This document shows, in pieces, positions 1 to 64,000 of a stretch of 64,000 nt of DNA. The position numbers and the translations under genes were made by a program. Source of the DNA: Octopus sinensis (Eukaryota); NCBI RefSeq assembly GCF_006345805.1, contig NC_043007.1:21452001-21516000 (forward strand), written 5' to 3'. How positions within the stretch are numbered: position 1 is the stretch's first letter; each line of letters starts with the position of its first letter. The notes beneath the pieces are model-generated. The model searched no databases. It saw only the letters and a list, made by a program, of their open reading frames with translations, and was not told the DNA's origin.

Positions 1-1477
1 CAGCCAAGTAATCAACATGTGCTTTACCAATTATATTAGTTGTTAATAAAGTTATTTAATTGGTTTATGAATTTACCATTCCATAACTTAACCTCCCTCA
101 TTTCCCAAGCTTTGTGTCTTAATCAAAACACATTTCTTGCTTTTAAAGTTTAGTGCTTCTGCAATTCTAATAATTCCATTACCAGAGCAGCCTTACTTGG
201 AAGCCTGAGTTAATGAGAGAGTCTTTATGTGACCATTTGACCTGCTAGAAACCGCAGCCAAATCTCCTTGCTGTCTTTAAAAAATGAGAGATACTGAATA
301 ATGCAGCCTGGATATGAGAAGGTGTGTAGCTTAGTAGTTAGGTTATAGAAGCTGCAATTATAAAATTGTGGGTTCAATTCCCAGATTGGATGATGTATTG
401 TGTTCTTGGGCAAGGCTTTTCATTTCATTTTTTTACTCCAGTCCATTCAGCTAAAAATGAATGCATCTGCTGCAGAATGGTGCCTTGTAGACAATTACTC
501 CAAAATTTTGCAGGTGCAACATGTCAGTGATCCTTCATGGTTGCAATACACCAATGATATGAGTCTGGGATGTGTTATTTTCCAAAACAAGAAGTGATGG
601 TCATAGCATGATCGGAGATGATTTGAGACTGAGCATCATCATCATTGCCACCACCACCACCACCATCTATTTAATGTCTACCTTTTCATGCTTCCGTGGA
701 TCAGATGGAGTTATTGAGGCAGCTTTTGTAAAGCTGGATGCCTTTCCTGCCACCAACCCATACCTATTTCCAAGCAAGGTTGGAAATGAGTGACATTAAT
801 TTACAAAAATCATGCAATGTTAACACAAGGAGACACACACTCACACACAGCAACAATAAAGGAAAATATAAAGAAGAGCTAAAAAATACAAACAGTGTAT
901 TAGGTTTACGCTCAGGAAAAATAGAAGTAAAAGTCTTTTTACGTTTTGAGCATATGCTCTTCTTCAGAACAAATAGACAAAGGGAGAAAAAAGAACAAAT
1001 GTGTCTCAAATAAATGGGCTTCTTTTAGTTTCCACCTACCAAATCAACTCCCAATGGTTTGGTTGGCTTTGGCTATGGCTATAGAAGACATTTACCCATG
1101 GTATTATACAGTGGGACTGAACCCAATGTCACATGGTTGAGAAGCAAACTTCTTAACCACACAATTGTTTTTAAATGCAGATCAATTATCCTGTTTCATT
1201 ACATTGAGTCAGGGCACTTATCACATTTGATATGATAGTAAAATTTCTCAACATACATTGTGCATTATCTGTACTTGTTGCTCTATCTGCATGTAGTACA
1301 AAGTTCTGACTTGCTGTTCTCCTTTATCCTCTGTGCAAGGTTCCCACCTCCTCAACTGTTTTAAGTCCAAACTCTGTAATAACTACTCTTTCAGTCTTTA
1401 AGGTTACCTGGGTTGAAACTTTTCTTATTTACATTATTTACATTTGACGGATATTTGTCTTCATCTTGTTTATTGTT

Positions 1478-1523
1478 AACACAACATTTCGGCTGATATA
1501 CCCTCCAGCCTTCATCAGGTGTC
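1478..1523 (-). ncRNA. Minimal type I hammerhead ribozyme motif (PLE-type)
   Basis: Minus strand reads GACAC-CTGATGA-A-GGCTG-GAGGGTATAT-CAGCC-GAAA-TGTT-GTGTT: CUGANGA and GAAA cores, 5-bp stem II, ACAC/GTGT stem I. The palindromic stem III ACGT appears decayed to ATGT. Confidence 0.7.
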
Positions 1524-1567
1524 TTGGGGAAATTTCTTAAGGTATTTTTCGATATTATTATTATTAT

Positions 1568-1857
1568 TCAGTAGTTTTATTTTTATAGCGTGCTTTCACT
1601 TCACTACCGAGTGCAGCTCTGTGTGCCTTGGGTATGTGCTGTGATTTGTTGTGATGCTCTGAAGGTATTGAAAGTGTTTTGCATAGGACGTGTGCAGTGT
1701 CCAGTAGTGCAATTTTCTGTATGTTATATGTGTTTGTAAGTCCTGGTGTTTTTGTTATGTATTTGTCTGAAAATTTTTTTATCATGCCTAATGCACCTAC
1801 TATGATAGGAATTGTTTCTGTTTTTAGATTCCACATTCTAGTTACCTCTATTTCCAG

Positions 1858-1859
<2 letters not shown>
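1568..1859 (-). mobile_element. 5'-truncated R4/Dong-clade non-LTR retrotransposon (C-terminus of the restriction-like endonuclease plus 3' UTR) inserted in (TAA)n
   Basis: Translation LEIEVTRMWNLKTETIPIIVGALGMIKK...QKIALLDTAHVLCKTL matches the R4/Dong-type C-terminal pattern. It is flanked on both sides by (TTA)n, the known target of Dong-like elements. Confidence 0.8.
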
Positions 1860-1893
<34 letters not shown>

Positions 1894-2294
1894 TATTATT
1901 ATTATTATTATTATTATTATCCAGGTCACTGCCTGGAATTGAGTCAAGTACTGGGATCTATTATTTCTCCATCTTTTATTCCTATCCACTGTCTGTCTGT
2001 CTTTCTTTTTCTCTCTCAGAAATCAGCTGAGATCAAGCCAAAAGCAAAGCATATGTTGTATATTTGTGAATTAGATTAGTAAAATTAACAATTTATTTTT
2101 CTGAAGACAGATGTACACCAAAGGCTTTTATGCACTTTCATTTCACTTTTGGTGCTAAAAAGACCCCCTTCGTCCCTGGCATAGAAAATCCTTGATAAGT
2201 TTGCTTCACTGATATCTTTTCTTCCTCCATTCTCAGCCACCACACATCTCAGTGTCTTTCTCTTCTAAATCTTACTGTTAGGCTTTGAACTACA

Positions 2295-2735
2295 CAGAAT
2301 TTGAGCAGGAAGTTACTCGAGAACAATGTTGTTGGTCAGCTGTTGTGAGCTCCTTGAGCCAAGATTTAGTTGAGATCAATGTTGTTGATCAGTTCTTTGG
2401 TGAGCAGAGCTCCTTGAGCTAAGATTTAGTTGAGATTAATGTTGTTGATCAGTTCTATTGTGAGTAGAGCTCATTGAACAGAGGTTTAGTTGAGATCAAT
2501 GTTGTTGATCAGTTCTTTGGTGAGCACAGCTCCTTGAGCTAAGATTTAGTTGAGATTAATGTTGTTGATCAGTTCTTTAGTGAGCGGAGCTCCTTGAGCA
2601 GGGATTTAGTTGAATGAATGTTTTTGATTCTATTGTGAGTGGAGCTCCTTGAGCAAAGAGTTAGTTGATTAGCTATTATGAGTAGAGCCCTTTGAGCCGA
2701 GACTTAGTGGAGATCAGTGTTGTTGATCAGCTGTG
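2295..2735. repeat. 60-bp minisatellite, about 7 degenerate units
   Basis: Unit TGAGCAGAGCTCCTTGAGCTAAGATTTAGTTGAGATTAATGTTGTTGATCAGTTCTTTGG recurs in register at 2401, 2461, 2521 and 2581. The unit has stops in all six frames. Confidence 0.92.
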
Positions 2736-2881
2736 TGATGATACTCCTCAATTAACTTCTGATCCAGTTTCATTGATCACATCAGTAGTTCTTATTCATC
2801 CTCATATAATTTTGTCTGCCCAATTAAACTTCTAACTCTTAGGTCTGTCTTGGATTAGACAAATTAAGGTAGAGATAACCT

Positions 2882-3115
2882 AACTTTAGATCAGTTCAAA
2901 TATGTAAATAACATATTTGATCCGTAAAATGGTATTTTCACTGCGATTTGCCATGGAGAAATATTTTCACCTAAGGCAATAGGTTAGGTGGCACTCTGAA
3001 CTGACTTTGGTGTGCTTACACCTTTTACCCTAAGTGAGAATTTTTCTTCATAGCAAACTACAATGAAAACACCTTTCTGCTGGTTGAATATACCTCAAAC
3101 AACTGATTTAAAGTT
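2882..3115. repeat. Old degenerate inverted repeat (arms about 100 bp), probable palindromic MITE relic
   Basis: 2882-2985 aligns by eye with the reverse complement of 3018-3115; the ends are AACTTTAGATCAGTT and AACTGATTTAAAGTT. Confidence 0.6.
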
Positions 3116-3849
3116 TACTGTTTGTTTTACCCCATTGCTTCATGTGCCAGCAATGTATAAGGTAAAGACTAAAGGCGGTACTTCTTCCAACTTCACACTC
3201 TGAGTTCAAATGCTGTCAAAGCCAACTCTGCCTTTCACCCTTCTGGGGCCGGTAAAATAAGTAGCAGTCGGCCTTATGCCAAAATTCAAAACCAATATAT
3301 AAGGTCTCTACCTTCTTATTCCTAGATACATTTTTGTCTTTGGAATTTGATATTTCTTGCCTTAATTCAATTTAAAAATATTTGTGATATCTGTCTTTTC
3401 TCTTATTTTATCCTTTCTCTCCCTCCCCCCCTCTTTCCTCTCTTTGCTTTTATATTCCTTCCTCTTCCTTCTCCTCATTCTTTTCCCTTTTTTCTTTTTT
3501 CTTTTGTCTTTTCTTTCTTCATTTTCTTCCTCTACATATTATTATTATCTAGTCTATTATTTCCTCTAAATGCTATCATCTTAGCAAAAGCTTTGCTTTT
3601 TTTTTTTTTTTTGTTTTTTTATATTCCCCTTATTCTAAATAGTGTGTTTTAACCAACCTTATCTCTCCGCTCCATTTAGAGTAAGCCGTCTCTTTTGATT
3701 TCTCTCTCTCTTTCTCTTTCTCTCTCTCCCTCTCTCTCTCTCTCCTCTCTTTTTGTTAATAATCTTCTTTACACAATGGAGTTATTCCTGATGCACTCAA
3801 ATGAGAAGTTTTGCCTCCCAAATGATTCCATTAGACCAATTGTTCTTTT

Positions 3850-4470
3850 GTCGTCATCGTCATCATTATCATCACCATCATTGTGAGCATTTTTGTCATC
3901 ATTGTTTTCATCACCATCATCATCGTCATTGTCATTGTCAGAATTTTCAGCATCATCATTGACATCATCATCCCTGTAATCATTGTCATCATCGTCATCA
4001 TCATCATCACCATCATCATTATCATTGTCAGTGTCTCATCATCATAATTATCATTATCGTCATCACCATTATCTTCATCACCAGCATCATCATTGCCATT
4101 ATCTTCATCATCATCGTCATCATCCTCCTCCTCATCATCATCATCATTATCATCATCATTGTCATCATCCTCTTCATTGTTGTCATCAGTGTCTCATCAT
4201 AATTATCATTATCGTCATCACCAGCATCATCATTGCCATTATCTGCATCATCATCATAGTCATCATCATCATCGTCATCCTCCTCCTCCTCCTCATCAGC
4301 ATCATCAGCAGCATCATCATTGGCATCATCCTCATCATCATAATCTTCATAATTGTAATCATCATCATCATCATCATTATCATCATCATCATCATTATCC
4401 TCATCATCATAATCTTCATAATTGTAATCATCATCATCATCATCGTCAGTATCTTCATCATCATTTTGCC
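3850..4470. repeat. Complex (CAT)n microsatellite with internal block duplications
   Basis: Long CAT/CGT/CAC runs. These give rise to the poly-His/Ile/Ser/Met ORFs in the track. Confidence 0.95.
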
Positions 4471-4653
4471 ATTGCTATTATTTTCATTTCCATAAGACAG
4501 ACAATGTTATTTTGTGACACAGTCAATAGCAGTCTAGTCTAGCCTAGCCTAGATTAGATAAATGTCCCCCCCCCCCGCCATCTGTTATCTCTCATTCTGT
4601 ATCCAATTGTTCTGAATTTAATTCTTGGTTAAAAAGACCTGATAAAATATATA

Positions 4654-5288
4654 CAATAATATCTCGATATGTAAGTTAATTTATTCCCAAAGACACCCCC
4701 CCCCTCATAAAACGAAAACTCAGTAAAGCAAAGCAAGAATTTCCCATAGTAGCAATGTTATGAATCATAATTTGTTCCCAGAAGAATATTTTACCTATAA
4801 AATTTGGGATCTTTTCGGTTTGAATGGCAGTTTTTTTCTCGCGGTGTCATATGAAATTGTCACCCATAATTATGACCCTAGTATCGATCTATTGCGTTTC
4901 AATCTGTTTTAGGGTTAGGGTTAGGGGTGGGGGGAAGGGTATATTTTTTTTCTTCACAAATGTAAATAAACCCAATCTGTTTCTTAAACGAGGGACATAT
5001 TCATACAGCACAGAATGTTTTCACCTCAATAGACGTCATTGATTGGTTGAAATTGTGGGACCGAACCCGGAACCATGTGGTTGGTAAGCAAACTACTTAC
5101 CACACAGCCACTCCTACGCCTATTTTTTTTTTTCACTTTCTATAAATTTCTCAGTAACACACAGAAGCACGTCTTACAGTAGTAGAAACTTTTGCACTTC
5201 GTTCAAAATTTCTATCTTGTGCTTGAAAAATAAAACTCATAAACCTGGGGTCTCTTATAGGGGGTCCTCAGAAATTGAGGTATTACTG
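4654..5288. mobile_element. pogo/Tigger-like MITE carrying nested insertions
   Basis: Ends are TA|CAATAATATCTCGA and TTGAGGTATTACTG|TA (imperfect TIRs, TA flanks). Interrupted by a GGATC-TIR element (4807-5055) and a SINE A head (5056-5122). Confidence 0.65.
4807..5055. mobile_element. Truncated copy of the GGATCTTTTCGGTTTGAACGGCAG-TIR MITE
   Basis: Reverse complement of about 22030-22275. Contains (TTAGGG)3 at 4909-4926. Confidence 0.85.
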
Positions 5289-6712
5289 TACTGATAAACT
5301 AAATTATTTCAACTTGTTTCGTATCCGTCTTTTCAGTTTAGCTTGATGGTACTGATAAGCTTTCTTGTAAAATTGGTTATTTGCGTATCAATAAATTGAG
5401 CATTAATTAATTAATTAATTAACACTATATTTTATTTTTCTGCTACTAATTACATGACTGTTGAGTAGGTGTTATTCTTTTTTATTTATTTATTTTTTTA
5501 CCTGTTTTTAGTCTTTGAACTGTGGCCATGCTGTAGCACCACTTTGGAGGGCTTAGTTGAACAAATCGAACCCTAGTATTTATATTCGTTTAACAACTGG
5601 TACTTATTTTATCAGTCTCTTTTTGCTGAGCTGCTAAGTTATGGGGATGTAAACAAACCAACACTGATCGCCATGCAGTGGTGGGGTTAACTACAAAGAC
5701 ACAACACACACACACACATACATTGGGGACTGCTGTTTGTGGTATTTTAATCTGGCTTTTTATCCCATTGGAGTCAGTGTTACTGTTTATCCCCTTAAGG
5801 TAGATAAATAAAGTCCCAGACTAATATTAGGATCTATTCTTTCTATCTCTCTGTTTGTCTCTCTCTCTTACTCTCATCCTTTCTCTCTTTCTCTCTCTCT
5901 TTTACTCTCATCCTTTCTCTGTCTCTCTGTCTTTCTCTTCCTTACTCTCATCCTTTATCTGTCTCTTATTCTCAACCTTTCTCTGTCTGTTTCTGTTTGT
6001 CTCTCTCTCTCTTACTCTTATCCTTTCTCTATCTGTCTCTCTTTTTTACTCTCATCCTTTCTCTGTTTGTCTCTCTTGCTTACTTTCATCCTTTCTCCAT
6101 CTTGGTCTGTCTGTCTGTCTGTCTCTCTCTGAAAAATCAGCTGCGATCAGGCCTTGAGAATGATGGATTCTACCAGGTGTAAATGTCCAAGACATGCCAA
6201 ATGTCACAACGGTACCACTATGATTCCATCAGGAATTGAAGGCCCAAGGCAAAGCATATGAATATGCCTCAGTATGCCTGGCCTGAGGATATTGCACAAC
6301 TTATAAAACTGATCTAGAGCTTGACCCCTTTGATACCAACCCACTTGAGACCCCCACCCCTGGTTCCAAGACACAAGCTTCCTATTTCAAAGTGATCCAA
6401 CTTGAACCCTTCCACCAAAATTTCCGACAAAGTTATTTTACTAATCTTTTACCTTTTACTTGTTTCAGTCATTAGACTGTGGCCATGCTGGGGAATCACC
6501 TCAAAGAAGTTTTATCAAATGAATTCAACCCCTGTACTTTTTTTTTTGAAGCGTGGTGTTTATTTTATCAGTCGCTTTTGTCAAACTGCCAAGTTATGGG
6601 GATGTAAACAAACTCCTACTGGTTGACAAGCGGTGGATGGGGACAGACACAAACACACACACACATACACATCTATATATTATGCTGGTATGGGTAAGAT
6701 GGTCTGTCCTTG

Positions 6713-7162
6713 TTTGTCCCCTCTGTGTGTAGCCCCTTGTGAGCAGTAAAGAAATAAGAAATGTTAGCACACCGGGCGAAATGCTTAGTGGTATTTCGTT
6801 TGTCGTTATGTTCTGAGTTCAAATTCCGCCGAGGTCGGCTTTGCCTTTCATCTTTTCGGGGTCGATAAATTATGTACCAATTACGCACTGAGGTCGATGT
6901 AATCAACTTAATCCCTTTGTCTGTCCCTGTTTGTCCCCTCTATGTTTAGCCCCTTGTGTGCAATAAAGAAATAGGTATTTCATCTGTCGTTATGTTCTGA
7001 GTTCAAATTCTGCCGAGGTTGACTTTGCATTTCATCCTTTCGGGGTCGATAAATTAAGTACCAGTTACGCACTGGGGTCCCATGTAATCGACTTAACCCC
7101 TTTATCTGTCCTTGTTTGTCCTCTCTGTGTTTAGCCCCTTGTGGGCAGTAAAGAAATAAGAA
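6713..7162 (+). mobile_element. SINE family B, tandemly repeated bodies
   Basis: B-box-like GAGTTCAAATTCC followed by GAGGTCGACTTTGCCTTTCATCCTTTCGGGGTCGATAAATTAAGTACCAG, which resembles the Meta/MESC SINE domain (from memory). Further copies at about 8975-9210, 10954-11344, 19210-19590, 28935-29290, 43590-43770, 48259-48645, 52598-53008, 53830-54240 and 59868-60085. Confidence 0.85.
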
Positions 7163-7469
7163 ATGATGCTAAATAACAGCATCATTTTGTTGTAAGCATT
7201 TCCACCAGATCTTGGCGCCCTCTACACTCCCACGTCTTTCCTGCTGATTTTCAGGTTGAACAATGATGACATCAGCCTTGCGAGTGCCAGGAGAGCTTGC
7301 AAAAGGTCATTGACAGTTTCTCTCCTCCTCCTGAAAAACAGAAAAGAAAAAAGGTTGGGAAAAATAAAGAAACAAATAAAAAGCAAGATAGGATAGTCAG
7401 AGCTAGTGTGCTCATGATGTAAGATCTGTTGAGGCAGGAAGCTGAACCTAAGCATAAAACAACTGTAAT

Positions 7470-7857
7470 CTTTTACTTGTTTCAGTCATTAGACTGCGGC
7501 CATGCTGGGGCAATGCCTTGAAAAGAATTTTCAATCAAATGAACCGACCCCAGTGGGTGATTTCTTTTTTAGGCCTGGTCCTTATTCTATCGGTTACTTT
7601 TACCAAACTGCTAAGTTACAGGGATGTAAATATACCAACACCAGTTGTCAAATGGTGGTGGTGGTGGGGGGACAGACACAAACACACACACACCTACACA
7701 CATGACAGGCTTCTTTCAGTTTCCATTTACCAAATCCACTCACAAAGCTTTGGTCAGTCCGAGGCTTTTGCAGCAGACACTTACCCAAGATGCCACGCAG
7801 TGGGACTGAACCCAGAACCATGTGGTTGGGAAGCAAACTTCTTACCACACAGCCACA
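7470..7857 (-). mobile_element. SINE family A (tRNA-derived head, CORE-like segment, central TA/TG microsatellite, GTAAAAGA tail)
   Basis: Head GGCTGTGTGGTAAG...GGTTCAGTCCCACTGCGTGGCA..TTGGG.AAGTGTC is shared with more than 20 whole or partial copies in the window. Confidence 0.9.
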
Positions 7858-8099
7858 TTTATATTTCCATATTGCATTTTATGTTTTCATGCTACAGTTA
7901 TGAGTTGGATGAGAATACCAAGATGTGGATGCTGTGTAGAGGTGTGGTACGTGCTTCTCTGTATGTGTGATAGGAATGAAGAATATTTCCTTTTTGTGAA
8001 TGAATGCCCTTCCTCATACTGACTAAAACAATTGGTATTGTTCTGATTTTTTTCTTAAATTTTTGATTGTTTTCCTAAATAAGGCTGCACATATTTTAA

Positions 8100-8316
8100 C
8101 CCTTTAACATTCAGATTACTCAGTCAAATGTAATGCTTATTTATTCACATTGTTTTCAGTTAATCACATTGTAACTTTGAGATGAGGACGATACAATTGT
8201 TTATTATTATTTAGAATAACATTGTAGGGTATGTGTGAGAAGCTGGATCTGGCTGGTTTGAATGTAATACAGGAAGAATATTTGAGCCAGATATCGCTGG
8301 TTTCAATGCTTAAGAG
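8100..8316 (+). mobile_element. piggyBac-type MITE, family E
   Basis: TTAA|CCCTTTAACATT...AATGCTTAAGAG|TTAA. An inverted copy lies at 37199-37415 and a fragment at 43068-43121. Confidence 0.8.
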
Positions 8317-8326
8317 TTAAACATAC

Positions 8327-8793
8327 TCTGTATACCCGAAAGCATGAGATGGCTAAAAGTGCTTGTGTGTGTGTGTGTGTGTGTATATAATATAAATCGG
8401 ACATGGGCGATCGTTGTACTCTTTCTTGTCTTGAGGTTCACAACCAAACGGCTGGGTGGATTCGAGTGAAAAATGGCACACATGTGGAGACGGGTGCATA
8501 GATTGGAATGCAGTTTGTATTTTTTTCCTAACCCCCATACTTACGGAGAAAATCGATTAAAACTTTTTCTAATGGAATTTCCCTGTTTGTTCTGCCATTA
8601 AAACAACCAGTTGCTTAGAAGCTATTTTCTGGCGACATGGGGTCAGGAAATTTTCATATAGCTGGAGGCTCCAATCGAAACAGGGGACCCAAAATTATAA
8701 GGTTGACAAACGCTGTTATAGATTATGCCTAACCGAAAACGATCTCAGCCACATCATCCAAACAGACCGGGTGAAACCGGGCTTAGCTGCTAG
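8327..8793 (+). mobile_element. Non-autonomous Helitron-like element
   Basis: 5' TC start with a (TG)n tract near the 5' end. 3' GC-rich hairpin CCGGGTGAAACCGGG lies about 9 nt before terminal CTAG, followed by T. No TSD. Confidence 0.65.
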
Positions 8794-8816
8794 TATATAT
8801 ATATATATATATATAT

Positions 8817-9406
8817 GGCATGGCTGATGGCTTTGTTAGTTAAGAAGGTTGCTTGCGGTATCGATTCCCAGACCGGGCGTTGTGAGTGTTTACTGAGCAA
8901 AAACACCTAAAGCTCCATGAGGCTCCGGTAGGGGGTCGTGGGGAACCCTGCTGTACTCTTTCACCACAACTTTCTCTTATTTCTTTATTGCCCCAAGGGG
9001 CTAAACATAGAGGGGACAAACAAGGACAGACAAAGGGGTTAAGTCGATTACATCAACCCCAGCGCATAACTGGTACTTAATTTATTGACCCTGAACGGAT
9101 GAAAAGCAAAGTCGACTTTGGCAGAATTTGAACTCAGAACGTAGCGGCAGACGAAACACCACTAAGCATTTCACCCGGCATGCTAACATTTTTGCCAGCT
9201 CGCCGCCTTTCTCTCACTCTTCCTTCCTGTTTCTCTTGTACCTGTATTTCAAAGGGCCAGCCTTGTCACACTGAATCTCCCCAAGAACTATGCTAAGGGT
9301 ACACCTCTGTGGAGTGCTCAGCCACTTGCATGTTAATTTCACGAGCAGGCTGTTCCGTTGATTGGATCAACTGGAACCCTCGTCGTCATAACCGATGGAG
9401 TGCCAC
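8817..9406 (+). mobile_element. tRNA-derived SINE related to family G, with an antisense SINE B nested at about 8975-9210
   Basis: The body AAACACCTAAAGCTCCA...CACAACTTTCTC resumes after the nested element. The 3' part matches 57325-57528 and 20000-20100. Confidence 0.7.
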
Positions 9407-9407
9407 A

Positions 9408-9786
9408 TTAGTTATTTTACATTTTTTTGTTTTTAAACAAGGGGGATACAATTTCAAGATACCCATGATAATAATAATAAATTTGTAAACGAACTAACAA
9501 AAGCCTATGAGAAACAAATACAGAGGAGCCAAGTGGGTTATATTTTGGGTATAGATTCTTGGTTAAAAAGTTCATATCTTACTGTGTAGATTTTTCTTTG
9601 TGTTGTCTGAAAAAGACTTTATTTCGTATGCCCTGGCTTATGTAGTTGAAGAACAGGTGCCAGGTTTTTGTGGGAAATTTGTGATTTTGACAAATAACCT
9701 GTCTGGACAGATTTGCAGAGATATTTATTTTTTTAAATAATTTTCTTGTTTTAAATTTAGTTTTTTTTTTTCTTGTAAGAAATTAA
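9408..9786 (+). pseudogene. cob: Heavily decayed mitochondrial cytochrome b NUMT (middle to C-terminal pieces)
   Basis: Begins TTAGTTATTTTACATTTTTTTG (LVILHF), also present at 11565. Later patches read QVF..G.FVILT and GQICSDIYFF (AGA=Ser), in the order expected for the cytb C-terminus, with deletions. Confidence 0.5.
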
Positions 9787-10087
9787 CTGGCCGTCTGGTT
9801 TAGAATCATTATTTCAATTTTTACCTTTACACACGCACATACACACACACATTCTCTCTCTCTCTCTCTCTCTCTCAATATCACCACAAGAAAACATCCG
9901 GGCTTGTCAAGTTTGGAGAACATGAAGGCCGGTTGACATTGCCATAGTGGGAAATTATTCTCTATCCAAAGCATTGCCATAGCAACTGCATTATTTATCT
10001 TGCGGTATGAGCAGTTACCCCCATCTTGCTTGAACCATGTGTGAGGTCTACTTAGAATGGCCAGGCACAAAAAAAAAGGTCTCAATC

Positions 10088-10422
10088 AGGGATACCTGAA
10101 AGAGAGGGTTTGCGTCAACAAACCGGAGACTCTGATGCAACCGAAGGAGAACATCAATAGAGAAATCAGAGAAGTGGGGTCTGAAACTCTTGAGGGTGTC
10201 GTGGGGCAAGTTTTGGAAAGAGCACAGGCGTGCGAAACCAAAAATGGATACCATTTAATCAATGTCATTTTTCATATGTGATGTAATGGTGTTGTAAAAT
10301 TTTACCTGTGCATATTAATTTCCATTATGTCCTTTATATTGCATCAAAATTTCATGCATTTATTTGTAAAGTTAAGGAAATTATTAAAAATTGAAACCCA
10401 TCAATGATTTTGCGACACCCTG
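10088..10422 (+). mobile_element. Tc1/mariner-superfamily transposase C-terminus plus right TIR
   Basis: GYLKERVCVNKPETLMQPKENINREIREV...ERAQACETKNGYHLINVIFH is a typical post-catalytic transposase tail. The element ends GCGACACCCTG|TA. I did not find a left TIR. Confidence 0.8.
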
Positions 10423-10953
10423 TATTAGTACCCATTACTCAATAAGTTGTAAGGGTACCTCTTGAGGACTTTGAAATCAGGTAGTGTATAAATTTCAGGC
10501 CTTGGGCCTACAGCAGAAAGCACTGCTTATACACCTTTATTTACTTTGAGATCCACAGTTCAATATGAATCATTAAAAATATGGTTTTCTTCTGCCAGAG
10601 AATGCGAAGAGGAGTGATTGAGTAGTGCCAATCATTCTCAACAATTTACTGAACAAGTTTTTATATTTCTAATGTGTCATAGTACCCGTTACTCATTGAG
10701 TTGTTAGGGTACGCCTTGAGGACTTTGACACCAAGTAGTGTATAACTGACTAACGAACCTGGGTGACTCATTTAGACCTGTGCAAAATTCACAGGGAAAG
10801 TTTGAAATCAACATTAGATGCTTGTTAAAATCAAAATAAGCGACAAGGATATCCAGAGGTATGGATAATACTGTACTAAATTCTGGTGCCTCAACTTAAG
10901 TACCATATTCATCTGAATGTAAATAAGATGCTTGTTATATAGTTTGGTTATAT

Positions 10954-11344
10954 TCTTTTCTACTCTAAGCACAAGGCCCGAAATTTTTGGGAAGGGTGCT
11001 AGTCGATTAGATCGACCCCAGTACACAGCACAGATTTATCTGGGCTGACGGCTGCAACAAGAATTCTTTTCTCCTGCGGCAGTTGGTCAGCCACGCGATG
11101 GGGAGGCCAGCATGGCTGAGAATACCGCAACTGGAGGTAGCCTTCGTGGATCTCGCCAAGGCCTTCGATACAGTCTCAAAGGCTTGGGTTCCACGAACAC
11201 GTTATAGTGCTCGCGGAGGAGATCTATGAAGGATGAAAGGCAAAGTCAACCTCGGTGGAATTTGAACTCAGAACATAAAGACAGACAAAATACTGCTAAG
11301 CATTTCAACTGGCGTGCTAACATTTCTGCCAGCCTGCCACCTTT
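10954..11344 (-). mobile_element. SINE B with a 12-bp TSD, carrying a captured RT fragment
   Basis: TTTGGTTATATT at 10942-10953 and 11347-11358 flanks the element. Confidence 0.8.
11026..11233 (+). mobile_element. R2-like (RLE-clade) reverse transcriptase fragment
   Basis: Open translation QHRFIWADGCNKNSFLLRQLVSHAMG...LEVAFVDLAKAFDTVS, then LGFHEHVIVLAEEIYEG after a deletion. Matches the QxGF..DGC and D..KAFDTVSH RT motifs. Confidence 0.8.
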
Positions 11345-11346
11345 AT

Positions 11347-11725
11347 TTTGGTTATATTAACTGGTTTTGTTGGATATGTGTTGCCTTGGGGTCAGATATC
11401 TTTTCAGGGAGCTACAGTTATTACGAATATTACTAATTTGGTTTCAGCAGTGCCTTATATTGGGGAGGTATCGGTTTATTGAATTTGAGGCGGGTTTTCT
11501 GTTGATGATGCTACTTTGACAATTTTTTTATTGTCATTTTTCATTTCCTTTTTTTATTGTAAGCTTAGTTATTTTACATTTTTTGATTTTACATGAGGGG
11601 CAGACAGGTTCAAGTAACCATTTAGGATTAATTAATGATTTGGATAAAATTACTTTTCATCGTTATCATGTATTGGGTTTTCTTTTAATACTTGTTTGTT
11701 TAATGAGACTTATTAATATTATAAT
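11347..11725 (+). pseudogene. cob: Mitochondrial cytochrome b NUMT
   Basis: In the invertebrate mitochondrial code (TGA=W, ATA=M) it reads [58 protein letters not shown], then after frameshifts LVILHFLILHE and GSSNHLGLINDLDKITFH. Confidence 0.93.
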
Positions 11726-11790
11726 TGTTTTATAAATATGATGTTCTTTTCATTATATTTATTTGTTATATTTATTATATTTATAAGTAT

Positions 11791-11950
11791 GTGTGAAGGT
11801 GCATGGCTCAGTTGTTAGAGCGTGGAGCTTATGATCATGAAGTTGTGAGTTCGATTCCTGGACCGGGTTGCATGTTGTGTTCTTGTGCTTCGGAGGGTAA
11901 GTTTCTAGGTGCAATCCCATAGTCATTCATGATCGAAGGGAGTCTCCTCC
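11791..11950 (+). mobile_element. Internally deleted tRNA-derived SINE flanked by 57-bp direct repeats
   Basis: A-box TGGCTCAGTTG and B-box GAGTTCGATTCC. Direct repeats at 11734-11790 and 11957-12013. Confidence 0.7.
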
Positions 11951-13411
11951 TCACTCAAATATGATGTTCTTTCCATTATATTTATTCAATATATTTACTA
12001 TATTTATAAATATAATTTTGTTTTCATTATATTTATTATTACTCTTTCATTAGAGTACTTGGATTCATTAGAGTACAGTAGAGTGGTGCCATCTGTGAGA
12101 ATTTTCCACAGCTAGGTGAACAATGGGAAGAGTCTTAGAATTATGAAGGATTTTGGACATTGTGCAGGCATGACTGCATAGTTAAAAGGCTCTCTTTGCA
12201 ACCCACATGGCTTTGGGTTCAGTTCCACTGCACAGCACCTTAGACAAGTATCTTCTGCTACAGCCATAGCCTGACCTATGCTTTGTGAGATGGAAGCCGC
12301 AAGAAACCTGTTGTATGAAGGGTTTTGTCCTGCATGTTGCTTAGTGGCCCCACAGCTGTTGGTGCCACGTAAAACGCACCCAGTACACTTTGTAAGGTGG
12401 TTGGCATAAGGAAGGGCATCCAGCCATAGCAACCACGCCAAAGCAGTCAACAGACAATACTTCAAGGTGGTGCTCCAGCATGGCCACTGTCCAATACCTG
12501 AAACAAGTAAATGATAAAAGATAAAAAAAAATTGCTAGTAACTAGATGACCAGAAATCTAATAACATCTTCTCGACTTGACCAGTTGTCTGCCTGCCTTG
12601 TCTGTCTGTTATAACTCATGGGTAAAATATATTTGTTTGCCTCAGGTCAGTAGAATTATGGTGAAACTAAGAACCATTTTCCCTTTACATTATAATGTGG
12701 TTGGAATTGGAAGACTTAGCTCGCTGAGTTGATAAGATCATTTTGGCCAACTGGCTGAGAGGTCAGCAGTGTTCATATCCTGTCACTGACACTACATTTA
12801 GGTCTGTGACCAAAGCACTTGACTTTTAAAATGGCACAGTCCACTTAACTTTGAGTATACAGCTGTAGGTAACAACAACATTAAGCACAATCCTATGAAA
12901 CAGGCCAGTGTTCCATTATACTGCAGTGAAGAGTTGAACTCTTCCTGTTAGCATTGTTGTTGTTGTTGCTAAGCAACAAGACTGGTAAGGGTAATTAGGT
13001 GATGGTCTAGGGCTTAGGGGTGGGAGACCCCAGACCTTGGGAAAAAAAAAGCTTTGGTTGTCTTGTTGTAGTCGAGGGCTCTTCGTTGACACCCGACACC
13101 ACTGGGAGGTGGCCCTTGAAGTCGCTGGAAATGGAGATCTCCAGGTCCAAATTCTTGCCAAGGAATGAATTTAACCAAATTGACTTGCTCTAGATCATAG
13201 TTTCTCAAAGTGGGTGCTACCCCCCCCCCCCGGTGGGCGTTGAGACAGTCCGGATGGGCAGTAGAGAAAAAGGAGGCGCTGGGAGAGAGGCAGTGAATTG
13301 GGGAACGCTATGAATTTATCATAATATTATTGTAGTATTGTATATAAATTATATAAATATCAAATGATTCATAGTATATATGCATTTGTAAAATATAAAA
13401 TATTTATTTAT

Positions 13412-13830
13412 AGGTGTAGGAGTTGCTGTGTGGTAAGTAGCTTGCTTACCAACCACATGGTTCCAGGTTCAGTCCCACTGCGTGGCACCTTGGGCAAGTG
13501 TCTTCTACTATAGCCTTGGGCTGACCAAAGCCTTGTGAGTGGATATGGTAGATGGAAACTGAAAGAAGCCCTTCATATATATGTATATGTGTGTGTGTGT
13601 GTGTGGTCCCTTACTCCACCACACGTCTGCTGGTTTTGGTTTATTTGTCCTTATAACTTAGAGATTTAGCAAAAAAAAAACAAAAACCAAAAGGCAATTG
13701 AATAACCTCTAGGTTCAGAAAAGAAAGGGAAGTAGTGGGGTTGATCTTTTTAAACCCAAACCCTTCAATGTGGTGCCCCAGCATGGCCACAGTCCAGTAA
13801 CTGAAACAAGTAAAAAATAAAAGATAAAGA
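13412..13830 (+). mobile_element. SINE family A
   Basis: Head, central (TG)n and a diverged tail ending GAAACAAGTAAAAA. Confidence 0.85.
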
Positions 13831-15140
13831 TTTTTATAAGGTAGTTTATCATTTGTCAAAAGCTAATTATTTAACGATTTGTATGTTCCAGAATATTCTT
13901 TTCATCTTAAGAGCTTTGTAAACTATAACCTAAATTGCTGCTGGAATCACGAAATGTGTTTCTTCGTTATCTACCAAGTTATAAATAGCTGATAACAAAT
14001 TTCAGGAAAGTGTATATAAGTGATATAAAACTGTAGTTCGTGTAGTTAGTTGCGAGAACATGACAGAAAATTCTTGTCAAACAGAATGTAAATTTTTATT
14101 AATCTGCAAACATTCCATTTGTGGAACACTGAGTTTTACTGATAAGATTTTGGCCAAGTAAGAGAATACAGACATGTTATGGTGTAAAAACTATCTGAAT
14201 CGTGTCTATATAAAAAGAAGACACCTGGATGATGATAGCGATTCATCATCATCATCATCATCGTTAATGTCCGTTTTCCTTACTGGTATTAGTTGGATGG
14301 TTTGACAAGTAATGAAAATCAAGATCGAGTGAGCTTTTGCACTTTTGATAATTTTAATTCTATATATTATTCCTCAGAATTGAAAATTTCTTGTGCAAAC
14401 TACGCCACAAAAATCCATACATTCGAATACGTATATATACATCCATACATGCGAATATGTAAATCAACCCATGCTAGCATGGAAAGCGGACGTTAAACGA
14501 TGATGATGATGATGATACATTCATATATCCGAGAGTGTAATAGGTGCTTTTACGTGCCACTGGCACGAGGGCCAGTCAGGTAGTACTGGCAACGACCACA
14601 CTCAAATGGTGCTTTTTATGTGCCACCTGCACAGGAGCCAGTCCAGCAGCACTGGCAACGGCCTCGCTCGAATGTTTTTTTCACGTGTCCCCAGCACAAA
14701 TGCTAGTAAGGCGACGCTGGTAATGATCACGCTCGAATGGTGTTTTTAACGTGCCATCGGTACGAAGGCCAGCTTGTTGCTCTGGCAACAATCTCACTCG
14801 TATGGTACTCTTAGCGCTCCACTAGCACAGATGCCAGTCATCGAGTTTGATTTCGATTTCACTTGCCTCAACAGGTCTTCGCAATCAAGTTTGATTTCGA
14901 TTTTGATGTCTTTCTAAATATAAACAACAGCATCATTGAAATCTCAAACCACTAAGATAATGTATGATTAACTGAAAACAATATGAATAAATGAGCATTA
15001 TATTTGACAGCGTAATCTGAACGCCAAGAACCCTTTTGTGGCCGTGTGGTAAAGAAATTTGTTTCCTAACTACATGAGTTTTGGGTTTAGTCCAACTGTG
15101 AGTTGCTTTGGGCATCTTCTACTATTAAAGCTAATGTTTC

Positions 15141-15504
15141 TATTACCTCTGCCTTAGAAAGGGCAGAGGTATTGTTTTCAGTCATGTTTGTTTGTCCATA
15201 GACAAGATATCTCAAGAACTGCTGGATAGATTCGGATGAAACTTTCAGGGATGTTTGGCCTTGTGACTGGCATGAACTGATTAGATTTTGAGATTGATCC
15301 AGTACCAGACAAGGATTCTGGATTATTTTTCCTGTTTTTTTACTTAATTTTTGAGAGTGGTTGGGTTCATTTTTAGTATTCTCATTTGTGAAGACAGTCA
15401 AATTTATTTCAGATATTCTCATTTTACAAATCATCTCTAGCTAATCGTTGAGAGGATGGTGGTGTTGACTTGGTGGAGGTTTGCGGTCTCTGAGTGCTCT
15501 TGTT
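15141..15504 (+). mobile_element. Helentron-associated (HINE/DINE-1-like) non-autonomous element
   Basis: 5' TATTACCTCTGCC...GGCAGAGGTA hairpin and (TGTT)n. The 3' subterminal inverted copy GGTGGAGGT is followed by a degenerate stem-loop (GCGGTCTCTGAGTGC) and a T-rich end. Confidence 0.7.
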
Positions 15505-16839
15505 CATATCTGAATTATTATAAATGTTCAACAGTTCATGTTTTGAGTTAAATCTCTGCCGATGTCAACTTCGTCTTTCATCCTTTCAAGGCTAATAAAA
15601 TAAGTAACAATCAAATCCTGGGGTCAATAAAATCGACTAAATTTACTTTATTGGTTGAATTTTACAATAATCTTTGAAGTTTTTCAAATCATTATAACTC
15701 AAAATTATAAACTGACAAAAAAAAAGAATGAAAATACAGAAGCAAAACTGCGATTGATCGATGTAGTTTGATAAATGACTTCAGTGTAAACTAATTTTAT
15801 TGAATAGTTTTTGGAAACCAGAACTTAGAACCAAATATTTAACTGGCTTAATTCTACCTTGCTACTTCTTAAGAAAATAATATAATGTTTTTATACATCG
15901 TAGAGATATGGCCAATAAATCATTAAAAGAGAAATGGTTCACTGGACAGAGAAGACAGAAAATTCAATGAGTTTGTGGTTTTGGGGATAGTCCTTTTTTC
16001 TTATTTTTTCCCCTACATGCTAATAAGGAATGAATGGTTCAATAAATTTGTTGGAATATTTCTTTCATGGTTGAATGATCTTCTTCATATCACTCCTGTT
16101 CCGCATTAAAGTTGCACTTGGATAACGATACGCAGAATCGCACGTGGCATCGAGTGTACAATGAGATGCCACATTGCTTGCGAAAGAAAAACAAGGAATT
16201 GATCGGGACAAAAGCGACGTGTTTAGAAATTTAAAATTGTCTCTAAAATAATTGATGAAATATTGAGAAAATGGAGCATATGGAATCGAAGTGTGTCCTG
16301 AAAATTCTAAGAAATTAAATAGCTGAATGCTCAAGATGCCAGCTCAGTTTTATGGTTCTCAGTTGGAGTGTGCGTGAGAGAATTACTTTCTTCACTTGGT
16401 ATTAACACCAAGTTGGATGAATTCGTATGATTGGGCTAGAATAATCTGATTAATTCAAGCAGTAGTAATTTTGTGATATGAGGACTAGGTGTGGCTGTGT
16501 GGCTAAGAAGCCTGCTTCCCAGTTCTGTGGTCTTGGGTTCAGTCCCACTGTGCACTACCTTGGGCAAATGTTTTTTTGCTATAGCCCTGGGCCGACTAAT
16601 ACAATATGAGTGGATTTGATAGATGGAAGCTGAAGTAAGGCTTTTGTGTATATGTGTGTGTGCATGACATTTGTACTACAGAGCCAGAGGGGGTTTCAGC
16701 CGGGCTGGTAACGAAAGGGTTAAAAGTGTCTTGGGTCACAGACACAACACAGTAACAGCTTATGAACCACTGGCTTCTTAGTTGGTTGTCCTATGCTTTC
16801 TCAACTCAGCCGTCTGTAATTTCACTTGTTGCACATTAA

Positions 16840-17395
16840 CTCTTTTGATACAAACCCATGTGAGACTGCCTTTCGTTTTATGATACAGACTTCCTGTTTT
16901 TTAAGTGATCTAAATTAAAGCCACCCATTAATATTTCATATTATGTTCCAAATACCAGCTTAATGATAACAAAGTCATTTTGCTAAATTCTTCATTATTT
17001 TTAAACTGGTACTTACTGGCACTTGTGCTGGTGGCATGTGAAAAAACATTCGAGTGAGGTCGTTGCCAGTGCCGCTGGACTGGCTCCTGTGCAGGTGACA
17101 TGTAAAAAACACTGTTTGAGCATGGCCGTTGCCAGTACCGCCTGACTGGCCCTCGTGCCAGTGGCACGTAAAATCACCCACTACACTCTTGGAGTGGTTG
17201 GTGTTAGGAAGGGCATCCAGCTGTAGAAACTCTTCCAGATCAGATTGGAGCCTGGTGCAGCCATCTGGTTTGCCAGTCCTCAGTCAAATCGTCCAACCCA
17301 TGCCAGCATGGAAAGCGGATGTTATACGATGATGATGATGATGATAAATTGAAACAAAGGCAGTGTATTTCAAGAGAAATCCAGCAACAAAATGG
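16840..17395 (+). mobile_element. piggyBac-type MITE family F with SINE C inserted at about 17011-17345
   Basis: TTAA|CTCTTTTGATAC...GCAACAAAATGG|TTAA. Related pieces at about 6322-6445, 17424-17470 and 34637-34850. Confidence 0.7.
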
Positions 17396-17818
17396 TTAAA
17401 ATAGCTTCAAGGAATTTAGAATGTTAAACCCTTTTGATTCCAACCTGCTTCAGACTCCCCCTGGTTCTTTGAAGCTTATTAATCCATACTCTAGAAGATA
17501 TGATCTATTTCCCCTTCACTTTATCTATACACACCAAGCAAAATGAAAGTTGTATTTTTTTATCTTTCATATTTATGTACGTGTTCATGGAATCAATTTT
17601 AATGATATGAACGATATTGAAAGTTTTGCAACTGAAATAGGGCAAGCTTTCAATTAAGCATTGATCTTCTCAAAAACTATATGCATTCATTTGAACAACT
17701 GTCTCTGTTCTTACTCTCAGGATGCTTACATAATAGGGCTGCATATATATGGATTAGTCTTCCCACACATCTCTGCACACAAACTGCTAACACTTCCATA
17801 ATCTTGCCTTTCTTTCTT

Positions 17819-18120
17819 GTCAATAAAATTGTTACAATGTAAAAGAACTGACCCCTTTACCCATTTACTTCAGCCCTTATTATGTATAGTTTATGCTGCA
17901 GTCCAGTGCACACAGTCAAAGGAGACTGACATCCCTAATCTAGAATGGGGCTCAAATTCTGACCCAGGTCAATAAAATTGTTACAATAAAAGAACTGACT
18001 CCTTTATCCATTTATTTCAGCCCCTATCATGTATAGTTTATGCTTCAATCCAGCACACAAAGTCAAAGGAGCCTGACATCCCTAATCTAGAACATTTTTG
18101 CCTTTGGGACTCAAATTCTG
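17819..18120. repeat. Diverged tandem duplication, unit about 149 bp
   Basis: GTCAATAAAATTGTTACAAT...CATCCCTAATCTAGAA...CTCAAATTCTG starts at both 17819 and 17968. Confidence 0.9.
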
Positions 18121-20127
18121 TCATAGGCAAAGCAATCTCTCTTATTTGTTTTCCTGCCTAAATAGGAAATGTGTCAGTTGAGCGATTTAAAAAGAAAATA
18201 ACAAACCCCCCCCAAAAAAACTGTTCATCGAACGATTTCGTATCTGTTTGTTGAATTATTCGGTGTGTGTGCTAGTCTGCTTAAAAAACAGCAATGATTG
18301 ATGTGTCTGCATTAAACGCAGACTAATGAACAGAGCAGAAGTAAAGACTTTGAAAAGCTTACTTACATTAGAAGAAGAAAAAAGAAAAGCAACTATACAC
18401 AGGGTTGCTAATTAGCTATCTATCTAGTATCGAGAAAAGAAATTCTAAATCACTGACAATGAAATAAAAGTGATAACATTAAAAGAAGCAACAAAAGTAC
18501 TAATGATTTCTTAGTTTGGCACAAAGCCATGGAATTTGGAACTGAAATATGGCTGATTGAATCGGCTGAGTTCTAGGACTGGTGCTTAGTTTATTGACCG
18601 TTTAGGGATGGGAGACAAAGCCAGTCCCTTAGAAATTTTGACTCAAAAGGTACTGGGATTATACTAAATACTAGCTACTCAGCTGCTTTTCACTGTGGTA
18701 AGTAGCTTGCTTACAAACCACATGGATCCGGGTTCAGTCCCACTGCGTGGCACCTTGGGCAAGTGTCTTCTACTATAGCCTTGGGCCGACCAAAGCCTTG
18801 TGAGTGGATTTGGTAGACGGAAACTGTGTGTATGTTTGTGCATCTGTGTTTGTCCCCCCAACATCACATGACAACCGATGCTGGTGTGTTTATGTCCCCG
18901 TAACTTAGCGGTTCGGCAAAAGAGACCAATAGAATAAGAACTAGTCAATTTGCTCGACTAAAAGGCAGTGCTCCAGCATGGCCGCAGTCAAATGACTGAA
19001 ACAAGTAAAAGAGTAATAATGATAATAAAACCCCTTTCTACTATAAGCACAAGACCTGAAATTTTATAACACTAGGCCACATGTTTGTGGGGAGGAATGT
19101 AGTCATCATATCCAACTCTGCAGGGGGGAAAGGTAAATCTGGGTCTATTAGGGTTTGAATTATCCTCCTTCTCTTCCACCAACATGATCATCATCATCAT
19201 TATCATCAAGGAAAGGTGGCAAGCTGGGCGAAATGCTTAGCGGTATTTTGCCCATTGGTATTTTCTGCATTCAAATTCCGCCGAGGTTGACTTTACCTCC
19301 CGTCCTTTCGGGGTCGATTAAATAAGTACCAGTTAAGCACTGGAGTCGATATAATTGACTTAATCTGTTTGCCTGTCCTTGTTTGTCCTCTCTGAGTTTA
19401 GCCTCTTGTGGGTTGTAAAGAAATAGGTATTTTGCCCATTTGTACATTCTGAGTTCAAATTCTGCTGAGGTCGACTTTACCTTTCATCCTTTCAGGGTCG
19501 ATAAAATAAGGACCAGTTAAACACTGGGGTCGATGTAATTGATTTATCCCCTCCCCCAAAATTGCCCTTGTGGTAAAATTTGAAACCATTAACATCAAGG
19601 AAAACATGGAAATAAACAGATCACTCTGACTGACAGACAATACTTTGGGGTTTCTCATAGGCAAAATCCCAATGGTTAGTAGCAATACACGAGGTAAGAG
19701 TGTCAAAGGAAGATGGAATCTTCAACTGGAGACCTTGTGGCTGGTGACCAATAGTAAGATGGTCGGATGCTGTCCATAGTCTCAATTGGTCGCACTTCAG
19801 AATCTAGCCAGAGAGTCTAATGGTGGTTACTTTTGATTGGACCCTATGAAGGAAGTGTGAAGGTGCATAGCTTAATGGTTTGAGTACTTGGCTCTTGATT
19901 GTAAGATTGTGGGTTCGATTCCTGGTGACACGTTGTGTTCTTGAGCAAGACACTTTATTTCATGTTGCTCCAGTCCACTCAGCTGGCAAAAATGAAGAGT
20001 ATCTGTGATTCAAAGGGCCAGCCTTGTCGCATTCCGTGTCATGCTGAATCTTCTTGAGACCTATGTTAAGGGTATGTGTGTCTGTGGAATACTCAGCCAC
20101 ATTTCTGCCAGCTCGTCGCTTTTATAA

Positions 20128-20513
20128 GAGCACCATCCGAGTGTAATCATTGCCAGAGTGTCTAACTGGCCTCTGTGCCGGTGGCACGTAAAAAGCACCA
20201 TTCGAGCTTGATTGTTACCTGCGTCACCTTACTGGCACTTGTACCGCTGGCACCTGAAAAAAACATTTGAGTGTGGCCGTTGCCAGTACCGCCTGACTGG
20301 CCCTCGTGCCAGTGACACGTAAAAGCACTCACTACACTCTTGGAGTGGTTGGCGTTAGGAAGGGCATCCAGCTGTAGAAACTCTGCCAGATCAGATTGGA
20401 GCCTGGTGCAGCCATCTAGTTCGCCAGTCCTCAGTCAAAATCGCCCAACCCATGCCAGCATGGAAAGCGGACGTTAAACGATGATGATGATGATAATGAT
20501 GATGATGATGATG
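20128..20513 (+). mobile_element. Family C retroelement (SINE-like or non-autonomous RTE-like, (GAT)n tail)
   Basis: GTTGGCGTTAGGAAGGGCATCCAGCTGTAGAAAC...CCAACCCATGCCAGCATGGAAAGCGGACGTTAAAC(GAT)n. Further copies at about 14530-14880, 17011-17345, 24095-24460, 46565-47070, 49115-49950, 56463-56705 and 56773-57082. Confidence 0.85.
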
Positions 20514-21099
20514 TACTTTATTTCATTACACTATCCCCAACCAAAAAAGACAAAAAAATGAAAATCTTGACTCTAATAGGATTTGAACTTATCGAATATT
20601 TTATCAATCATTTTTACCCAATCAGCTTCATATTGATTTTGTTTTGAAGTGAGTGGGAGGGTAGGAATATTGGTTTAGCGTTGTTTCTCTTCTCTTCTTT
20701 TATTTTTGATTATTTCGTATTTACGACTATAGGTTTTATGTACTTGCATTACGGTAATATACTAGTATACCATAACGACGGCAACGGTTATTCATTATTT
20801 TTATATGTGCTCTGCCGTACCAGCATGGGTTAGACATATCTACAACACTGCCTTGTTCCTGCTGTCTGCTGTCAGTCTAAGAAGAACATTTCAAAAAAAC
20901 GTATTGATTTAATGCAACGGTGTGAGGTGTGTTCGCTCAGATTAGAATCAACCGATGCAGCAGGACTTTTATCCGATTTCTGTTAATTTCTGTAAAATAA
21001 TTGATAATTTGAAGTATCGAAGTAATCTTTTTGTGTGTCGTGTTTCAATTAAAACCCAACCTTAATGTGGTAGCTATTGTCATTCTGAGTAAGTGGGCT

Positions 21100-21585
21100 C
21101 TTTTACTCTTTTACTTGTTTCAGTCGTTTTGACTGTGGCCATGTTGGAGCACTGCCTTCAGTCGAGCAAATCGACCCCGTAGACTTATTCTTTGTCAGCC
21201 TAGTACTTATTCTGTCGGTGTCTTTTGCCGAAACGCTAAGTTACGGGGACGTAAACACACTAGCATCGGTTGTCAAGCAATGGTGGGGGAACAAACACAG
21301 ACACACATACATATATATATCTGTGTGTGTGTGTGTGTATGTGTATATATGTGTGTGTGTATATATATATGTATATATATATATATATGTATGTATATAT
21401 ATATATACACACACATATATACGAGGGGCTTCTATCAGTTTCCGTCTACCAAATCCACTCACAAGGCTTTGGTCGGCCTAAGGCTTATAGTAGAAGACGC
21501 TTGCCCAAGGTGCCACGCAGTGGGACTGAACCCGGAACCATGTGGTTGGTAAGCAAGCTACTTACCACACAGCCACTCCTACGCC
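21100..21585 (-). mobile_element. SINE family A, full length
   Basis: Complete head, expanded central microsatellite and tail. Other near-complete copies at about 18693-19015, 22802-23220, 57907-58304 and 60197-60537. Confidence 0.92.
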
Positions 21586-21863
21586 TGGGCGGAAGATAAA
21601 ACAAGAAGAAAAATACGTAATTACTGAAATCATACACCAAAGTTTCTCAAATATTAATTTTGAGTTTTCCAAGACTATTTAGAGAATATAATGTTGTTAA
21701 TTACATTTCTATCTATTTTAGTACCTCGCTATTTTGACCTTAACGCATGGTGGGTTTATTTTTGACTTTTCATACTTTGAGGCTTCATAAAACAAATTTT
21801 TGTTAAAACTTTTACCTGTTTGCCTGACCAGGAAGAAAACCTCAGAAAGTTGTAAATTTTAGG

Positions 21864-22275
21864 GGATCTTATCGGTTTGAACGGCAGATTTTAACATAAT
21901 TTCTAGGTAACTAAAAAATTTTAAACTTCGTATACTGGTAGAATGTGTTTATAAAACATCTTTTTCTCTTGGCTTTCTTCAGAAAATTCTATAGTTTGTA
22001 AGATATTTGTTGTTTTTTTTACTTCAGTTTCTGCAATTTCAACCAATCAATGACGTCTATTGAGGTAAAAAAACATTCTGTGCTGTATGAATATGTCCCT
22101 CGTTTAAGAAACAGATTGGGTTTATTTACATTTCTGAAGAAAAAAGATACCCTTCCCCCCACCCCTAACCCTAACACAGATTGAAGTGCAATAGATCGAT
22201 ACTAGGGTCATAATTGTGGGTGACAATTTCATATGACACCGCTAGAAAAAACTGCCGTTCAAACCGAAAAGATCC
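21864..22275. mobile_element. Complete non-autonomous DNA transposon (MITE) with 24-bp TIRs and an 8-bp TSD
   Basis: GGATCTTATCGGTTTGAACGGCAG...CTGCCGTTCAAACCGAAAAGATCC. ATTTTAGG is duplicated at 21856-21863 and 22276-22283. Confidence 0.92.
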
Positions 22276-22339
22276 ATTTTAGGAGCAAAGATTTAGGCTT
22301 GGTGTGTGTGTCTATGTGTGTTTGGTGGAACACGTTAGG

Positions 22340-22790
22340 CCAGGTGAAAGATGTTTGAGAGAAAAAAAGGATAAGTGGATGAATCAAAAAAAGGTAAGTG
22401 GGCTCGGCTCGGGGTAGGTATGATATACAACTTACTTGTTCAGAGAAGCCGGAACTATCATGGTCATGGTAGAGGAAGCAGAGGGTGTGGCAATACAGTG
22501 TTAGAGAATGTGGTTGTAATAAGTTAGGTGAAGCAGTTGAATTACGATTTTCTTTTTTTAATTTGGTGTAGAACCGTTGGTGAGTAGCAGCTGATCTAGC
22601 TCAGATATTAGTGAGGTGCACTAGTGTGGGTACACTTGCACTGTGTTGAAGATCAGCAGATGTTCAGAGCTGAGGTATTGCCTTGACTTGAAGAGAAGGC
22701 TTACTCTCTGAGATGCAGTATTGGGTATGTTCTCAACATAATCGCCAGAGATTGTGCGGGTGCGAGTTTATTGTTTGTAAAATGTGTTAG
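22340..22790 (-). mobile_element. Decayed CR1/Jockey-group LINE ORF2 C-terminal fragment
   Basis: Minus-strand translation YVENIPNTASQRVSLLFKSRQYLSSEHLLIFNTVQV / PTLVHLTNI*ARSAATH resembles the post-RT HI..I...AS..L..L.R.R...Y.AQVRP.LEY motif. Confidence 0.6.
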
Positions 22791-23022
22791 GACTTTATAT
22801 ACTCTCTTTTACTCATTTACTTGTTTTCAGTCATGTGACTGTGGCCATGCTGGAGCACCAGCTTTAGTCGAGCAAATCGACCCCAGGACTTATTCTTTGT
22901 AAGCCTAGTACTTATTTGATCGGTCTCTTTTTGCTGAACCGCTAAGTTACGGGGAAGTAAACACACCAGCATCGGTTGTCAAGCAATGTTGGGGGACAAA
23001 CATATACACATACACACATACC

Positions 23023-23054
<32 letters not shown>

Positions 23055-23554
23055 TATACGGTGGGCTTCTTTCAGTTTCTGTCTACCAAATCCACTCAAA
23101 AGGCTTTGGTCAGACAAAGTCTATAGTAGAAGGCACTTGCCCAAGGTGCCATGCAGTGGGAATGAACCCGGAACCATGTGGTTGGTAAGCAAGCTACTTA
23201 CCACATAGCCACTCCTGTGCCGAATATTCTTGTTTTCCATTTATATTTTAGACAGTTTCAAGCTGCAGCGGGTTCTATTTCTCAAAAGTTCCCTCAGTTC
23301 CCTGTTTGCATCTGAAAATTAATACAGTTTATATAAAAAAAAAAAAAAAAAGAACAATAAAACATCCCCAGAAACGTTGCCATTGTCATCTTTAGTATTC
23401 CATCACCATTGTTTCAAGTCAGCATTGTTCTTAGTTTCTTTGTTTCTGCCATCAGCATCATTATTATCATTGTCATCATCTTATTCCACATCCACTTGCT
23501 AAATCTGCTCTGTAACATCTGTTACTGTATAGTAAATATCAAGAGATGTTTTAA

Positions 23555-23775
23555 CCCTTTCGTTACTGTATTTATTTTGAGATGCTCTGTGTTTCTTTCC
23601 ATTAATTTTAAATATAACAAAGAGTTTAGCAAAATAACTTAGTTATCATTCAGCTAGTGTTAGGAGCATAAATTGTGACTAAAGTTTGGTGGAAGATTTT
23701 AATTCAAAACTTATGAAAACAAGACATTTGTTCTACAAAGCCAGAGCTGGTTTCAGCCGGGTTGGTAACGAAAGG
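23555..23775 (+). mobile_element. piggyBac-type MITE family D, solo copy
   Basis: TTAA|CCCTTTCGTTAC...GTAACGAAAGG|TTAA, about 220 bp. Confidence 0.9.
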
Positions 23776-26307
23776 TTAATTCTATATACATCAATGCATA
23801 TGTGTTCCAAATGAAGGTGTTTGAATAAGGTCATTATCATCATCATCATCATCATCATTGTTGTCGTCGTCATCATCATCGTCATCATCAGCATTCTTTC
23901 TACATCCATATTTTTTTCTCCATTATAACCAATATATTTTATTGTAACACCAGCACTAGAGGGGCTCTCTACAGTAAGGCTAATTCTGTATTAGTTTTTA
24001 TTTGGAGCAACTGCCGTCCAAGATGGTTTTCTTCAGGGTTGTGGAGTTGGGGTTCAGTGCCAGTGTTGGAAGGAGTCATTGGGTTACTGGAATTCATCAT
24101 CATCATCATCGTTTAATGTCCGCTTTCCATGCTAGCATGGGTTGGACGGTTCGACCAGGATCTGGGAAGCCAGAAGGCTGCACCAGGCTCCAGTCTGATC
24201 TGGCAGTGTTTCTACAGCTGGATGCCCTTCCTAACGCCAACCACTCCATGAGTGTAGTGGGTGCTTTTTATGTGCCAGACGAGGCTGGCAATGGCCCACG
24301 ATCGGATGGTGCTTTTTACATGCCACCGGCATGGGGGCCAGGCAAGGCTGGCAATCGGCCACGATCGGATGGTGCTTTTTACGTGCCACCGGTACAGGTG
24401 CCAGACAAGGCCGGGAGCAGCCACGATTGGATGGTGCTTTTTACGTGTCACCATCCGGATAAAAATGTTCCCAATCTGATTCTGATTAAATGTAAATTGT
24501 AACATAATCTCTTAAAATTTCAAACAATGTTTTCATCGCAAAAAGAAATATTTCCGTGTTTAATTGAGTTTTTTTCTCTCTTAAAATGGTTGTTTCTAAA
24601 TTTGCTTTAGGTGGTTCACTGTTTTGGTTTTAATGCGAATAATGTACTTCAGATTTTTTTAATTGCTAACAATGTTTCTGGTTTTCTTTTATAGTTTCTT
24701 TTACAGTTTATTTCTTTTATATCTTTTTATTTTTTTTTTAGCCTTTAGATAAAAAAAAAACAACCTCTTTTAAAAAATTTTCAGAGTTTTGTTTTATGCT
24801 TATTTATTTGTAACTTCTTTAATCATGATCATCATTTAACATCCATGTTCTGTGCTAACATGGTTTGGATGGTTTAACACGATCCAATGAGTCCAAGAAC
24901 TACATGTTCCATGTGGCATGGTTTCTACAGTTACTTATTTACTCTTTTACTTGTTTCACTCATTTGACTGCGGCCATGCTGGAGCACCACCTTTAGTCAA
25001 AGAAATCGACCCCTTGATTTATTCTTTGTAAGCCTAGTACTTATTCTATCAATCTCTTTTGCTGAACCACTAAGTTACGGGGACGTAAACACACCATCAT
25101 TGGTTGTCAAGCAATGTTGGGGGACAAACACAGACACACAAACATATACACACACATATATATACATATGGAGGGGGTGGAATTGGTAAGTGATAGAAAA
25201 AGTGGTGATGAGGTGTCAAAGTGGCCGGAGCAATGAGGTGTCGGGTACAAGGTGGGTAGGATGGGGCTGAGGTACCAGGAGCGAGTTGGGGGTAGTAAGA
25301 GCCAGCTGATTGTAGTGCAGGGGAGCAGCAGATTACAAGCGATGATACAGTAAGCGGGAGAAGGACAAAAGATGACATGCTATTGGGTATGTTGCGGGGG
25401 AGTGGATGGGGAAGAGAGAGGCAGGAGCAGTATGTGAGGAGAGTGACACATATGGTGGAGGGAAGGAGAAATGATTTCATGGCAAAGTAGGAGTGGGTGA
25501 TCAATGACAGTTTGGATGAATAATAATGAAAAGAGCCACAACTTATTACAGGTTAGGGTGCTAAAAAGGAATATGATGATTCACGTTGGCCATGTGTTAT
25601 TGTGTGAGCTTTCTCTCAAAAGAAATATGAATCTAATTATGAATAGATGAGTCACTGTTGATGGTACCATGGAGTGATTAGTTGAAGTTTGAGCTTTTGT
25701 GTACCAACTTCACAACCCTAGTTTCTCTGTGATGCGGAGTGGCGTGTCCACAGCACCATCATTCCTTCTTTCCTTTTATGATTATCATTTAATGCCAGCT
25801 GCATATCAGGGAGAAATTACAAATATTATATATGTGTATATATATGTATGTATGTGTGTTTATATATATATATATATGTATATATGTGTGTATGTGTATA
25901 TATGTGTGTGTTTTCTTTTACTTGTTTCAGTCATTTGACTGCGGCCATGCTGGAGCACCGCCTTTAGTCGAACTAATTGACCCCAGGACTTATTCTTTGC
26001 ATGCCTAGTACTTATTCTATTGATTTTTTTTTTTTGCTGAACCGTTAAGTTACGAGGATGTAAATGTACCAATATCAGCTGTCAAGCGATGGTGGGGGCA
26101 CAAACACAGACACACAAATATATACACACATAAATTTATATTATATATATATGTACAAAATAATAAATAAAACGTATATAATTCGTATATATACATGTAC
26201 TTACTATTTTGTACATTACAATCATTGGTATATGTTTTTATCTTATATTTAATTTTTTTATTGTTGAATTGATAAAAGGTGGTTAACCATTATGCCATAT
26301 GCCCATA

Positions 26308-26353
26308 GACACCTGAAGAAGGCTGGAGGGTATATCAGCTGAAACGTTGTGTT
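26308..26353 (+). ncRNA. Minimal hammerhead ribozyme motif (PLE-type)
   Basis: GACAC-CTGAAGA-A-GGCTG-GAGGGTATAT-CAGCT-GAAA-CG-TT-GTGTT: intact cores, stem II with one G-U pair, palindromic stem III ACGT. Confidence 0.75.
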
Positions 26354-26398
26354 AACAACAAACAAATGAGGACAAATATCTGTCAAATGTAAAGAAGC

Positions 26399-26440
<42 letters not shown>

Positions 26441-26445
<5 letters not shown>

Positions 26446-26664
26446 CATTCAAAATGTGACCGCGTGTGTACCGTTGGCAATTTTTTTTCCTCTGTCTTCC
26501 CTTCTCTGGATCTTTCCTTCTCCTATGTTTCCGATGAAGAGCTCTGCTCGAAACGTTAAACCCTCCTTCTTCCCTTCCTTCCTGAGCGTCCAATAATACT
26601 ATATTTGTTCCACGTCCTCGCGTTGCTGTGTTTTCTCTTTGTGTTTTCATGTTTAGATTAACTA
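26441..26664 (+). mobile_element. Solo Penelope-like terminal repeat inserted in (TA)n; hammerhead motif at 26527-26561
   Basis: GTTT-CCGATGA-A-GAGC-TCT-GCTC-GAAA-CG-TT-AAAC. A second copy lies at about 40898-41107, also (TA)n-flanked. Confidence 0.75.
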
Positions 26665-27206
26665 TATATATATATATATATATATGATGGGCTTCTTTCA
26701 GTTTCTATCTGTTAAATCCACTCCTAAGACTTTGGTTTCTCTTATGGTTATTGTAAAAAACACTTGCTCATGGTGCCTTGCAGTGGGACTGAACCTGGAC
26801 CCTTATGGTTGGGAAGCAAACTTCTTAACCGCACAGCTATGCCTGGTTGTGGAATGCAGACCTTTATCCTTTCTGTGGTTAAGTCGGCACCCTGGTGATT
26901 CTAGTGGGATAATACAGCTCTGACACTATTGTATATGGACTGAAATACAATGCCACAATAGGAAATATTACTTAGCAACACCCAACTAAAATTAGCAACC
27001 AAATCCATGAGGACACTCGCTTCTTATACATAAGCATGTGACTGTTCCATAAATATTAACTATTGTATTATAAAATCAGTCTTACTTGAAGGAAGCCGAA
27101 TTGGAAAATGCCAGGACATAAATTGTAGGATCCAGACAAGTCGTTTTTGATTAGATTTGCATTAATTAAAAGTCAACTTCTACTAGCAAGCTAATTTGTT
27201 AAAATA

Positions 27207-27760
27207 GCGCAGGAGTGGCTGTGTGGTAAGTAGCTTGCTAACCAACCACATGGTTCCGGGTTCAGTCCCACTGCGTGGCATCTTGGGCAAGTGTCTTCTG
27301 CTATAGCCCTGGGCCGACCAATGCCTTGTGAGTGGATTTGGTAGACAGAAACTAAAAGAAGCCCGTTGTGGCTGTGTGGTAAGTAGCTTGCTAACCAACC
27401 ACATGGTTCCGGGTTCAGTCCCACTGCGTGGCATCTTGGGCAAGTGTCTTCTGCTATAGCCCCGGGCCGACCAATGCCTTGTGAGTAGATTTGGCAGACG
27501 GAAACTGAAAGAAGCCTGTCGTATATATGTATGTATATATATATATATGTGTGTTTGTGTGTCTGTGTTTGTCCCCCCTAGCATTGCTTGACAACCGATG
27601 CTGGTGTGTTTACGTCCCCGTCACTTAGCGGTTCGGCAAAAAGAGACCGATAGAATAAGTACTGGGCTTACAAAGAATAAGTCCCGGGGTCGATTTGCTC
27701 GACTAAAGGCGGTGCTCCAGCATGGCCGCAGTCAAATGACTGAAACAAGTAAAAGAGTAA
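27207..27760 (+). mobile_element. Young SINE A with a duplicated head, flanked by direct repeats of about 200 bp
   Basis: The head starts at 27207 and again at 27368. It shares diagnostic variants (GCTAACCAACC, GGCATCTTGG, CCAATGCC) with 28265-28688. Confidence 0.9.
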
Positions 27761-28264
27761 ATCCAAAAGGACACCCTCTTCATATAACTAAATATGTGAC
27801 TGTTCCATAAATATTAACTATTGTATTATAAAATTAGTCTTACTTGAAGGAAACCGAATTGGAAAATGCCAGGACATAAATTCTAGGATCCAGACAAGTC
27901 GTTTTTGATTAGATTTGCATTAATTAAAAGTCAACTTCTACTAGCAAGCTAATTTGTTTCTCTTCATAGTCGTTAGAAATGTTTTTAATTATCACAAGAT
28001 TTTTGGTTTGAATAACTATTTTAGATGGTGGAAAGAATCCATTGTCTGAAAGGAAATCGAAAAATAAATAGAAGAGAATGAGGATGGTAGTGGTGGTGGT
28101 GGATTTTTCATCTGAAATCTCTGCTTACCATTCTCTTGTTTCCTTGTTTTAAGTACAAACTTATTGCTTCTTGGATTTCATTGCTGCTGGATTGTAAAAA
28201 CAGAGAAACATCTCCGGAGAAATTTTTTGTAGTGATGAGAGAAAGACAAGTAAAATCAACAAGA

Positions 28265-28688
28265 GGCGCAGGAGTGGCTGTGTGGTAAGTAGCTTGCTAA
28301 CCAACCACATGGTTCCGGGTTCAGTCCCACTGCGTGGCATCTTGGGCAAGTGTCTTCTGCTATAGCCCCGGGCCAACCAATGCCTTGTGAGTGGATTTGG
28401 TAGACGGAAACTGAAAGAAGCCTGTCGTATATATGTATATATATATATATATGTATGTGTGTGTATGTGTTTGTGTGTCTGTGTTTGTCCCCCTAACATT
28501 GCTTGACAACCGATGCTGGCTGGTATATTTACGTCCCCGTCACTTAGCGGTTCGGCAAAAGAGACCGATAGAATAAGTACTGGGCTTACAAAGAATAAGT
28601 CCCGGGGTCGATTTGCTCGACTAAAGGCGGTGCTCCAGCATGGCCGCAGTCAAATGACTGAAACAAGTAAAAGAGTAAAAGAGTAAGA
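28265..28688 (+). mobile_element. Young SINE A, full length
   Basis: Candidate TSD AAAATCAACAAGA at 28252-28264 and 28703-28715. Confidence 0.9.
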
Positions 28689-29388
28689 GATATATTTAAA
28701 TAAAAATCAACAAGAATTATGGAAGAATTTCTGGTCTTTTGGGTGTTTTATATATTTCATTTTTTTTTTAAAAGGAAAATGAAATTGGTATTATATTTTC
28801 TGTTCTATCATAGGTTGGTAATTCAGTTCCACAGATTTTGACATATATGAATTATTGAAGCAAATATTTTTGTAGTTGATAGGGTTTTCTTGTTAAAATT
28901 TATGAACTTGAACAGAGCGATGCTAGTGTTTCGTATTTCTTTATTGCTCACAAGGGGACAAACAAGGACAGACAAAGAGATTAAGTCGATTACATTGACC
29001 CCAGTGCATAACTGGTACTTAATTTATCGACCCTGAAAGGATGAAAGGCAAAGTTGACCTCGGCAGAATTTGAACTCAGAACGTAACGGCAAACGAAATA
29101 CCGCTAAGCATGTCACCCGGTGTGCTAACGTTTCTTATTTCTTTATTGCTCACAAGGGGCTAAACATAGAAGGGACAAACAAGGACAAACAGATTAAGTC
29201 GATTATATCGACCCCAGTGCGTAACCGGTACTTAATTTATCGACCCTGAAAGGATGAAAAGCAAGGTCGACCTCGGCGGAATTTGAACCAGGCTTAAAAA
29301 TGAGTACTGGGGTTGGTTCTTTTATCAAAAACCCTTCATTGGCTGCAGTCCAATGACTGAAACAAGTAAAAGGTAAAAGATATATATA

Positions 29389-29692
29389 TTGTTTGTTCCT
29401 TCTTGTGCCACGCCCGGGTCACAAGGACCGGTTTCCTGGTTTCCTTGACATATAGGTTCCCCACTTGGATGGAACGCCGGTCCTTCACAGGTGAGCTGCA
29501 AGATGCAGGAGGAAAGAATGAGAGAAAGTTTTGGCGAAAGAGCCAGCAGAAGTTCGCTATTACCTTCTGCCGGGGCTGCGTGGAGCTTAGGTGTTTCGCT
29601 CATAAACACACACATTGCCTGGTCTGAGATTCGAACCCGCGATTCCTCGACCGCAAGTCCGCTGCTCTAACTACTAGGCCATGTGCCTCCAC
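29389..29692 (-). mobile_element. SINE family G (tRNA-like head, possibly Arg-derived), full length
   Basis: Minus strand GTGGAGGCACATGGCCTAGTAGTTAGAGCAGCGGAC...GGGTTCGAATCTC. A second copy at 35048-35337 has the 12-bp TSD TTTGCTACTGGT. Confidence 0.88.
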
Positions 29693-29885
29693 ACACACAT
29701 ATATATATATATATATTATGGATGCAGGCTTAGTTGTTAGGGGTGCTTGTCTCCCCTTTGTAAACATAAGGACACAGGAAATGCATCAAGGCCGACAGGA
29801 AGCGTCGATGCTTCCTAGGGCTAAATAGCCGGTCTCTCTCTCTCTCTCTCGACAGGAAGCGTCGATGCTTCCTAGGGCTAAATTC

Positions 29886-29926
<41 letters not shown>

Positions 29927-30517
29927 CATGGGTTATATATATATATATATATAACCCATGCAAGCATGGATGACAGATGTTAGATGGTGATATATATATA
30001 TATATATTTTTCAGTTTCCATCTACAAAATTCACTCACAGACTTTTGATTGATTTGTGGCTATCGTGGTAGAAGGCACTTGCCCAAAATGCCACATAGTG
30101 GTAATGACCCCAAAACCATATGATTGGGGAGCAAACATCTTAACCACCACCACAACAGCCACACTTGTGAACCAGTCGTGGTACTTATTGACAGAAATAT
30201 CTGGGGTAATGTCTTTTGGTTGCATTTGTGTTCCTGAGTAAAGCTTCAAACAAGTCAGCCACGAAAATATGAATAATTGACAATATTAATTGGAAATACA
30301 ATCTGGATTAACCACTTAGGGATGCAAGTATGCTGACTGTTTGCTTCTTATCGAGATTTATGAGGAGAAAATTGGAATGTTGGAGTTTTATTGTTTTTCC
30401 CAACGGCTTTAACAGTGAATCTGACTTGGTATAGTTTTATTTGGGATTCAAAACAAAGTCAGGTTATGAATACAACCTGATGGCAACTTCAAGCTTATTA
30501 TTATTCAATTATTCATA

Positions 30518-30680
30518 AGCTTCACTTTATGGAAGTCCAGAAGCAGAAGATATCTGGTCATCTCTACTTGACTGATGCTGATTATGCTGACGACAGTGCT
30601 CTTCACAGACAGCACAAAAGATGCTGAACATTTACTCCATCTCTTCCTGGAAAAGCCTATATATCAATTAGCTTGTATCA
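30518..30680 (+). mobile_element. RTE-group LINE reverse transcriptase fragment containing the YADD motif
   Basis: SFTLWKSRSRRY / YLTDADYADDSAL / FTDSTKDAEHLLHL across frameshifts. YADD is encoded at 30583-30594. Confidence 0.75.
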
Positions 30681-31403
30681 TTACTTGATATAGGCTTTCA
30701 GTGTGCCCTACAACTCAACATCCACAAACCCAGACACCCCAAACTAAAGAAGGATTTACAACCAAAAGCCCTACCATACTTCTCCACACACAACCTCCCT
30801 AACAATGAAGCCTTCGACACCATCCTCTGAACTACTAAAAAAGTGCCACAGAAAGAATTTAATCCTCCAAACACACACCTTCATAAAGAACAAAAGACAA
30901 CCCAAATCTATGAAAAATCTCCTAACACAAGCCCGAGTACACTCAGCAATAACACTGAAGCCATCAGTAAAAATAATGCGTAAGACCTAACTGGTATATG
31001 TGTCAACCTAATTAAGGAATCAGAGTTCTCTTTCAAACCAGGTCAACGTTTTACAGTGAAAAACAACTTTACATGTGTTTTGGAAAACCTAATATATGTA
31101 TTAAGTTGCTTAGGGTGTCGAGAGCAATACATAGGCCGAACCAAAAACAGTTTACATCGAAGGATGACTCTACACACATCCCAGATCAAAATTCAGGAAT
31201 ACAGAAAAACAGCATTTAGTGAGCACATCGACATTTGCGCCACTAATGAACAACCCAGCTTCAGAATTTTCTCCCTCTATAAATTCAGGGATGATGCAAC
31301 CTGTAGTCAGCGCATTAATATAGAGTCATATATTATCACAAAATATAAACCCGTTTTGAATGTGTCCACCACAAATGACACTGCTACAAGGGCTTTAGAA
31401 TAA
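30681..31403 (+). mobile_element. Penelope-like element 3' coding region: RT-distal linker plus GIY-YIG endonuclease (decayed)
   Basis: LLDIGFQCALQLNI...LPYFSTHNLPNNEAF, then KRQPKSMKNLL, then FTCVLENLIYVLSCLGCREQYIGRTKNSLHRRMTLH...FSEH...RINIESYIITKYKPVLN (IY, YIG, R, E and LN motifs). Confidence 0.88.
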
Positions 31404-32368
31404 TTCCCACGCAATTATTAAAAATGATATATTCAGAACAATCACTACTATTATAATCGCAACAGGTCACATTTAGATCACTTGACCATTTAAGAGGATT
31501 CCACCAACATCCTTCTACTGTCATACCGTTCCCGTATTCTTCTTTACTGCCTCCTTCCTTGGCTACTGCTGCTTAAACAATCAAAATCAAGAACTTAGAT
31601 CAAATATTCTTTTAGGACTGCTAGCCAGAGAGCTGACCAGGCTCCAGTTTGATTTGGTTTGATTTCTATGGCTGGATGCCCTTCCTAATGCATTTATACA
31701 TACATACATGCACATACACAACCGACTTCTTTGAGTTTCTTTTTTCCAAATTCATTAGCAATGCATTGGTTGACTAAGGGCTATGGTAGTAAATGTCCAA
31801 GGTGCTCTGCAGTAGGACTGAACCTGAGACCATACGATTATAAAGCGAGCTCCTTAGCCACGCAGCCATGCCTGTGCCAATGCATAAAAAACTCTACTCC
31901 TAATTAAATTTGCTACTCTCACAATGTTTAACAGTGGTCAGTTCTAATGAGAAGCCATTGAAGTTCACAAGACTTTCACTTTAGTTTAATCGTTAACGAT
32001 GTCCTTTGGGTAGTAATTTTATTTCTTCACTAATTATTATAATGTTTAAAAGAAGAGAAAAACTCTTTTAAGTAACTTTGTTGCTTTTTTTTATTTAAAT
32101 ATGTTTGTATTTGTTTCTTATTTTCCTTTATTTTTTAGTTTGTTTTTACTGATTTACTGTTAGTCTTCATATCTGGTTTGTTTTCATTATTCTCTTTTTT
32201 ATAGTCTTTTCTGGGTTTTTTTTATATAAATTTTTCTTCTCATTTTATCTTCTTTTCATTATCCACTTTCTTTTTCATCACCCTTATCATTGATAGATTT
32301 TTTTGTTTCTCTCCCTCATATACATACATACATATATATACATATACATACATGCATATATATACATA

Positions 32369-32399
<31 letters not shown>

Positions 32400-32539
32400 G
32401 GTAGTTGTCTACTCCTTATGCAGGGTTTGACCACCTCCTGTACCTACACCTTAGAACCATCATGGCATCTGATGTGGCTTTTCAAACCAGGCAATGTTCT
32501 GAAAAGACACCTTCATAGATTACACTTTCAATATACACA

Positions 32540-32611
<72 letters not shown>

Positions 32612-32729
32612 GCATACATGCATACATACATACATACATACATACATACTACATACATACATACACACATATATATATATATATATAATCTCCAATATTT
32701 TTGCTCCTTTTTTATACATTTTTATATTT

Positions 32730-32776
<47 letters not shown>

Positions 32777-32885
32777 GCATATATACATATATATAAGAAA
32801 CAAATGTGTGTGTGTGTGTAAATATATATATATATATATATATTCAAGATAATGCTATGCCACTTCATAACAGTCCTTATTGTTC

Positions 32886-32926
<41 letters not shown>

Positions 32927-33950
32927 TAGATAAATAGATAGATAGATATCACTGATTTGATATTTCTTTTTGTTGTTTTTGGCATCAGTCTGCTGATAAG
33001 CATTTCAACAACTTCAGATATTTACGTTAATTGGAGGAACAAATATGATGACAGATACATAAAGAGTTCTTCCTCCTCATCATCATAAGTATTGTCGTTG
33101 TCGTTATCATCATCATCATCATCATCATCATCCATGTTCCATGCTATAGTGAGTTGGATGGCTTGACAGGATGTGATGGGTTTTTAAGGACTGAATTGTG
33201 CTCTGCTGTCCGCTTTGGCGTGGTTTCTGCAGTTGGATGCACTTCCTAATGCCAATCATTTTACACCGTGTATTGGATTCTTTTTAAGTGCCGCCAGCAC
33301 TAGTGAGGTTACTAGGCTGCTGCTCACAAGGTTATGAACCCCCAAGGGAGAGTGAGTCCTCTTTATTCCAGGGAATTAGGAGTTAAATTATATAAATGTG
33401 CTTGTGGTGATTGGTGGGGCAGATGGAAACTTGTTCTTGTAGAAGAGCTGTGTGGTTACTCACATTTAGCAGTGGAGGGAGAGATTAATCAGTATGAGCT
33501 GCAAAGAGTTCGTTAAGATGAAGTGTCCAGGTGGCCCTTCAAGGCAAGAGGTGAGTAGAAATGGGTTGGTGGGTGGGTGGATGGTTGTAAGATTGTAGGG
33601 GGGGGCAGGAGATGAGGGAATTGGTCTGGGAGGGGGGAGGTAGCCTGCATCTGTGAAGATTGGGTAGGGTTGAAGTGGGATGGCTGATGAGTCATGAATT
33701 GGAGAAGATACAGGGATGCAGAAGAGAGGTGTGGAGGCAGAGACAGGATAGTTAATGATGATACAGTTGACATGAGGAGGATGAGAAAAAGAGAGAGAAA
33801 GAAAGAGAGAGAGAGAGAGTGATGATAAGCTTAAAATAAATAAATGAATAAAAAAGTTTCGAAAAGCCAGGCCGTCTGATAACAAAAGATAAGACAGTCT
33901 GTCAGACAGACATTGAACTCAGTTTGACAGTAGCCAAGCAAATGGTTTAA

Positions 33951-34533
33951 CCCTTTGGTTACTGTATTTCTGTTGAGATGCTCTGTGTTTCTTTCAATTA
34001 ATTTTAAATATAACAAAGAATTTAGTAAAATAACTTTGTTATCATTCAGCTGGTGTTAGGAACATAAATTGTGACTAAGGTTTGGTGGAAGATTTTAATT
34101 CAAAACTTATGAAAACAAGACATTTGTACTACAGAGCCAGAGCTGGTTTCAGCCGGGTTGGTAATGAAAGGGTTAAACGCACCTCTACATTTGGGCAGAT
34201 GCACATTAAAAGCAATTGGAAGAGTGTGGATTGAAGGAAATTTAGACTATTATTTCTAGCATATAGAGTGACCACATTGAGGTCTCCTCTTATCTCTTCT
34301 GCTGATTCTTAACCCTTTCGTTACCATATTTCTGTTGAGATGCTCTGTGTTTCTTTCAATTACTTTAAATATAACAAAGAATTTAGTAAAATAACTTAGT
34401 TATCATTCAGCTAGTGTTAGGAACATAAATTGTGACTAAGGTTTGGTGGAAGATTTTAATTCAAAACTTATGAAAACAAAACATTTGTACTACAGAGCCA
34501 GGGGCGGTTTCAGCTGGGTTGGTATTGAAAGGG
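33951..34533 (+). mobile_element. Composite unit: MITE D, 132-bp spacer, MITE D (copy 1)
   Basis: MITEs at 33951-34172 and 34313-34533, each TTAA-flanked. The spacer is homologous to 42709-42838. Confidence 0.88.
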
Positions 34534-35655
34534 TTAAAGACTATTAATTAGTAAACGAATGCTTCACTAAACCTTTAAAAAAATTTTCTTTTGAGCAGTT
34601 TAGGATGTATGTGTGCACTGTCTTAATGTGAAATATTAACCCTTTTCGTACCAACCTGTCTGAAACAGCTCCTTGTTTCTATGATGTAAACTTCCTGTTC
34701 TAAATTAAAACCTGTCATCAAAATTTCATGTTAATTTAGTTCAGACACCATCTTAAAACTGTTTTGATAATGACAGTTATTTTCCTATATTCTTCATTAT
34801 TTTAAAAACTATTTGAAGGAAAGATATTGCATGTCTACTGAAATATAACAAATCTGAGATTAGCAAATGTTTGAAGCTGAATTTTGTCTGGCTGTGAAGA
34901 GAAAATTTGTTTGGGTTGTGTTGACATGAATGGACAGCTGAGACTGAAGGCAAAGAATGTGGTGAGTGATGAGTGAGTTGGATAATGAGTAAAGAAGATG
35001 TAGGAAAACTTTCTTGATGTGTTGCATCTGTTATTTTTGCTACTGGTTGTTGTTTGTTCCTTCTCGAGCCACACCTGGCTCATAAGGACAAGTTTCCTGG
35101 TTTCATTGGCGTATAGGTTCCCCACCTGGATGGGACGCTGGTCCATCACAGGTGAGGAAAAAGTGAGAGGAAGTTATGGTGAAAGAGTCAGCAGAAGTTT
35201 GCCATCGCCTTCTGCCGGAGCCACATGGAATTTAGGTGTTTCATTCACAAACACACATATCGTCCAGTCTGAGATTCGAACCCGTGATCCCTCGATCGCA
35301 AGTCTGCTGCTCTAACCACTACGCCATGTGCCTCCACTTTGCTACTGGTGATGAGTCTAAATTGTTTTGCTATTGCATGATACCAAACAGAGATTCCAGA
35401 AGGTCTCTGTTCTTGAAGGATGTGTCTGGTTGATAAGGAGGCCTTGTGACTGCATGAGACTGTGTTGGATGGTGACATCTTTGTGTGAGTGTGTATATGC
35501 ATGTGTGTGTAGGTGTGTGTGTTTGCGTGTGTAATAAACGTGTGTGAGTGTTGGAAAACAGTGAATTCTTTAGACTTCGACTTGTATTTGACCAATACTG
35601 TGGATGCTTTCAGGAACGATAATCATTTACTAAATTTCTAAAAATATTAATATTT

Positions 35656-35955
35656 CGATTTTGGATTTGGTTTGCAAGATTCTTTATATGAGTTCGTGTA
35701 TTGAAGCATATTCTGTTGTGTCTGGGGAGAGTCATTTTCTTTTTGTGCCTTATAATGTAACATACTCACCGGTAAAATTTCCACTTATTTCAATAGTCTT
35801 GACTCTTGTCAATACTCTTGAGTCAAGACTATTGAAATGGTTGCAAGACGCAACGAAAATTTTAGGAAAATAAAAATAAGAAAAAAGTGGAAATTTACCG
35901 GTGAGTGTGTTACATTATAAGGCACAAAAAGAAAATGACTCTCCCCAGACACAAC
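35656..35955. mobile_element. Foldback element with a TSD, probably Penelope-derived
   Basis: Arms 35715-35786 and 35885-35955; inner hairpin 35788-35837. TAAAAATATTAA(T/A)ATTT is duplicated at 35639-35655 and 35956-35972. Confidence 0.75.
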
Positions 35956-37483
35956 TAAAAATATTAAAATTTGCAGAATCATCTAACCCATGATATGACA
36001 GCATTTCAAGACGTAAACACTTATATAGAAAGGAACAGTTCTGAAATAGCACAAAGTCAAAAAGAAGATAAATAGATTGTGCCATCCTATCTAGTCCAAC
36101 CCAGCTCTGATAAACAAATAAGTAAAAACTTCGCTGGCTGTTGTTGAAGATAGAAATAAGATAAGATATGAAACATGAAGACCGTTGTATCAAACAACTG
36201 GCTGCTTTGTTTTCAACGTGGACAAAACAGTAACTTCTTTGGAAGACACCACCCTTTTGTAATCTTTTGCCTTTATTGGTTCTTTCAGTTTATAGAATTC
36301 TATCTTTGGTAGCACGAACTGCTGCTAGTCGGGACATGCAAAGTACTTCCTTGTTGTGCGCCTGATGGGTTAAAAGAAATTTCCTGTGCATCGTTTTAGA
36401 TAGTCAGTCTTGTCCATCTTTTATTATTATTATTATTATTTTTTTGCACTGGTGGGGTTGTCTTGACATTCTGCTATCTGGATGATAACATGTAGCACGA
36501 ACATGTTACATGTTATCTAGGCTAGTCAAAGGTGCAGGTGTGGATGTGAAGTTAAGGAGGTTGCTTACCAAGCACATGGTTTTGGGTTCAGTCCCACTAC
36601 GTGGTACCTTGGGTGAGTGTATTTTACTTTAGATGTCGGCTGATCAAAGCCATTTGAGTGGATTTGGTATATGGAAACTGAAAGAAGCCTGTTGTTTGTG
36701 TGTGTGTATGTATACACATACACACTCACACACACACATATATATGGGTTGGGCGGTTTGACTGAAGACTGGCAAGCCAGAAGGCTGTACTGAGCTCCAC
36801 TCTGATCTGGCAAAGCATCCAGCTGTAGAAACCTTGCCAGATCAGATTGGCGCCTGGTACAGCCTTCTGGCTTGCCAGTCCTCAGTCAAACCGTCCAACC
36901 CATGCCAGCATGGAAAGCGGACATTAAATGGACTAGGCTTTCGAAAAATAAGTCCCGCAGTTGATTTGTTTGATTTAAGGCAATACTCCAGCGTGGCCAG
37001 TCAAATGACTGAAACAAGTAAAAGAATGAAAGAATAATTCAAAGAGCAGATCCTTTTTCTTTTCTGTTTTCTGTTTCTCTACATTGAACCTTCCTGATTC
37101 CTTTTCTGTGGTAAACGTTTTTCAATCAAAGAATTAGCGTCACACCTTCCTGTTGTTCCCTTCCCCATGACCCTAAAAGTTACATTCTTCATGTTTAACC
37201 CTTTATCATTTAAACCAGCCATATCTGGTGAAAAAATATTCTACCTGTTTTATGTTCAGACTGGTCAGGTCTGGCCTTTCACACCTACCTACAATGTCAT
37301 TGTAAAAATAAACAGTCATATCAAATCTCAAAGCTGTGAAATAATGCATGATAAATTCAAAACAATGTGAATAAATAAGCATTTCATTTGACAGAATAAT
37401 TTGAATGTTAACGAGTTAATTAAGAAACCATTATTATTATTATCATAGTAGTAAACATATTTCATATATTTGTTATATTTCAG

Positions 37484-37564
37484 GAGGTGATACCCAGAGT
37501 AATTACAAGGCGAATTAAATTTTCTATCCCTGATTACTGCTGCAATTTTGTCAGTCTTTGCAAG
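37484..37564 (+). other. Candidate 81-nt internal exon of an unidentified gene
   Basis: Unique sequence bounded by TTTGTTATATTTCAG| and CAAG|GTATTA. Only frame 0 is open: EVIPRVITRRIKFSIPDYCCNFVSLCK. I recognise no homologue. Confidence 0.35.
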
Positions 37565-37744
37565 GTATTAATATTTTTCTTCTAATTCTTTTTTTAAAAA
37601 AAAAAAAAGGAATTTTTTTGTGTGTATTTTAATTTTAATATATTAAGGTAGTGGGGCTCTGAAAGGGGTCTCAGGGAGTAGTGTCCCTGCCATCCTGATC
37701 TAGTTTTCCACCACATTTCTTAAAAATTATGGCAGAGGTCTTGA

Positions 37745-37950
37745 TCTTGGGACCACTCATGTCTAGAAACTGAGGTTGGGGTAAGTAAGGGCATGCTCCC
37801 TGTAGAAAATCCAGCTCCAAAAGAGCCTCATGATAGCAAAGGAAGCCTTGGTCTTGGGACCACTCATGTTTAGAAACTGAGGTTGGGGCTAAGCAAGCGC
37901 ATGCTCTCTGTAGAAAATCCAGCTTCAAAGATGCCTCATGATAGCAAAGG
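37745..37950. repeat. Tandem duplication, unit about 105 bp
   Basis: TCTTGGGACCACTCATG..TAGAAACTGAGGTTGGGG...GCCTCATGATAGCAAAGGA occurs twice. Confidence 0.85.
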
Positions 37951-39794
37951 AGAATGGTCACCAGCCAGTCCAAAGGTTGGGGTGGTTTGCGCCTGCCTGC
38001 CTCAGTTGCTATGGCATCGAGGTAGATCCGGCCACCTCTGTTAATGAGGACAAAAACCTGGATTTAAAACACTGGATGATGATGATGAAGGTAAGGTGGT
38101 GAGCTGGTAGAATCGTTAACACACCAGACAAAATGCTTAAGAGCGTTTTGTTTGTCTTTACATTCTCCTGAAGTTGACATGGCTTTTCATCCCATTCAGG
38201 GGTTGATAGAATAAATACCATTTGAGCACTGATATACCCACAACAAAAAATTGCTGGCCTTGTGCCAAAACGTGAAACCATTATTATTATTATTATTATT
38301 GAGTGAGAGAGCAGTGCATGCCATCAAACTGACACTAGGGTAAAATATACGAAGCCCAGTATACCCATCATGACTACCCGTATGTGTGTGTGTGTATATG
38401 TTTGTGTGTGTGTGTTTGTCCCCCTAGCATTGCTTGACAACCGATGCTGGTGTGTTTACATCCCCATAACTTAGCGGTTTGGCAAAAGAGACTGATAGAA
38501 TAAGTACTAGGCTTACAAAGAATAAGTCCTGGGGTTGATTTGCTCGACTTAAGGCAGTACTCCAGCATGGCCACAGTCAAATGACTGAAACGAGTAAAAG
38601 AGTATATTTTTTATATTTTCGAATTGATAAACGATGTACATGTTCTGCCATTGGTTTGTTATTCTATTTAGAGCAAAAATGTTAGCTTGTGGTGTCAATG
38701 GAGTGTCAGCTTGCTGACACATGAGTCAATGGTTTGTATCCTGTCCACTATCAGGCTTCATGCCTGGAAAAAGGCATTTAGCTCTCACTAATTCAGACCA
38801 CCTAGCTTTATACGTGTGCCATGGAAGAGGCTACGGAACAGAGCTCTTTGTGGATGTAGAGATGTAATGTATAATTAATAAGCATTACAACAGTTTGCTG
38901 TGCAAAACTGAAATCATCATCATCGTTTAATATCCGCCTTCCATGCAGGCATGGGTTGGATGGTTTGACAGGAGCTGGTCAGCTGGAGCCTGAAGCAGAC
39001 TTCTGTGTCTGTTTTGGCAGGGTTTTTATGGCTGGATGCCCTTCCTAACACAAACCACTCTGCAGAGTGGACTCAGTACCCTTTATGTGGCGCAAGTACT
39101 GGCAAGGTCAGTTTGGCATGGATTTTACTGCTGGGTGCCCTTCCAAATGCTAACCACTTTACAGTGTGGACTGGATGCTTTTTAAGTGGGCCCCAGCACT
39201 AGCAGGGTCACCAAGTAACTTGAAATCTTACAAACCTGAAGAAAATTATAGAAAGATATTCTTGTGTTGTCTTCCTTGAGTTGCACTTACTGTAAAGATG
39301 TTTTCCAGATAATGAATAGGTCTTTATGTAGTGGCTGAACTAACTAGAAATAGCAATCAAATTTCCTATGCAGAGGGACTGAACCCAGAACCATGTGGTT
39401 GCAAAGCGAACTTCTTAACCACTTAACCACACAGCCTTGACTGTGTCTATATTTATTAAGCATTTTTTCTATTTTCATTTAAGAAAAATGGAAATTAGTA
39501 AAATAAAAAACTTGTGTCATTTTTATTCTTTAAATATAATTTTGCTTCGTTACTTGAATATTTTTCTTGTAAATCCAGATAAGAAATACCTAATAATCAT
39601 CAGGTGTTATCTGAAACACTTCATTATCATTCGATGGTTTTTCTATCATTTCATGGTGATTAGACCAAAATTTACTTCGCTAGATTTAGGTGAAAGTTCA
39701 TCAATTTATTTAAACTTTTTTTATAATTATAATGGCATTCTCTTTTTGTGTCCTTTGTATCTTTTTCTTTTCAGAAACACTGACGTTGATTTAT

Positions 39795-39888
<94 letters not shown>

Positions 39889-39958
39889 TTAGGGAGTATA
39901 ACTCCAAACTTACAGGGAAAAATTCAATTTAGTATTAAATCAAATTTCCCGGTATAAA

Positions 39959-40229
39959 TATATAAATTAGAGATAAAACCACTATTATGCAACTCAAACA
40001 TTGAAAAGATCTCAAAAAGTATAAAAATGAATGATCAATATATAATATATTAATTAAAAAATATATTATATTAATTAATATATTATATATTGATCATTCA
40101 TTTTTATACTTTTTGAGATCTAGTTATATGTTATATGTTTTATAAAAATATATATTATTTGTTATTTATGTATTGGTTTATGTCTATCAATGTTTGAGTT
40201 GCATAATAGTGGTTTTTTCTCTAATTTAT

Positions 40230-40292
<63 letters not shown>

Positions 40293-40532
40293 ATATCAAA
40301 CATTATCATTGAGTTAGAAAACAGAGAGATCTAATGGATATACAAATTGATTTATTAATTACTTAACATAATCACCTGCAATTGTTTCATTTCACAAACA
40401 AAATCACAATTGCGAAACATTAATTTTGTTTGTGAAATGAAACAATTGTAGGTAAATATGTTAAGTAATTGATAAATCAATTTGTATCCATTAGATCTCT
40501 CTCTGTTTTCTAACTCGATAATAACATTTGAT
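39959..40532. repeat. Cluster of long inverted repeats embedded in (TA)n
   Basis: Nested arms 39959-40004/40187-40232 and 40007-40057/40071-40121. Separate arms of about 110 bp at 40295-40404/40423-40532. Confidence 0.88.
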
Positions 40533-40969
40533 GAATTATGATGTTTTATATAATGTATTCATTGAAGAAATATCTCTTCAAAATACAATATATTAAACCA
40601 GTTATCTTGGATAAAATATCTCTATAAGAGGTTTAAATATCCTCATTGTGGCTATATATATATGTATACAACAATTGTTATTCACATGTGTATATCTTTC
40701 TGAGGAATTTTCTGATATTGATTTCCTATAATTAATAATAATATATTATTAAAAAAAATATACATATATATATAATCGCTCGTATTAAATATATAAATAC
40801 TTTAATAGTATTAATACTTTGATACAATCGAGCACTGAATATAAATTCAGTATATAATATTCTCATTGAATATATTTAACTAAAGATTTATATATATATG
40901 TGACCGTGTGTGTATTGTTGGCGATTTTTGTCCTCCGTCTTCCCTTCCTTGGATCTTTCCTTTTCCTAT

Positions 40970-41004
40970 GTTTCTGACGAAGAGCTCCGCTCGGAACGTT
41001 AAAT
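40970..41004 (+). ncRNA. Minimal hammerhead ribozyme motif within the solo pLTR at about 40898-41107
   Basis: GTTT-CTGACGA-A-GAGC-TCC-GCTC-GGAA-CG-TT-AAAT; one core substitution (GAAA to GGAA). Confidence 0.65.
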
Positions 41005-41190
41005 CCTCCTTCTTTCTTTCCTTTCCTGAGCATCCAATAACACTATACTTGTTCCATGTCTCGCGTTGTTGTGTTTTCTCTTTGTGTTTTTATGTTTGGT
41101 TTAACTTTATATACATATATATATATGTATGTATATACATATATATATATACGTACATGTTCAGGCCCCTCTCTCTCTCTCCTTCTCTCA

Positions 41191-41221
<31 letters not shown>

Positions 41222-42484
41222 ATATATATGTATATATATTATATGTTTTTTATATATATGATAAGGGTATTATCTCTGTAGACTGTACATCTTAACATTA
41301 TCTACAATGAAATCACAAACATGCATATTAGTAAACAGTGATTGGTGTGAATTTGTACTAGTTATATGTTATATTATATTTGCAATACTTACATTATCTA
41401 CATATACCTTCATATGCTGTGGCAAATCTGTTCACAACACTATCAGATCACAATAAATAGTTTGTTTTATACACTTAGATTTAATCAGAAGTATGTTCAC
41501 CAGTTTTAGTCAATATATTTGGCCAAGCCTTTTCGGAAGGACCAGTACAAATTATTAAACCTTATTAAAGGAATGAAATTTTAAGTTTATTGTTTTATTG
41601 TTTTACCTGTTTCCGTTATTTGACTGCGGCCATGCTGGAGCTTATTCGTTTAAACCTAGTACTTATTCTATTGGTCTCTTTTACCAAACCACTAAGTTAC
41701 GGGGACGTAACACCATCATGAGTTGTCAAACAAAGTTGGGGGGACAAACGGAGACACACACACATGCATATACATACATATATATACCTTGGGCAAGTGT
41801 CTTCTACTATAGCTTCAGGCCAACCAAAGCTTTGTTAGTGGATTTGGTAGACAGAAACTGAAAGAAGCCCATCGTATATATATATATATGCAAGTGTGTA
41901 TATATTTGTGTGTGTCCAACATCGCTTGACAACCAACGCTGGTATGTTTAAGTCCCCTTAACTTAGCGGTTCAGCTAAAGAAACCGATAGAATAAGTACT
42001 AGGCTTACAAAGAATAAGTCCGGGGGGGGGGCGGTGCTCCAGCATGGCCGCAGTCAAAATGACAGATACCAGTAAAAGAGTAAAAGAACTGGTTATATTT
42101 AAAATTAATTGAAAAAAAACACAGAGCATCTCAAAATAAGTAGAGCAATGAAAGGGTTAAATGGTGATGATGAGATAGATGGTGGTGATGATGATGATGA
42201 TGATGATGATGAGTGAGTAATAATCACATGCCAGTACTTCTCAAGACTGGTGTTAGAACTGGTAATGTCCATTCTTGGGTGTCATTCTTCTAGTGCATGT
42301 CTAGTTCAACATTCAGACTTTGGTTGGTCAAGAGGAAACAATTGAACTTCACTGTAGCCTAAGGTTTTGTGTACTTCTAAGACAATCCCAGTTAACCAGG
42401 ACTGTCCTGTGTTACAAATGTCAGGCAGTGACCCATGAAATAAATATGACCTACATTTCGAACACATTTTTGTGTGTTGTTTAA

Positions 42485-43345
42485 CCCTTTCGTTACTGTA
42501 TTTATTTTGAGATGCTCTGTGTTTCTTTCAATTACTTTAAATATAACAAAGAATTTAGTAAAATAAATTAGTCATTATTAAGCTAGTGTTAGGAACATAA
42601 ATTGTGACTAAGGTTTGGTGGAAGATTTTAATTTAAAACTTATTTAAACAAGACATTTGTACTCAGAGCCAGAGCTGGTTCCAGCCGGGTTGGTAACGAA
42701 AGGGTTAAATGCACCTCTACATTTAGGCAGATGCACATTAGAAGTACTTGGAAGGGTGTGGATTGAAGGAAATTTCGGCTATTATTTCTAGCATATAGTG
42801 ACCACATTGAGGTCTCTTCTTATATCTTCTGCTGATTCTTAACCCTTTCATTACTGTATTTATTTTGAGATGCTCTGTATATCTTTCAATTACTTTAAAT
42901 ATAACAAAGAATTTAGTAAAATAAATTAACTATCGTTCAACTAGTGTTAGGAACATAAATTGTGACTAAGGTTTGGTGGAAGATTTTAATTCAAAACTTA
43001 TGAAAACAAGACATTTGTACTCAGAGCCAGAGCCGGTTTCAGCCAGGTTGGTAGCGAAAGGGGTTAACCCTTTAGCATTCAGACAACTCTGTCAAATGCA
43101 ATGTTTATTTATTCACATTGTTTAACCCTTTCTTTGCCATATTTATTTTGAGATGCTCTGTGTTTCTTTCATTTACTTTAAATATAACAAAGAATTTAGT
43201 AAAATAACTTAGTTATCATTCAGCTAGTGTTAGGAACATAAATTGTGACTAAGGTTTGGTGGAAGATTTTAATTCAAAACTTATTTAAACAAGACATTTG
43301 TACTCAGAGCCAGAGCCAGTTTCAGCCAGGCTGGTAACGAAAGGG
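42485..43345 (+). mobile_element. Composite MITE D, spacer, MITE D (copy 2), followed by a MITE E fragment and a third MITE D
   Basis: D 42485-42704, spacer 42709-42838, D 42843-43063, E 43068-43121, D 43126-43345. Every junction is TTAA. Confidence 0.88.
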
Positions 43346-44321
43346 TTAATTATAGAATGGGATAAACAAAGAAAATACTATATCAAGCATAAACAGATTT
43401 GAACTTGGAAATATAAATCAATGAATCCCCAAAATTTGCATTTTCTTATTTTTCTTGTTGAGCCATAGGACTCATAAGGCCAGCTTCTCCCTTTCCATGG
43501 TGTGTAAGTGACCGAAATCCTATCGTTCTTCTGAATGACCAGTTCATTGGAAGATTCACAATCAGCGATTTTGAAAAAAGGGGACAAGTTGATGACATCA
43601 ACCCTCGCTAGTATTTGACTGCTACTGTGTTTTATCAACCCCGAATGGATGAAACATAAAGTTGACCTTCGTGGGGTTTGAACTCAGAATGTCTCAGAAT
43701 GTAAAGAGCCTGAACAAATACTGCTAAGCATTTTGCCTGATGTGCTAACAGTTCTATCCATTTGCCACTTTCTCTATCATTCAAATGTCCATAAAAATGA
43801 AAAAGAACCAAAAATCTTTCCAGCCCCTCTTGCCACCAATAACTCCCGTCCCTCTTATAAAACGCAGTTGATTACATCAACCCTAGTACTTGACTAGTGC
43901 TTATTTCAGCAACCCTCTATGCAATAATAGGTCTAAATATAAATTTTGGTTTATAAATATTCAAAAGAAAATGTAGAAAATAGAGATAATTTTATATATG
44001 TATGTATATATACACACATCTAAATTAGAAAAAAAACACCTTTTATCAATTCAATAATGAAAATTTAAGTTATACCATTTAGAAAAATTACATATCATAA
44101 AAAGATTAAATATAAGATAAAACATATAACGATGATTAAGTAATTTGCAAAATAATAAATAAAATGTATATAATTGGTAGAATGTGAAATTTGATTTAGT
44201 ATTTCTAAATTGAAAATTTCCCTTAAGTTTGGAATAATATTCCCTCATATTATATATAAATATATATATATATAATATATATATATATATGTGTGTGTGT
44301 ATATATGTGTATATATATATA

Positions 44322-44373
<52 letters not shown>

Positions 44374-44615
44374 TATACACATATATATGACAGGCTTCTA
44401 CACAGTTTCCATTTACCACATTCACTCATAAGGCATTGATTGACCCAGGGCTATACAAGATACTTGCCCAAGGTGTTACACTGTGGGACTGAACTCAAAA
44501 CCACATGGTTGCAAGGTGAGTTTCGTAACCACATGGCCATGCCTGCACCTATGCAGATTGAATAACTAAATGACTGAAGCAAGTTGTATTTTACACAAAC
44601 TGAACTTTACCCCAG

Positions 44616-44707
44616 ATTATCTTAATGCTAATCTGTGGAACTTGCAAGAAACTGCATCAAAAGGAATCTTTCAAGGAGTGTATATACTTAAGGAAACAAA
44701 CCGGCAG
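44616..44707 (+). other. Candidate 92-nt exon of an unidentified gene
   Basis: Bounded by ACTTTACCCCAG| and GGCAG|GTATGT. Two frames are open: IILMLICGTCKKLHQKESFKECIYLRKQTG or YLNANLWNLQETASKGIFQGVYILKETNRQ. Confidence 0.28.
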
Positions 44708-45164
44708 GTATGTACAGGTGCATTGTAGATCTGCTTAGAGAACCGGGATTAGAAGGAAAAGAAAGGATATTAGATCTGAGAAATGTGCTGGTCTTTCGTT
44801 AGTCTTGAGATGTTGTTTTAAAGAAATACATTTCAGATATGTTTTGCGTTCTTTTTTTTAAAAAAAAAACACTTTTTATTTTAAATAAAATAAATAAAAA
44901 GTGTTTTCTAAACTTAGTTGAATAACTTGCTTTAACAAATATGAATAATAATATTGGAATGTTGGAGAAGATCTTGTCTCTAATAACAATGGCTGAGCAG
45001 ATATAAAGACAAATCGTTCCTGTCTGAATGGTTGCTTTGATTTCTGTTGGATATTTTCAATAACAGTGCTTGTCTGTCACTTAAAGGTAAAAATGTTTTG
45101 TCATTTGTTGCTTGAAGAGCTATTTTCTTCCTGCTTTTTTGTGTGTGTCTGAAAGCGGTTCATA

Positions 45165-45727
45165 TCTCTTATATAAAATCCATTCTGTCTATCTGTGTGT
45201 GTTTGTGTGGCTTCTAGGATCTCGGGCATCCTCCATCCGATTGTGCTCAAATTTGATATGTAGATACCAACAGTATCAGGGTGTGTATAAGTCTTGAAAA
45301 AATTACAAAAATCGATTCCAGGTGAGAATGCGATCGATAAAGCCGTTTTTGTCCTGCTTTTCTTCCGTCAACCTGTACATAACTGCACCTTCCATTTTTT
45401 GTTGTTTTTGCACTGCTTAAAGGCACATTTCTTTCCTGCCAAGCTTACTATTTAAACCATGTTTGTGTTCTCCCAGTCAACAGCCTTATCATTACTGGTA
45501 CTTTAAACTCTTCGGTTGCATATTTGTGTGAATAAAATCGTTTTTCTTTGGAATAGAAAAAAAGTCTATCTTTATTTCTTCTTTTGCTGGTGTCTCAAAT
45601 TTAGGTTAAATCAGTGTTTGCTCAAAGGGGAGGCTTATGGGACGGTCGGACAAGTTGTTTTGAGAAAATTTGGTTTAAATGTTTGACAACTCAGCACAGT
45701 CCATTGGACGGGGGTGCGTTTTGCTCG
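45165..45727 (+). mobile_element. Non-autonomous Helitron-like element
   Basis: A|TCTCTTATATAAAA start with TCTG/TG repeats. The 3' hairpin GTCCATTGGAC precedes a CTCG|T end (a CTAG variant). Confidence 0.55.
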
Positions 45728-46423
45728 TATTAAAATAAATTGCTAGTATGCGAATAGTTTTCACTGAAAAAACCCCCCCAAAACTCTGATACAGAGAAGA
45801 AACATATTTGTCTTGTTGAGTTGATCTGAAATGTGAATTCAATGAGTTTTATTGGGGTTGTATATGTGTTGTTGGCAAAGGCTGTAATGATGGTCATTAA
45901 TGCAAATAAACTTAGTGGAGGTAATATTAAAAGTATATTAACATAATTGCTGCTTCATCTTGTCCTTAGCTCGAAATACTAAAGGAAGTCGGTCCAATGT
46001 CAGTTAGTAGCACTAGCTGAAGTTCATGGGCTAATTTTTTGCTGACTTCATGTTGAATTGCTGCAGAATAAGAAACTGGGTCGACCGCTCTAGCTTTAGG
46101 TCATCAGGTCAAGAGTGATAATTATTTTGAAGGTAATTAATTTTATATGTGAGATAATGTACAAGTCTTCACACACATCTGTGCACACACATATAGAAGA
46201 AGACTGTCTGAATTTTATATAACGTTTTTCCTTTCACTACCACCATAGCTACACGTCCCTACATTTTCTACAGCAACCGTAGGTGAAGTGCTTGAGTTGG
46301 CTACTTGAATTGTCTCACGACATCTCATTGGTTTACATTATACTTTTGAGTGGTGCAACCCTTTTTATTATTTATCCATTCTATTATTATTATTATTATT
46401 ATTATTATCATCATTATTATTAA

Positions 46424-46460
<37 letters not shown>

Positions 46461-46564
46461 TGTTAGCAGTACTCTAATTTAGGTTTTCTTTTGCTATTTT
46501 GAAGTATTTAGTCTGCTGAGCAGCCACACCCTTTTACTTAAAAGTGTTTCATTTCATTATGATT

Positions 46565-47070
46565 CACCATCCGAGTGTGATCGTCGACAGAGCGGCTAAC
46601 CGGCTCCCATGCCAGTGGCACATAAAACTGCACCATTCAAGTGTGATCGTTACCAGCATCGCTTTACTGGCATTTGAGCCCCGTGCTATTAGGATGCTAA
46701 GAGCACCATCTGAGCATGATCGTTGCCAGAGCGGCTAACTGGATTCTGTGCCAGTGGCTCGTAAAACGCACCATTCAAGCGTGATCGTTACCAGCGTCGC
46801 CTTACTGGCACTTGTGCCGGTGGCATGTGTAAAAAGATTCGAGCGAGGTCGTTGCCAGTACTGCCTGACTGGCCCCCGTGCCAGTGGCACATAAAAAGCA
46901 CCCACTACACTCTCGGAGTGGTTGGCATTAGGAAAGGTCTCCAGCTGTAGAAACTCTGCCAGATCAAGATTGGAGCCTGGTGTAGCCATCTGGTTCGCCA
47001 GTCCTCAGTCAAAATCATCCAACTCATGCTAGCATGGAAAGCAGACGTTAAACGATGATGATGATGATGA
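46565..47070 (+). mobile_element. 5'-truncated family C element flanked by 108-bp direct repeats
   Basis: Repeats at 46459-46566 and 47071-47178 abut the 5' truncation point and the (GAT)n tail. Confidence 0.88.
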
Positions 47071-47401
47071 TTTGTTAGCAGTACTCTAATTTAGGTTTTC
47101 TGTTGCTATTTTGAAGTATTTGGTCGGCTGATCAACCACGCCTTTTTACTTACAAGTGTTTCATTTCATTATGATTCATAAATAACTGTGATATCATATA
47201 AATGATCCTCTGTTATATCTGATATAAATTCCATTACCTACATGCTTACTTTGTGAATTCTTTCTTCAAAGATGCAAAAACAAAAATCCAAAAGAAAAAA
47301 AAAGAATGTGAAAAACGGACAAAATACCGCCAAGCATTTTGCCCAGTGTGCTAACGATTCTGCCAGCTCACCACCTCAATGTGAATAATTATAGCTTTTG
47401 T

Positions 47402-47695
47402 TTCGTTTTTGGATTTGGTTTGCAAGATTCTTTATATGAGTTCGTGTGTTGAAGCATATTCTGTTGTGTCTGGGGAGAGTCATTTTCTTTTAGTGCCTTA
47501 TTATTTAACACACTCACCGGTAAAATTTCCACTCATTTTTTTTTTTTTTTTTCTAAAGTCAAGTCTATTGAAAAGGTTGCAAGACGCAAAGAAAATTTTA
47601 GAAAATAAAAATAAGAAATAAGTGGAAATTTACCAGTGAGTGTGTTAAATAATAAGGCCCTAAAAGAGAATGACTCTCCCCAGACACAACAGAGA
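47402..47695. mobile_element. Second foldback element of the 35656 family, with a 12-bp TSD
   Basis: Arms 47461-47533 and 47621-47692. TATAGCTTTTGT at 47390-47401 and 47696-47707. Confidence 0.78.
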
Positions 47696-49114
47696 TATAG
47701 CTTTTGTATTTTATTACAAGGCCAGACTTTTCAAAAGAGCGGGTGGAGTACACAGCCAATTTCGTGGACCCCAGTGTTCAACTGGTATTTATTGTATTGA
47801 ACCTGAAAGGCTGAAAGGCTAAGTTGACCTCGGCATAATTTCAATTCAGAGCATGCAGACAAATGAACAACTGCCAAGCACTTTGCCTGGTGTGTTAATG
47901 ATTCTACCTGTTTACCACTTTCTTTAAATGATTAACTTTTGTCAGTGGCTGACACAAAAGAGTAAAAAGCTGGATTGGCACATTACCTACTTATTCTATA
48001 AATCCCACCCCCAGTTTTTATTTATTCGTTTCTTTCAGTTGAAATCAAACATGGAATAATGCAACTTCATGCATGACTGACTGTGGTATGTTTTTCAGAT
48101 TAGTAAAAAGTTATGAAATTTTACTGTATATTTTATTGTACAGTGGTTACGGTTGACAAAATGTTTTGCAGGTTGAATGTTGGGTAGCACAAAGCTAGCA
48201 AACTATATAACACCATCAACAGACTATACAATAAACATTATATAACTAATATGATTTAAAAGGCAGTGAGCTGGCAGAAATGTTAGCACACCAGGTGAAA
48301 TGCTTAGTGGTATGTCGTCTGCTGTTATGTTCTGAGTTCAAATTCCACCGAGGTCAACTTTGTCTTTCATCCTTTCGGGGTTGATTAAATAAGTAACAGT
48401 TATGCACTGGGGTTGATATAATCGTCTTAATCCATTTGTTTGTCCTCTCTGTATTTAGCCCCTTGTGGGTAGTAAAGAGATAGGTATTTCTTCTGCTTTA
48501 TGTTCTGAGTTCAAATTCCACCGAGGTTGACTTTGCCTTTTCATCTTTTCAAGGTCAATAAATTAAGTACCAGTTGTGTACTGGGGTTGATCTAATCAAC
48601 TGCCCCACTCCCCAAAATTTCAGCCCTTGTGCCTAGAGTAGAAGGGATGGTTGTGTGGTAAGAATTTTGCTTCCCAACAAGATGGTCCTGGGTTCAGTCC
48701 CACTGCACAGCACCTTGGGCAAGTGTCTTCTACTGTAGCCTCTGGTTGACCAAAGCCTTGTCAGTGGATCTGGTAGACGGAAGCTGAAAGAAGCTTGTCA
48801 TATGTGCGTGAGTGTGTATATGTATGTTTATATCTATGTGCGTGTTTATCCTCCAGCATTGCTTGGCAACCGGTGTTGATGCATTTACCTCCTCATAACC
48901 TAATGGTTCGGCAAGAGAGACTGATAGAATAAGTACCAGACTTTATATATGAGTAACCCATATCTATCCCTGGTTGCATTTTCGTAATGCAAAACCTGCT
49001 CGTTTGGACATGAACTCACCGGGAAGCATCTGACTAAGTATACGAAATGTTCAGAAGATAATCGACACAGTTGCATATTGTCCTTCTCTTCCAGATTGTG
49101 AAAGCTTACCATAA

Positions 49115-49950
49115 CATCATCATCATCATTATTATCGTTTAACATCCGCTTTCCATGCTAGCCTTGGTTGGATGATTTGACTGAGGACTGGCGAACCAGA
49201 TGGCTGCTTTAGGCTCCAATCTTGATCTGGCTCCAATCTTGAGTTTCTACAGTTGGATGCCCTTCCTAACGTCAACCATTCCAAGAGTGTAGTAGGTGCT
49301 TTTACGTGCCACCGGCACGGGGACCAGTCAGGCAGTACTGGCAACGACCTCACTCAAATGTTTTTTCATTTGCCGGTAAGGCGACACTGGTAACAATCAC
49401 GCTCGAATGGTGCCTCTTACATGCCACCGGCTTGGAAGCCAGTTAGCCACTCTGGCAACAATCATGCTAGGATGGTGCTCTTAGCACCCTACTAGCACGG
49501 GGCACAAGTGTCAGTAAGGCGACACTGGTAATGATCATGCTTGAATGGTGCCTTTTATGTGCCACCAGCACAGAAGCCAGTTAGCCGCTCTGGCAACGAT
49601 CACGCTCGGATGGTGCTCTTAGCACCCTGCTAGCATGGGGCACAAGTGCCAGTAAGGTGACGCTGGTAACGATCACACTCGAATGGTGCCTTTTACGTGC
49701 CACCGGCACAGAAGGCAGCTAGCCACTCTGGCGATGATCACGCTCAGATGGAGCTCTTAGTGCTCCACTAGCATGGAGAACAAGTGCCAGTAAGGCGACG
49801 CTGGTAACGACCACGCTCGAATGGTGCCTTTTACGTCCCACCAGCTCGGAAGCCAGTTAGCCGCTCTGGCAACGATCACGCTCAGATGGAGCTCTTAGTG
49901 CCCCACTAGCATGGAGCACAAGTGCCAGTAAGGCGACGCTGGTAACGATC
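49115..49950 (-). mobile_element. Family C element with an internal 138-bp tandem array
   Basis: GTAAGG(C/T)GAC recurs at 49376, 49514, 49652, 49790 and 49928. Confidence 0.9.
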
Positions 49951-50271
49951 AATCTAAATTCAGTGAAATTTTAAGAGTTCATTCTTTTATAATGATATAT
50001 GGGTTAAAAAAAATAAGTACTGGAGTGAGTTCATTAACTAAAACTTCTTCAGGGCAGTGGCCCCAGGAGGACAGCAATCTAAAGACTAAAACAAGTAACA
50101 AAGAAAGAAAAAAAATAAAGCATAAATAGATATTATAACAATTAGGTTGTCTGTCTGTTTGCGGTCGCATACATGACATAGCATTGAAGTAGGAGGTAGT
50201 CAAATAACAAATAGAGAGTGGAGGTGTGAGTGAGGTATAACACGAGTCATAAATTTCCCTCTTATACTTAA

Positions 50272-50680
50272 CCCGTTTGTGCCCAAATTTGTTTATTTAA
50301 TTTATTAACAAAAATCTTTTTTTATACAACTTTATCTAAATGTACAAAAAACATTTTATTACTGTATTTGAATTGAGCAAAACACTTCATTTCACGTTGC
50401 TCCAGTCCACTCAGCTCGCAAAAGTGAGTAATGCTGCAATGGATTGGTGTCCCGTCCAGCTGGGGAACAGATACGCCATAGAAACTGAGAAACCGGGCCC
50501 ATGAGCCTGGCTAGGCTTTAAAAGGGAGCATTTATTAATTTTTTTTACTGTATTTGAAAGATATTCTAGTCTTGATGACTAATTAAAGGTATCTCAGAAA
50601 AATACAGGTGTTGCAGTAAAATAGTGGATTAACCTTCTGGTCCTTGAAAAAGAAGAAAAAGGGCCATGGGTGCTAATGGG
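50272..50680. mobile_element. Old piggyBac-type MITE with a nested SINE (about 50373-50545)
   Basis: TTAA|CCCGTTTGTGCCCA...TGGGTGCTAATGGG|TTAA. The nested SINE is flanked by TTACTGTATTTGAA. Confidence 0.6.
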
Positions 50681-50933
50681 TTAATACAGTAATATATTGT
50701 GTATTATTCTTTTATTCTTTTACTTGTTTCGCTCATTTTACTGTGGCTATGCTGGAGCACCGCCTTTAGTCGAACAAATCAACACCAGGACTTATTCTTT
50801 GTAAGCCTAATGGGGACGTAAACATACCGTCAGTGGTGGTCAAGCAATGGTGGGGAACAAACACACACACAAATACACACACACTCATACATATATACAA
50901 CGGGCTTCTTTCAATTTCCGTCAACCAAATCCA

Positions 50934-51292
50934 GTGCAAAATCACCTCCCTCTGACAAGTCATCCTAACGAGACGTCTGCCTCGGCTGGGTCATGCCCTC
51001 CGTCGTCAACCAGGAGAATTCATCTACGAAGCAATTGCCCCAGCTCCCCTTCAGGGTTGGCGAAAGCGATGTGGTGGACAATGAAAAACCTGGCTGATTA
51101 GAGTCAAGGCTGATCTGGAACCCAACCTAGGCCCCCATATCTACGGCATTCGCCGCTGGAATAAGGAGTGGTTGGAGATCACGCGGTTGTTAGCCTCAAA
51201 TCGCCAGGTCTGGTCGGCGTTTGTGAGAGATGCAGCATTGAGGATGAATGAAGCCAGCTCAACCCACCCCGGGTGAATGCTGTCTCAAGAAG
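50934..51292 (+). mobile_element. 5'-truncated RTE-clade LINE 3' end inserted into SINE A (50705-51424)
   Basis: RRLPRLGHALRRQ...GWRKRCGGQ*KTW...GIRRWNKEWLE...ASNRQVWSAFVRD...SSTHPG*. The 11-bp TSD AACCAAATCCA lies at 50923-50933 and 51293-51303. Confidence 0.9.
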
Positions 51293-51840
51293 AACCAAAT
51301 CCACTCACAAGGCTTTGGTCGGCCTGAGGCTATAGTAGAAGGCACTTGCACAAGGTGCCACACAGTGGGATTGAACCCAGAACCATGTGGTTGGTAAGCA
51401 AGCTACTTACCACACAACCACTACAGCATATTCTCAAAATTAAGAAAAGAATTTAATATTTAATGTCATTTGAAGAGATGTATTTATTCTCATTAATTAA
51501 CGAAGCTCGTCAGTTTTGACAACGCTGGTAGACTAGTTTTATTACGAATGTCAGTCTTATCACATGTGCCATACATGTGTAAGTTGGAGAAATCTGAGAA
51601 AATGGCTTCTTTCTTTGTTTTTTTTCAACCATTCCTGACTTCAGTTACCGTCATCACCGCCACCGTCATCATATTATGTCTGTTTTCCATGCTGGCATGA
51701 GTTGGACACATGCATACATATATGCACACACACACACAGATACATACACATATATTGACATATATATGTGTGTATGTGTGTATATATATATGTGTATGTG
51801 TGCATATATGTGTCTGTGTATACATATATACATATATATG

Positions 51841-51894
<54 letters not shown>

Positions 51895-51924
<30 letters not shown>

Positions 51925-52078
51925 AGTATATGTATATATATATGTATATATGTGTGTATATGTGTATATATGTATATATGTGTGTATATGTATATATGTG
52001 TGTATATGTATATATATATATATGTATATATAAATGTGTGCATGTGAGCGTATGTGAATTTACAGATATATATATATA

Positions 52079-52157
<79 letters not shown>

Positions 52158-53088
52158 TCTATTGGCTTTAGCTCTGTTAATTTAGTTTGGACTAACTTGT
52201 TTGAAAATGTCCTTCTCATATTGCTACTTTGCCATCATTTTAACTCATCTCGTTCTTCTTAAGTTTCATAGCCAGGCTCTCATCATCTCCATTTCATCAT
52301 TTCTTTCAAAGACTAACCGATGCTTTTGATTCCCAGAATTCAATCCGTTGAGATTTCCTACATTCTCATGTGTAGGAATGTAATCTTGGCGTCGATAACA
52401 ACCATCAGTCGCCATTTTTCCTATTAGCTTCGCTGGTTATCCATCTACTTGGCCCTAATAACTCTTTCCTTATTCGACTGATAATACTTCTTATGCATCT
52501 AGTTTATTTCCTATCCAAGCATTTTTGATATTCAATAAAATTAGGAGATATGGGTATCCTACACCACTAGGCATAGGAGTGGCTGTGTGGTAAGTAGCAG
52601 CGAGCTGGCAGAAACATTAGCACTCCAGGTGAAATGCTTTGCGGTATTTCGTCTGCCACTACATTCTGAGTTCAAATTCCACCAAGGTCGACTTTGCCTG
52701 TCATCCTTTCAGTATCGATAAATTAAGTACCAGTTATGCACTGGGGTCGTTGTAATCGACTCATTCCCTTTGTCTGCCCTTGTTTGTCCTCTTAGTGTTT
52801 AGCTCCTTGTGGGTAGTAAAGAAATTGGTATTTCGTCTGCTGCTACGTTCTGAGTTCAAATTCCGCCAAGGTCGACTTTGCCTGTCATCCTTTCGGGGTC
52901 GATAAATTAAGTACCAGTTATGCACTGGGGTCGTTGTAATCGACTTTGTCTGTCCTTGTTTGTCCCTTCTACGTTTAGCACCTTGTGGGCAATAAAAAAA
53001 ATAATAAGTAGCGTGTCTTCTACTATAACCTCGGGCCGACCAAAGCCTTGTGAGTGGATTTGGTAGATAGAAACTGAAAGAAGCCCGT

Positions 53089-53156
<68 letters not shown>

Positions 53157-53354
53157 TATATGTATATATATGTATATATGTGTGTATATGTGTATATATG
53201 TATATATGTGTGTATATGTATATATGTGTGTATATGTATATATATATATATGTATATATAAATGTGTGCATGTGAGCGTATGTGAATTTACAGATATATA
53301 TATATATGTGTGTGTGTATATATATATATATATATTATATATATATATATATAT

Positions 53355-53389
<35 letters not shown>

Positions 53390-54320
53390 TCTATTGGCTT
53401 TAGCTCTGTTAATTTAGTTTGGACTAACTTGTTTGAAAATGTCCTTCTCATATTGCTACTTTGCCATCATTTTAACTCATCTCGTTCTTCTTAAGTTTCA
53501 TAGCCAGGCTCTCATCATCTCCATTTCATCATTTCTTTCAAAGACTAACCGATGCTTTTGATTCCCAGAATTCAATCCGTTGAGATTTCCTACATTCTCA
53601 TGTGTAGGAATGTAATCTTGGCGTCGATAACAACCATCAGTCGCCATTTTTCCTATTAGCTTCGCTGGTTATCCATCTACTTGGCCCTAATAACTCTTTC
53701 CTTATTCGACTGATAATACTTCTTATGCATCTAGTTTATTTCCTATCCAAGCATTTTTGATATTCAATAAAATTAGGAGATATGGGTATCCTACACCACT
53801 AGGCATAGGAGTGGCTGTGTGGTAAGTAGCAGCGAGCTGGCAGAAACATTAGCACTCCAGGTGAAATGCTTTGCGGTATTTCGTCTGCCACTACATTCTG
53901 AGTTCAAATTCCACCAAGGTCGACTTTGCCTGTCATCCTTTCAGTATCGATAAATTAAGTACCAGTTATGCACTGGGGTCGTTGTAATCGACTCATTCCC
54001 TTTGTCTGCCCTTGTTTGTCCTCTTAGTGTTTAGCTCCTTGTGGGTAGTAAAGAAATTGGTATTTCGTCTGCTGCTACGTTCTGAGTTCAAATTCCGCCA
54101 AGGTCGACTTTGCCTGTCATCCTTTCGGGGTCGATAAATTAAGTACCAGTTATGCACTGGGGTCGTTGTAATCGACTTTGTCTGTCCTTGTTTGTCCCTT
54201 CTACGTTTAGCACCTTGTGGGCAATAAAAAAAATAATAAGTAGCGTGTCTTCTACTATAACCTCGGGCCGACCAAAGCCTTGTGAGTGGATTTGGTAGAT
54301 AGAAACTGAAAGAAGCCCGT

Positions 54321-54358
<38 letters not shown>
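51895..54358. repeat. Near-identical tandem duplication, unit 1232 bp
   Basis: Unique anchors recur at +1232 (52159/53391 and 53081/54313). The breakpoints lie in (TA)n(TG)n tracts. Confidence 0.95.
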
Positions 54359-54379
<21 letters not shown>

Positions 54380-55189
54380 ATATGTTTGTGTTTATGTGTC
54401 TGTGTTTGTCCCCCCCCCAACATTGCTTGACGACCAATGCTGGTGTGTTTATGTCCCTGTAACTTAGTGGTTCGGCAAAATAGACTCATAGAATAAGCAC
54501 TAGGCTTACAAAGTATAAGTTCTGAGGTTGATTTGCTCGACTAAAGGCAGTGCTCCAGCATGACCACAGTCAAATGGCTGAAACAAGTAAGTTGAGGTTT
54601 ACATTGTTTCTCCTAAAATTACCTGAAGAAGGGACCCTAAGTTCAAAATATTGAAATACAAGACAGAAGGAACAAACTATTGGCTTGTATTATTTCCTGT
54701 AAGTCACATTGTGTGTGTGTGTGTGTGTGTGTCCTGCCACCCTCTGCTTAGCAACTGGTGTCGACTTATTTATACTCCTGAAACTTAGCAGTCTATTAAA
54801 AGAGACCAATGTAATAAGTACCGGCATCGATTTGCTTGATTAAACCTTTCAAGGCAGTGCCCCAGCATGGCCACAGTGCAATGACTGAAACAAGCAAAAA
54901 AAAATAATAATAAAAGGGAAAAGGAAGCTCTGAATATCAGATTACAATCTTATAAAACACACCTGTGTTTCTTACCCCCTGCTTTGCTTACAGCAGTGAA
55001 TCATTTGCACCTGTTGTGCCAAACGAATGGTTATTAAATGACCGTGAAAATATCTTGTAAACTGACTCCTTGGTTGGTTCTCCTCTTCTTCATCACATCC
55101 TTTCTTTGCAACCCCTTCAGGATGAGTCACTTTGAGGAGTTTAACAATTATGAAGGGATTAAAACTTTGCCAACAAAGGAATTTCACCT

Positions 55190-55470
55190 CATCGTCATCA
55201 TCATCATCATCATCATTGCCCTCACCATCATCATTGTCAGTATCATCACCATTATCATCATCATCACCATCACCATCATCACCATTATCATCACCATCAT
55301 CCTCATCACCATCTTCACCACCACCATCATCACCATTATCATCCTCATCACCATCATCACCATCATCATCACCATCATCACCACCACCACCACCACCATC
55401 ATCATCACCACCACCGTCATCGGATATTAAAAATGATGACAACGACGACGATGATGATGATGATGATTAT
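55190..55470. repeat. (CAT/CAC)n microsatellite followed by a (GAT)n tract
   Basis: Seen directly; source of the poly-D/G, poly-S/P and poly-I/T ORFs. Confidence 0.95.
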
Positions 55471-57633
55471 AGATTTATCAGTGTAGGCATGGCTATGTTG
55501 TTAAAAAGTTCATTTTCAACTCACATGCTTCTAGGTTCAATCTCACTGCCCAACACCTTTAGAAAGTGTTGTCTGTTGTAACCTTGGTTGGCAACGCCAA
55601 GAACTTTTGAGAGAAAATTGCTTTGCTGGAGTTGTGTGGAAGCTTGTCAATTGATGTGTATCAGTTTTTAGGAGAGTGTGCAGGGTTCATTGTTCTGTTC
55701 AGCACTACCACCTGACTCTTGCACCTGACTCTACCGCCTGACTCTTGCACCTGACTCCTGCACCTGACTCTACCACTAGGCTCTTTTGGTCCATTTAGCA
55801 GAGTTCATTCTGGTACGAACATTCAACATAGACTCCAGTCTGAGGATAACTCATGAGTCATAGTTCCTTTCTCCCCACCATTGTCTGAGTCACTGCCAAA
55901 AAAATTATTTTAATTGAAAAAAAAATAAATAAAAGTAAAAAATGAAAATAATAAAAATAAAAAAGGGTACTGGCTCTGACTAAGCTATTAAGAAAATGAA
56001 AAAAAAAAGGCCCCAAAACTAATAAAAAATGAATTGTGAATGAGTGATTATTTTTAGACTTAGCCTTGTAAAGAAAAAAAAATATGTAATTAATATCTCA
56101 AGAATATACATTTTCTTATTTTGTATATGATGACCTAGTAAGTATAATGAAGCATTGTTCTGTTTCTGGCCAGCAAAAGGTGTTACAAGGAGCCATATAT
56201 TTTCTTTCTTCGTAAAGAATGTCTTGCATGCTGTAAATTTTTGACTGAATAAAAATTGAGCCAACGACGGAGCCTTTATTTGGTTACATGACCTGATAGA
56301 AATGAGAGATTAATCTCCGTTGAACCTCGCCCCTATCAGATTTGGCAAAAAAAAATTAGAAAAAAAAAAAAAGAAAAAAAAGATGCTTGGATAATGTTGT
56401 CCCAGGCAGACAAGGCTGGAATGCCTTTGATTTGGGTTGATTTGGGGGCTAGGGTTATACAACATCATCATCATCATCTTCATCGTTTAATGTCCGCTTT
56501 CCATGCTAGCATGTGTTGGACGATTTGACTGAGGACTGGCAAACCAGATGGCTGTACCAGGCTCCAGTCTTGATCTGGCAGAGTTTCTACAACTGGATGC
56601 TCTTCCTAATGCCAACCACTCCGAGAGTGTAGTGGGTGCTTTTACATGCCAGTGGCACGAGGGCCAGTCAGGCGGTACTGGCAACAGCCACGCTCAAATG
56701 GTGTTAAATGACATTCTACCATCTTAGAAAAGGAAAAGAACATATTGGATGATGTAATTCCAGGTTCAGTTATCATCATCATCATCATCATCATCATCAT
56801 TGTCATTTAACGTCCGCTTTCCATGCTAGCATGTGTTGGACAATTTGACTGAGGACTGGCGAACCTCATGGCTGCACCAGGCTGCAATCTTGATCTGGCA
56901 GAGTTTCTACTGCTGGAAGCCCTTCCTAATGCCAACCACTCCGAGAGTGTAGTAGGGCCAGTCAGGCAGTACTGGCAACGGCCACGCTCAAATGCTGCTT
57001 TTTATGTGCCACCTGCACAGGAGCCAGTCCAGCGGCACTGGCAATGACCTCGCTTGAATGTTTTTTCACGTGCCACCAGCACTTCAATATTTTAATCTTA
57101 TTTGTTAAATTATTATTTTAGATTGTGTGTGTGTGTGTGTATCATCACCACCACCACCATCATCATCATCATTTGACATCCGTTTTCTATGCTGGTATGG
57201 GTTGGATGGTCTGACTGGTAAGGCCAGGGGTCCACACCAGGATCCATGGTCTGTTTTGGCTTGGTTTCTACAGCTTGATACCCTTCCTTCCTAATGTCAA
57301 CCACTTTACAGAGTGTACTCTCACTCTGTCTTCCTGTTTCTGTCGTACCTGTATTTCAAAGGGAGCCAGCCTTGTAACACACTGTGTCACGCTGAATCTC
57401 CCTGTGAACTACGTTAAGGATACACGTGTCTGTGGAGTGCTCAGCCACTTGCATGTTAATTTCATGAGCAGGCTGTTCCGTTGATTGGATCACCTGGAAC
57501 CCTCGTCGTCATAACTGACGAAGTGCCATGATATATATATATATATATATAAGGATAAGATCGTTAATTTAAATATCGATCTTATCAAGTGGCCAGCATG
57601 GGAATAAAAACCTTCAAAGGTAATAATTATTAT

Positions 57634-57848
57634 TAAAATTATAATTTAGGGTATCAAAGAGATACCAACACGCTGGAAATAGCAGCTAAAGCTTGACTCT
57701 AAAACTACATTTAATGTTCTCATACAGCACCAGGAGAGAAGACAAAATGACAAAATAAACTAGCAAAACTTTTGCTAGTTTAGAGTCAAGTTTTGGCTGC
57801 TATTTCTAGCGTGGTGGTATCTCTTAGATACCCTAAATTATAATTTTA
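57634..57848. repeat. Foldback with arms of about 73 bp, between (TA)n and (TG)n
   Basis: 57634-57707 pairs with 57776-57848. Inner hairpin AAACTAGCAAAACTTTTGCTAGTTT. Confidence 0.85.
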
Positions 57849-60250
57849 TATGTGTGTGTGTGTGTGTGTGGTGTGTTATATGTAGAAGAATATATATGTA
57901 TATATAGGTGCAGGAGTGGCTGTGTGGTATGTAGCTTGTTTACCAACCACATGGTTCCGAGTTCAGTCCCACTGTGTGGTACCTTGGGTAAGTGTCTTCT
58001 ACTATAGCCTCGGGCTGACCAAAGCCTTGTGAGTGGATTTGGTAGATGGAAACTGAAAGAAGCCCGTCGTATATATGTATATATATGTGTGTGTCTGTGT
58101 GTTTGTGTGTCTGTGTTTGTATCCCTAGCATTGCTTGACAACCGATGCTGGTGTGCTTATGTCCCAGTCACTTAGCGGTTCGGCAAAAGAGACCGATAGA
58201 ATAAGTACTGGGCTTACAAAGAATAAGTACCGGGGTCGATTTGCTCGGTTAAAGGCGGTACTCCAGCATGGCCGCAGTCAAATGACTGAAACGAGTAAAA
58301 GAGTATATAATATGTCTGTGTGTGCACTGAGCATCATAATCTATCCATGCACACACACACACACACTTTGTATTTCACCATCTCTTGGTTAAGCAAATTC
58401 TTGATGTCTGCGGCTTCCAGTTTTCTTCTTAACTTCCTTAATTCTTTTACTCATTTGCTTACATAAGAATTATTGATAAGGAAAAACGCAATTGAAATGA
58501 ATTCTGTTAGAAGTTTTTAAAAACATCTGCTCTTGGTTGCAAATTCTTTATGCAATATCTGTCGTCATCATCATCATCATCATCCATCATCATCATTATC
58601 CTTCCTATCATCAGCCCTCATTTGTTTCCAAGCAAAGTAATATTTCTCCATGGTCAGACATGTTCTCGCAGAATCTTGGAAACAAATGACATTGCTTCTA
58701 TGACAGTGGCAATCATTTATAACAGTCGTGTGATGTCAAGACAAATTCACACGTACACACGATGGACAGCTGTTACTATAGCCCCAGGCTATAGTGAAAG
58801 ACACCTACCCAAGGTGGAGCATGCAATCGGAATGACCTCAAAGCCATGTGAGACAGATACGGGTCAGTGATTGCTTAAGTTGTTCATAATTTAGTTATTT
58901 AGCCATTTCTCTTCTTGATTGTAAATATTGTAATTGGTGAGTTTCACTGTCTGTCAGAATTTCCAATTGGATTCTTATTCTTAGAACTTACAACATTCAA
59001 CTGGGCCCCATTCATAAGAATTTATTTACATAAATGGGACGTTTAGTAACAGAGTGTCGTAAACACCACCCCGGGCCATTTTCGAGGTTAGTGTATTATT
59101 TTCTTTGTCTCGACGTCTAGAATCTGAAAAGGTTGTGAGGAAGAACTGGTGAGGCTTGCAATAAGGTTGAAAATAATTGTACCTTGGCGCTATTGACACG
59201 ATGCACACTCACCCAAACTTGGACCAGAGAGTTTAGTAACACACCATCATAAGCACACACCCTCAATCAATAACCTTGGTGTGGTTCCTGTATCATTTTT
59301 CGAGGTGTTATGGCTCGTTTTCTAATATTCCTCGTTACCATCATAACAATAATGGGCTAATATCTTACTACCTTGTCTTACTTACCTCTTAAAGATACTT
59401 ACCTTGGTATATTAAAACATAAACAATACCTTTGGAGGGGTCTCTGTATGTTTTTCTAGGTATTATGGCTAAAATATGCAATATGATACACCATTTCGTA
59501 GTTCTGGTATATTCTACAAAATGAGAAAGATGCAGTCATTGTTTCATCTTTCAGATGCATACATAAATAAATAATTTTCCATAGGTGGAATGATTAGAAG
59601 AGGTCTTCATGGTCATTTTAAAACCAAAACCTGCTTCCTAACTTCATTCCTTACCAAGATATCACATTCTGAAAGTCATATGGCTGCATTTTTCTTGGCT
59701 TTTAAGTTGTGGTGTTTACAACAGTCTGTTATTAAATGCCTCAAAAAATATTGAGAATTTCTGCAAAATAGTCCTTAAAATGATTGATAGATTTTTCACT
59801 ATAAGCATTGTGGTTGTATGATCTGTGATAATTATCTTGATATCAATTGCTTGTAATTGGTTTCAAATTTTGAAACAAAGCCAGCAATTTTGAGGGAACA
59901 ATGTCAATTTTTGTCATTTTTATGTCAACCCCCAAACCTCAACTGATACTTATTTTATTAACCCTAAAAAGATGAAAAAGCAAAAATCAACCTGGGTGGA
60001 AATTGAACTCCGGATGTAAAGACAGATGAAATACCTCTAAGCATTTTGTCCGAAGTGTCAACAATTCTGCCAGTTTGCCACTTCTTTGCTTGTAATTGCT
60101 AAAAAAAATTGCTAAAATACATGTGATGCTACTCAAACACGTTTATCAGCACATCATCATCATCGTCATCATCATGGTTCTTACATAGAAAAATGCAAAG
60201 CCTTGTGAGTGGATTTGGTAGACGGAAACTGAAAGAAGCTCATTGTATAC

Positions 60251-60310
<60 letters not shown>

Positions 60311-61299
60311 GTATATATGTATGTATGTATGTGTGTGTGTCTGTGTTTGTGCCCCCAACATCGCTTGACAACAGATGGTGGTGTGTTTATGTCCCCGTAA
60401 CTTAGCAGTTCGGCAAAAGAGACCGATACAAGAAGTACTAGGCTGGCTTACAAAGAATAAGTCCTGGGGGCGATTTGCTTGACTAAAGGCAGTGCTGCAG
60501 CATGGCCGCAGTCAACTGACTGAAACAAATAAAAGAGATTCCAGGCGAAATGTTTAGTGACATTTCGTCTACCTTCATGTTCTGAGTTCAAATTCAACCA
60601 AGATCGACTTTGCCTTTCATTCTCTTGGGGTCAGTAAATAAGTATCAGTTGGAACCAGGGGTTGATGTAATCGACTTCCCCACCCCCGCCCCCAAATTGC
60701 TGGCCTTGTACCAAAATTCAAAACCAATATTTTACCTGTCTTGCTTTTAAATCCATTTACCTTTACACTATCTTTCCATACTTTTTTAAATACCGCCCCC
60801 TATTTTTTTTACAAAACCTTCGATTGATCCCTTATAGTTCAAAATGATTACACGTTATTGTTCCTTCAGCAAACACAGACCTTAAATCTCATAGGATCAG
60901 CTCGATATATGTATAGTTCAGTTGACATTGGAATGTCAGTGTAGTCGGTATTTCAGCTTCATTATTAATTATTTAACCAGTCAGAGAATTTCAGCTTTGG
61001 TTATTGCAAGATTCAATATCATTCTGCAATCATTGTCATGTTTGTTCTTCTCGTATGTTCTTTGAATGGTTATGCAATTCAACACTTATCCCATTGTATT
61101 ACGACACACCAGTTTCGAAATGTATTGATTTCTTACTAGTTCGTATTGATTCGGTTTTTATTGGTGGTGGTAGGATAGAAATTCGTACGATTTTATTTTT
61201 TTACAGGGAACCTTTTTTTTTTCCTTGTTTTAATAGTTGTATTTGAATAAGATTAAATTTGTAGAAAGGAGCATGGAAATTGCATGAGTGTGTGTGTGT

Positions 61300-61780
<481 letters not shown>

Positions 61781-62569
61781 GTAAGGGCTTTTTTTTCCCG
61801 ATCTTTTTTTGTTTTTTACACTTTAATCAAAATCCCATTCATGATTCCAAATCACCACTAGGTATGAAAAAGTTACAAAATACTATTGTCTTGGGAAATT
61901 TCCAGAGCGAGCAATTCTTGCTGCGTAGAATCACCGTTGTCGTGTAGTAAAGATAAAAATTGGCTGCTTGGTTCATGAGACTGCATTACACTTGATTTCA
62001 CACTAGTTTCGGTATTACAATATAGATTCTTTGTTATATATTAGATTCTTCCACCATCAGTCATTTCTCATAGCAGTTTACTACTAACTCGACTCGCACT
62101 TTTAATCGTTAAAAACCAAAAAAAAAAAGCATTTTAAGACACAAATCGGTCTTTATCGTATGGGGGGGAAAAATTACATTGTTTATTTTAAAGATATTTT
62201 CGCAACTGCTTTAATCTTGTATGTTTTTTAATTCCATCCTCTCTCTCTCTGAAGAAATAACAATTTTATCTATGTTTAGATTACTCTGTCTCTGTCTGTC
62301 TGTCCGTCTCTCTCCCTGTCTCTCCCTCTCTCTCTCTCCCTCTCTCTCTCTTCCTCTCCCCCCACCCCCGCTCTCTCTCCCCCTAAACAGTTTCCATTAT
62401 CATCATTTACAGCTTTCCTTGTTCCTTCTGTGGTTTAAAATTTGAACTTTATTCAATTATAGATATACGTCTGTATGCATGTATATATGTGTGTGTGTGT
62501 GTGTGTGCGTACGCATGTATAAAATACATATGCACACCACACAGACTACACCTTAGAATATAAGTGTTT

Positions 62570-62598
62570 CTCTGTCTCTATCTATCTATCTATCTATA

Positions 62599-62631
<33 letters not shown>

Positions 62632-63046
62632 GTCTATCTATCTACCTATCTATCTATCCATCTATCTATCTATATCTACCTACCTACCTATCTATCAATC
62701 TATCTGTCTGTCTATCTACCTATATCTATCTATCTACCTACCAACGTACCTACCTATCTACCTATCTGTCTATCTATCTATCTGTCTATCCATCTATCCA
62801 TCCATCCATCCATCCATCCATCTATCTGACTGTCTGTCTACCTATCTATATCTTTCTACCTACCTACCTACCTACATATCTACCTACCTACCTACCTACC
62901 TACCTACCTACCCACCTACCCACCTACCCACCTACCCACCTACCTACCCACCTACCTACCTACCTACCTACCTACCTACCCCTTACCTACCTACCTACCT
63001 ACTTACCCACCTACCTACCTACCTACCCACCTACCCACCTACCTAC

Positions 63047-63109
<63 letters not shown>

Positions 63110-63131
63110 CCTGTCTGTCTATCTGTCTACG

Positions 63132-63175
<44 letters not shown>
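62570..63175. repeat. Compound (TATC)n/(TCCA)n/(TACC)n/(TA)n microsatellite
   Basis: Seen directly; explains the 225-aa [11 protein letters not shown]. Confidence 0.95.
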
Positions 63176-63178
<3 letters not shown>

Positions 63179-64000
63179 AATGATGGTGATGATGCATACA
63201 TAACCAAAAACACATACACCCACACACACACACACACGTAACATGTATATGTATAAAAATGTGCTTCTTTAATTAAAGTTCTGCACCTCTATTTCGCTAT
63301 TAATACCATGTTAGCAATCCTTGTTGGCTGTGATGGAATGAATACGTCTAGAAACATTAGGTTTCCTGCTACTGTCATGGACGGTTCTACCTGTCCCTCC
63401 TCTGTGGTTCATAGCAGCAATAGGGGTAGTATTGATCCTAGCCGATAAGAGGCTACTGCGAATTGTAAGAAGTGGGCTATATCTGAAGGTTCTGTCTGAC
63501 TTCTCTCTCTTCTCTCCTCTCGCTCGCTCGCACGCTTGCTCTCTCTCCGTGCTACACATATGTTATAGCTGCTTAGAGAATTACCGAAGAGCTACAGCAG
63601 CTCTTTATTTTCCACAGCCATTGCTACTACAGCTGTCTCTCTTGCTTGCTCTCTCCCTCTGTCTCTCTCCGTCTCTCTCGCTCTCTCGCTCTTCCAATTC
63701 CTTCACTGGTTGTGTAGGACTTGCAGCAGTCACAGCTGATGTGTATCTTGGCATTTATTCAGGTTAGTCTTCATCTGTCATTATCTCCGATGTTCTTTAA
63801 ACCTTCTGTGCCCATTTTTTTCTCTCCATTTCCTTTTCCTCCTTTTTCTTCTTCTTCTTCTTCTCACTTTAATTCATCAAATACAGAAATATTAATATTC
63901 CATTTTAACTATTACCAATAATACCAACTATTCTTAAAGAAATACCTAGTCTTCAGCAAATATTTCCATTAACCAAAATGAAAAATAAAAAAAAAGCATT

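Follow-up and report, generated by a model that had tools for sequence, protein, structure and literature searches.

Hammerhead motifs in the terminal repeats of two coding Penelope-like element families of Octopus sinensis, one of them with a tRNA-like head

Minimal hammerhead cassettes in a 64-kb stretch of the Octopus sinensis genome (contig NC_043007.1; the whole stretch is called the window here) raise the question of which elements carry them and how their copies arise. All four cassettes listed in an initial annotation were found, at 1478-1523 on the minus strand and at 26308-26353, 26527-26561 and 40970-41004 on the plus strand. They fall into two families with different stems, and share paired helices I and II, an extra base after A9 and a palindromic helix III. 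A relaxed hammerhead descriptor, which was post hoc and composed once the data were known, gave three matches in the window and none in 100 block-shuffled windows. None of the best 150 of 189 Rfam matches in the window was to a hammerhead family. Because variation within the families is mostly CpG decay, support for the motif comes from the comparison between families, and versions of it with different stems were seen in four families here and at 17 metagenome loci. The cassettes are probably the hammerheads of 5'-truncated pLTRs from two coding Penelope-like element (PLE) families, each likely to have been pasted in by its own reverse transcriptase (RT) and GIY-YIG endonuclease (EN), and family 1 may be transcribed by Pol III. 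Hammerheads in PLE pLTRs are already known; a tRNA head on a coding PLE is the unusual part.

Copy A of family 1 lies on the minus strand. Its minimal type I hammerhead (1478-1523; core C3 at 1518, stem III ATGT) has a predicted cut between 1483 and 1482 and is followed by the 3' part (1430-1477), in which the PLE ORF starts and which stops at the shorter of the two usual 3' ends. On the other side are a partly deleted linker with the first (AAT)n block (1524-1569) and the remaining (AAT)n with the 3' third of a tRNA-like head, including a box B remnant (1859-1945); the copy is 5'-truncated within this head. A later insertion on the same strand splits the (AAT)n tract (1570-1858) and is the 3' end of another retroelement ORF, presumably R4/Dong-like. 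In copy B the plus-strand segment 26308-26391 comprises an intact hammerhead at 26308-26353, with its core at 26313-26319 and a cut predicted after 26348, behind GUU, as well as the 3' part; an inverted head of which the first ~22 nt with box A remain (26279-26305, minus strand) is joined by its base 1 to the hammerhead arm. The string GAAA-CG-TT was ascribed by the annotation to all four cassettes; copy A reads GAAA-TG-TT, a case of CpG decay. Both family 2 copies are on the plus strand. The first comprises an entire ~216-nt Neptune-type PLE pLTR followed by (TA)n (26444-26660), with a hammerhead of the U4C subfamily, and the second is a pLTR of the U4 subfamily (40898-41103), the hammerhead of which carries a rare A13G.

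Family 1 is abundant and tied to an ORF. A 21-mer had 7,752 exact matches in the genome and its reversed control none, giving at least 7,752 arms. The CUGANGA and GAAA core is present in the consensus; individual core columns are kept in 115-136 of 137 arms, and 74 of the 137 are fully intact. Among 30 ORF/EN ends, four of which represent one duplicated locus, the hammerhead module lies 3' of 26 and the tRNA-like head 3' of 29. As in EN+ PLEs, a single ORF with a PLE-type RT plus a GIY-YIG EN at its C-terminus is joined to the repeat. The proposed link between high-copy minimal type I hammerheads of PLE type and RT/GIY-YIG ORFs was thus seen, and a full-length PLE with these termini, which the annotation had suggested looking for, was found at locus L276 as a complete head-hammerhead-ORF-head unit. 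The order of the unit is a 75-nt tRNA-like head, (AAT)n, a linker with the first ATG, hammerhead, RT, EN, stop and the next head. The hammerhead is in frame inside the first codons of the ORF, and P0006 starts with a peptide homologous to the one it encodes. No intact family 1 ORF was found, the longest stop-free majority frame being 360 aa. The EN had no Pfam GIY-YIG match; it was recognized from its motif, from a BLASTP match with the EN of family 2 (E 2e-4) and through homologues with PF01541; RVT_1 matches of the PLE RTs are below the curated cut-off. A CX2-5CxxC linker before the EN is absent from the translations, and motifs compared with the description in PMC8557442, rather than a tree, place family 1 in the Penelope/Poseidon clade. 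Besides pLTRs, the family has inverted 5'-truncated arms (inverted pairs at 24 of 60 position-ordered loci) and two clusters of 3' ends ~30 nt apart, with an optional tail of 30-40 nt. Such paired 3' ends and inverted pairs are given as PLE hallmarks in the available parts of PMC11167929, PMC3846280 and PMC8557442.

Family 2 was represented by 8,424 exact genome matches to a 24-mer (reversed control 0), which puts its copy number at 8,424 or more. Behind 21 of 29 EN ends its pLTR is found in the same orientation at a distance of 0.7-1.5 kb, and a unit consists of RT, CxxC linker, EN, a ~1 kb (CA)-rich 3'UTR, the 216-nt pLTR with the hammerhead, and (TA)n, in which ~17 of 20 copies end. No pLTR was found upstream of the ORF in this family. 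The CxxC linker points to the Neptune clade, an assignment by motif and not by tree. Relic-type ORFs adjoining family 2 copies at L039, L041 and L047 were considered as its partner and rejected, being three different ORFs, none directly followed by a family 2 pLTR; they are better read as a sign of shared (TA)n targeting. The single core changes of the two window copies had been taken as private and the family consensus as intact. A13G at 40994 is indeed rare (2 of 53 aligned copies). U4C at 26532 is widespread, occurring in 31 of the 53 and, by a hand count, in 68 of the first 100 genome matches listed, so it is the majority state. It is linked to an upstream diagnostic base, with 65 + 29 concordant and 6 discordant copies among the matches listed. 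The canonical core is confined to a minor U4 subfamily.

Two further features lie on the plus strand of the window. The weak candidate at 54621-54655 proved to be real, a decayed member (54604-54690; core 54623-54629) of a separate hammerhead repeat family with 31 matches. In the majority of 20 aligned copies, stem I of 5 bp and stem II of 4 bp are paired, and G12 often reads A, a change that CpG decay would produce. Around 20 loci of this family no PLE ORF turned up. At 30681-31620 a different Neptune-type PLE relic retains the linker, the GIY-YIG domain (30984-31400) and the start of the 3'UTR, and ends ahead of the hammerhead of its family. That hammerhead is of the U3-A8 type, at 20 of 30 loci, and the cysteine linker before the EN suggests the Neptune clade, again by motif and not by tree.

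This leads to the question whether the cassettes could instead belong to two non-autonomous, retrozyme-like elements moved in trans by the GIY-YIG PLE of the relic at 30681-31403, as the annotation had inferred. Most copies do lack an ORF (55 of 60 loci in family 1, 20 of 20 in family 2), headed family 1 modules could be transcribed again and in this way behave non-autonomously, and retrozymes are derived from PLE pLTRs in the available part of bioRxiv 10.64898/2026.07.22.740005. Yet each module forms the end of an ORF of its own, and neither family consists of the tandem hammerhead units without a linked ORF that characterize non-LTR retrozymes: two same-strand copies occur at 4 of 60 loci in family 1 and 1 of 20 in family 2. 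The relic was rejected as a partner of either family by homology at the 3' end, its own family having a 3'UTR and the U3-A8 hammerhead to itself; its EN shares only 23% identity with that of family 2. This origin is thus very unlikely, and the copies are better described as 5'-truncated ends of two autonomous PLEs. For these PLEs, the biochemistry of the Anolis element Poseidon_Ac (PAc) suggests how copies would form. Reverse transcription of a read-through RNA would begin at either of two sites, separated by ~30 nt and lying directly beyond the hammerhead in the downstream pLTR; early RT stops would leave pLTR-only copies, and template switching or fold-back at the RNA 5' end would create the head-to-head arms. 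Insertion would be carried out by each family's RT together with its GIY-YIG EN.

The hammerhead fold with helices I and II is the minimum for the 26308 copy only, and the dimer fold is the cofold minimum for none of the window copies. The hammerheads are predicted to cut weakly, as dimers or with help from protein. Retention of the motif with different stems across families and metagenome loci would suit efficient, essential processing ribozymes whose tandem transcripts are cut as dimers and whose circles drive retrotransposition, and the architecture fits min-HHRs, the dimers of which cleave weakly (PMC4209133). Against such a role, the U4C change that predominates in family 2 has considerably lower activity in vitro, albeit tolerated by a viroid (PMC3088659), another hammerhead family has A6U in 9 of 9 distinct copies, and hammerhead mutants of PAc insert in vitro according to the available part of PMC11167929. 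An essential role is accordingly unlikely. As the U4C subfamily made most family 2 copies, insertion can probably do without the hammerhead.

The annotation had missed two features of family 1, a head derived from a tRNA and a coding strand free of T4. The 5' end of the family is a 75-nt tRNA-like segment with boxes A and B, as in tRNA-derived SINEs. Its majority sequence is colinear with genome tRNAs, scoring 55 against a best of 29.7 +/- 3.8 for shuffles (maximum 48 in 500); the comparison used 15 distinct tRNAs of the genome, with several isotypes missing, and did not yield a parent tRNA. ARAGORN called a cloverleaf on the majority at -ps90 and a tRNA at 0 of 30 loci by default. The head is not recognized as a tRNA by Rfam either, and pairing is poor in its T-arm and acceptor stem. 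Of 32 heads reaching base 1, 27 stop there, and at seven junctions an inverted hammerhead arm is attached to base 1. The idea of a tRNA-SINE in its own right, ending in a PLE tail, was considered and rejected when the head turned out to follow the ORF: a SINE is non-autonomous, with a head missing from its autonomous partner, and here the head lies behind nearly all ORF ends and opens L276.

The sense strand of family 1 has no T4 run in 2,498 majority columns (~2.5 kb). In the ORF, T4 occurs at 0.15/kb, compared with 1.27/kb in synonymously shuffled versions; T3 and A4 show no depletion, and seven copies hold 3 runs where 20.3 were expected. The T4 ratio is 1.26 and 1.63 in two other PLE families of the genome; 74 same-clade metagenome ORFs have 530 runs (476 expected), and none of the 69 with an expectation of at least 2 is T4-free. 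Low Phe content was discarded as a sign of T avoidance, as it is a trait of the clade (2.9-3.3%). Of 28 flanks downstream of genome tRNA genes, 16 have T4 as their first T-run.

These features suggest that Pol III transcribes family 1 from its tRNA-derived head, a reading drawn from one master sequence to which we give close to, though not quite, an even chance. Pol III would start at base 1 of the head and continue across the T4-free unit and the pLTR that follows until it meets the first T-run of the flank, a step perhaps just short of evenly probable; headed pLTR-only copies could then be transcribed alone, like SINEs. The fuller proposal, an autonomous Penelope on Pol III with a captured tRNA promoter, a 2.7-kb terminator-free uncapped coding RNA, hammerhead-aided cap-free translation and SINE-like end copies, is more tentative. 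Transcription by Pol III leaves the translation of an uncapped RNA without explanation. Moreover, pLTRs in general show a sharply bounded 5' end and palindromes at that end, according to the available part of PMC3846280, and the 5' end of family 2 is sharp despite the lack of a tRNA head. Family 1 might equally be an ordinary Pol II Penelope/Poseidon element, in which the pLTR holds an old fragment of a tRNA-derived SINE, fold-back at the palindrome of the head start makes the sharp 5' end and T4 is absent by chance; this, too, has slightly less than an even probability. For one master sequence ~3 T4 runs are expected, with P(0) ~0.05-0.06 (~0.05, or 0.063 under Markov-1), yet none of the 69 same-clade controls (minimum 0.27) has a T4 ratio as low as the 0.15 of family 1. 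The head has decayed as a tRNA, and pLTR 5' ends commonly have palindromes, but the head begins exactly at the element boundary even in the seven junctions, which are palindrome-independent, and in L276. The internal promoter of D. virilis Penelope is TATA-less and LINE-like in the available text of PMC2377424, which favours Pol II. So do RNA reads of a related organism, from unstranded, fragmented libraries: family 1 transcripts were seen, with no defined ends, a profile that follows DNA depth and no accumulation of reads where the head starts or at the cut site, resembling passive co-transcription. No RNA entry was listed for the family 1 module.

The available descriptions of minimal PLE hammerheads agree with the present ones in the core, the extra base A9/G10.1, the G10.1-C11.1 pair, the palindromic 15.2-16.2, the short helix I, the thousands of solo copies, the close inverted pairs and the U3-A8 variant, here in the relic family; subfamily-level U4C, A6U and a tRNA-derived pLTR are unmentioned there. 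In the available parts of PMC11167929 and PMC3846280, the Penelope/Poseidon elements PAc and Pen2a (Adineta) resemble family 1 in one ~840 aa RT-EN ORF with a hammerhead in its first codons, a pair of 3' ends separated by ~30 nt, pLTRs in both direct and head-to-head arrangement, and AT-rich targets. They differ from it in that family 1 has the box A/B head and (AAT)n before the ORF and a T4-free sense strand, whereas Pen2a has a putative TATA/Inr promoter. Neptune PLEs, as far as described in the available part of PMC8557442, share with family 2 and the relic the C-terminal EN, the cysteine linker before GIY-YIG, the long 3'UTR and the hammerhead near the 3' end, and with family 2 the (TA)n targets; family 2, of a clade assigned by motif only, differs in its major U4C subfamily. 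Metazoan non-LTR retrozymes (available parts of PMC7229834 and bioRxiv 10.64898/2026.07.22.740005) likewise have type I hammerheads, PLE ancestry and short non-coding copies, but form tandem arrays with one hammerhead per unit, whereas families 1 and 2 are monomers or inverted pairs with their own ORFs. According to the available text of PMC6765202, the schistosome repeats Sm-alpha and Sj-alpha resemble family 1 in that a short repeat contains a promoter of Pol III type with a hammerhead behind it; they are non-coding, often tandem and carry active ribozymes, whereas in family 1 the module forms the end of a PLE that codes for protein. A terminal repeat with a small-RNA-derived Pol III promoter is also found in the TRIMp3 elements Cassandra, Helenus and Ajax (available part of PMC10886601), which are non-autonomous LTR elements with autonomous partners expected on Pol II, whereas in family 1 the autonomous element itself is headed. 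No tRNA-headed or Pol III PLE was found in the literature searched; family 1 may be recorded in Repbase/Dfam, in subscription papers or in the PMC8557442 and PMC13282606 supplements, which lay outside that search; the available text of PMC13343379 does not mention tRNA or Pol III.

The core varies naturally in successful subfamilies, with U4 alongside U4C in family 2, the U3-A8 form of the relic family and A6U in another, and these variants offer matched pairs for asking whether PLE hammerheads have to cut at all. By the usual division, coding elements are transcribed by Pol II and SINEs by Pol III. A coding retrotransposon built on Pol III, if family 1 is one, would break this split and connect coding PLEs with Pol III-plus-hammerhead repeats such as Sm-alpha. 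It would also raise the testable question of how uncapped RNA is translated; ribozyme cleavage is able to promote cap-independent translation, as stated in the available part of PMC13725137.

The four hammerhead cassettes placed by the initial annotation in two families, family 1 at 1478-1523 (-) and 26308-26353 (+) and family 2 at 26527-26561 and 40970-41004, were all confirmed. A descriptor drawn up post hoc, with the cassettes already known, matched three times in the window and in none of 100 block-shuffled windows. No hammerhead was among the best 150 of 189 Rfam matches in the window, as expected because the motifs are minimal. In the 2.72-Gb genome a family 1 21-mer occurs exactly 7,752 times and a family 2 24-mer 8,424 times, with 0 for each reversed control; both counts are minimum estimates, and a family 1 locus frequently carries two arms. 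As first noted, the cassettes are of a known kind, because PMC4209133 reports minimal hammerheads, including solo copies and inverted pairs, for the terminal repeats (pLTRs) of Penelope-like elements (PLEs). The main text of an octopus repeat annotation (PMC13282606) leaves ribozymes unmentioned.

Family 1 represents the terminal part of a Penelope/Poseidon-type element. Going upstream, its copies run through a linker and an (AAT)n tract to a 75-nt tRNA-like segment, the head, which contains boxes A and B. A head-only query returned 30 loci, with the hammerhead module downstream in 26 and an inverted arm upstream in 16. In some copies the upstream extension reaches the end of an endonuclease (EN) ORF, and among 30 loci retrieved with this ORF end (including the query locus, and with L199 and L201-203 being a single duplicated locus) the head followed in 29 and the hammerhead module in 26. 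A full-length PLE with these termini, which the initial annotation had proposed to look for, was found at locus L276, a whole unit consisting of head, (AAT)n, a partly deleted hammerhead, an ORF with DKG motif, reverse transcriptase (RT) and EN, and the next head. At L276 and two further loci, L292 and L295, the hammerhead is read through in frame into the ORF, and the N-terminal peptide of an 847-aa homologue (P0006) resembles this hammerhead-coded start. The EN is without a cysteine linker, which fits the description of Penelope/Poseidon in PMC8557442, the clade being assigned by motif. Close protein relatives of the ORF (the P0010 cluster; 56-69% identity over the RT query) include barnacle proteins, which are nearer to it than most other matches.

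Among 60 family 1 loci taken in genome order, two pairs of which appear duplicated, some head was present in 40 and its first base was reached in 32; 27 of the latter end there and 5 run on into the ORF end. Inverted pairs make up 24 of the 60, and 4 carry two same-strand hammerheads. The 3' ends fall into two clusters ~30 nt apart, forming the PLE tail that is attributed to two RT start sites in PMC11167929. Directly before the shorter 3' end, a 9-nt unit of variable copy number was observed in L276, L292 and L295; it preserves the ORF frame (Asn-Asn-Val repeats) and may reflect slippage as RT initiates. In the linker (e.g. window 1524-1552 (-) and L012:1700-1745) a short hairpin precedes GAAA; together they resemble half a hammerhead, bear a faint resemblance to the 54604-54690 family and are possibly the remnant of a second motif. 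At 1570-1858 (-) the ORF 3' end of another retroelement, whose peptide we presumptively liken to R4/Dong-type LINE C-termini, is inserted into the (AAT)n tract of one family 1 copy.

The head majority aligns colinearly with the genome's tRNAs (15 distinct) with a best score of 55; 500 shuffles scored 29.7 ± 3.8 (maximum 48), and the reverse complement scored 31. ARAGORN called a tRNA on the majority at -ps90 only; at default settings it called none in 30 loci, and Rfam also returned none. T-runs terminate Pol III, and the first T-run downstream of this genome's tRNA genes is a run of four T (T4) in 16 of 28 flanks. No T4 occurs in the 2,498 majority columns of the family 1 unit, where 2.4-4.6 are expected (P 0.063 and 0.007). 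The ORF segments of the unit contain 0.15 T4 per kb vs 1.27 per kb after synonymous shuffling, with T3 and A4 matching expectation, and seven copies (one more being too short) contain 3 T4 runs vs 20.3 expected. The observed/shuffled ratios in two other PLE families are 1.26 and 1.63. Of 80 same-clade metagenome loci, the 74 with at least 900 matched bases hold 530 T4 runs vs 476 expected; none of 69 with an expectation of at least 2 is T4-free, the lowest ratio being 0.27. A hammerhead is present in 17 of the 80; none showed a tRNA-like head at the ORF end, with 4 incidental tRNA calls and many of the contigs too short to show one. Because the family 1 copies share a single master, a fair P for the shortage of T4 is ~0.05. 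We put transcription of family 1 by Pol III from the head at slightly below an even chance.

Several results are counted against the proposed readings. In RNA reads of a related organism (unstranded, ~6% of each run), family 1 is covered, depth tracks the DNA profile and about three-quarters of the reads extend into unrelated flanks; no pile-up occurs at the head start or at the predicted cut site. The hammerhead dimer was the cofold minimum in none of the cases, no intact family 1 ORF was found, and pLTRs in general have sharp, palindromic 5' ends (PMC3846280). The pairing of a Pol III promoter with a hammerhead is known from non-coding schistosome repeats (review PMC6765202), and Pol III heads are known from non-autonomous TRIMs (PMC10886601). 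The literature searched yielded no tRNA-headed or Pol III PLE; Repbase/Dfam, subscription papers or supplements may hold one.

Family 2 corresponds to the pLTR of a Neptune-type PLE. Upstream of one long copy lie a (CA)-rich UTR and a GIY-YIG C-terminus, and a query with the latter gave 30 loci. Of the 29 others, 21 have a co-oriented pLTR, partly deleted in one case, in the 1.5 kb retrieved behind the EN. ORFs at linked loci show DKG, RT and the CxxC linker. Among 20 loci in genome order, one has two copies, ~17 end in (TA)n and none has an EN within 2 kb. The consensus core had been thought intact; U4C, in contradiction, is carried by 31 of 53 aligned copies and, counted by hand, by 68 of the first 100 genome matches listed; in 94 of these 100 its state agrees with that of a diagnostic base further upstream. 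In vitro, U4C reduces activity considerably, yet a viroid tolerates it (PMC3088659). At L064 (reverse 6683-6969) a family 2 pLTR directly abuts the N-terminal portion of a Neptune-type ORF, a junction that points to an element with an internal deletion. Within (TA)n tracts, family 2 copies adjoin large near-perfect palindromes of other elements, one of ~960 nt at L065:2788-3750 and one with ~1.5-kb arms at L068.

The GIY-YIG relic at 30681-31403 (Pfam E 5.5e-6), proposed to mobilise the cassettes, belongs to a family that is very large, with 15,890 first-look candidates, and has a hammerhead of its own: in 20 of 30 loci (L070-L098, 400-1150 nt after the EN) the 3'UTR contains a U3-A8 variant whose helix III is a 6-nt palindrome, and the window copy ends upstream of it. 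Its EN is 23% identical to that of family 2 and gave no BLASTP match to the family 1 protein, and the proposed role was abandoned on the grounds of the separate hammerhead and the low EN identity. The weak candidate at 54621-54655 does belong to an older family, with at least 31 copies and a majority sequence in which both stems pair, but the window copy has lost the fold. A further hammerhead-like repeat with a (TA)n end (L059, L062, L075 and six more copies) has the core CUGU(A/G)GA, i.e. A6U, in 9 of 9 distinct copies. A 138-nt tandem repeat occupies 49371-50060, with an inverted copy at 46625-46818.

By analogy with Poseidon_Ac of Anolis, target-primed copying would start from two sites beyond the hammerhead, whose cleavage may be weak or protein-dependent and which would not be needed for insertion. 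Pol III transcription would start from the family 1 head and, less surely, headed modules might be re-transcribed in a SINE-like manner.
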